DNA of 64,000 nucleotides from Macrostomum lignano (GCA_002269645.1 NIVC01000939.1:487216-551215); one strand, 5' to 3'; counted from the stretch's first letter, positions 1 to 64,000 are shown. The notes: generated from the letters alone by a model not told the origin. Program-made: numbers and translations.

Positions 1-369
1 GCTTTGTTTTTAACTATACCCCCTAGCGTTCTCTCACTAGTGTATATGTACATTTGTCTTGGTTTTTTCATTGATTTTCTAATCTAGAGCAAGAAAAGAT
101 TGTATATAATATACTTAGATATTGCCAAAGCAAAAGCAAGATGAACTTGTTTAATTCTTTTTCTACTGTTGGTGTCCTATGTACCCCTTTACTTTTTTGG
201 TGCTTTAGTCTTTTTTACCATATACTTGCTCTGGCTACCTTGTCACCTAGCTAGATCAGCCAAGTTAGCTAATTATTGCATATGTAGGCCTATAACTTTC
301 ATTGCTGATTTTCAGTCCATCGGGACTAAACTGATCAGCTGTGGTGCTGCATCAACACAGACTCAGGCC

Positions 370-3300
370 ATGTCAAGCAGCGCTGAGCAAGAGAAGCAGC
401 AGCTCATTGCCAGCATTCGCCGGCAGCTCCTGGCGCAGAGTAGCGAGGCCAGTGCAACTTTTATTGGGGAATTTTTCGCCAATCAGCGCAGCGCTTCGGG
501 CTGGCGTCAGGCGCTGGCTGAGCTGTTCGCCAATGCTGACGAGGCGGCTGTCAGCGACCGACACTCGCTGCCGACTCTGCAGCTGCGGCTCAGCGAGGCT
601 GCCGACTGCCTGGTGGTCGCCTGCGCCGAGGCTGCTGGGTTCACGTCGGCTGATGTGCGGGCCGTCTGCGCTCTGGGCAGCTCTGGGAAACCGCCCGTCT
701 GCGGACTCTGGAGAGGCTTCGGCTTCAGGTGAGGCTGGAATGGTAGCTTAGGTGAGGCTGGAATGCTAGCTCAGGTGAGGCTGGAATTCTAGCTCAGGTG
801 AGGCTGGAATGCTAGCTCAGGTGAGGCTGGAATTCTAGCTCAGGTGAGGCTGGAATGCTAGCTCAGGTGACGCTGGAATGCTAGCTCAGGTGATGTTAAA
901 ATGGTAGCTCAGGTGAGGCTGGAATTCTAGCTAGGGTGAGGCTGGAATGCTAGCTCAGGTGAGGCTGGAATTCTAGCTCAGGTGAGGCTGGAATGCTAGC
1001 TCAGGTGAGGCTGGAATGCTAGCTCAGGTGAGGCTGGAATGCTAGCTCAGGTGAGGCTGGAATGCTAGCTCAGGTGAGGCTGGAATGCTAGCTCAGGTGA
1101 GGCTGGAATGCTAGCTCAGGTGAGGCTGGAATGCTAGCTCAGGTGAGGCTGGAATTCTAGCTCAGGTGAGGCTGGAATTCTAGCTCAGGTGAGGCTGGAA
1201 TTCTAGCTCAGGTGAGGCTGGAATTCTAGCTCAGGTGAGGCTGGAATTCTAGCTCAGGTGAGGCTGGAATTCTAGCTCAGGTGAGGCTGGAATGCTAGCT
1301 CAGGTGAGGCTGGAATTCTAGCTCAGGTGAGGCTGGAATTCTAGCTCAGGTGAGGCTGGAATTCTAGCTCAGGTGAGGCTGGAATTCTAGCTCAGGTGAG
1401 GCTGGAATTCTAGCTCAGGTGAGGCTGGAATTCTAGCTCAGGTGAGGCTGGAATGCTAGCTCAGGTGAGGCTGGAATTCTAGCTCAGGTGAGGCTGGAAT
1501 GCTAGCTCAGATAAAGCTGAAATAGTAGCTCATGTGATGCTGGGATCAGTGATGAGGCTCAATGATAGCTCAGGTGAAGCTTAGGTGAGTCTGGTGTCAG
1601 CGATGAGGCAGATAATCACCCTCACCCGCCTAGGTCAGTGCTGGAGGCGTCGCACTGCCCCGAGATTCACTCAAACGGGTTTCACTTCGGGTTTGAGTTG
1701 GACAGCCAGCAGCCGCTGTCCTGCCTGCTGCCCGTCTGGCTGGGCGTCTCCAGCCGATGGGGCCGACAGATCGGTGACTTGGACGACTGCGGCGTCATAA
1801 TAGTTCTGCCGTTGCGTCCGGAGGTGAGAGGGGGGACTGAGACTGCCACTTGTAATGCGTGTCCCGTTACCTTTAATTATTTTGTGCCGAAGAATTCGAC
1901 TCCTAAGGGCTACAGACTTTCTGTAAAAACTCACCGTTTAATGGTGTGAGCGTTTCATTAAGCTAATTATTAGCTAGAGATTTATCGATCGCAGTCAATT
2001 TTGCTATTTATTTAGGTAAAGTAGATAAATAATCGCTGGAGGGCGAGGCGACATTGTCCCACAACCAGCAGTGAGGCAATTCTTGATGCTGCCAATACAA
2101 GCGTGCGGATGCTGCACACAGGCGCTCACACTGGAAGCCTTGGGGTTGTTAGCCATAACGTTTGTGCTCCTGCTGTTGAACAGCTAAAGTGTTGAACACC
2201 TGCTTGTTCACCCAGGTGCAGGCCGCCCTGCTGCACTCCGGCGGCCTCGCCTCCGCGGTAGACCCGCGTTGGTTGCTATGCGCCTCCCGTCTCCGCCGCC
2301 TGGTTGTCAAGGACGCCGCCGCCGGTGTCTATCAGTCGTACGAGCTCCGGTTGTTAAGCAACGGTTGTGAGGCCGTCATCGATCGGCGGACGCGTGATTT
2401 TTGTGACGTCGAATTGAAGCCGACCGGCAGCGAGCGCTGGGTTTTCGTTGACGGCGGCGGCGGCGACCTGCAGCTGGCGGTTCCGGCTGAACCGGAGGTG
2501 GTGGCCGCTGCGGACGGCGGCTTCTTTGTTGCCCCGTCGGCTGGGCTGCCGCTGCTGCGGGGCTGCGGCCTGCGGTTCCTGGCCTGCTCGCCCGCCGGCC
2601 TGCTGCGCGTGGACTCCGCCAGGTGAGCCGCTTGAGCTTGTAACAGAGCTCGGATGAGACGATGCCCGTTGAAAACGATACCGTGACAAGAATATAGTGA
2701 CTCTTATAGAGTTGTAGAATCGTAAAAAGGGTGGCGAGAGTGGTCCTAACAATCGTTTTTTGGCGCTTAACTTTCTACTAACTCAGTAGGCTAGTAAGAG
2801 TGCTTTAAACCTCAAATACGACTCTACGGCCCTAGAGTCGTTTTACCGTCGCCCAAGAGTCACCGCAGTGGCACCAGAGTCGTTTCAGAGTGATTCTTGG
2901 GCGACTCTTTGGCGACTTGTACCGTGACATTTCGTCGTTTTAGAGTTGTCTCTTACCTTTCCTATTTTACCTGTTATTTGCGACGACTCTCGGGCACTTC
3001 TTGGCCTAGGTACCGTTTTCCTCGGGATAATATTTAAATAAGGACTTTAGTTATTCGTTACTCATTAAATTATTTAAAGGTTAAGGATGAGATTCTGGCC
3101 AATCAATAAGCAGCGCCAATTTATTCTCAGTCTCAGCTGTTAAAAATCCTCAAATTCGAGTCGAGACAAACCGGGGATGAAGGACTCTGGAAGACAGCGA
3201 CCGCAACTGATGCTACTTATTTCTGAGTAGTATATAAAATAATAAAAAAATCGGGAACTTGTAAGCTAGGAAATGCTTATTTTTTAATGAGATTCCAGCT

Positions 3301-6300
3301 CGCGATAGTCCAAGCTTCTGAAAGCCAGGGATCTAAGCTGATGCAAACATTCCACAATCTGCATGATCGAATGGCACCAGCTCCACCACAATGCCCCCCC
3401 CCCAACTCGCAGGCAGCAGCTGCTGGCCGCGTCGGTCAGCCAAGAGAACGCCGACCTGCTCACCGACCGGCTGCCGCGCCTGTTCGCCGGCCACGCCGCC
3501 GCCTGGTCGTTTGATGACCCGGACGCCTCCGCCCGGCTGGCCGCCTACATCGCCGCCATCCCCCTGCGCCGGGAGCTGGCCGAGCCCGGCCTGGCAGCCG
3601 CCGTGCACCGCTTGCTGGCCCGCTCCGACTGGCTGCCCTCCGATGCCGGCCCGCCTGCCGGCCTACACCCGCCTTCCCGCCTGCTCTTCGACGTGCCCGA
3701 CGCCGTCCGCGCAGCCGCGTCCGCCGGGCTGCGCCGCCACTTCCTGCCGGCTTGTCTCGAACGCAGCCCGGGCGGGTTCTCCGGCCAGCGGGGCCGCGAA
3801 CTCGCGACCTGTCTCGGACTGCGCCAATTCCGACTGCAACTCTTGGCCGAGCCGCTGCTAGCCGATCTGCAGAATCGAGCTCCGGACCTCACCGCGGCGG
3901 ATTTCGGCCTGCTCGGCCACCTCATTAACGAGCTGTGCTGCGAGTCCCAGCCAGCCAATGAGGCCGCGAACCCGGTAGAGCTGCTCTGTGGTCTGCCCTG
4001 CCTGCCCTGCCGTTGCCTTGGCGACCCGGACCAGCCGCTGCGCCTCCTTCAGCCCGACAGCGGCGCGACCCTTCTGTTGCCCGCAGCCAGCGAGCTGCCC
4101 TGCATGCGGCGGGCATTGGCGGCGCTTGAGTCGCATTTCCGGATATTTGTGCTCTGTCCGGAGTTTCTGGCTGCCCAGTCCGGCCAGGCCGGTACTCACC
4201 GGCTGCGTCACTGCCTGGTGGAGCAGCTGGGCGTACTGGACAGCCGGGCTCTGCCAGAGTTCCTCACCGACAGCCTCATCCTGCCTGTCCTGCAGGCCCT
4301 GGCCGGCTCGTCTTGCTCAGAGGCATCTGGCCGCCAGCTCGCCCTGCTCACCAGCTGTCTCATGGAGGCCGCGTCTTCTGCTGGCCGGAGCCTGGCCAGC
4401 CGAGTCCCCCTGCTGACTGCGGACTCGCGAGCGCTGCTGCCCGCCGGCCGGCACCGCCTATTTTTTCCAGACTCGTTTGGCGCCTCGCCCCCGCTCTACC
4501 TGCTGCTGGATGGAACCGCCAGCCCGCCGCCCGAGCTCGCCGACTGGCTGCCGCTGCACCCGACCGCCTACCTGCAGGCTGCATCCGCACCCGCCTCCGC
4601 CTGGCGCGAATTCTTTGCCAACAGCCTCGGCGTTGCCGCTGCGCCGACGTCTCAGGAGCTGCTTCGCCTGCTCGACGACGGCGTCTCTGTTAGGGCGCGT
4701 CGAGCCCTGCTGAAATTTCTGGCCGCCGACTGGCAAGCCGTGAAGGCCGGCTTACCGCAGGCGGAGCTCCCAGCGCTGCTGGCCCGCCTGCGGGAGGCTG
4801 CCTGGATTCCCGCCAGCTGCGTCTGCCGCACCGCCGACCCTGGCAGCCGCGGCGCCTTCCGGCCAGCCGAGGTGTTCGCGCCAAGCCGCCGGGCCCGTCA
4901 GCTGCTGGAGGGCACGCCGGCCGCGGTGCTGGAGGATCTCGACGGCCTCGGTGAGGACAACGGCGAAGCTTTCTATCGCGACGTTGGCATCGTGACGGAC
5001 GCGCGCGATCCTGCAGCTCTGCGGCGCCTGCTGACCGGCTGCAGTGGGCTGCCGTTGGCGCGGCTCAGCAGGGCCGCCTCAGTCAGAATCTACCGCCTCC
5101 TGGCTGCCGACTGTCTCAGCGAAGAGAACCTGGGAGATGGCGTTGAGGCCACGGAGACTCCGATCCTGATGCCAGATGTGGGCCGCAGTCACCTCCAGTG
5201 CCGCCGGGCCACCGAGTTGATGTGGTCGGACCTGATGCCCATGGAGCTGAAGTCCGCGCCCGGCTGGCCCGCCATGCGAGCCCAGCTGCAGCCCCACCAC
5301 CTCAGTCTCTGCTACCCGCCTGAACTGCGCGACTTCTTCGTTGGCGTCTGCGGCGTTCGCGCTGGCCCGCCGCCCCTCAGCCAGCTGGTCGCCGTCCTCC
5401 TCCTGGCTGGCGAGCTTCGCAACTCCGACTTAGCCTGGCGCGCGATCGCCGCTTTTGCTGATGCGCCCGAAGCCGCCAACATCAACCAGCGGCTGCAGGC
5501 GCTCCGGCAGCTGCACAGCGGCGCCTTCCTGCCCTGCGTCGGCGGCGGCTTCTGTGCGCTGCAGGACGCGCCGATTCTTTTGGCGCCAGCGCCAAAGTCG
5601 ACGCGAATTTCGGGGATCGGGCATGACGACGCGGCGACTGCGGAGGAGGGCGCCCTGGCCTTGGCGGCCGCGTACCCCGGCCAGCTGCGCCTGGTGGACG
5701 CCAGCGAGCGCTGTGCTGGCGCCGCCCGCGCCTTGCAAGATTTCTTCAAGCTGCCACCGCCTGGCCGCGCCCTTGAGGTGGCGCCTATCGGCACGGCAGC
5801 GGCCTTGGCGCCGCCGCAGTGGCTGGTGAAGCAGGCAAACTCGGAGCTTGAGGCCGCCCTGACCTGGGCCGCGGCCTCGCACCCGGTCGTGCATTGCGCC
5901 TTGTCGGCCGCTGGCTGCGTCCTGGGCCTGGCCGAGTTGCCCTGCCTGCAGCTGCGATTCCGTCTGCGCTCGCGGCCCGAGCTGGCCGTGGCCGCTCCAG
6001 TGTACGAGGCCCTGGCGGCCCCGGGCGGCGGGCAGCAGGTGCAGCTCTACCAGGATAACGACGGCCCCGCTGAGGTGGTCGCCTTCGTCAGCTCGTCTGT
6101 GCAGAACCTGCGAGACCCCGCAGCCGTCGCTAGCATCTGCCGCCGTCTCGCGGCCCGAATGCTGGCACGGCTGGCCTCCCAGCGTGTCGCCGGCTCCGCA
6201 GCGGTGTCCGCCGCTGAGTTGGACGATTTTCGGCGCCAGCTGATGCGCGCGCATTGGCCGAAGCTGGTGGCACCCGCGGACGGCTCTGTGGCGCCGTGCC

Positions 6301-6783
6301 GCGTCAGACTGGCCGCTGTTGGGGAGCGGGCGGAGCTCCGAGACACTGTGAGTGTCTGCTGTGAGACTGTGAGTGTCTGCTATGAGACTGGGTGTCTGCT
6401 GTGAGACTGTGAGTGTCTGCTGTGAGACTGTGAGTGTCTGCTGTGAGACTGAGTATCTGCTGTGAGACTGTGAGTGTCTGCTATGAGACTGGGTGTCTGC
6501 TGTGAGACTGTGAGTGTCTGCTGTGAGACTGTGAGTGTCTGCTGTGAGACTGAGTATCTTCTGTGAGACTGTAAGTGTCTGCTGGGAGACTGAGTGTCTG
6601 CTGGGAAACTGAGTTTCTGCTGTGAGACTGAGTCTGCTGGGAGACTGTGAGTGTCTGCTGGGAGACTGAGTGTCTGCTGTGAGACCGAGTGTCTGCTGGA
6701 CATAGTTACTCTTACATATTTGTGTCTATTATTTGCAGATTCCAAGCAACAGCGCGCTGGACCCGAGAGTGGAGGCTTTCTGA
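370..6783 (+). CDS. Sacsin/NO VEIN-like protein with N-terminal divergent GHKL (HSP90-like) ATPase domain; 5 exons, 1311 aa
   Basis: Exons 370-728, 1634-1823, 2216-2622, 3413-6347 and 6739-6783 (stop TGA 6781-6783). All introns are GT..AG with consistent phase; total 3936 nt. Joining exons 1 and 2 rebuilds ELFANADEA...GFTSADVRAVCALGSSGK...GLWRGFGFR|SVLEASHCPEIHSNGFHFGF. This matches the sacsin/NOV-type pattern ELIQNADD...GF...IRALC.VG.STK...GEKGIGFKSVF...PEIHSNGFHF.F (family motif knowledge, no database search). An AG at about 315 could indicate an additional upstream exon. Confidence 0.8.
727..1585 (+). repeat. 23-bp minisatellite (CAGGTGAGGCTGGAATGCTAGCT)n, about 37 units, starting at the intron 1 donor
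   Basis: GTGAGG recurs at 729 and 752 (period 23). The first unit supplies the real donor. Confidence 0.95.
2665..3026. mobile_element. Degenerate palindromic MITE-like element in intron 3
   Basis: Imperfect terminal inverted repeats (CCCGTTGAAAACGATACC...CAAGAA versus TTCTTG...GGTACCGTTTTCCTCGGG). Central inverted pair GTCGCCCAAGAGTCAC (2848-2863) and GTGATTCTTGGGCGAC (2890-2905) with 1 mismatch. No clean TSD. Confidence 0.55.
6340..6700 (+). repeat. 21/19-bp minisatellite (GAGACTGTGAGTGTCTGCTGT)n at the intron 4 donor
   Basis: The array begins at the exon 4 end. The first GTGAGT (6348) is the phase-consistent donor. Confidence 0.93.
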
Positions 6784-6950
6784 CTCAAAGCGAGATCTCA
6801 AGAACGTTAAATTGTTCTTCATGCGCTGTTGACAAACTGTTGTGGGCCTTTTGCTTTTTCTTTAAAGTTGTTTGTTTCTTTGAATAATCAAATTTTAATA
6901 CGCGGCTCCTACAGATGTCCAATTCGATTTCTTGAAACTGAAGCAATTCT

Positions 6951-7207
6951 AGCAGTGGAAACCAGCAGTGGAAACCAGCAGTGGAAACTAGCGGTGGAAA
7001 CTAGCTGTGGAAACTAGCAGTGGAAACCAGCAGTGGAAACCAGCAGTGGAAACTAGCGGTGGAAACCAGCCGTGGAAACTAGCGGTGGAAACTAGCGGTG
7101 GAAACTAGCGGTGGAAACTAGCAGTGGAAACCAGCAGTGGAAACCAGCCGTGGAAACCAGCAGTGGAAACTAGCAGTGGAAACCAGCAGTGGAAACCAAC
7201 AGTGGAA
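6951..7207 (+). repeat. 13-bp minisatellite (GCAGTGGAAACCA/GCGGTGGAAACTA)n
   Basis: About 19 tandem units directly visible, downstream of the sacsin-like gene stop. Confidence 0.93.
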
Positions 7208-7854
7208 AAGTAAATTTTAAGCTTTTGTTTTTTTACAGTCTGTTTTCTTCCTTTTAAAGCATTTAGTTTTATAGCCATAATAAATTCATAATCTTTCAAG
7301 TTCGAAGTTATTTGATGTTCAAGTGAAATTAGTGAGTGCTTTATTTATTCAGACTTGCTAAGACCCGAATCTTGACGCCATTTGCGCTCAGCTTTTGAAA
7401 ACCGGGACTCGGCCTCGGCCTAAATCACCTTATTTTTTATCAGTTCCCAGCGTATGCCAACTTTGCTTGTTTGTGATTCAGAGCTGCTACTGTGAGTAGT
7501 CTAAATATACTTCAGCGAGTTTTACTTAACGGCTTTGGTGGGATTCTCTGAGAAATAACCTATTTCAGTCAGTCTAATCTAAAAGCAACTTGCAGTTTCT
7601 TTCTGCCTGAGTTAACTGGAAGCATTGACTCCACTTCTGGACTGCTGGACTGCAAATTCATTCGGTTTTTGCGACATTCGATTAATCTAAATCTGAAGTG
7701 TATAAATATTGCTGCTACAGTCATTAACCCTAGCCTAGTCTTGAGTTGTTGAGTAGAAAGCAACCTTTAGTAATAAGATGTGTGAATGTGAAGCGGGTGT
7801 GTAAGTACGAAGTGAAACTGAAAGACTTGCCAATAATGAGTGCACAGTCCACTC

Positions 7855-7866
7855 TGCGCATGCGCA
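7855..7866. promoter_or_regulatory. Perfect palindrome TGCGCATGCGCA (NRF1/Ewg-type consensus site)
   Basis: Exact match to the palindromic NRF-1 consensus. Function is not demonstrated and no adjacent gene start was identified. Confidence 0.25.
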
Positions 7867-10126
7867 AAGCAGACAGGGCTGCAAATTACTGGGCAGATGG
7901 ATGGCAGCTGTTAAGCAGGACAGGCAACCACAGGAATAGCGTGGAAAAGAAAGAAGGGAATGGCGGATTGGCGGCATCTCGTTTTCATAGATCTGTCCTC
8001 TAGCAAGGCGGGGCAAGGATGGCTGAGGTGGGCCGGCCAAGGCTTGGGGTATCGGATGGGCTGAGAGGAAACTCGGGTCAGGGGTAGAGAAAATTCCAGC
8101 TGCGATGGTAAATAGAGAGAGTGTACATCGGTGTACACTCAGCACTGTACATTGGAATCGGAGGAGGTGGGCCGGAGAGAGGAAAGAGAGGCTAGTCCCA
8201 GTATTGACTGGGGAAGGAAGGCCAGAGAACGGACCCCCGCTGTGAGCTATCTGCCTCACCCTCCTGTCTGCTGTTGTGCAAGCGGCCAGAAGGGAAGGAA
8301 CCAATTGCATCGCGGGTCACACAGCAGGCCCCTCAAACCATTTCAGGCTATACAGCTCGGGTTGCCCAGCCTTAGCCTCACCGTGCTATTGATTGATCAG
8401 GACCAGAGAATTCTGTTTTCTCACTGCCTTGCCGTGTGCGCCGACTCAACTACTGAATTCATTTCCACTCCAGGGAGATTTTCTTCTTTAATAAAAGGCT
8501 CTGCTCTACCTCATACCAGTTGCAAAATTTCATTCTGCCCTACTTTCAGCGCTGCGATTTCTGCTAAGCTGCTTCTGCTACTTAACTGAGTGGAATTTAT
8601 ACGGTAAGACCTAGATATTAAAGTGCACTTTTCCGATTTTAATTCGCTTTGACGGGTGCCAAAGGGCGAAAACAAATTGAATTAAAATAACGCGCCCGCG
8701 ATGCCATCGATACCAAAACGCAAATATCGGACTGTTGAATAAAAAACTGAACTTTTTAAATATCAATTCAATGAAAGGCGAAAACTGGAAGTTTTCGAGT
8801 ACAGGATCAGGCTTCCGAGTCCGAGCTGCTGCTGCCTCTTGTTCGCAGTATGCAATTAGTTAATTGCAGTACACTAGTCGACAAGAAAATTTGAGTCGTG
8901 ATTGGACACTGACAGGGCTCAGCAGCTCGCATCTGCCGCAGAAGTAATTGATGAAGAAAATTATCAGAAGGAAAAAGAGATGGAATTGGAAACTTCCTCA
9001 CGGCCACGGGCCCTTTCAGCTCACTCAGCGCCAGATGTCCCTATTGCAGCGCATGGCTTAAGTACGCCAGACGCCTACACAACCTGCGCCACGCTGTGAA
9101 ATGACTTACCTGTGAAAGAAACCATAAAGCAAAGTTTTGGGTAAACGGCAGGAGTAACTATGACTGTCTTATCAAGCCTAAATGCCTCGGCATCTAATTA
9201 GTACCGCGCCGCGCCGTACTAATTGCCGCGCGCCGTACGCGCTGCGCCGCGCCGTATTAGATCCGCGCCGGACGCCGTCTGCCAAAATGCCCATGCGCTG
9301 CAATCAGGCCAGATGTGACTCGCCCAGTCCCATTTTTTCCCTTCTCTTCTCCCGTCGCGTGCTCACGATCGGATGACAGGTGGTCTCAAATGTGTGCGAC
9401 TTTCATGCGATGGACTGATGGAGCTGCAGGTGCAATATTATATAATCTGAGCTGAGGGTTGAGATCCAAGAAGACTTAAAGATGCAGCTGCTAAATTCAA
9501 AGGATGCTGATCAGCTCTGCACTCGGCAGCCTCTGCTCAGCTCAACCCGGCCGGCGCAAAGTATTTCCATAAACTGGGATTTTCTTCCCAGCCTATCTAA
9601 TCTATAGCCGATATATTGAACTGCATGCAGTCGGTCAGAGCAGAGGCTCCGGAAATCAGCTCTGCTCAGCTCAGCTAAGGGCAGGGCTAACACTAAACAA
9701 GCAAGAGCTGAGAGGAGGGTGCGACCGAACTCCGTGTCCTTGACTTGCTGACTTGCTTGGGTGTTCATTTCTAGCTAGTTGATTCGTATCGAATGCTCAA
9801 ATTTGCACCTTACAGTAGCAAAACATTCGTTCGTATCTCATTTCTAGTGCAAAGTAAATGACCTAAGCTAAATGTAATTCAAATCGGCGCCGAACTATTT
9901 TAACGACAAAACCACATTTTGGCGCTTCAGTAGCCTAAAAGGCTCTTAATCTGCATTCAAAATGACGTCGCAAATTTTAAAACACGAATTGCTTATTTTA
10001 CGACTTTTTTTATTTGTATTCTGATTTTTTATTTAATTTAGCTTTCTAGACGAGCGTTTTCAAAGTCGAAATATATCTGTTACTCTTCGCTCCATTTTCC
10101 TTTGTCACGTGACCCGCAGCATTAAC

Positions 10127-10990
10127 ATGTCCGGCCGCAAGATCCTGATCCCCCTGGACGGCTCCCAGCACGCCGAGGCTGCCTACCAGTGGTACCTGGA
10201 CAACATCCGCCGGGACGGTGACTCGCTGGTGATCGCGCACATCCTGGAGCCGCCATCCCTGCCGTCCTTCTCGCTGAAGAGCGGCTTCAACGTGCCGACT
10301 GAGGAATGGCGCAACATCATCCTGGAGAGCGGCAAGAAGGCCAAGGCTCTGGAGGAGGACGTCTCCGTCCGGGCGATGCAGACTCACCTGAAGGTGCCGG
10401 AATCCGGGACTTCGGGATCCGGGACTTCTGGAATCCGGGATTTTGGGAATCCAAGACTTCAAGAATCTGGGATTTCAGGAATCCAGGACTTCTGCGACTT
10501 GCGACTTGCGAATCTGCTACTTCTGAAACTCGGGTCTTTAGGAATCAAGGATTTTCGGAACCTTGGATTTTGGGGAGATCTGGGACTCGACTTCCGGGAT
10601 GTTGGACTCAAAATTCCGGGATCTGGGGCTCGAAATTCCGGGATCTAGGACTCGGCCTTCCAGGATCTGGGAATCAGGGCATTCTGAAATCACAGGATCT
10701 GGGATTCGGGGCCTCAGTATCCCTCACCGCGCCACCCCCCTCAGATGGAGTTCGTCGCCGAGCCCAGCAAGCGGCCGGGCGAGGCCCTGGTGGACATCGC
10801 CTGGCGCACCGGCTGCAACATGGTTGTCATGGGAACGCGCGGTCTCGGCGACGTGAAGCGCGCTTTCCTGGGCTCGGTGTCGGACTACGTGCTGCACAAC
10901 AGCCGCCTGGCCGTCACCATTGTGCCCGTGAAGCTGCGCGACAGCCAGGGCGAACGGCGCCCGAGCCAGACCGGCGGCGCCGATGCCTGA
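10127..10990 (+). CDS. Universal stress protein (UspA-like), 2 exons, 170 aa
   Basis: Exons 10127-10393 and 10745-10990; intron 10394-10744 (GT..CAG, phase 0). N-terminus MSGRKILIPLDGSQHAEAAYQW. The C-terminus VMGTRGLGDVKRAFLGSVSDYVLHNS contains the G-2x-G-9x-GS ATP-binding motif of USPs. Confidence 0.93.
10400..10715 (+). repeat. Degenerate GGGAT/GGAATC-rich tandem array filling the USP intron
   Basis: Recurrent GGGACTTCGGGATCC, GGAATCC and GGGATT motifs from just after the donor. Periodicity has decayed. Confidence 0.65.
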
Positions 10991-11329
10991 GCTGTGAATT
11001 CGCTGGGGACGCCCGACCTGCACTTCTACAAGTGACCAACAGCACTGATGTAGCATAGCCCATAATACTGCGTTATTAAGTAAACCTGAGTGACTTATTA
11101 GGCCTGCACTTAAAAGTCTTTATTGTCGCTACTCACTCAGCTATAGGCTTCTTCTTCTCTACTGTAACCGCAATAACCCGTGTTTTATTTAGAACTGCTT
11201 CTCAACTTTTGTTAGAAAGCTATTAATGTTATAACTAATACCATTGTGCTTAGTTTGCACACCTGCAAGTCCCCTGTGCTGCAGCTCCACTCACCCACCA
11301 GCTTTGTAGGGACGAATTAGCCTGATCCG

Positions 11330-11770
11330 GGTCTGGGATTCGAGATCCGAGACTTGGAATTCGGGATCCGGGTCATGAGATTCAGGATCCGAGTCATGGG
11401 ATTTGGGATCCGGGTCATGGGATTCGGGATCCGAGTCATGGAATTCCGGATCCGGGTCATGAGATTCAGGATCCGAGTCATGGGATTCGGGATCCGGGTC
11501 ATGAGATTCGGGATCCGGGTCATGAGATTCAGGATCCGAGTCATGGGATTTGGGATCCGGGTCATGGGATTCCGGATCCGGGTCATGAGATTCAGAATCC
11601 GAGTCATGGGATTCCGGATCCGGGATCCGAGTCATGGGATTTGGGATCCGGGTCATGGGATTCGGGATCCGAGTCATGGGATTCCGGATCCGGGATCCGA
11701 GACTTGGAATTTGGGATCCGGGTCATGGGATTCGGGATCCGAGTCATGGGATTCCGGATCCGGGTCAGCG
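11330..11770 (+). repeat. 21-bp minisatellite (GGATCCGGGTCATGGGATTCG)n
   Basis: Period 21, seen as 7-aa repeats in the ORF track, with many GGATCC palindromes. Confidence 0.93.
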
Positions 11771-12282
11771 ATTCGGAATCATTCTCAGGAATTTATGGAA
11801 TCCTGTATTCTGGACCAGAAGTGAAGTCGGGATGAGGATCTTGGGCTTCGTCCTTGATGTTCATCCAAAAAGATATGATCTCCATAGCACATGTCTGAGC
11901 TTTACGTGTACTAATAATCCATCTAAACTATCAAATTGTATCAATCGCTAACATATTCTGTGTAATTTCCTGTTTAGCAATCGGACCTGTAATCTCAAGT
12001 ATAACAAATCTCAATCGATCCATCGCTGCGAACCTATCAACCTGTATCGAACCTGTTTATATCTAATAGCAAAGAAACCCGCCATAGCTGGCGCCAGATA
12101 TTTGACAGCCATTGTTCTGTAAATCACTGAATTCCCTTCGCATTATTCGGAGTACTCGTAGAAGCTCAGCTCGAAACTCTGACTTGTTAGTTTGTCATTT
12201 AAAGTGCCTAATCTTAAACTTAATCTTAATATTTTCAGACCTCGGTGGCTGATTCAAGCAGCAGGAAGTCTTGTGGGTATAG

Positions 12283-12730
12283 CAGTAGCTTCCCATCAGG
12301 AAGGCTTACAGCAGACTGTAGCTTTTTATCAGGAAGGCTTACAGCAGACTGTAGCTTATCAGGAAGGCTTACAGCAGACTGTAGCTTATCAGGAAGGCTT
12401 ACAGTTAGACTGTAGCTTCCCATCAGGAAGGCTTACGGCAGACTGTAGCTTCCCATCAGGAAGGCTTACGGCAGACTGTAGCTTCCCATCAGGAAGGCTT
12501 ACAGCAGACTGTAGCTTCCCATCAGGAAGGCTTACAGCAGACTGTAGCTTCCCATCAGGAAGGCTTACGGCAGACTGTAGCTTCCCATCAGGAAGGCTTA
12601 CGGCAGACTGTAGCTTCCCATCAGGAAGGCTTACAGCAGACTGTAGCTTCCCATCAGTAAGCCTTACAGCAGACTGTAGCTTCCCATCAGTAAGCCTTAC
12701 AGCAGACTGTAGCTTCCTATCAGGAAGGCT
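12283..12730 (+). repeat. 33-bp minisatellite (CAGACTGTAGCTTCCCATCAGGAAGGCTTACRG)n
   Basis: CATCAGG at 12421 and 12454 (period 33). Early units are shorter. Confidence 0.93.
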
Positions 12731-13559
12731 TGCAGATGTTAAAGTGTGCTTCCGAAAGCAGTGAGACTGCACAAGTGATCTGCGATACCCATGCAATTGT
12801 GCGGACAAATAACTAAAGTACTCAAAGTGAACTCACGCGCATCAAACTGTATATTTGAACAGTTGCAATTGTATTCAGACTGTGAACAGTGCTATAAATT
12901 AGCCATTGCGATCTTTGGTGCTTGCCGCTTGCTGAGGGATGGCATAAATGAATAACTGAACCAGGGAAAATGCACAGGGGAAAGATCCCTGGGATGTCCC
13001 TGGGATACAGGCAGACAAGCTCTAACTATCAGGTCAGAGGCAACTCACTCGAACAAAGAATTTAAATAAAAATGATCAGAAAAACTGAATTTGGATTTGT
13101 CGCGCGCTACATACTACTGTTCTCGCGCTACTCAGTAAGCACTAAAGTCTCTCCAGCCAGAAAGGTTGCGCAGCCCAGCAGGGCGCGCTGATTGCACTCG
13201 CATAAATACAGGCTTGCCATGCTGGAAAAGGGGAAAAACAGCTCGGAGATCGGGGCAGAATTCGGCACGCAGCGTTTCGGCTTTTCTTCAAAACTGACGC
13301 AAATCAATTAAATAGAAATAGTTAATAGTTAAAAATAAACAATTTGGCGCGAACACGTGAATTTGGTGAACTAGGCGGGGCTCTGTGTGACTAGACGGGG
13401 TGTCCGAATCAATCCATCAATCATTCTGGCTCTGCATGCCGGCGGGCTGAGCTGGAGAGTCGCTTGAGCAGTGAGCTCACTGATATCTGCGTCAGCAAAA
13501 CTGGGGATCGGGGAATCAAAGCTGGGGTGCTTCGGACACGAAATCTCCATTCCTGTACG

Positions 13560-13995
13560 GGGATCATATGTCCGGATTGGGATTGGGGATCATATGTCCG
13601 AATTGGGGATTATGTGTCCGGATTTGGGATCATAGTTCCGGATTGGGGATCATAGTTCCGGATTGGGGATTATATTTCTGGATTGGGGATCATAGTTCCG
13701 GATTGGGGATCATAGTTCCGGATTGGGGATCATAGTTCCGGATTGGGGATCATAGTTCCGGATTGGGGATCATAGTTCCGGATTGGGGATCATAGTTCCG
13801 GATTGGGGATCATAGTTCCGGATTGGGGATCATGTGTCCGGATTGTGGATCATGTGTCCGGATTGTGGATCATGTGTCCGGATTGGGGATCATGTGTCCG
13901 GATTGTGGATCATGTGTCCGGATTGTGGATCATGTGTCCGGATTGGGGATCATGTGTCCGGATTGTGGATCATGTGTCCGGATTGTGGATCATGT
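13560..13995 (+). repeat. 20-bp minisatellite (GGATTGGGGATCATAGTTCC -> GGATTGTGGATCATGTGTCC)n
   Basis: About 21 units. The variant type switches along the array. Confidence 0.93.
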
Positions 13996-14794
13996 GTGCA
14001 AACTGGTTCAAGTGTCCTGAATTAAGGATGACCAGATTTCGGGTCAGAGTGGGTCAGATCCCCATGGAAACCAAGCCCACAGAAAGCAGTGCCCCACAGA
14101 GAAAAGTGTAGCCGCCCGCAACCCCAGGCCAGCCCAGTGCCGCATTGGCCAGCCGGAGAGCTCAGATAATCCGCAGCTTATTGCTCTGAGGACAATTATT
14201 AGTTATTAATTCGGGTTGTAAATCACAAGCTACAGGTGAGGAATTTCGCTTACAGGGGACAGAAAATTCTAAATAAGCACACAATAACTGACAATAGGTC
14301 CAGCTTCGCTACCCGAACTCGCAAGTCAGAAATAGAAAAATATAGGATAGAGAAAAAACATTATAAAAAACAGCGAGTCCCTAAATAGTTGAACAGTGCA
14401 AGCACAGGAAGGCACGGCAGATGCTAGCAGGACAGACAGAGTTCACCTGGCCAAAATCAGAGCGGTGCAGCACAACAGTAAGCAGTTAATATGCAGACTG
14501 GGCAGGGCTCACAGCACGGGCTGAATTCAATTGATGGGATCGGCAATCACAGGCCGGCAGATCGGGGGAGTGAAAATTAATGGGATCATTTTCTCAGAAA
14601 AATTCGATCATTTTTAGTCAGACTGAGAATGAAGAAAAACAAAAACTGATTCGTTTAAACAAATACGCGCGAATTCAAAATCGGGTCAACAGGGGAAAGG
14701 CTGGTCACGGAGTCCGACGCAGCGAAGGTCTATCATGGAAGTCGCTTCAGTCATGAAGGCGGAGCACCAGGAGGAGGGGTCAGCGGCCGACGGC

Positions 14795-17700
14795 TCAGTC
14801 CCGCTTGGGTCGTCCGACAGCCGGGACGGCGGACGAGGACGACGAGGAGCGCTGGCGCTGCCTGCCCGCCATGTTGAAGCCCACGGCCTGCTCGGCCGCC
14901 TTCTGCGTCACGGTCACGTACAGCGGGCAACCGATCTGGGGCGGGGGTTGAGAATAGTATGGGATTCAGATTGAGCAGTGCCAATGGTATGGGATTCAGG
15001 TTGAGCAGTGCCAATGGTATGGGATTCAGATTGAGCAGTGCTAATGGTATGGGATTCAGGTTGAGCAGTGCTAATGGTATGGGATTCAGATTGAGCAGTG
15101 CTAATGGTATGGGATTCAGGTTGAGCAGTGCTAATGGTATGGGATTCAGGTTGAGCAGTGCCAATGGTATGGGATTCAGATTGAGCAGTGCTAATGGTAT
15201 GGGATTCAGGTTGAGCAGTGCTAATGGTATGGGATTCAGTTTGAGCAGTGCTAATGGTATGGGATTCAGATTGAGCAGTGCTAATGGGATGGGATTCAGA
15301 TTGAGCAGTGCTAATGGGATGGGATTCAGATTGAGCAGTGCTAATGGTATGGGATTCAGGTTGAGCAGTGCTAATGGTATGGGATTCAGGTTGAGCAGTG
15401 CTAATGGTATGGGATTCAGATTGAGCAGTGCTAATGGGATGGGATTCAGGTTGAGCAGTGCCAATGGGATGGGATTCAGTTTGAGCAGTGCTAATGGTAT
15501 GGGATTCAGATTGAGCAGTGCTAATGGTATGGGATTCAGGTTGAGCAGTGCCAATGGGATGGGATTCAGTTTGAGCAGTGCTAATGGTATGGGATTCAGG
15601 TTGAGCAGTGCTAATGGTATGGGATTCAGATTGAGCAGTGCTCATATTTGGATTGAAATGACGATCAGGCTGCATCAAGGGCGATTGTCGGGAGGCATCA
15701 GGGCGACTGTCCCTCAGTGTTGATGTTGGAGTCAGAAAGCAGTTCCAGCAGTCGGTGAAGTGCAATGTATTTTTCCACTGACAGGTCCAAGTCACACCAA
15801 ACCAACCAAGGTTTACACAAGTTCAACAATCCCAGACGCATCTATAAAGTGCAAAAGATCTAGCAATCTCCCCCACCATGTCCGCCCCGTCTGCTGCCTG
15901 TCAACCTCAGCAGCAGCGGGCAAAACCTGCGCCATCCAGCCCGGCCAGATGCGGCCCAATATTCGACTGCAGCGTCCGCAGCGAGCAGAATTAGCGGGCC
16001 AAAAATATCCCATAGTCCCATAGAAGTAGAGCCTGAGGAAAAGGACACTTGAAAAAAATCAGACAAAAAAGGAAGATCGAGGAGGGCGAGAAAAGCCAGG
16101 AAAGAGAGAGACGGCGAGGCCTGCGCCGAAAATCTGCGCATCTCCCGGGCGCAGCCGAATCTCCTGCCGCATGCGAGCCGGAGCCGCCAGAGACCGAGGC
16201 AGGCAGGACGACCCCCCCCCAGCCAGCCGTGAATGTACGGCCTCATTGAAATTCAGGCCTGCCCCTCCCCTGGGTACAGAATTCAGAATTAGCCATGCAT
16301 TGATGAGGCCGCGCCCAGGAAAGTCTTGCAAAAAAACTGCACAGCCACAGGGGACCCCCGCAGTGCTGTGACAGCCCAGTTCAAAATCCATACCGCACTT
16401 TGACCCCACCTAAGCTAAACCAAGATCTGCATGCTTGTGTTGGCTCAGGGCAAACAGAACAGCAACAATCTCTAGGCATAGCGCCCCTAACAGCTGGACC
16501 TATGCGATTGGCCAATACTACGCTTGATAGCTTTAGGCATTGTACTCTTCTGAAAGCCTATTACCCTCAAATTGCCGCACTGATGACCCAATCCCAGCCG
16601 CAATGACCCCAATCCCAGCCTCACTGACCCCAATCCCAGCCATAATGACCCCAATCCCAGCCGCAATGACCCCAATCCCAGCCTCACTGACCCCAATCCC
16701 AGCCATAATGACCCCAATCCCAGCCTCACTGACCCCAATCCCAGCCTCACTGACCCCAATCCCAGCCGCAATGACCCCAATCCCAGCCTCACTGACCCCA
16801 ATCCCAGCCATAATGACCCCAATCCCAGCCGCAATGACCCCAATCCCAGCCTCACTGACCCCAATCCCAGCCTCACTGACCCAATCCCAGCTACACTGAC
16901 CCCAATCCCAGCTACACTGACCCCAATCCCAGCTACACTGACCCCAATCCCAGCCACACTCACCCCAATCCCAGCAACACTCACCCCAATCCCAGCCACA
17001 CTCACCCCAATCCCAGCCACACTCACTCCAATCCCAGCCACACTCACCCCAATCCCAGCCACACTGACCCCAACTCCAACCACACTGACCCCAACTCCAA
17101 CCACACTGACCACAATCCCAGCTACACTGACCCCGATCCCAGCCTCACTGACCCCAATACCAGCTACACTGACCCCAATCCCAGCTACACTGACCCCAAT
17201 ACCAGCCTCACTGACCCCAATCCCAGCTACACTGACCCCAATCCCAGCCACACTGACCCCAACTCCAAGCACACTGACCCCAACTCCAACCACACTGACC
17301 CCAACTCCAAGCACACTGACCCCAACTCCAAGCACACTGACCCCAATCCCAGCTACACTGACCACAATCCCAGCTACACTGACCCCAATCCCAGCCATAA
17401 TGACCCCAATCCCAGCGACACTGACCCCAACTCCAACCACAGTGACCCCAATCCCAGCCCATGCCAGCGACTCGCACCTTATCCCACAGCAGATTGGCAA
17501 AGGCATCGATATGGTGGCCCAGGTCCAAGTAGTTGCCACTGTGCCTGACGTAGCACCAGGTGATGAGGGCCACGATGAGGACCCACACCATCCAGGTGCA
17601 CAGGTTGGCCAGCGGGTCCAGGCCGATGAAGTCCAAGAAGCCGGCCAGGAAGTAGCAGAGCAGCAGGGCGCTGAACAGCACAGACAGGGTGCGCATGCCA

Positions 17701-19485
17701 ACGTACACGTTCTTGGACTGGTTGTGCGCCCTGTACATCTCGAAGGCCTCGTCGCAGTCCAGGCTGAGCTGCTCCTCGTACTGGGCGCTGAACTCCGGGC
17801 CGCCCATCTTGCGCAGCTTGCGGAACCAGACCAGGCTGTCATCTACGCAGCGCCTGTGCTCGTCCAGCAGCTTGTCCGGCGCCACGTAGGGCCGCTCGCC
17901 GCCGCAAACTTCCTCCATAAGGCCCGTGTACACCGTGCGGGAGGCGGCCACGGCGGCCAGGTTGTTGGCCTCCGCGGTGGCCATCAGCATCGTCTTCGGC
18001 TGCGGCAGGTCGTCGCCCTGAATTTGTGTTTGGGTGAAATCAGTGCGGGGCTGCTGCTGGACCAGATGCCTAATGTACGAGTACTTTGCTGGAGGGGGGG
18101 GGGGCTTGTCTAGCAGAAGGACGATGGAGAAAGGTGTTTGTCTGCCGCATAGTGATGATGGAGAAGGGTGTCTGTCTACCACATAGTGATGATGGAGAAG
18201 GGTGTTTGTCTGCCGCATAGTGATGATAGAGAAGGGTGTCTGTCTGCCACATGGATGATGGAGAAGGGAGTCTGTATGCCACATGGATCATGTAGAAGGG
18301 TGTCTGTCTGCCGCATAGTTATGATGGAGAAGGGTGTCACAGCAAACCTAGGCTGCCAGAAAGGGGTGCTCAGCTTCGAAATGTGAACACAAACACAAGT
18401 GTGACGAGGTCCGCAGGCCCGCATACCTGGTAGATGGGCATGTAGGCCTTAAAGTAGTGAAGCAGCTCCTGGCAGGTGACGTCGGCCCCGTTAATTCGCT
18501 TCACTACCAGGTTGGCGGGGGCCAGCAGGCGGGGCACCAGCAGGCGCAGCTGAGCCACGAACTGCGGATGGATGGCAGACAGCCGGCCGTCGAAGGTCGG
18601 GTCGGTGGCGACGTCCAGGCCGGGATGCGGCAACAGGAAGCAGCTGATGTCATCGAAGCACTGGCGAATGTGCCGGCGCAGCTGCTGCAGCTCGTGGTGC
18701 TGCTTGTCGTTGATGAGCAGTCGCTTCTCCAGCAGGGCGCGACCGCCCTCCTCACCGAAGCCGTGCTCGTACGGGTAGCTCCAGTCGCGCACGAGAAACA
18801 GCAGGTGCTGGAAGGGCGCCCCGGCGCTCTCAAGGCTCTCCTGGGCCAGCTTGCCGTACTCGGTGAACAGCTGCAGGTGCTGCAGGTCGTCCTCCTGGAT
18901 GTTGGTGCTCAGGTTGTAGATCTGCACGCTGCTCAACATGGTGCTCAGAGCGAACACGGTGGCGCAGTCCCGCACAGTCGATTGGCTGTCAAAAGCGCCC
19001 TGGGTGTCCATGAGCAGCACGGCTACCTTCTCCCCGCCGGCCAGGGTGACCAGGAACGGCTCCGACCACAGCAGGATGCCGGTGGTGTCCCGCTCGGAGC
19101 CGCCGCGCCAGGAGAAGCCGCGCAGTGGCTGACTGCTGGACCCCAGCCAGTCCTCGGTGCCGCAGCTGCCCGCCAGGCCGCCGCCGTCCGTGTCAGAAAT
19201 GCAGGCAAGGTAGCGCAGGAAATAATTGAGCAGGAACGACTTGCCCTTGCGAAATGCACCGGCCACGCTGACTACGGCGACCCGGTGGTCCCGGATTCGA
19301 TCGTTGAGCAGCAGTTGCTCAAGTGCGGGCAGGTCGAGGTCGAACTTGCCTTTGCCGTCCTCCCCATAGGTGGCGGTCACGATTTGAATTGGTCGGGGCA
19401 CGGCGGCCGGGCCATCCATGGCAGCCAGCTGCTGCTGCTTGTGATGGTCGTGAGAGACTGGGTGCTCATTTGCCTCGCTAGACAT
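14795..19485 (-). CDS. ATL: Atlastin (ER-fusion dynamin-like GTPase), 3 coding exons, 579 aa
   Basis: Exons 19485-18427, 18017-17478 and 14935-14795 (stop TGA); phase-0 GT..AG introns; 1740 nt. Motifs: P-loop [42 protein letters not shown], helical bundle [21 protein letters not shown], a two-segment hydrophobic hairpin, and a tail LWDK|[20 protein letters not shown]. Confidence 0.95.
14957..15645 (-). repeat. 30-bp minisatellite (plus strand GGGATTCAGRTTGAGCAGTGCTAATGGTAT)n at the acceptor end of atlastin intron 2
   Basis: About 23 units ending roughly 20 nt before the acceptor at 14936. Confidence 0.95.
16584..17460 (-). repeat. 21-bp minisatellite (plus strand CCCCAATCCCAGCYACACTGA)n at the donor end of atlastin intron 2
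   Basis: About 41 units starting roughly 17 nt after the donor at 17477. Sense-strand units carry GGG runs and GTCAGT. Confidence 0.95.
18118..18340 (-). repeat. 34-bp minisatellite in atlastin intron 1
   Basis: ATGGAG at 18124 and 18158 (period 34); about 6 units. Confidence 0.9.
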
Positions 19486-19559
19486 TGTTGCAGAGTCTGC
19501 TTTTTTGATAGCTGTGCTGAGTGACAACTCGAGTTTGTTGGCGCTGACGCTGCGGCAAG

Positions 19560-20295
19560 CAGCAGTTTGAGATGGTGGGGAGGGGGCTGATACTGCAGTT
19601 TGAGATAATATGAGGGCTGATACTGCAGTTTGAGATGATATGAGGGCTGTTACTGCAGTTTGAGAAGATATGAGGGCTGATACTGCAGTTTGAGATGATA
19701 TGAGGGCTGATACTGCAGTTTGAGATGATATGAGGGCTGATACTGCAGTTTGAGATGATATGAGGGCTGATACTGCAGTTTGAGATGATATGAGGGCTGG
19801 TGCTCCTAGTTTGAGATGATATGAGGGCTGATACTGCAGTTTGAGATGATATGAGGGCTGATACTGCAGTTTGAGATGATATGAGGGCTGATACTGCAGT
19901 TTGAGATGATATGAGGGCTGATACTGCAGTTTGAGATGATATGAGGGCTGATACTGCAGTTTGAGATGATATGAGGGCTGATACTGCAGTTTGAGATGAT
20001 ATGAGGGCTGATACTGCAGTTTGAGATGATATGAGGGCTGGTGCTCATAGTTTGAGATGATATGAGGGCTGATACTGCAGTTTGAGATGATATGAGGGCT
20101 GATACTGCAGTTTGAGATGATATGAGGGCTGGTGCTCCTAGTTTGAGATGATATGAGGGCTGATACTGCAGTTTGAGATAATATGAGGGCTGATACTGCA
20201 GTTTGAGATGATATGAGGGCTGATACTGCAGTTTGAGATAATATGAGGGCTGATACTGCAGTTTGAGATGATATGAGGGCTGGTGCTTCCAGTTT
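19560..20295 (-). repeat. 30-bp minisatellite (plus strand ATACTGCAGTTTGAGATGATATGAGGGCTG)n upstream of the atlastin ATG
   Basis: About 24 units. On the sense strand the array ends next to an acceptor-like CTTGCCGCAG about 65 nt before the ATG. Confidence 0.95.
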
Positions 20296-21969
20296 AAGAT
20301 GACAAAAGAGCTGCAGTACAATATAAATTGTAGCAGATCAAGGATAAGTTGCAAAACTATCAAATTTTTTACAATTTTCTCCATTTTTAAAAACATTTTT
20401 TGACAGAATTAGATGTCAAATTGAAGTTATTTGTTATTTTTTGGGCAAGTCATAAACCAAAGTTGCTTGTTCTAGTTTCTAGCTAATGTAATTTTAAAGG
20501 CTGCATATATATAATTAGCTTTATATTTATATTAATATAATTTTATATTCAAATTAATATAATTTAACTATAACCTTATTGTTGTGCTAAAGTAAGAAAT
20601 AAAAGTTCAACTTAATCCCTAATTTGGCTAGGATTTATAATTTAATTAAGCTTATACTAATAAAACAAATCAGATAATTTATTATGTTTGTCTTTGATTA
20701 TAATAAAAAATAAGACAAAAGGCTAAGCTAATAACATAATGCATAATATTATTATAAATAATAAGAAAATATAGTTTACAAATAAATAATTTGGCCTTGC
20801 AATATACCAAAAACTAGATTATAATATAGTTAAACAACTATTTACAAAATTTTCAAGTTTTAAATCTATTATATTATAAATATTTTGGACTTTCATTTTT
20901 GTTAGAATTTAGGGGTTGCTTTTATCTAAGAGTATATATATATATATATTTATTTACTTTCTATAAAAATGTACTTATTTTTTCTTCAATGTACATAAGC
21001 CATCCTATCTTTGCTTAACCCACTATACATTAAATAATAATAACTAAAAAGGTGTAATTTTGGTTAGTATATTTTTTTCTACTTTTTGTGTTTGTTTGCC
21101 TATGTGAGATTGCACAAGTGCTGAAGGCAAAATTCTATCCAATTTTGCTAGCTTCACTAATTTTTTATTACTAAGAAATTGTCTAATATAGAAACTAGTA
21201 TCTAAAGCATGGGTAAAACATATAAAAAGACAATTTAAAAAACCAAGTCAAACTAGAGCACTCTGAATTTGTATATAAGGTGGCTCTAGATTGGCTAGGC
21301 CTAGTGAATATAAACTGGTACTAATGTTGGAAGATCTAGACTATTTTTTGCCTAATAGTAATATGACAAAAAGCATACCTCAGTTAAGTTGAAAAAGCTG
21401 GCTGATCTAATCTAATGGACATAATGGTTATCAATCTAATAAATCTAATAGAGATAGGCCTAGATTGTAAAGTTAAATTAGATAGCAATGGATTGCTTCA
21501 TCTGCATGTGCAAAATAAATTACCAATTAATAGTTTAACACCTTGGTATAGTACTACCAATAGATTAGGGAAAATAATAGCAATGACATACCCAGTATTC
21601 TTTTTCAATAGCCATTATAATAGGCTAAGTATGATATAATTGCTATAGAATTAGTGCATAGAATTATAATAGAATAAACCAAGAACAAGGATAGAGCAAA
21701 ATAAAGTAAAAAAGTTAAGTAAAATGCAGCCCATGAAGATGGAGACAACTTGAATGCAACAAATACATTTAAACAATAATTGCAATAGATAACAAAATGG
21801 TCAGGCCAAATGATTATATTAGGCCTAGACCTAATCAATAGGAACCTATTTAACATTTAAAATAAAAAATGTTTTAGGCATTTTAAGAGGAGAGCCTGAA
21901 GTGAGAGGCTATTTAATAAAATTGCATTTTTTTAATTTTAAATTTAATTGCTTTCAGGCTATCTTATTA

Positions 21970-22576
21970 GGCAGTGCTTATTCCCACGGTACCGTAGAAA
22001 TAATTTCTGTCCTATTCCAACGGTACCGTGGGGATAATTTTCTGCTTATCCGCACGGCACACTGACAAGATAGCTGCCCCATCTTCTACATATGCCGTGG
22101 GGATAATTTAGTTTAGTACTTACGGTTTAAGTGCAGTATAACAACATAACTTTGCTTGGCCATTAGTTTTATAGAAGTAAAGATTTAATTGCCTTTTTAT
22201 GCAAAAAAACACTTTTTTTATTTATGACGTATGATTTAAAGTAAATTGCTCTAGTAATTGTTTATAATTTGAATTTTTAGCAAAATATAATCCCGAGATT
22301 GATCCGCCGAAAAGTGCATTGCCGCTTCTGTTGTAGACTTCTACTAGACATGTAAATTAGCAATTTGTTTGTATAGATTATTGCATTGCTTCAACAATTC
22401 GCCCTATCTCGTCAGTGTGCCGTGCGGATAAGCAGAAAATTATTCCCACGGCATATGTAGAAGATGGGGCAGCTATCTCGTCAGTGTGCCATGCGGATAA
22501 GCAGAAAATTATTCCCACGGTACCGTTGGAATAAGACAGAAATTATTCCTACGGTACCGTGGGGATAAGCACTGCC
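21970..22576. mobile_element. Non-autonomous Mutator-like (MULE) MITE, 607 bp, long TIRs, 9-bp TSD
   Basis: The left end GGCAGTGCTTATTCCCACGGTACCGTAG... is the near-perfect reverse complement of the right end ...CTACGGTACCGTGGGGATAAGCACTGCC over about 140 bp. Flanked by ATCTTATTA at 21961-21969 and 22577-22585. Long TIRs beginning with G plus a 9-bp TSD are typical of MULEs. Confidence 0.88.
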
Positions 22577-23380
22577 ATCTTATTAATTGCATTGGCTATT
22601 ATCATTGATCTTTTAGTTTTAAATGCCAGACCTATTGGCTGACAAATAAGCTAATGACCAAATAAGCTAGAAAAATTAATTTGTAGTAGGCCTACCTAAA
22701 ATGGCATAACTAAAACTAGACTAGGCCTAGATAAAAAATATTTTAATATCTTTATAGGCCTAAGATAGGGCCTACAGCCTAGATTTGCTTTTGTCCCTTT
22801 GATAAATAGGCCTAGTAAGCGGTAGGCCCAATTATTGTTAATAATGACAATATTATTGATACTATAGGCAGAGGCCTAGCATAAAATGTCATAAAATATT
22901 TGTAAATTGTAGTTAGGCCTAAACTTCAATGAATTAGTTCATAAGAAGTCAGAACAGAAGACTGTTGTATAAATTATAAGAAGACTATTATCTGCATTTT
23001 CAATAATTATAAATCAATTGAAATGCTTTGCGAGTAGCGCTTAAGCTTAACTCTTAAACTTACGTAACTAATATAGATAGAAGACTAAGAGCTAAGTATA
23101 ATTGTTAAAACATAAAATTTATTCCCAATTATTCTGCGTAGACGAACTCTGCTGAAAAATTCAAACAGTAAATTAATATTCACCAATAGTTTTTGCCTAG
23201 AAATGTTTAAAGAACTTAACCTATTTTTTGAAATCCATAGGATAACTGTTAAAGCACAGTTACTATATATTTTATTATTAAGACTTTGTTTAAATCAACT
23301 GTATAAATTTACAATCTTTATATCGGCCGGCCAACTCCGTGAGAGACTTCAACTTCAGCATCTACATGTACAAATCAGCT

Positions 23381-23789
23381 CAGGCGCGTCGCCATCGGGG
23401 GTACAGGGTCACAGGGGAGACATGCATGCAGTCCCCCAGTAAAAGCTATGGGGGGACATTGCCAATGCTAGTTGTCCCCCGTACCCTGTGACTCGTGTTA
23501 ATCAATAATTTTTCTTCAGGGCGCCAAAATATATAGCGCCTTCGGCGCTAAAATAAGTGCGGCGCTAATATGGGTGCCTGCGGCGCTAAAAGGAATGCCT
23601 ACGCGCCGAAATGAGTGCCTGCGGCGCTATAATTGAGTGCCTGCGGCGCTAAAAGGAAATGCCTACGGCGCCAAAATGAGCGCTGACAACACGATTCTCA
23701 AAATAATGGAATTGTAGGAATTTAGTAATGTATGTACATGTTAAACATTGGCCTTGTCCCCCCACCATAAAATCCATGGCGACGCCCTG
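23381..23789. mobile_element. Non-autonomous hAT-type MITE, 409 bp, 8-bp TSD
   Basis: TIRs CAGGCGCGTCGCCAT and ATGGCGACGCCCTG (one indel). Flanked by AATCAGCT at 23373-23380 and 23790-23797. Internal repeats of GCGGCGCTAAAA. Confidence 0.85.
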
Positions 23790-24564
23790 AATCAGCTTCT
23801 CGGCAGATGGTACTTGATGGCTTCGAGACCGGACGGATGCTGCATGCCGACACACGGACCGGTTTCTGGCTGGTGTTCAAGCCAAGTTCAACGGCGGCAA
23901 AATTACATATGGTAATCTTGTACGTGGATGCAGCATGCCCAGTTTGACCTGTTCCACCGAGCCTGTGCCACCGCCTGCACGGGGTCGCCCCGGTTGGTTT
24001 TGGAGGCCGACAATCCTTCTTTATATGCCTCTTGCAACTTCCAGGACCCCAGAGGAGTCTGAACTATACGCTGCTGGATTTTGATAGTGAATTGTCTGTA
24101 CAGGAATCAATTCTTGGTGTTTAAGGTCGTTTGGTTCATCTGCTTGCCTGGCCTTATTTAAGCGATTAGGCTTGGACAGCAAAGCACGTGATAACTTTCG
24201 CTCGACGTGACACTTTAGTGCGAAGAACAGTCAAGTTTTTTGATAGGTACGTAGACCCAGAAATTAGATTAATACCGAGTGTGGCTTATGCATACATGCT
24301 CTTTTCAGCGGTCTCCGAGCTTGTGTTTGATTTTGTCGAATTATCATTCCACAAAACTTAACCAAAGCAAATATCGGATAATTGATAGACCAAAGCTTTA
24401 TGCACTGCCCCTCCCCCGGCTTGACCTCATGTCGGAGTGTGCAGCGGCTGCTATTGAGCCAAAAACATTTTTAAGACGTTGAATTTTCTGAAAACACTTT
24501 GCCTGATTGTCTGTATATATCTTTTATAACTACCCTGTACTCTATAGTACACGTTCCCTCAGCG

Positions 24565-24705
24565 TGTACAGTGGCCCTGACTCTCTAATCGTGAGGCATG
24601 TACACACCCGGTGCTTTATTGAGGGTTGGCCCTCAAGTGTGAGAATCGCACGACAACCCGCTGGCCAATTTTCGTGTACAAAGCCCAAATTCATGTGGCT
24701 GGAAG
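24565..24705 (-). mobile_element. Diverged partial copy of the SINE at 35086-35445
   Basis: GTGTACAGTGGCCCT...AGGCATGTACAC...GGGTTGGCCCTCAAG...AGCCCAAATTCATGTGGCTG is colinear with 35241-35375. Confidence 0.65.
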
Positions 24706-24944
24706 CATACACGTACACTCAGCATCATGGAAAAGTGCAGACCACGCCAACCCCAATCATGCTGAAAAACTGACTGGAGAGACTGAGAAGTGACCAACTG
24801 GGCCTCCAGATTACGCAACTTGCGCCACAGGACGGTAGAAACTGAAGCAAGGAGGGAAGGGAGAGCTAGACTTTTGCCTCGTGAGCATTGTGTTAAGCTC
24901 CGACTCAAATATTTCTGTCTCATGCACTCGCGATGGTGGCCGCC

Positions 24945-25112
24945 ATGCGGATGACAGACTCCGAGACATGGCGCGCTGTTGGCATGCTGGAAGCCGGCAT
25001 GTCGATTCGGACAGCTGCCTGCCGATTCGGTCAAGGATGGTCGACAAACTGGAGAATGCAAAGACAGTCTGGAGAGACAGGCAGCGTCAAGCATGCAAGT
25101 TTGGGAAATTAA
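24945..25112 (+). pseudogene. Tc1/mariner-like transposase N-terminal HTH remnant
   Basis: Short frame MRMTDSETWRAVGMLEAGMSIRTAACRFG...GETGSV* resembles the Tc1-family paired-like domain (RAIGMLEAG.S...VARRF...TGSV). No DDE domain follows. Confidence 0.55.
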
Positions 25113-25708
25113 CGCGATTAAATCGATCTCAACCTCGTATTGCATGCTGTTTTTTGCAATGTATATCATTAATAGAAACACACCTGATCCATCGCTAGCT
25201 CCTACCGTTAGTTTGCCAGGTGTGTCAGCCAGCAGCACAGTCCAGTTGCGTACACAGGAACAGTAGGCTGGTACAATCTCAGGATAACCTTGAGAGGTTG
25301 ATACAATCCAACGAGCTGCATATTTAACGGCGTACTCAACATATGAATGCAAGTGTAATAATTTATACAAAAATGACCAGAGTGAAATCAGAGTGCCGAG
25401 CTCTGGCACTGCACAGCTCTGACTGATTTATCATCTCACACGGTGTCATTTCTCCTCGCTTTTCTCGCAGTTAGGCCTCATCAAACTTTCATGCACACTG
25501 TATTGCCGTCACCTGATTTCTAATTGACTATTCTCTCTGTCCCCATCAAGAAATTATTAAGCAGCTGCCAATCTCAAATAGACTTGAAAATTTTGATGAT
25601 ACCTGGAGCTCGGAACAGCTCCCCTTCATTTGTAATTGAGAGTTTTAAGGAGTTACAGCATAAACCAATTGAGTTACTGCTGTTTCTCTTTGCTCAGCCG
25701 TTGTTCAT

Positions 25709-36415
<10,707 letters not shown>

Positions 36416-36607
36416 GATGTAAGTGAGCTTTGCCGAAGCCTTGAACTCAAACCTACTCGGCTCTGCGTCTGCCTGTCTACCGGGCTTCCGGGCTTCCGAG
36501 TTTAAATCCTCTGCCTTTGCCGAAATTCTGAGCCCAGTGCGTCAGCCAATCAGAGCCGCCCTCCATCCAGCGGGGTAGCGCATCGGCTTCTGAGGAACTT
36601 TGAATCA

Positions 36608-36925
36608 GTGCCTGTCTCAGTGCCTGTCTCAGTGCCTGTCTCAGTGCCTGTCTCAGTGCCTGTCTCAGTGCCTGTCTCAGTGCCTGTCTCAGTGCCTGTC
36701 TCAGTGCCTGTCTCAGTGCCTGTCTCAGTGCCTGTCTCAGTGCCTGTCTCAGTGCCTGTCTCAGTGCCTGTCTCAGTGCCTGTCTCAGTGCCTATCTCAG
36801 TGCCTGTCTCAGTGCCTGTCTCAGTGCCTGTCTCAGTGCCTATCTCAGTGCCTGTCTCAGTGCCTGTCTCAGTGCCTGTCTCAGTGCCTGTCTCAGTGCC
36901 TGTCTCAGTGCCTGTCTCAGTGTCT
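36608..36925. repeat. 12-bp minisatellite (TCAGTGCCTGTC)n upstream of the PDE ATG
   Basis: About 26 near-perfect units. Confidence 0.95.
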
Positions 36926-37699
36926 GCGTGCCTGCTTGTCTGAATCCCCAGAGTTAAACTCCGACCGTCGGCTGCCCGTGTTTGCTGGCGCAAGCGAGCG
37001 GCTTGGCGTCTCTCCGAGTAGACTCAGAAAGCCAGTGAAATCTCCCGCTACCGTCCGACTGCGAGCTGAGCTCCCCCTCGCCTGTCTCATCTCAGCCCTG
37101 CAGTTCTCCATCCCCGAGCGCTCGAGTTCCGTTACTAATGATCAGACCTGACGCCCAGCGAGTCTCAGGTTGCGCAGCTTCTCAGGCTGTCTGTCTGTCC
37201 CCCCTGACCGGCAGCTTCGAACCGCTTTGAGCCGCACGCGCCCGGACGTGATGACAGGCCTGAAAGACCGGCAATTATTCAGCGCTCCATTTCTATGGAA
37301 GTTTTCGGTGTACTTTTATTGCAGCAGGACAAAATAGCAACTTAACGAAGGAAGGAAATTTCGTTTTGAGTTATAACTCGCATTTCACATGTATAGCCCT
37401 TCAACTCAATGCGGTAGCTGAGGCGACTTATCTCTAGGACTAAAAGCGATGAAAGTTCTTGCAAAAACTTAAATGCCTTTTTAATATCTGCCTCATTCGA
37501 TTTCAGGCTCAATCTAAATTTGGATTTGAGCATACAGAGACATAAAATGATTTATGAGCCATTTAGTAATGTGTCGCGGCTAACAATAAAGACGGGATCT
37601 GTGACCGCTGAAACTTGGCAGAATTGATTGGTGGCGGCTGGACTCAAAGACTGCCATCAGTTTTGGCTCACTTCAAAGACCTCAAAGATCAAAAACGAT

Positions 37700-38110
37700 A
37701 TCAGCGGCGGCTTAGATCAAAAAAGATATCAGCGGCGGCCCAGATCAAATACGATAACAGTGGCGGCTTAGATCAAAGACGATATCAGTGGCGGCCCAGA
37801 TCAAATACGATATCAGTGGCGGCCCAGATCAAAGGCAGTGTCCGTGACGGCCCAGATCAAATACGATATCAGTGGCGGCCCAGATCAAAAACGATATCAG
37901 CGGCGGCCCAAATCAAATACGATAACAGTGGCGGCTTAGATCAAAGACGATATCAGTGGCGGCCCAGATCAAATACGATATCAGTGGCGGCCAGATCAAA
38001 TACGGTATCAGTGGCGGCCAGATCAAAGACGGTATCATTGGCGGCCAGATCAAATACGGTATCAGTGGCGGCCAGATCAAAGACGGTATCAGTGGCGGCC
38101 AGATCAAAGG
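37700..38110 (+). repeat. 28/29-bp minisatellite (CAGATCAAATACGATATCAGTGGCGGCC)n
   Basis: About 14 units with a higher-order variant pattern. Confidence 0.9.
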
Positions 38111-38576
38111 CAGTCGGCACAAACGGCATGAAGCAGTTTCGTTGGCGGGCAGGCGGGCAGATGGGGAGTCGGCAGAACGCGAGCGCATTGCGGCAGGAAT
38201 TGCAGCGGAGGTGGCTGAGCACGAGACGCGAGCAGAGGCCCTCCAGCGGGCGGTGGAGGCGGTGCGCAGGGCGGAGCGGCTGGAGACCGGGCTGGAGCAG
38301 CCAAGGGAAGCGCCGCGACCGGTCACCTCAGAGGAGGTGGAGGCGGAGCAGCAGACTCAGGCTCTGGAGCGGGCGCGGGCCGCGGTGCTCCGTGCGGAGA
38401 GGATGGAGGCGGAGGCCGAGGACGCCATGGCGATGGAGCGGGCGGCGCTGGCCTGCAGGGCGGCGGCTTGGCTGGCTGCCAAGGAGGCGGCGGAGCGGCG
38501 ACAGACGGGAATGATGAAGTGGTGCCGCAACAGGAGGCTGAGGATGAAGGATTCTGCCTCAGGCAGTGAACCGTAA
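38111..38576 (+). other. Candidate coding segment (Ala/Glu/Arg-rich coiled coil) of unknown origin
   Basis: GC-rich, non-repetitive open frame (AERERIAAGIAAEVAEHETRAEALQRAVEAVRR...) immediately after the array. No family is recognised and splice sites are uncertain. Confidence 0.35.
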
Positions 38577-38869
38577 ACTCGTATATTCGCTACTACTTTC
38601 AGTGTCAGTAGCATACCGCGCCGCGTAATTGCAGCAGAACTTTTTACAGGAATGAAAAGGCTCTGAATTTGAAAGCTTGACTTACTTGTGGTTTTTATGA
38701 GCTCAAGGCAGTTCGAATTGTATTTTCTACGAGTATTTAGCATGAAACTCAACACCTCACTGCTGACTTATTTTAGTAGAACTTTTCAAATACATGGCCC
38801 GCATCCATTCTGGCAAGCATTGCGAGCGACAGCACAGGTCTTGTTCTACTTGAACGGCGTATTGACAGA

Positions 38870-39530
<661 letters not shown>

Positions 39531-40094
39531 TAAGAAACAAAGACGGACAGAACAAACAAGCCAGAATTAGTAAAGAAAAAATCGGATAAAATAAATGTAG
39601 TTACTTTAAGTAGCACCAAAAGGCCTTTTATTTTGACCGCGGGATCGGCACAGCAACCTGGCCTGAATAATTGATAAAAATCTCGCTCCAGTGTGCCAAA
39701 ATGCAGCTGCGAATTAAGCCAGCAGATGTGCGCCAGGTGCTTTCGTGTGGTCCTGGTTTGCCATGAACGCTGATTTAATATTTATAAATTTGGTTAATAT
39801 AACTCAACGAAGTTGAGCTAGTATAAATATCTAAATAAACAAGCTGTTGAAACCCGCGGATTTTGAACCCGGGGAACTCTATTCCCCGGAATTATTTTTG
39901 CATGCATTCTAAACTCGGAGTCAAACTCAAACAAAAACTTGTTAATAGTTGGATAGAGTTAAACATAAAATATATACATTCGTGTAAAATTAGGACATTT
40001 GAAGCAAGCATTGATATTGATATTGGCTGGGATGCTACACAGAGTGTCAGGCAAACTCTGGCCTCTGCCACTGCCTCTCCCTAATGTCCCTTGC

Positions 40095-41100
40095 ATCCTT
40101 TGCAACTTCTATTTTCTCTTCTGTTTCCTATCTTCTCTCTCGTCTCTCGTCTCTTCTCTCTCGTCTCTCGTCTCTTCTCTTCTTTTCTCATCTCTTCTTT
40201 TTCTCTCCTCTCTCCTCTCTCCCCTCTTCTCTCGTCTCTTCCTTCTCCCCTCTATTCTTTTCTCTCTCCTCTCATCTCTCTTATCGTCTCTTCCCTCAAC
40301 TCTCTTCTCTCTCGTCTTTGCTCTCTTATCTCTCCTTTCTCTTCCTTTATCTTCTCTCTTGTCTTTTTTCATTTCTCTCTGCTCTCTCTCCTCACATATC
40401 TCTGCTCTCTCCTCCATCTCTCTAATCTCTCCCCTCTTTCCTCTCCTCTCTCATCCTTTTCACCAATTTCCGCTGTCCTCTCGATTCTCTCCCCTCCCCT
40501 CCTCTCTTCTCACTCACTTCTCATCTCTCCCTTGTCTCCACTCATATCTTATTTCTTATCTCTCCTCTTTTCTCTCTACTCTCCCATCTCTCGCCTGTTT
40601 ACTCTCGTTTCTGCTCTCGCATCTCCCCTCTCTCATCTGTCATCTTTACTCTCATATGTTCTCTCACCTCTCTCCTCTTGTACTCTTCTCTTTCCCCTTT
40701 TTGACTCAGGACTCTCTCTCCTTTCTTCTCTCTTCTCGTCTCTTCTCTTCTCTCTTCTATACTCTCCCCTCTTTTGTCTTCTCTCTTCCCTCTCCACTTC
40801 TCTCCTCTCATATATCGTCTGTTCATTCTCATCTTTGCTCTCTCATTCCCCTCTCTCTCTTCTGTCATCTCTACTCCCCTCTCTCCTGTGTACTCTTCTC
40901 TTTCCCCTCTTCTGACTTCTCTTTCCTTACTCCTCTCCTCTCTTCCCTCTTCTATACTCTCTCCCCTCTATTCTCTTCTCTCGTCTCTCTGCACCCTGCT
41001 GTGTATTCCTTAATCTCTCATCTCTACAATCTCATATCTTTCCTCTCTCCTTTTCTTCTCTTTACTCTATCATCTCTCCTTTCTCCTCTCTTCTTTCTCA

Positions 41101-41191
<91 letters not shown>

Positions 41192-41510
41192 ACTCCTCTC
41201 CCCCCTCTTCCCCCTCTTATCTCCTCTCCTTGATCCTTTCTAATCTCTCCTCTCGATCCTCTCATCTCTACTCTCATCTCACTCTTCTCTACTCTCCTCT
41301 CTCATCGATCCTGTCTTATCTCTCCCCTCTTCTCTCTCCCTCTTCTCACCTCTACTCTTTCCTCTCTCCCCTCGTCTCGCTTTTTCCTCGCATATTCTCT
41401 GCTCTCTCCTCACCCCTCATATCTCTTGTTATCTTCTATCATTTCTCTTATTCCCCTCTCTCTCGCCCCTCCTCTCTTTCCAACAGTCTATTCCTTCTCC
41501 TTTCCACTCT
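40095..41510. repeat. Long CT-rich low-complexity tract including pure (CT)n
   Basis: About 1.4 kb almost entirely pyrimidine on the plus strand. Confidence 0.92.
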
Positions 41511-42289
41511 CATCTGGCCCGTAGCCATGAGCTGGATTCTTTATCTGGCCTTTGAGATAAAAATCTGCCGATCCCTGCTTCGAAAGCCAGTTTGTGGGAC
41601 GTAGTACTATCATGGTTGTTATCATTTCTCATGCTTTAATCACGTCATCTTTCTGGTCAATTAGCAGCCCTGAGAGAAATTTGTATATCTCCAGCTCCAA
41701 CACAACAGTCTGCAGCAGTCTAACAACCATGGAAATACGCATTTCTTAGGAGGCCATTTAAATTTTAAAGTTATGCGAATCCTTATGCGAATCCTAATGT
41801 TAAAATTTTCATGGTGTAACTAATTTAGTAGGATTGCATTGTACGTAATCAGTTATTCATTAATTTTTCGATATTTTTACAAACCATCCCACATCGCCTT
41901 GATTTGCCATCCCTGTTTAACTGCTGCGACTTGTCTATTCAGAGGACAGTGGTTTGAAATTGAATCTCTCACTAAACTCTCTCCTCTCCACGCCTCTCCA
42001 CTCGCGGGGGTACAGAGAAGGCTTTTAAAAAGTTATTCCAAAACACTGTTCATTCGCTATGTACATTGAGCCCTATCGCCTGACCCTTCGTCTGGGGAAT
42101 GAGTTGGATGAGCGGCAAACAACAGAAAAAGCAGACAAACTTCACATGCTTACAGTTTCTGTTCTGATTGAGTTAGAGAGTTGAAACTTTACATTTAGAC
42201 AGAGAATGAATCAAAGAAGAATTGTGTTAAGTTAGAAGTCAATCGCTTCACGTGGAGCAAACTTATGGCAACCGAAAGTTAGGCATTTT

Positions 42290-42691
42290 AAAACCTGATT
42301 CACACCCTTTGCCCAGATCGGGAAAGAGAGGCAGGCGGGCGGAGGTTGGGGTGGCTGCCTCGCTGAAAAAAACAGCCAAACTTTAAAAGTGCACAGCGGC
42401 TTTCAGGATTAACTTTGAGATTTGAAATTTTACACGATTGTGTCAAAATAGTTGAAAATTGCCTGTGTCAAATTTGAAGAGAATCGGTAGAAGTGGAGCG
42501 GCGCTATGGAGGATTTAGTGAAAAATCGCGCATTTTGAGCAGTTTTTTGTACTTTTAGGTAGGAAGACTTGAGTCTAGGAAATTAAAAGGTAGCCTAAGA
42601 CATTCTCCGTAGTGAGTTTAGGGTGGGTGTAAAGTTTGGTGTAATTTGGTTGAGTGGTTTGGGAGTCCATAGCGATCAAAATTGTCCACAC

Positions 42692-42724
<33 letters not shown>

Positions 42725-42750
42725 GTTTTGATTTTTATAGTTAGAGATTA
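42290..42750 (+). mobile_element. Probable non-autonomous Helitron/Helentron-like (Lep1/DINE-1-style) element
   Basis: The 3' part GTAAAGTTTGGTGTAATTTGGTTGAGTGGTTTGGGAGTCCATAGCG...ACACACAGACAGAC(AGAC)n...TTTTTATAGTTAGAGAT resembles the microsatellite-containing 3' ends of such families (recalled similarity only). The left boundary is approximate. Confidence 0.45.
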
Positions 42751-42959
42751 CAAATTTCTGAATTTCTACTTTATTTAAATTAGCGCAAGACTGATTCTTA
42801 AGCAGCCAAGTTGAAACTTGCAGTTGAAATCTGCAGAAGCTGGCTCAGGTACGTCGTAAATCGAGTGGATTGGCTATTTTGGGTCTGGTAGAGTCTAAGA
42901 GTCCCCACGAACCATTCGTCCACCAGGCCTATGTCAGCTCTTCTGCCTCCACTAATGCA

Positions 42960-44660
42960 GCCCTGCCTCTCTCTGCTTCTCTCTGCCTCTCCTCTGCCGC
43001 TCCTCTGCCTCTCCTCTGCCTCTCCTCTGCCTCTCTCTGCCTCTCTCTGTCTCTCTCTCTGCCTCTCCTCTGCCTCTCTCTGCCTCTCATCGGCCTCTCT
43101 CTGCCTCTCCTCTGCCTCTACTCTGCCTCTCCTCTGCCTCTCCTCTGCCTCTCCTCTCCCTCTCCTCTGCCTCTCTCTGCTTCTCCTCTGCCTCTCCTCT
43201 GCCTCTCCTCTGCCTCTCCTCTGCCTCTCTCTGCCTCTCTCTGCCTCTCCTCTCCCTCTCCTCTGCCTCTCTCTGCTTCTCCTCTGCCTCTCTCTGCCTC
43301 TCCTCTCCCTCTCCTCTGCCTCTCTCTGCTTCTCCTCTGCCTCTCCTCTGCCTCTCCTCTGCCTCTCTCTGCCTCTCTCTGCCTCTCTCTGTCTCTCTCT
43401 CTGCCTCTCCTCTGCCTCTCTCTGCCTCTCATCGGCCTCTCTCTGCCTCTCCTCTGCCTCTACTCTGCCTCTCTCTGCTTCTCCTCTGCCTCTCCTCTGC
43501 CTCTCCTCTGCCTCTCCTCTGCCTCTCTCTGCCTCTCTCTGCCTCTCCTCTCCCTCTCCTCTGCCTCTCTCTGCTTCTCCTCTGCCTCTCCTCTGCCTCT
43601 CCTCTGCCTCTCCTCTGCCTCTCCTCTGCCTCTCTCTGCCTCTCTCTGCCTCTCCTCTCCCTCTCCTCTGCCTCTCTCTGCTTCTCCTCTGCCTCTCCTC
43701 TGCCTCTCCTCTGCCTCTCTCTGCCTCTCTCTGCCTCTCCTCTGCCTCTCCTCTGCCTCTCCTCTCCCTCTCCTCTGCCTCTCTCTGCTTCTTTCTGCCT
43801 CTCTCTGCCTCTCCTCTGCCTCTCCTCTCTCTCTCCTCTGCCTCTCCTCTGCCTCTCCTCTCCCTCTCCTCTGCCTCTCTCTGCCTCTCTCTGCCTCTCC
43901 TCTGCCTCTCTCTGCCTCTCCTCTGCCTCTCCTCTCCCTCTCCTCTGCCTCTCTCTGCTTCTTTCTGCCTCTCTCTGCCTCTCCTCTGCCTCTCTCTGCC
44001 TCTCCTCTGCCTCTCCTCTCCCTCTCCTCTGCCTCTCCTCTGCCTCTCCTCTGCCTCTCTCTGCCTCTCTCTCTGCCTCTCCTCTGCCTCTCTCTGCCTC
44101 TCATCGGCCTCTCTCTGCCTCTCCTCTGCCTCTACTCTGCCTCTTCTCTGCCTCTCCTCTGCCTCTCCTCTGCCTCTCCTCTGCCTCTCCTCTGCCTCTC
44201 CTCTGCCTCTCCTCTGCCTCTCTCTGCTTCTCTCTGCCTCTCCTCTGCCGCTCCTCTGCCTCTCCTCTGCCTCTCCTCTCCCTCTCCTCTGCCTCTCCTC
44301 TGGCTCTCTCTGCCTTTCTCTGCCTCTCGTCTCCCTCTCCTCTCCCTCTCCTCTGCCTCTCCTCTGGCTCTCTCTGCCTTTCTCTGCCTCTCCTCTCCCT
44401 CTCCTCTGCCTCTCTCTGTCTCTCTCTCTGCCTCTCCTCTGCCTCTCTCTGCCTCTCATCGGCCTCTCTCTGCCTCTCCTCTGCCTCTACTCTCCCTCTC
44501 CTCTGCCTCTCCTCTGCCTCTCCTCTGCCTCTCCTCTGCCTCTCCTCTGGCTCTCTCTGCCTCTCTCCGCCTCTCCTCTGCCTCTCCTCTCTCTCTCCTC
44601 TGCCTCTCCTCTGGCTCTCCTCTGGCTCTCCTCTCTGCTTCTCTCTGCCTCTCTCAGTCT
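42960..44660 (+). repeat. CT-rich ~11-bp minisatellite (CTCTCCTCTGC)n within candidate intron 42849-44711
   Basis: About 1.7 kb array bounded by CAG|GTACGT (42849) and TTTGAACAG| (44711). Confidence 0.92.
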
Positions 44661-45739
44661 CTTCTGTGTCTGTCTCTCCATTATTCTTATTTTTTCTATC
44701 TATTTGAACAGATCCTCCCGTGCAAAAAGCAGTCCACCCCGGTGCTTCAAGCGGGCGATTCCTGGATGAGCAGCAAAAACTATGAAGAAAGCCTGCATAA
44801 AAAGAATCGGCACTGAGCGGGAGCGGCAGCTCAAGTGGCGCGGCAGCCGCTGCACGGCTTCAAATAAAAAGTCCAGCCGGCCACCTGCCGCCCGGAGGCG
44901 GGCAGCCGAGCCGAGGGAAAGCAGAAAATCCCAGCCGGGCGCTGAGGCAGGCGAAGGGAAAGCGAACGGGCGATCTCAGAAGTGCAGCCGCGAGTGCCGC
45001 AGTAGCCACACAGGCCTGCCGTGGGCGCGGGGCGGAACTGGGGAGGGGGCGACCGCCTCAAAACAGGCGGACCCTCCGAGTAGCTCGTGCTGCCCGAGGG
45101 TTCCGCAACTCTGAAAGGCTCGCGTGACCGCCCGGATGCGGTGGCAGCCCCTGCATTCTTTCTTTCTGTCTCTCAGGAGGCCAGGACCCGCTGCCGGAGG
45201 AGAGAGAGCGGCAGGGACAGGGAGAAGTGAAAGGTGGAGTCAAGGACGCCTAAGGTAGAGATCTGGACCGGAAAACACGAGTACCTGATACAGGGGCAGT
45301 TTTCTACAGAAATCTCCAGAGATCTCGCATTGGCATACAGTAGATTGGCAGAACTCAAGTGGAAGCTGCCGAATTTCTCTTGAGGAGGCCGGTTTTCACT
45401 GCAAAATGCTTTTGGAAGATGAGAAGTTACCTGCTTTGTCTGATCTTACCTGACAATACCCTACCTTCCGAATCGCAAGTGTCCAGAAGTCCAGAGAGTG
45501 AGATGTTGCAGCTTTAGTGATAAAAACGGAGAAAGTCTCAATCTCACAAATGCATTTTGCAGTGAAAACCGGGCTCAAGCTCCAGGCGCTCTCTGCGGGT
45601 CTCCCTGGCTGAGCAGCCGGCCGCTGTGGGGAGGGGGAGGTTGGCCAGGAAATTCTCCCTTCCCGCCCGAGCTCAGCCGGTTGGGCAGCTCAGTGACGCT
45701 GCCGGGGTGGCATCTCAGTTGAGTATCGGGCCGATAGAA

Positions 45740-46888
45740 ATGCTCAAAACTCCCCAACTCCAGGCCGATCCCGGCTCCCCAAATCCCAGAACCCCGCCCA
45801 GCAGCCGCCCGATGCTGCCGCCATCGCCGAGCATCTTCCCAGTGGACGAGGCCGCCGAGACCAGCAGCAACTCGGACTGTGAGAAGTGCAACAGCAGGTT
45901 CGACCAGAAGCTGCTCACGCTCCGCCAGCAGAGCAGCAGCGGCGGCGGGGAGCCGCAGCAGAGCTCCCAGCAGCGCGGCCTGCTGACCCGCCAGGACGCC
46001 GCGCCCTTCATTGACGACTCCGAAAACTTTGGTGGCGGTGGTGGCGGCGTCGGCCTTCGGGCTCGACTGAAGCGCTGGATGTCGGGGAAGCGCGGCCAAA
46101 AGCGACGCCACCAGTGGCGCGGCGGCGGCGACAGCCCAGGAGGCGGCGGCAACGGCAAGAGCTACGAGTTCCTGCAGGAAGTGGCGGCCGCGCTGGAGGG
46201 CGCTCAGCACCAGCAGCTGCCTCATCCCGAACGGCGCCAGAAGAGCAGCAGGCAAAAGCCGCTGGGCTCGGCGCCCGCCGGCTTCGGGCTCCCGACGGTG
46301 CGAACGCGCAGCCTGCGCCGCGCCCTCTTTGCCTGCGTGGCGGGGGGCATCGCCGTCCTCCTGCTGCTTGGCACCTGCCTGATCGCCGCCGGCCACGCGT
46401 GGAGCCACCGACCGGCCATCACGGCGGGCGCCATCTTGGTGATCAGCGGCGGCGGCCTCCTGCTGTACTCCTGCTGCGCCTCCTCGCAGTACCAGACCGA
46501 GCACGCGCCGCCCTCGGTCACCACCGCCGCGGCCCGCTGGGAGAAGCCGGCCTGCCTGCCCGACTTGGAGGGCTTTCAGCAGCCGCCGCTGTCGCCGCCG
46601 CCACCGCCGCCTCCCCCACCCGCGACGCATTACCAGCAGCCGCCGTCCTCGGCGCCGCCGGTGCCGGGCCGGCCGCCCTTCCTGCCAGCGGCCGGGGCGA
46701 GCAGCCGGCAGGGCAGCCTCTACAGCCTGGCCACCAACGCCGGCGCTGGGGGCAGCGAGATGCGGCTGTGCCGGGGCAACTCCATCACGGACATGCTGCA
46801 CGAGACGGTGCCGGCCTGCCTGCACCGCCAGCACCACCACCTGCAGCGGCACCGGTCACTGGCGACCGCCATCCCGCTGCCGCTGTGA
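45740..46888 (+). CDS. Uncharacterised two-TM hairpin membrane protein, about 382 aa, single coding exon
   Basis: GC-rich open frame from ATG 45740 to TGA 46888. Two hydrophobic segments (ALFACVAGGIAVLLLLGTCLIAAG; AITAGAILVISGGGLLLYSCCA) separated by a short loop, flanked by low-complexity Gly/Pro/Gln regions. The start codon is uncertain. Confidence 0.7.
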   Translation: MLKTPQLQADPGSPNPRTPPSSRPMLPPSPSIFPVDEAAETSSNSDCEKCNSRFDQKLLTLRQQSSSGGGEPQQSSQQRGLLTRQDAAPFIDDSENFGGGGGGVGLRARLKRWMSGKRGQKRRHQWRGGGDSPGGGGNGKSYEFLQEVAAALEGAQHQQLPHPERRQKSSRQKPLGSAPAGFGLPTVRTRSLRRALFACVAGGIAVLLLLGTCLIAAGHAWSHRPAITAGAILVISGGGLLLYSCCASSQYQTEHAPPSVTTAAARWEKPACLPDLEGFQQPPLSPPPPPPPPPATHYQQPPSSAPPVPGRPPFLPAAGASSRQGSLYSLATNAGAGGSEMRLCRGNSITDMLHETVPACLHRQHHHLQRHRSLATAIPLPL

Positions 46889-47434
46889 GCCTCCGATATC
46901 GAGAAGCTGACAATTAATAACAAATTGCTTTGCGGACAGTCTATCGCTGTGAGAGATTGTGTTCATCACAGAGAATTAATTCTTTTGCACAACTTTTTTG
47001 CTTCAAATGCGTCCTGGGACAAAATAAAGTTGCGAGCCAGCGCTAAGTCAGGAACAGGTGGAATGGTTCGTTTTGTCACAGAGTTCCGCCGGCATTGATC
47101 TGTGCGAGCTCTGATTGACGGCTCGAGTAAAGCAAAACGTCTGAAGGCCGGCGCGAGGGGCGAATCGATCCAGTTTGTTACCTGGCTGTAATTACAGTCC
47201 AGTCCATTTAGGTCGCTGCGCCCGCACTGTCCCGCTCATCAGCGCGCTTCCTCTTCGCAGACGAAGAACAAAGAAAGTGCGCGGAGAGGTCGCCATCAAT
47301 CAGATTCTATAATTAACCCTGCCCTCCGCTTCAGCCGGCACCGTGCGCTAATCTGTTATGGAAACAGAATGCGAGCTGAGCTCAGCTGCAACATTCAACA
47401 TTTTCGGGCTTAGAAAATTCCTATTGACTTAAAT

Positions 47435-48030
47435 AGCTAAGCACCTAAGCATCTAAGCACCTAAGTACCTAAGCATCTAAGCACCTAAGCACCTAAGTAC
47501 CTAAGTACCTAAGTACCTAAGTACCTAAGCATCTAAGCACCTAAGCACCTAAGTACCTAAGTACCTAAGCATCTAAGCACCTAAGCACCTAAGTACCTAA
47601 GTACCTAAGTACCTAAGTTACCTAAGTACTTAAGCATCTAAGCACCTAAGCACCTAAGTACCTAAGCATCTAAGCACCTAAGCACCTAAGTACCTAAGTA
47701 CCTAAGCATCTAAGCACCTAAGCACCTAAGTACCTAAGTACCTAAGTACCTAAGTTACCTAAGTACTTAAGCATCTAAGCACCTAAGCACCTAAGTACCT
47801 AAGTACCTAAGCACCTAAGTACCAGAGTACCTAAGTACCTGAGCACCTAAGCACCTAATCACCTAAGCACCTAAGTACCTAAGCACCTAAGTACCTAAGT
47901 ACCTAAGTAACTAAGTACCTAAGTACCTAAGCAACTGAGCACCTAAGCACCTAAGCACCGAAGCACCTAAGCACCTAAGCACCTAAGCACTTACATTTAA
48001 GTACATAAGTACCTAAGTACGAGTACATAA
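47435..48030. repeat. 8-bp microsatellite-like array (CCTAAGYA)n
   Basis: Mixed CCTAAGCA, CCTAAGTA and TCTAAGCA units. Confidence 0.93.
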
Positions 48031-48404
48031 GTAACTATGTAAAAGACGTTATCGCGCGTACTCGCAAAACACAACCAGCTCGCACATGTAGCTTAGATAA
48101 ACTCCATGTCAACCAGTACTTGTTTGACGTCACGGCAGAAGTTTTGTTTGATGTCACCAGGGTGGGATTCTGGTGGGGGGAGGGCAGAGTGCCCCGTTGC
48201 CGTCTACAAAGATAAAAAATGGCGACGATCCGCGCTCAGAGGCTGTGCAGAGGCGGCTCTGGCTGTCCGGGACTTTCAAGCAGATTCAGCCGCAGCCGAT
48301 CCTCTTAGCTCGGCCTGTGTGGCTGCAAAATATCAATTAGGCGAGCACCGGAAATTACTCGGGCCGAGCAGGCCCGGCAGGCCGGCGGAGAAAGTTTGCT
48401 CGGG

Positions 48405-49499
48405 TAAGCTCAGATGTGCTCAGACATGCTCATATATGCTCAGATATGCTCAGATATGCTCAGATATGCTCAGATGTGCCCAGATGTGCTCAGATATGCT
48501 CAGATGTGCTCAGATATGCTCAGATGTGCTCAGATATGCTCAGATGTGCTCAGATATGCTCAGATATGCTGAGATATGCTGAGATATGCTCAGATATGCT
48601 CAGGTATGCTCAGATATGCTCAGATATGCTCAGATGTGCTCAGATTTGCTCAGATGTGCTCAGATATGCTCAGATGTGCTCAGATTTGCTCAGATGTGCT
48701 CAGATATGCTCAGATATGCTCCGATTTGCTCAGATGTGCTCAGGTATGCTCAGATGTGCTCAGATATGCTCAGGTATGCTCAGGTATGCTCAGACATGCT
48801 CAGGTATGCTCAGATGTGCTCAGATTTGCTCAGGTATGCTCAGGTATGCTCAGATATGCTCAGGTGTGCTCAGGTGTGCTCAGATGTGCCCAGATTTGCT
48901 CAGATGTGCTCAGATATGCTCAGATATGCTCAGATATGCTCAGATATGCTCAGATGTGCTCAGGTATGCTCAGATATGCTCAGGTGTGCTCAGGTGTGCT
49001 CAGATGTGCCCAGATTTGCTCAGATGTGCCCAGATATGCTCAGATATGCTCAGGTGTGCTCAGATATGCTCAGATATGCTCAGGTATGCTCAGATATGCT
49101 CAGATATGCTCAGATATGCTCAGATGTGCTCAGATATGCTCAGATGTGCTCAGATATGCTCAGATATGCTCAGATATGCTCAGATATGCTCAGATATGCT
49201 CAGATATGCTCAGACGTGCTCAGATATGCTCAGGTATGCTCAGGTATGCTCAGATATGCTCAGGTATGCTCAGATATGCTCAGGTATGCTCAAATATGCT
49301 CAAATATGCTCAGATGTGCTCATATGCTCAGATATGCTCAGGTATGCTCAGGTATGCTCAGACGTGCTCAGATATGCTCAGGTATGCTCAGGTATGCTCA
49401 GATATGCTCAGGTATGCTCAGATATGCTCAGGTATGCTCAAATATGCTCAAATATGCTCAGATGTGCTCATATGCTCAGATATGCTCAGATATGCTCAG
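48405..49499 (+). repeat. 10-bp minisatellite (GCTCAGRTRT)n bounded by GTAAGC and CAG
   Basis: About 110 units starting at GTAAGC (48404) and ending at CAG (49499). Confidence 0.95.
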
Positions 49500-50344
49500 C
49501 CAAGGCTTAGTCGGACCAAAAAGGCTGCTCAGAGCGCCCTCATCCAAACATGGCACCGAAACACGGGAAGACAGAAGAAAGAAGAAGCAGAAGAAGAATT
49601 GGTAAGCGAATTTCAGCAAAATAATTTGCGCCAAGGAGCGGCTGCGGAGAACCTCAGAAAATCTGTTTTTCAGTCGATCGCACCTGGTCCGTTACCGCAC
49701 CTGCCGCTCGAGGAATTTGCAAACGAATTCAGACAGCAGGGACGCCTAATCGGTTTAAATTGCAATCCGGACAGTTGCCGGTTTCTTCTAGAAGCAGCAA
49801 GGTCCAGCGGCGGTTGGACTTGCACTTTGAAAGCTCGAGCATACAACAGACGGCAAGTGCAGTTTGGCAGCCTTCTTCTGCGTACTCAGCTCCCACAGAA
49901 GCAGAAATTGAATTTGGCAGCGGGCCGCCCCGACCTGAAACTGAGCTGTAGGGGCGAGTTCGCGAATTCCTAATTCAATCCGGGCCCCGGGGTGTGAGAT
50001 GGAAGGGAGATGAGCAGCTCTGAGCACTGGGCGACAGGCACCGATAGGCCCAGAGGGCAGGACGCTGAGTCAATTGTGCCGCCTTCGTGCCATCTGTCCG
50101 CCTAATTAAACAACTCCAACGGGGGGAATCCAGGGTCGGCATGGATTCCTACAAGTCTGTAGCGGTGATGTGCCGGATATATCCGACACACTTACCTTTA
50201 TGGGTGCCCTGCGGTCACTACGGATTGCTGTATAATGTATACGAATTTTTAGATTATATGTACGAGTAGAGCCTCGGACATGCATGACGAAGTCTGCCGC
50301 CCCTGGAGCCAATTTTATAACGCCTTGGTAAAAAATCTATGGTT

Positions 50345-51500
50345 AAAAAGCCCCTGGTGCTAAAGCCCCTGTTGCTAAAGCCCCTGGTGCCAAAGCCCCT
50401 GTTGCTAAAGCCATGTTGCTAAAGCCCCTGGTGCTAAAGCCCCTGTTGCTAAAGCCCCTGGTGCTAAAGCCCCTGATGCTAAAGCCCCTGTTGCTAAAGC
50501 CCCTGGTGCCAAAGCCCCTGTTGCTAAAGCCATGTTGCTAAAGCCCCTGGTGCTAAAGCCCCTGTTGCTAAAGCCCCTGGTGCTAAAGCCCCTGATGCTA
50601 AAGCCCCTGGTGCTAAAGCCCCTGGTGCTAAAGCCCCTGATGCTAAAGCCCCTGTTGCTAAAGCCCCTGATGCTAAAGCCCCTGATGCTAAAGCCATGTT
50701 GCTAAAGCCCCTGGTGCTAAAGCCCCTGATGCTAAAGCCCCTGATGCTAAAGCCCCTGTTGCTAAAGCCCCTGGTGCTAAAGCCCCTGGTGCTAAAGCCC
50801 CTGTTGCTAAAGCCCCTGATGCTAAAGCCCCTGTTGCTAAAGCCCCTGATGCTAAAGCCCCTGGTGCTAAAGCCCCTGTTGCTAAAGCCCCTGATGCTAA
50901 TGCTCCTGGTGCTAAAGCTCCTGGTGCTAAAGCCCTTGGTGCTAAAGCCATGTTGCTAAAGCCCCTGTTGCTAAAGCCCCTGGTGCTAAAGCCATGTTGC
51001 TAAAGCCCCTGGTGCTAAAGCCCCTGGTGCTAAAGCCCCTGGTGCTAAAGCCCCTGTTGCTAAAGCCCCTGTTGCTAAAGCCCCTGGTGCTAAAGCCCCT
51101 GTTGCTAAAGCCCCTGTTGCTAAAGCCCCTGTTGCTAAAGCCCCTGTTGCTAAAGCCCCTGTTGCTAAAGCCCCTGTTGCTAAAGCCCCTGTTGCTAAAG
51201 CCCCTGTTGCTAAAGCCCCTGGTGCTAAAGCCCCTGATGCTAAAGCTCCTGGTGCTAAAGCTCCTGGTGCTAAAGCCCCTGTTGCTAAAGCCCCTGTTGC
51301 TAAAGCCCCTGTTGCTAAAGCCCCTGTTGCTAAAGCCCCTGTTGCTAAAGCCCCTGGTGCTAAAGCTCCGATTCTAAAGCCCCCGGTGCTAAAGCCCCCG
51401 GTGCTAAAGCCCTTGTTGCTAATGCCCCTGGTGCTAAAACCCCTCGTGCTAAAGAACCGGGTGCTAAAGCTCCTGATGCTAAAGCTCCTGGTGCTGAAGA
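50345..51500. repeat. 15-bp minisatellite (GCTAAAGCCCCTGKT)n
   Basis: About 75 units, decaying at the right end. Confidence 0.95.
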
Positions 51501-52303
51501 ACCTAGTGCTAAAGAACCTTGCTAAAGTGCTAAAGTGCTAAAGGTGCTAAAGTATGATTGAGTTGGAATTCTGCAGCTTGTGAATCTCTACTCAAAGATT
51601 TCGGTCACAGCTTCAAGTAGCAGTCAAAACAGCTGCTGTCATCAGGTCAGGCTTGCGGACCGAAATGCCAGCCGTATTGGTCTGTTAGCAAGCTTTCACT
51701 CGCGGGTACGTTCACGGGTGACTTGAGAGCTGTACGCTTAATGACAATGAATGCTATTATTGTAGATTAAAGTACATTTTACGAGCTACCATGTCTCTCT
51801 TTGAGCTTTGCACCCTGATAAAGTATTTTGAGCAACATATTGCTTTGATAAAATAGTAAAACAGCCCTTTCTAAATGCTTTTCTGGCCTCAACGCTGCCA
51901 TGAGCAAATGGTGCGGTTATGAAGCAACAGTTTACGAGTACAGAGCGGCATAAAATTCTACCTGTGCAGACTGTCCGCCCGCCTCACACTGAATTTCTAA
52001 TTCGTCTTTGTGTATGACTCTTCATTTAGCCTGTCAGTCTTCCAAGCCCCAAACCTGAAGACCAGCCTACGACCGCAGGCGTACAGAAAGGTCCGTACTG
52101 GAGCGAGGAGCTTTCACTAACTGTACACCAGCGCAGAAAACTGAGTGTGCACAGCAAACCATGGACTGGAATCTACCCCCCCCCCCGACCCCTACATTAT
52201 CTAAGAGTCTAGAAAGTCGTGACCTCGAACAAAAGCAAATAGAAAAGCTCTCTGAAAGAAAGGCAGCACAAGAGAGCACAAATCAAGGTGAAAGACGGCA
52301 ATA

Positions 52304-53923
52304 ATGCAGCGACTGTCTGATCTGCTCAGCCAGCAGCAGCCAGGAACTCTGGCAACACTTGCGGCCACGACAGCCGCTGCAGCCGGCACCCTGTGGCTTG
52401 TCAGGGCCTGGTCGACCTCAGGCAGCCGTCAGAAACCTCCTCTCCCCCCTGGACCTCGCGGATGGCCGCTCCTGGGCTCCCTGCCCAACATGGATCCGAA
52501 AAGGTCGCACGAGTCTGTGCTGGAGCTCTGCAAGACGTTCGGCCCGATCATCTCCTACAGGCTCGGCTCCCAGCTCTTCATCGTCATCAACGACTACGAC
52601 TTGGCCAAGGAGCTTCTGGACGATGAAAATTTCACTGGGCGCTCGCGGTCGGTGGTGATCCAACGGCAGACTGGCGGCTGCGGCCTACTGTTCAGCGAGG
52701 GCTCGCTCTGGAAGCAGCACCGGCGACTGGCGCTGAAGACCCTGCGGGACTTCGGCTTCGCTAAAGACCGATCTGTGGAGATGGTCAACATCCAGCTGGA
52801 CGACATCCTGACTGACCTGCGCGACGCCAGCGAGTCAGCGCGTCCGTTGAACATCCTGGACGCATTCACCGAGGCCACCAACGCCGTCATCGCCACGCTG
52901 ACTCTGGGCAGACAGTTCAGGCGTGGCGACCCGGAGCTCGAATTCGTGCGAACAGCTGCCCGCCGCCTGTTCACGGGCAGGCCGCTGCAGAACCTGCCGT
53001 TTCTGTTCCCCTGGACCGACTACATCGTGCGGCTGTTCCCGACCTCGAACGAGCTGAACCTCGTCAACATGGAGATTCTCGAGTTCATCCAGCGCCAGGT
53101 GCAGGAGCGCCTGAAACTCATGGGTGCCGACATAGAAGGATTTGAGCCCGAGTGCCTCTGCGATGTGTACATCAAAGAGAGGCAGAAGGCCGAGGCAGCT
53201 GGAGACTTCGAAAGCTTCAAGGACATGCAGGTTTGTGCTTTCAGTCCATTTGAACTATGCAGTCTCTCGTATCTCTCAAAAAAATCCAACATCCTGCAGG
53301 TTCTCCGCGTGGTGATGGAGCTGTTCATGGCCGGCACGGACACCACGGCCCGCAGTCTGGAGTGGCTGCTGCTCTACATGACGTTCGAGCAGGACTGGCA
53401 ATCCCGGGTGCAAGCCGAACTTGACAGAGTCATTGACGGCGAGCGCAGGCCGTCCATGAGAGACAGGGACCAGCTGCCGCTCACCTGCGCCGTCATCGAA
53501 GAGACTTACCGCATCGTGTCGCTGACCCCGTTTGCGCTGTTCCACCGCGCGACGCAGCAGGACACAGTCTTTCACGGCTACAGCTTCCCGACGGATGCGC
53601 TGGTTTTCCCGTTCACCTACGGCATGTCGCGAGATCCCAAGGTGTGGGCTCGACCGAATGAGTTTCACCCGGAGCACTTCCTGCGGCCGGACGGCAGCTT
53701 CGCAGGTTCCGGCAAGAACATCCCGTTCTCCATGGGCCGTCGAGTGTGCGTTGGCGAGTCGCTGGGTCGCATGGAGGTCTTCCTTATCTTCTCAGCCGTA
53801 ATGAAGCTGTTCAAAGTTCGCATGGCGGATGAGTATCTGAGCAAGCGGGAGGACATCCTGCGCGGCAGTCTGGGCATTTTGAGAATTCCCGGCGACTACC
53901 GGCTGCTGTTTGAGGCCCGCTAG
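52304..53923 (+). CDS. Cytochrome P450, CYP2 clan; probable 69-nt intron 53231-53299; 516 aa spliced
   Basis: N-terminal anchor and PPGPRGWPLLG, C-helix WKQHR, I-helix AGTDTT, K-helix ETYR, PEHF, heme motif FSMGRRVCVG. CAG|GTTTGT...CCTGCAG| flanks an AT-richer, in-frame 23-codon insert. Confidence 0.95.
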   Translation: MQRLSDLLSQQQPGTLATLAATTAAAAGTLWLVRAWSTSGSRQKPPLPPGPRGWPLLGSLPNMDPKRSHESVLELCKTFGPIISYRLGSQLFIVINDYDLAKELLDDENFTGRSRSVVIQRQTGGCGLLFSEGSLWKQHRRLALKTLRDFGFAKDRSVEMVNIQLDDILTDLRDASESARPLNILDAFTEATNAVIATLTLGRQFRRGDPELEFVRTAARRLFTGRPLQNLPFLFPWTDYIVRLFPTSNELNLVNMEILEFIQRQVQERLKLMGADIEGFEPECLCDVYIKERQKAEAAGDFESFKDMQVCAFSPFELCSLSYLSKKSNILQVLRVVMELFMAGTDTTARSLEWLLLYMTFEQDWQSRVQAELDRVIDGERRPSMRDRDQLPLTCAVIEETYRIVSLTPFALFHRATQQDTVFHGYSFPTDALVFPFTYGMSRDPKVWARPNEFHPEHFLRPDGSFAGSGKNIPFSMGRRVCVGESLGRMEVFLIFSAVMKLFKVRMADEYLSKREDILRGSLGILRIPGDYRLLFEAR

Positions 53924-55149
53924 GTCTGGCGACGTTCTTCGCTGGGCGAGCCGACGTGACGAATGCTGGCTCTGCCAGTCTCGAATTTATTGACTGAACT
54001 CAGATTTTCAATAAGTATTATTGCGCAACTCAATGACTCCACGAGTGCAGGTATGTGTGTACCTGGGTTAGGTTGGATCTATTAAACTTTTGCGAGCTTC
54101 ATTGTGTTTAATTTGGCCATTTTGCACGAGCTGCGGATAAATTAGCCAAGCTAGCTAAACCAGTAGCACACCTAAAAGCGCATTGTGTAACTCCAAAACT
54201 ATTGACAAAATATACTAGTAAGCATGCATTGTTAAAAATACAAGAGATAAATCAGATAATCTTTTTTCTGACAACATCTCCGTTTTACAAGAAATATTAC
54301 TGCGGCGAGGGGGGCAGTGCTCAGCGGCATGCCAGCGAGGGCCAACGCCCAAGGCCCAGAGTGTCATGGATAAATGAATAAACAGGAGATATTTTATACT
54401 TAGCCTCCACTTTTCCCCGTGTGTGCATATGCGTGCTCAGGGGTCAGCGGAATACACATGTCTGCTTGTCTTCTCTGTCGGCTGTCACTTTGCTCCCCCC
54501 TTTGAGAACTACATGCATGTGTACTTATTATTTACTGCCACGCGAGAAATGTCTAGAAAGATAGCAGAGTGAAACGTAGCACAAAGGCAGGGGGGCCTTG
54601 TTAGCAGAAGCCTCCCCGAGCAGGCAGGGAAGCTGGGCTCATGGGCAATCGATCGCTGCTGCATCGCCACTAATCAGGACCGGGGCATCTGATACTTCGC
54701 GTAATTGCGGCTTGTCTCCGGTCTGTGAGCAGCTCCGCTCAACAGCCCGCCCACTGGAGCAGCTGCCTGGTGCTCGGAGGGTAAAAGCGACTTTGTCGCA
54801 GCTGAGGGCGGCGGAGGCGCTTTTTTACCTCCCTCCCTCTGCATTTCGAGGAGCCGACTTCGGCTCTCGGAAGCAGCTAATTGGGGCCGCGGCAGTCGGG
54901 GCTGCTGCAGCGAAGCGCCCGAGAGTCAGAGATTTAATTGACAGCGAGTACTTTTGAACCGCTCCAGACAGCGGCTGCAACATTGCGGATTTTTCTGGGT
55001 TTTTTTCTGGGCCACTTGCATATTGCTAGTTTAGCCAGAGTTGGCAGGTCAGCATGCAGATGAACCAGCTGATTGCGCCACTCCGGAAGCTAAATAGGAC
55101 AGCTTATTAATTTCAGTTCTGTTCACAAAGCTGAGGTACATTGCTGTGC

Positions 55150-55690
55150 CCCAGCTGCACCCACCTCCCCATTGTTTCTTCCCCAGTTATGCGCGGCTCA
55201 GCCTGATTGGCTGCCCCTCTCTGGCTGCTCCCCAGCTGCACTCACCTCCTCCTTCTTTCTGCCACAGTTATGCGCGGCTCAGCCTGATTGGCTGCCCCTC
55301 TCTGGCTGCTCCCCAGCTGCACCCACCTCCTCCTTCTTTCTGCCCCAGTTATGCGCGGCTCAGCCTGATTGGCTGCCCCTCTCTGGCTGCTCCCCAGCTG
55401 CACCCACCTCCTCCTTCTTTCTGCCACAATTATGCGCGGCTCAGCCTGATTGGCTGCCCCTCTCTGGCTGCTCCACAGCTGCACCCACCTCCCCATTGTT
55501 TCTTCCCCAGTTATGCGCGGCTCAGCCTGATTGGCTGCTTCTCTCTGGCTGCTCCCCAGCTGCACCCACCTCCTCATTCTTTCTGCCCCAGTTATGCGCG
55601 GCTCAGCCTGATTGGCTGCCCCTCTCTGGCTGCTCCCCAGCTGCACTCACCTCCCCATTGTTTCTTCCCCAGTTATGCACGGCCCAGCCT
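55150..55690 (+). repeat. 81-bp minisatellite, about 6.5 units
   Basis: Unit CCCCAGTTATGCGCGGCTCAGCCTGATTGGCTGCCCCTCTCTGGCTGCTCCCCAGCTGCACCCACCTCC..., seen as a 27-aa period in the ORF track. Starts shortly after GAG|GTACAT (55136). Confidence 0.93.
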
Positions 55691-56694
55691 AATTAGCTGC
55701 TCCTCTCTGCTCTACCCCCTTCTCTATCCCTGTGCATTGTCGTGTTTTTCTATCATAGAGAATCATTGCTACAACAACATAATAATAAATGAAGGGCATC
55801 AGACCATTCTATACCCGTAGATAGAGCACCACACGAGGTTGAATAAATAAGTTATTCTTGGCCATTTAGCAGTTATTAAGTCTCCAGCTGAGTTGGGGAA
55901 GTTCAGGTAGACTCGTAGCGATGGGAAATCTAATTGCAAATCGGTCCCTGCGAAGTTCCGAAGCTGTTCGAGTCGACCTCTATTTTATTAATCCTAAGCC
56001 AGATCCCCAAGCCCGGGATTTGTCCTAAGCCAGATCAGACTAACCTAACCTAAGTCAGACTGGAGCCTGAGCTCTCTCGGCAGATTTTAGGATTTGTCAA
56101 CCGATGCCGGGCATGCAGAGAGGGAGGCGGTGACGGTGAAATTAGCAGCCTCCGATGAGGCATCCTATCAATGCTAGTGCCGTCTGCAGCGCTCTGACAA
56201 CATGGCTGGATATAGAAATTTTTTTTATAACTCAACTCAACAGATGCAAATGAGACATCTGAGCAGAATGATTGCAAGCACGGGGGAATCTGCTTCAGCC
56301 TGGCAAATCTGAGCAGGACCCAAAAAATATGAATTTGTTTTTAGCCCCACAGCAGGTCTCCTGCGGGCACAGAAGGCAGTGATTAAAAATGAAGAAGACA
56401 GCTCGGTGTTAATTATGATTTCCAGTGGGACCGAGCCGCTGATGCTGCGGATCAAGCAGAGATTCCATGATTATCATGCAAGACTTTGAACGCCAGCCGG
56501 TAATTACAGGATTCCGGCTTTGAGCACTCCCTGTTGCAAGCGACACCTGCAAATGGCACCTTCGCGCTGCAGGCCGTTGCTATTTTAGCTAACTTAGCGC
56601 TGTATATTGAATATTTTTATTCTTTACAGAAAATATTTTTAGCCGAGGCAAGCAACACTTCAGGCTTGAACTCCTACTTTAAAATGAGAGGGCC

Positions 56695-57425
56695 TCGTAT
56701 CTGTGCAATGCTAGCCGTCCCCAATGTACAGAGATGGACCTTCTATCTGTGCAGTGCTAGCCGTCCCCAATGTACAGAGATGGGCCTCCTATCTGTGCAG
56801 TGCTAGCCGTCCCCAATGTACAGAGATGGACCTCCTATCTGTGCAGTGCTAGCCGTCCCCAATGTACAGAGATGGACCTTCTATCTGTGCAGTGCTAGCC
56901 GTCCCCAATGTACAGAGATGGACCTTCTATCTGTGCAGTGCTAGCCGTCCCCAATGTACAGAGATGGACCTTCTATCTGTGCAGTGCTAGCCGTCCCCAA
57001 TGTACAGAGATGGACCTTCTATCTGTGCAGTGCTAGCCGTCCCCAATGTACAAGAAATGGACCTTCTATCTGTGCAGTGCTAGCCGTCCCCAATGTACAG
57101 AGATGGACCTTCTATCTGTGCAGTGCTAGCCGTCCCCAATGTACAGAGATGGACCTTCTATCTGTGCAGTGCTAGCCGTCCCCAATGTACAGAGATGGAC
57201 CTTCTATCTGTGCAGTGCTAGCCGTCCCCAATGTACAGAGATGGACCTTCTATCTGTGCAGTGCTAGCCGTCCCCAATGTACAGAGATGGACCTTCTATC
57301 TGTGCAGTGCTAGCCGTCCCCAATGTACAGAGATGGACCTTCTATCTGTGCAGTGCTAGCCGTCCCCAATGTACAGAGATGGACCTCCTATCTCTGCAAT
57401 GCCAACCGTCCCCAATGTACAGAGA
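56695..57425. repeat. 46-bp minisatellite, about 16 units
   Basis: CCGTCCCC at 56761 and 56807 (period 46). Confidence 0.95.
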
Positions 57426-58114
57426 TGGGTCCATTTGAAGAAGGAATAGTATGGACTTGGAGATTTTTGGTAGTTGGTTGCCACAGGTAAGCTTTTCCTT
57501 GTATTCCTAAAAGCAATATGCATAGGTTATCAGAGCATAGAATAAAATTATGAAGGCCTCACGATTTTGCTTGTAGAAATTGTTGGTAAGTGTATGGACA
57601 ACGATGAGCTGAGCATGGAGTTCTAATAAAAATAGCATCTGGACTGGAGCTAGACAAATTATTTTTGACGAATTCGCCACAGGGGGGGGGCGAAAAGCTC
57701 TACGCTCGTATTCGTAAAAGCGTGCATTTGTTGGGTCGGCTACAAATATTTATGATACCTGGAAAGCATTAGAAAATGTCATGCTGACAATCTAGTTGTC
57801 ACAGTCGTCACAGCCACGCCCTACAGTAGTACCTGCTTTGGAAACAACCTTGCACAGAGAATTGTGCAGCGGAAAGATTGATAAGACTATGATCGTCAAA
57901 AAGTGCTTGTTTTTAAAGGCTTTGGGATTCCTCTCCAGATGCTAATTTTAGAACTCCATGCTACATTGGTACCTGAGGCGAGACAAATGCGATGGCTACG
58001 CCACAACCTCTTTATCTAATTGGCTTTTATCTAACTTGAACAGTCAAAAGAGCGGACATGAACACAGCTCTTGATGCCCTTCGCGAGTCCTGCACTGGCT
58101 TCATTGTGAACACC

Positions 58115-58132
58115 AACAACAACAACAACAGC

Positions 58133-58169
<37 letters not shown>

Positions 58170-58171
58170 GC

Positions 58172-58210
<39 letters not shown>

Positions 58211-58213
58211 AGC

Positions 58214-58253
<40 letters not shown>

Positions 58254-58598
58254 CGTCAGTCAGTCAGCAGACAATGTCACAGGGCGCGTTTTAAGGCCTG
58301 GGCGCGAACGTAGACCGCACGCCAGCAGTGTCCGGGACGCCGGCATCAGATAGCAGGGCAGTCGATGAAACGCCGAGTGCGCGCCTGTCCCCGCCGGTAG
58401 GGTGCCTGCAGCGTCAGCAGCAGCAGCACCTCCTGCACCGGCTGCGAGCAGTGTGACTCGGCTCGGATGAAATGGGCTGCCAGCTGGAGTCGCCGACGGT
58501 GCAGCAGTTCGATGGGACGGGACAGGCCGTTGCGGCGATTGAGTGCCGCATTGGTGACTCGCTGGTAGCCGATTTTGAAGGCGGCGCGCAGCACGCTG
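58115..58598 (-). mobile_element. 5'-truncated RTE-like non-LTR retrotransposon with (GTT)n tail
   Basis: The minus frame LLHRRRLQLAAHFIRAESHCSQPVQEVLLLLTLQAPYRRG resembles the post-RT C-terminus of RTE-clade ORFs (RRLxxxGHxxR motif). It is followed by a short 3' UTR and a trinucleotide tail (58115-58253). Direct repeat GTGAACACC at 58106-58114 and 58599-58607. Confidence 0.72.
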
Positions 58599-59317
58599 GT
58601 GAACACCGGATTTCTTTTATTAACGAAGCAATAACCAAAACTGGATAATTTCGATGACATCTCGAATAACAATCAAAATTATCGAACTATTTTATTTCGT
58701 TCAATAGTACTTTATAAAAAATAAGTTGATTTATTACAAAAAGGTTTGCATAGTGATTACCTGAGATAAATGATTAATCATGCGAGAAAAGCAGGCTGAG
58801 CAGGAGCGGCAATGGAGGTTCAGCACTTTTATCATAATTTCCCATGTATTGTGTGTTCTTATGGGTTCATAAGCTACTCATACCAGTAGCACCTGTTCCA
58901 GTTTGCTTCAGTTTGGTGAATCTGGAACACGCTTTGTGTCGCTTTGCTGACTATGCGCTCGCACAAGTAGCTGAACCAATAGAAATATTAATTTACTTCA
59001 CTTTGCGATCTAACGGCCCGCTCAGGTGTCCTGGACCTCCCTTGAGCTTTTCGGCGGCGTCCCCGGAGGGCTGCGGTCGTCCCTGGCACTCTGGGAGCTT
59101 CTAGGATTGGTGCCCAGTGGGCTGCTGTCTGGAAAAGATTCGCTGATGTGCCCGCTGTCCTCCGCCGGGACGAGAATCGCCACGCGGTTAGCAGCGTCGC
59201 CGCGTCGGCTGCCTGACCGACCTGGGGTTGCGTTTGGGTGGAGCTTCTGTTGTGGGTTTTATGAGTTGCAAAAAGACTCAAACTCTCTGAAACTGAGACT
59301 CAGACTGAAGATTGAGG

Positions 59318-59615
59318 CCCCATACCGGAAGCCAGACCCATACCGGAAGCCAGGCCCAAACCGGAAGCCAGGCCTATACCGGAAGCCAGGCCCATACCGG
59401 AAGCCAGGCCTATACCGGAAGCTAGCCCCATACCGGAAGCCAGCCCCATACCGGAAGCCAGTCCCATACCGGAAGCCAGCCCCATACCGGAAGCCAGGCC
59501 CATACCGGAAGCCAGGCCCATACCGGAAGCCAGCCCCATACCGGAAGCCAGTCCCATACCGGAAGCCAGCCCCATACCGGAAGCCAGTCTCATACCGGAA
59601 GCCAGCCCCATACCA
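59318..59615. repeat. 18-bp minisatellite (CCCATACCGGAAGCCAGS)n
   Basis: About 16 units. The minus strand begins at GTATGG (59613). Confidence 0.93.
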
Positions 59616-59877
59616 GCCCCTGACAAACGCACTCTGTATATCCTGAGCGGTGCCACTTGCAGCTTCAGCTTGCGCAGCAGATGTCACTGGCTGACTTTCA
59701 TTATCCTGGGCCGAATCGCGTCCGCTGTCGGCCAATCTCGGGTCAAGAATTGCAGCTTCCCGGTTCTGAGGGTGCTGATTAACTGGAAATTCAGAAAACA
59801 CCATGCCGTGGCGACGGTCACTCTCAGTTCCGTTCTGTACATCGCTTGGTTGATGCGTCTGAAACAGTATTTTGTGT

Positions 59878-60078
59878 TCGATTCCTGCTTCTGACTCTCG
59901 CACTGAAGTATCTTGGGGTTCGATTCCTGCATCTGACTCTCGCACTGAAATATCTTGGGGGTTCGATTCCTGCATCTGACTCTCGCACTGAAATATCTTG
60001 GGGGTTCGATTCCTGCATCTGACTCTCGCACTGAAATATCTTGGGGGTTCGATTCCTGCATCTGACTCTCGCACTGAA
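59878..60078. repeat. 43-bp minisatellite containing GGTTCGATTCC, about 4.5 units
   Basis: CGCACTGAA at 59941 and 59984 (period 43). Confidence 0.9.
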
Positions 60079-61444
60079 GTACCCAGTGGGACAACTAAGT
60101 GGGGCGTACAGTGGGCGGTGTGCGCCCTCGCGACCGCCTGTGAGGGCAGTCAGTAAATATTTTTATTTTCACTTTAAAATGAAGTATGATCTGATTTTTC
60201 AATGAGAAATTGTGATTTTGTAATCGTAATACTTTAATTCGCCTTAATAAGTACGATCTTCGATCTTTGAAGCATTTCCAACGCCCATAGTCAATCAGCT
60301 AACGAATTGACTGCTGCAAATATCGGCTCGGCTCAGCAGAGTCCATATAGACGCTCTCACCACTGCCTCCTCGTCGCTTTGCTCATCTGACATGTTGACA
60401 AGGGGCAGGTGGAAATGATGGCGTCTTGCTTGGCAGTTCAGCGTCTCGGTTGTATGGAATTACTTAGCGGCTAAAACTGATTAGCTTTTCTGTAAAAGGC
60501 TTAGAATTCAAACTGATTTTAAACTTGGAACTAGGTATATAGACCACTAAGTATATTCTAAGATATATACTCGAAAAAAGAAATTTTTTGCTTGTCAGTG
60601 GTAATTTTAGGCTGGGTAGAGAGAGGGGTGCAAGCTACCAATCGCAGTCCTTTGCTACCGGACGTACGAGGGGCAAAGTGCAGCTGCATATCTATTTTTT
60701 ACATGTACGAGCGATGCACACTCGCTGGAAAATAACGTACGCCTTGTGACTGTGCAGACTTGCGCAGGCTGCCCAACGTCTCTCGCCATTTATGAAATAC
60801 AGGGTTTTATCTTTTACAAGGTATGACAGAAAGGACTAAGCAAACTAAATTGCCAAACCCTCGAAACCAAGACAGCTTCAGCAACTCAAGAATCCTTTTA
60901 ACTCTTCTTAAACTCCCACTGGAGACTCTGCGTTATTGGTGTCGACACCCTGGCAACCAGCCTATAAGAGACTCTGGGGCCGCGTCACGAGGTGATAAAA
61001 AATTATTTCGAACTGAGAAACGCATTGAAAATTTGAGTATTTAAACAAATTTTACATTAACTTTTTTTACATGCAACTTCCTCAACTCCGCGAAGATAAC
61101 AGACTCCACTGGAGGACTCCATTCGATAACAATTTTGCGCGTGTTGCAGAAAATCAAGCAAAGTTCTCGTAGGCTATTCATTTAAGAGCACAGCACAAAA
61201 TTCACGATAAATAAATAATAAATCAAGTGAGTCGCGTGCCCTGGACTGAATTGCACCGCAAAAAGTATATTCGAATAATTTTGGTAAAGTAATTGCCGTG
61301 GCTTACTTTAGAGCAATAAGGACGTGATGGTCCAAAATCAATGGAGATTAGATAAGACCATCGTTTCTCTGAATAAAAGTCGCCTTAAACTCGAATAATT
61401 ATCTAATGTAGAGATTAATAAGCCTCTCCGTTACCCAGTCCAAC

Positions 61445-62877
61445 CAGCGAGTCCCTCAGTCCTCAACCTCCAGCGAGTTCCTCAGTCCTCAGCCTCCAGC
61501 GAGTCCCTCAGTCCTCAGTCCTCAACCTCCAGCGAGTCCCTCAGTCCTCAGTCCTCAACCTCCAGCGAGTCCCTCAGTCCTCAGTCCTCAACCTCCAGCG
61601 AGTCCCTCAGTCCTCAGCCTCCAGCGAGTCCCTCAGTCCTCAGCCTCCAGCGAGTCCCTCAGTCCTCAGCCTCCAGCGAGTCCCTCAGTCCTCAGCCTCC
61701 AGCGAGTCCCTCAGTCCACAGCCTCCAGCGAGTCCCTCAGTCCTCAGCCTCCAGCGAGTCCCTCAGTCCTCAGCCTCCAGCGAGTCCCTCAGTCCTCAGC
61801 CTCCAGCGAGTCCTCAGTCCTCAGCCTCCAGCGAGTCCCTCAGTCCCTCAGTCCTCAGCCTCCAGCGAGTCCCTCAGTCCTCAACTTCCAGCGAGTCCTT
61901 CAGTCCTCAGTCCTCAGCCTCCAGCGAGTCCCTCAGTCCTCAGCCTCCAGCGAGTCCCTCAGTCCTCAGCCTCCAGCGAGTCCCTCAGTCCTCAGCCTCC
62001 AGCGAGTCCCTCAGTCATCAACCCTCAGTCCTCAACCTCCAGCGAGTCCTTCAGTCCTCAACCTCCAGCGAGTCCCTCAGTCCTCAGTCCTCAACCTCCA
62101 GCGAGTCCTTCAGTCCTCAACCTCCAGCGAGTCCTTCAGTCCTCAACCTCCAGCGAGTCCTTCAGTCCTCAACCTCCAGCGAGTCCCTCAGTCCTCAGCC
62201 TCCAGCGAGTCCCTCAGTCCTCAGCCTCCAGCGAGTCCCTCAGTCCTCAGCCTCCAGCGAGTCCCTCAGTCCTCAGCCTCCAGCGAGTCCCTCAGTCCTC
62301 AGCCTCCAGCGAGTCCTCAGTCCTCAGCCTCCAGCGAGTCCCTCAGTCCCTCAGTCCTCAGCCTCCAGCGAGTCCCTCAGTCCTCAACTTCCAGCGAGTC
62401 CTTCAGTCCTCAGTCCTCAGCCTCCAGCGAGTCCCTCAGTCCTCAGCCTCCAGCGAGTCCCTCAGTCCTCAGCCTCCAGCGAGTCCCTCAGTCCTCAGCC
62501 TCCAGCGAGTCCCTCAGTCCTCAGCCTCCAGCGAGTCCCTCAGTCCTCAGCCTCCAGCGAGTCCCTCAGTCCTCAGCCTCCAGCGAGTCCCTCAGTCCTC
62601 AGCCTCCAGCGAGTCCCTCAGTCCTCAGCCTCCAGCGAGTCCCTCAGTCATCAACCCTCAGTCCTCAACCTCCAGCGAGTCCTTCAGTCCTCAACCTCCA
62701 GCGAGTCCCTCAGTCCTCAGTCCTCAACCTCCAGCGAGTCCTTCAGTCCTCAACCTCCAGCGAGTCCTTCAGTCCTCAACCTCCAGCGAGTCCTTCAGTC
62801 CTCAACCTCCAGCGAGTCCTTTAGTCCTCAACCTCCAGCGAGTCCTTCAGTCCTCAACCTCCAGCGAATCCCTCAGT
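61445..62877. repeat. 26-bp minisatellite (TCCTCAGCCTCCAGCGAGTCCCTCAG)n with higher-order duplication
   Basis: About 1.4 kb. Variant blocks at about 61800-61915 recur at about 62300-62420. Confidence 0.95.
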
Positions 62878-64000
62878 CCGATCCGCGGTGACGTGCCGCC
62901 GGCCGGGCTGTCCCGAGCGCTGCGGGGCGACCTCGGCTGGACGCCGGCCAAGTCTGGATGGGGCTCGGCCGCTTCTTCTAGCAGCTCGACCCCGCTGTCA
63001 GCGGAAGAGCGGTCCTGCGCTGCGTCGGAAACAATTCCGTATCGTCTTTCATCGGCACTTCCGGTCTGGGGCGATTGAACTCCTGGGGCGAGCTGCAAGT
63101 TCGGAGCACTGATTAGTTCAGACGGAATTCCATTGCAGACAGAGAATGGTGGCCAGGCAAATAAGTAGGGGCTTGCAGAATAGCTTACAACCCCAAGCTT
63201 TGAGCCAAAAAAGTAGAGACTCAGTGCGTACGAACATTCGTACGAGCGTGCATAAAATTCACAGAAAAATAAGAACAGACAAACAAGCCCCAGTGGAAAG
63301 ACAGGAAATACTACAGTATAAAAAGAACTGCGAACTCCCACGCCTGATGGAGCCTGATGTACACAGAGTGGGCATTCGCAATGTTAATATTGTAACGCAG
63401 AGTTTTTGCTCAGGACTCACAGGCAACTGCAGTCGGCGTGCGACAGCACTCGTCCTGACTGGGGGTTCTCCTCTGACATGCTCAAAAGCACAGCTTTGAG
63501 AATGCTTTTGCCTGCAAAATATGGTGTAAAATATGACATTAAAAAGACAAATAATTGAATAGGCACTAACTGAAGCGATTGGAGGTGCGAGTAAATCATG
63601 CTGGAAATCATGCTGAGTGCAAGCCTCAAGAATCTGTGTGTAAATTTGGACTGATATAATGAATGTTCACAACAGCCTGATGCAACGACTTTGGCTTCAT
63701 CGGGTCTCAACTACGAGCCGTAGCGGTAGTGGTATGGCAATTCTTCCCATTCCGCTGACTTTACCTGAAACTTTACCTGTACGAACTGAAGTCTGCCGAA
63801 CAATTAACTGAACTGACACATGTGCCGCTTTAATATTAAAGGCAACGCAGATGTAGCACAGTGCAAGAGTTTATATGCCTAGTATTTTAACAGGTGCGTA
63901 CAGTAAGTAGTACACTGTTCGTGTCATGCACTCGCATGTCGCACGCCCATTGCTGTGTGCTTCGAATTCAGCGTCAACATCCTTAATTAAGAGTAAGCTA

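Follow-up and report, generated by a model that had tools for sequence, protein, structure and literature searches.

Tandem arrays in the introns of one Macrostomum lignano locus appear to begin or stop at the splice sites, which raises the question of whether introns there grow, or even originate, by tandem amplification seeded at splice signals, or whether the arrays help to define those signals. We addressed this question, posed by a first-pass annotation made from the sequence alone, in the final 64 kb of contig NIVC01000939.1 (GCA_002269645.1, bases 487216-551215; hereafter, the window), in which an atlastin exon is 100% identical to M. lignano BOX15_Mlig015865g1. Simple and tandem repeats make up 15% of the M. 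lignano genome (PMC5730564), and its introns average 1,114 nt, compared with 558 and 692 nt in two congeners (PMC10468722). Both papers give genome-wide percentages only, with no distribution of repeats within introns or relative to splice sites, and full repeat accounting was declared outside the scope of PMC10468722. Our literature searches found no description of a positional coupling of arrays to splice sites, which is absence of evidence only. The pattern turned out to be real locally, and it is best read as repeat growth within existing introns rather than as a new intron-making route.

Introns and tandem arrays of the window

Five gene models were spliced by hand and matched by exact-sequence look-up to transcript-based GenBank proteins:

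Sacsin-like, PAA74568.1, 1326 aa, 5'-partial
USP, PAA74569.1, 170 aa
Atlastin, PAA74570.1, 603 aa
PDE, PAA74571.1, 803 aa
P450, PAA74572.1, 516 aa

All five agreed residue for residue, which verifies the boundaries of their 19 introns, every one of them GT-AG. An alternative sacsin-like model that uses the array-internal donor at 6401 also encodes 1326 aa, but it differs from the annotated protein and was rejected. Searches for ncRNAs in the window yielded no Rfam match and no tRNA.

The rebuilt models and TRF reproduced the counts given by the first-pass annotation: 16 of the 19 introns exceed 300 nt (the remaining three measure 69, 78 and 142 nt), and 13 of these 16 bear arrays, with periods of 2-43 nt. 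Six introns are array-free, three of them long. After subtraction of the arrays, the introns measure 41-1585 nt, in the same range as the array-free ones (69-790 nt). The sample of 13 array-bearing introns from five linked genes is small:

729-1633, plus strand: sacsin-like intron 1, 905 nt, 23-mer array at 725-1543
6348-6738, plus strand: sacsin-like intron 4, 391 nt, 19-21-mer array at 6345-6698 that begins at the used donor GTGAGT and stops 40 nt before the acceptor
10394-10744, plus strand: USP intron, 351 nt, two arrays, a 16/32-mer from 6 nt past the donor and a 22-mer that stops 72 nt before the acceptor
14936-17477, minus strand: atlastin intron 2, 2542 nt, a different array at each end
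18018-18426, minus strand: atlastin intron 1, 409 nt, 34-mer array at 18123-18338, mid-intron, 88 and 105 nt off the splice sites, which breaks the pattern
25826-26201, minus strand: PDE intron 11, 376 nt, 29-mer array with sense CTGAC, 33 and 29 nt off the splice sites
26289-26712, minus strand: PDE intron 10, 424 nt, 43-mer array from 15 nt past the donor GTCAGT
27365-27673, minus strand: PDE intron 8, 309 nt, short 30-mer array with sense GTGAGT, 111 and 59 nt off the splice sites and thus near neither
27867-28455, minus strand: PDE intron 7, 589 nt, (GA)n-rich array from 12 nt past the donor
28800-29715, minus strand: PDE intron 6, 916 nt, 16-mer array (sense AATCTCTGACCCATCG) that stops 19 nt before the acceptor
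29807-31949, minus strand: PDE intron 5, 2143 nt, 16-mer array (sense CTGACTCACCCAGTAT, 126.6 copies) that stops 13 nt before the acceptor
32477-33225, minus strand: PDE intron 3, 749 nt, composed of 6 nt, 700 nt of (GACA)n and 43 nt
33550-35809, minus strand: PDE intron 1, 2260 nt, (ATGCAGGG)n array at 35479-35802 from 7 nt past the donor and a further array of the same unit at 34715-35065

Three of the intronic arrays, with periods of 2-4 nt, count as microsatellites in the strict sense.

Across the whole window, TRF detected 45 non-redundant arrays of short head-to-tail units, as in minisatellites and VNTRs (periods 2-101 nt, 74-98% matches), which cover 33.8% of the window. Their share is 58% of the sequence in introns, 35% in the remaining non-coding DNA and 0.8% in coding sequence. 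Neither a confinement to introns nor a window-wide architecture is therefore supported, since arrays are also abundant in non-coding DNA outside introns, as expected from the tandem-repeat richness of the M. lignano genome. One of them stops 27 nt from the 5' end of the atlastin transcript. The large arrays outside annotated introns, spanning 36605-62879, served as controls:

36605-36926
37686-38108
38871-39521
40115-41359
42963-44653
47437-47990
48397-49499
50347-51514
55149-55709
56698-57428
59317-59614
59876-60078
61444-62879

Beyond the window, too, the pattern is weak at best: the adjacent lipase gene has three introns with a single array, away from the splice sites, and its 1.7-kb intron is array-free.

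An all-against-all comparison of the units revealed no families. Each array has its private unit, except that the two arrays within PDE intron 1 share theirs and the units of PDE introns 5 and 6 match weakly, and this lack of relatedness points to a local origin rather than a mobile family. Self-BLAST of the window detected no dispersed repeats in the introns and one inverted repeat only, window-wide. With unrelated units and introns devoid of dispersed repeats, an origin of the arrays from mobile elements was rejected.

Array edges and splice-like words

Most arrays had been described as starting or stopping within about 20 nt of a donor or acceptor, and this stood when tested against random placement. 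An edge was found ≤20 nt from a splice site in 10 of the 13 array-bearing introns, where uniform placement inside the introns predicts 5.2 (P = 0.0015). Thresholds of 15-30 nt gave P = 0.001-0.01, the 10-nt threshold was not significant for the 13 introns (P = 0.10), and a threshold-free statistic gave P = 0.001 for them and stayed at 0.001-0.003 even with the held-out lipase intron added. For atlastin intron 2 (both ends) and PDE introns 1, 6 and 7, abutment within the single intron has P ~0.05-0.14. Three introns have an array that starts immediately past donor position +6 or +7, and in two, sacsin-like introns 1 and 4, the used donor lies inside the array. The arrays of 3 of the 13 introns are not near any splice site.

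The arrays and words quoted in the first-pass annotation are all present on the sense strand: TCAGGTGAGGCTGGAATGCTAGC at 725-1543, GTGAGT and GTGAGA at 6345-6698, GTGAGT and GTGAGC at 26342-26697 (PDE intron 10), GTCAGT with GGG and GGGG runs at 16587-17459, and CTGAC at 28819-29414 and 29820-31837. Units with GT[C/G]AG, a motif picked post hoc, occur in 8 of 16 intronic arrays and in 1 of 29 others (P = 4e-4), and shuffling of the units gave 2.8 arrays with GT[A/C/G]AG, compared with 8 observed (P = 0.001). GT[C/G]AG is on the sense strand in four donor-side arrays (three with GTGAG, one with GTCAG), and in three of the four word-bearing arrays nearer the acceptor it reads as CTGAC. Furthermore, the sense-strand GC skew differs by side, with positive values for 7 of 8 donor-abutting arrays and negative values for all 4 acceptor-abutting ones (P = 0.008). 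GGG runs were present in three donor-abutting arrays (USP, atlastin intron 2 and PDE intron 1), and the G-runs and GT[C/G]AG words of donor-side arrays lie on the sense strand no more than ~70 nt from the splice site, as required of intronic splicing enhancer arrays. Four donor-abutting arrays, (GACA)n, (GA)n, ATGCAGGG and the USP 16/32-mer, are without GT[C/G]AG. Of the strand polarity that had been proposed, the tendency of the words to follow the side thus persists, but the acceptor-side array of PDE intron 5 carries GTGAGT 93 times on its antisense strand, so that polarity is a side-linked tendency and no rule.

The closest association with a donor was observed in sacsin-like intron 1, where the first array unit takes in both the used donor and the 4 bases that end the exon. 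The sense strand holds 29 exact copies of CAG/GTGAGG, of which the first is spliced, and the exon-like part of the unit is limited to 4 to 8 bases. Recursive splicing at these copies appears unlikely from the unit itself, in which the sense strand shows no yTnAy word and the pyrimidine tract is poor. At the acceptor side of PDE introns 5 and 6, no CTGAC lies within branch-point range other than the one in the last array unit. In PDE intron 5 this last, partial unit lacks AG (CCCAGTAT changed to CCCAAACC), which fits the need for an AG-free zone past the branch point. One intron of the window has 102 CTGAC words upstream of its single acceptor. The seeding of arrays at splice signals is therefore borne out in part, by the donors within the first units of sacsin-like introns 1 and 4 and by the branch-like words in the last units of PDE introns 5 and 6.

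Atlastin intron 2 indeed has a distinct array at each end, as described earlier: a G-rich 21-mer at 16587-17459, 18 nt from the donor, and an unrelated C-rich 30-mer at 14953-15642, 17 nt from the acceptor. Both share a GGGATT/AATCCC core. An intron-bridging stem between the two was considered and rejected as not significant (z = -1.8, equalled by 6% of shuffles).

Homeologous copies and the age of the introns

On three homeologous contigs, the units and their spacing to the splice sites agree, and copy numbers differ. The flanks are stable and copy number is hypervariable, as in VNTRs, with a spread between homeologs that reaches 3.8-fold among intronic arrays and 4.8-fold in one intergenic array. 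Identity between homeologs is 99.4% in exons and 94-99% in array-free introns, which also keep their length (PDE introns, window/homeolog: 78/78, 309/312 and 142/142 nt). Five of the eight array-bearing PDE introns differ 1.3- to 3.2-fold in length from the homeolog (749 vs 297, 2143 vs 663, 916 vs 421, 424 vs 766 and 376 vs 493 nt). Since array-to-splice-site distances are unchanged, copy number alone explains these differences: 175 vs 62 copies of (GACA)n in PDE intron 3, 126.6 vs 33.6 in intron 5, 37.2 vs 6.3 in intron 6 and 8.3 vs 16.1 in intron 10. The atlastin and sacsin-like arrays vary likewise. The 21-mer of atlastin intron 2 has 41.6 copies in the window and 81.6 and 54.2 in homeologs L002 and L003, in which the 30-mer has 27.8 and 24; the array of atlastin intron 1 has 6.5 copies, compared with ~16 in the homeologs; and homeolog L006 carries the array of sacsin-like intron 1 with 13.8 + 7.1 copies instead of 35.6. 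Unit homogeneity, examined along the arrays for a sign of polar growth, showed no gradient. Growth of introns by tandem amplification, as had been suggested, is supported, given the 58% array share of intron bases and PDE homeolog lengths that track copy number.

The suggested origin of introns by amplification is not supported. Atlastin intron 2 lies at the same codon boundary and in the same phase (0) as an intron of the brachiopod Lingula, and this intron is therefore older than its arrays. All introns are present in every homeolog, and every array is older than the divergence of the homeologs. Across the junctions the proteins align collinearly with their homologs, and no coding sequence is duplicated (PDE compared with human PDE5A). 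Neither an ancestor lacking the intron, sought for atlastin intron 2, nor flanking exonic duplicates, both of which belong to the Rogers model, were found, and no element is common to many introns as in introners.

Explanations and known systems

We consider it probable that the arrays are hypervariable minisatellites that inflate ordinary, pre-existing introns, at least one of them ancient. In non-coding DNA saturated with tandem arrays, each array would be born by tandem duplication of a short local sequence, after which units would be gained and lost internally, presumably through replication slippage or unequal exchange, with the outer boundaries fixed. Arrays next to splice sites would inherit local content, that is, the donor or the G/T-rich sequence downstream of it at the 5' end and the branch-point word and C-rich sequence at the 3' end. 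Arrays may come to abut the splice-site cores because purifying selection protects donor positions +1 to +6 and everything between branch point and AG, and only signal-compatible arrays would survive near splice sites, which, together with this limit, could produce both the positional and the strand bias. Uniform nucleation with fixed boundaries alone predicts no abutment in introns rich in free sequence, and an extra bias must therefore be assumed, which could sit in nucleation, in spacer deletion or in selection. We infer that selection or nucleation bias, rather than function, lies behind the abutment. Harm would be expected from the 29 perfect cryptic donors of sacsin-like intron 1, yet they are kept in two homeologs, which counts against this explanation.

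Geometry and chance offer another, though unlikely, account, in which arrays nucleate anywhere in non-coding DNA and, as many ancestral introns were short, their edges land near splice sites. In 5 of the 13 introns the non-array sequence is ≤90 nt, making closeness nearly unavoidable, and the uniform null alone already yields 5.2 of the 13, with no significance at 10 nt. The motifs were short and selected post hoc, GTGAGT and the branch-like CTCAC are reverse complements, such that the same word is countable on either side, and the held-out lipase gene is without the pattern. However, the signal stems from introns with 300-1600 nt of free sequence, the threshold-free statistic holds with the held-out intron included, and neither the shuffled units nor the control arrays approach the observed motif content.

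It is rather doubtful that the splice signals are preferred birthplaces or selected anchors of minisatellites in a strand-polarised manner, whether by mutational growth from the intron ends, coupled to splicing or transcription, or as a multivalent recognition aid. Copies of the 5' splice site and G-runs would then stand at intron starts and branch-point/pyrimidine units at their ends, and in either form the spliceosome would reliably pick the first among dozens of identical donors. No more credit, in our view, is due to the arrays as functional multivalent splicing elements, with U1-binding (GTGAG) or G-run units selected at the 5' end and branch-point/pyrimidine units at the 3' end, that attract splicing factors and help the splice sites of repeat-lengthened introns to pair efficiently. 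The orientation of the motifs and the GC skew, both of which track the side, agree with such a role, as do the arrays that start right after the donor or include it and the likely branch points within the last units of PDE introns 5 and 6; in vertebrates, G-triplets located downstream of the donor are well known as intronic enhancers. Against it stand the copy-number spread between near-identical homeologs, which leaves length unconstrained, the six introns (three of them long) that are spliced without an array, the three arrays near no splice site, the four donor-abutting arrays without GT[C/G]AG, the equal abundance of intergenic arrays and the array-free 1.7-kb lipase intron.

Intron birth by tandem duplication of exonic AGGT segments (Rogers model) or by repeat expansion as in Cryptococcus is very improbable. 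The 23-mer of sacsin-like intron 1, with its exon-like ...CTCAG/GTGAGG junctions, would suit it, and repeat expansion has made introns elsewhere (PMC2395259), but the intron common to Lingula, the presence of every intron in all homeologs, the collinear proteins and the tens to >100 copies per array, instead of two, speak against it. Mis-assembled or erroneous long-read arrays, conceivable at a contig end in a repeat-rich assembly, can practically be dismissed, given the identical array boundaries on three independent contigs, and exact copy numbers alone are uncertain.

If the bias that we attribute to repeat growth within existing introns is genome-wide, growth at intron ends would explain why M. 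lignano introns are ~2x as long as those of congeners, and there would be an unexplained bias in the birthplace or survival of minisatellites; if not, the finding is the known repeat richness of this genome. The 29 identical tandem donors with the first one used and the many CTGAC words ahead of one acceptor are natural splice-choice experiments, directly testable since M. lignano is amenable to transgenesis. Changes in intron length of up to 3.2-fold between near-identical copies matter for assembly and homeolog discrimination as well as for the design of primers, guides and transgenes.

The organization resembles that of intronic VNTRs, as described in human genes, in the amphioxus globin introns with their hypervariable minisatellites (PMC3087553) and for the C. 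elegans minisatellite CeRep25B, with 75% of its repeats within introns (PMC4039745). Head-to-tail units in non-coding DNA, fast copy change with stable flanks and, at times, splicing-regulatory words in the units are shared. Unlike in these systems, the density is extreme, each array has its own unit, arrays tend to lie directly against the donor core or the branch point, the strand of the motif tracks the side, and two arrays contain a functional donor. The known repeat richness of M. lignano matches the arrays in both species and repeat class. Reports of introns gained through tandem duplication or repeat expansion (the Rogers model, potato RdRp, PMC4974935, and Cryptococcus, PMC2395259) have a parallel in the exon-intron junction of sacsin-like intron 1 and, at the donor, of intron 4, both tandemly duplicated; here, in contrast, an intron already in place is made larger, and splicing still uses the first donor. 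Introners, that is, transposon-borne introns, likewise involve repeat-associated change of intron content, whereas the introns of this locus have no sequence in common and their arrays are not mobile copies.

Gene models and introns

The window forms the final 64 kb of contig NIVC01000939.1 (assembly Mlig_3_7, GCA_002269645.1, bases 487216-551215), and a 385-aa ORF at 18370-19527 (-) within it matches M. lignano atlastin BOX15_Mlig015865g1 at 100% identity. The GenBank annotation lists five genes here and leaves 36.4-52.3 kb and 53.9-64 kb without any gene.

Annotated genes of the window, with intron lengths in transcript order
Sacsin-like gene, + strand, 1326 aa; introns of 905, 392, 790 and 391 nt
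Universal stress protein (USP) gene, + strand, 170 aa; intron of 351 nt
Atlastin gene, - strand, 603 aa; introns of 409 and 2542 nt
GAF-GAF-PDE (PDE) gene, - strand, 803 aa, collinear with human PDE5A; introns of 2260, 78, 749, 309, 2143, 916, 589, 309, 142, 424 and 376 nt
Cytochrome P450 gene, + strand, 516 aa; intron of 69 nt

We derived exon-intron models by combining ORFs, GC3 and GT-AG sites with alignments to homologs, and an exact-sequence look-up showed that the spliced models equal GenBank PAA74568.1 to PAA74572.1 residue for residue, including 15 codons 5′ of the ATG in the sacsin-like protein, which is 5′-partial in the annotation. Since the GenBank gene annotation rests on a genome-guided transcriptome (PMC5730564), the boundaries of the 19 introns are backed by RNA evidence. 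Each is a GT-AG intron, and 10 have a GTGAG-type donor; 16 exceed 300 nt, and TRF called tandem arrays inside 13 of these 16. The first-pass annotation had arrived at the same counts from the sequence, and every array and word that it quoted was found, on the sense strand.

Three short introns (53231-53299, 33316-33393 and 26915-27056; 69, 78 and 142 nt) are array-free, the latter two, which were the ones checked, being unchanged in length in the homeolog; they are examples of M. lignano introns in the uninflated state. Within PDE exon 9 (27057-27364, -), an 11-residue stretch deviates from HDLDHRGVNNSY of human PDE5A and departs from the PDE signature, so this PDE5-like enzyme may be catalytically divergent. 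The older ML2-based protein (UniProt A0A1I8J1Z0) differs from the Mlig_3_7 protein in ~20 residues at the PDE exon 2/3 junction (33226-33549), which suggests that the older assembly has a frameshift there or that its gene model was mis-spliced.

Position, strand and composition of the arrays

The first-pass annotation had described the arrays as anchored at splice sites. When the arrays of each intron were placed uniformly at random within that intron, an array edge lay ≤20 nt from a splice site in a mean of 5.2 of the 13 introns, compared with 10 of 13 observed (P = 0.0015; eight at the donor and three at the acceptor, atlastin intron 2 being counted at both). The bias persisted at cut-offs of 15, 25 and 30 nt (P = 0.004-0.009) and in a threshold-free statistic, the summed log distances (P = 0.001); at 10 nt, the excess was not significant among the 13 introns (P = 0.10). 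This closeness is partly geometric because five introns hold ≤90 nt of non-array sequence, and the positional signal is carried by introns with 300-1600 nt free, namely atlastin intron 2 and PDE introns 1, 6 and 7.

Start of donor-side arrays that lie just past the donor core
USP intron, PDE introns 1 and 3: +6 or +7
PDE introns 7 and 10, atlastin intron 2: +12 to +18

At individual sites, the arrays can incorporate the splice signal itself. The array of sacsin-like intron 1 begins 4 nt within the exon (junction ...TTCAG/GTGAGGCTGGAATGGTAGCTTAG GTGAGG...), so that each unit repeats the junction-like CAG/GTGAGG; 29 exact copies are present, the first of which is the donor of the annotated mRNA. 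The first unit in sacsin-like intron 4 likewise opens with the used donor GTGAGT. On the acceptor side, the sole CTGAC at a plausible branch-point distance in PDE introns 5 and 6 sits in the last unit, about 22 and 31 nt from the AG, respectively, as read by eye, and in the last partial unit of PDE intron 5 the AG is altered (CCCAGTAT to CCCAAACC).

Units with GT[C/G]AG in either orientation occurred in 8 of 16 intronic versus 1 of 29 non-intronic arrays (Fisher P = 4e-4), and GT[A/C/G]AG in 8 arrays versus a mean of 2.8 with shuffled units (P = 0.001), in motif tests that were post hoc and drew on a small sample. Word-bearing donor-side arrays carried the word on the sense strand in 4/4 cases, and those nearer the acceptor carried it antisense in 3/4, hence CTGAC on the sense strand; the strand polarity proposed by the first-pass annotation is a side-linked tendency, from which one of the four acceptor-side arrays departs. 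Sense-strand GC skew was positive in 7/8 donor-abutting and negative in 4/4 acceptor-abutting arrays (P = 0.008). GTGAGT reads, as its reverse complement, the branch-like CTCAC, so the same word can suit either side depending on orientation, and PDE intron 5 contains 102 CTGAC and 96 CTCAC in sense orientation along with 93 GTGAGT in antisense.

Arrays outside introns, homeologous copies and a neighboring gene

TRF arrays make up 33.8% of the window and also occur outside introns: they cover 58% of the bases in introns, 35% elsewhere in non-coding DNA and 0.8% within coding sequence. A 30-mer array at 19584-20302 (9256-9974 of L001, the stretch around atlastin), C-rich on the sense strand of the gene, stops 27 nt upstream of the annotated atlastin 5′ end, as it does in the homeologous copies L002 and L003; arrays therefore also adjoin gene boundaries other than splice sites, here either a promoter or sequence that precedes a trans-splice site. 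Unit-to-unit comparison revealed no relation between different arrays and no dispersed repeats were found in the introns of the window, so each array is of local origin.

Thirteen large arrays, among them one of CTGCCTCTCCT that spans 1.7 kb and one of a 26-mer that spans 1.4 kb, lie within ~26 kb at 36605-62879, where P450 is the sole annotated gene. The contig ends 1.1 kb past the last large array, possibly because the assembly was interrupted by repeats. Three arrays share the tetranucleotide (TGTC)n or (ACAG)n, in opposite strand orientations, one within an intron and two between genes (32520-33219, 38871-39521, 42688-42724). Two long stop-free stretches, 45566-46885 (+) and 38100-38573 (+), have coding-like GC3 (0.87 and 0.75) and no Pfam match or GenBank gene; both are probably genes that the annotation missed within the region treated as intergenic. 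An AT-rich block at 20000-25500 (29-47% GC) contains a 140-nt inverted repeat of 95% identity (21970-22109 / 22437-22576), possibly a transposon. L002 diverges from the window upstream of atlastin and has arrays with a 177-nt period there.

In M. lignano, a recent polyploid, four homeologous copies of the locus (L002, L003, L005, L006) agree with the window in arrays, units and splice-site distances but have very different copy numbers.

Array copy numbers, window then homeolog(s)
Atlastin intron 2, 21-mer: 41.6 / 81.6 / 54.2
PDE intron 5, 16-mer: 126.6 / 33.6
PDE intron 6, 16-mer: 37.2 / 6.3
PDE intron 3, (GACA)n: 175 / 62
PDE intron 10, 43-mer: 8.3 / 16.1
Sacsin-like intron 1, 23-mer: 35.6 / 13.8+7.1

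Between copies, PDE exons are 99.4% and array-free introns 94-99% identical, array-free introns keep their length (78/78, 309/312, 142/142), and intergenic arrays behave like the intronic ones. Fixed units and distances with varying copy number indicate inherited hypervariable minisatellites that gain and lose units internally, and intron growth by tandem amplification, as originally suggested, agrees with these differences.

As a held-out check we took the next annotated gene beyond the window, which encodes a GDSL lipase and lies ~5.3-8.6 kb upstream of the first window base (1111-4367, -, of L008, the stretch reaching past that base). Its spliced model yields the annotated 251 aa, an agreement by length, with introns of 430, 1704 and 367 nt. 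TRF called no array in the 1.7-kb intron, and only the last intron bears one, a C/T-rich 24-mer located mid-intron, 86 and 118 nt from the splice sites; degenerate copies of this 24-mer stretch toward both sites. Adding this intron to the position test gave P of about 0.003. The 10 kb of L008 beyond the window hold four array sites totaling roughly 0.7 kb (about 7%, read from the TRF table); the window thus has an unusually high array density, and the pattern is weaker next door.

Origin of the arrays and comparison with known systems

Atlastin intron 2 (WDK/IGCP, phase 0) occupies the exact position of a 381-nt intron in the brachiopod Lingula anatina (WEQ/VLSP, phase 0) and is, by this shared position, an ancient intron enlarged to 2.5 kb. 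The further suggestion that introns originate by amplification fails for this one testable intron. Atlastin intron 1 has no counterpart in L. anatina, where the closest intron lies 12 codons downstream. Without their arrays, array-bearing introns measure 41-1585 nt, similar to array-free introns (69-790 nt).

Most likely, minisatellites arise from local non-coding sequence and then expand inside existing introns; those near splice sites would necessarily copy what lies there, G/T-rich sequence by the donor or C-rich sequence by the branch point. Selection to preserve the donor core and the interval between branch point and AG would set the outer limit of an array and filter the units able to persist that close. 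Abutment in introns with ample free sequence requires a further bias, in nucleation, spacer loss or selection for signal redundancy. That the arrays are true splicing elements, providing tandem U1 sites or G-runs and tandem branch points, is disfavored, as copy number is unconstrained, some long introns have no array and some donor-abutting arrays lack the GT[C/G]AG word.

Simple and tandem repeats are known to constitute 15% of the M. lignano genome (PMC5730564), and its introns average 1,114 nt, compared with the 558 and 692 nt of congeners (PMC10468722). The repeat richness of the species is thus already published; splice-site abutment and side- and strand-linked composition were not found described in our literature searches, outside of which Wasik et al. 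2015 lay, and appear to be new, pending a genome-wide test. Intron gain driven by repeats has been reported (PMC2395259, PMC4974935), and the M. lignano arrays resemble intronic minisatellites known elsewhere, some of which contain splicing motifs (PMC4039745, PMC3087553).
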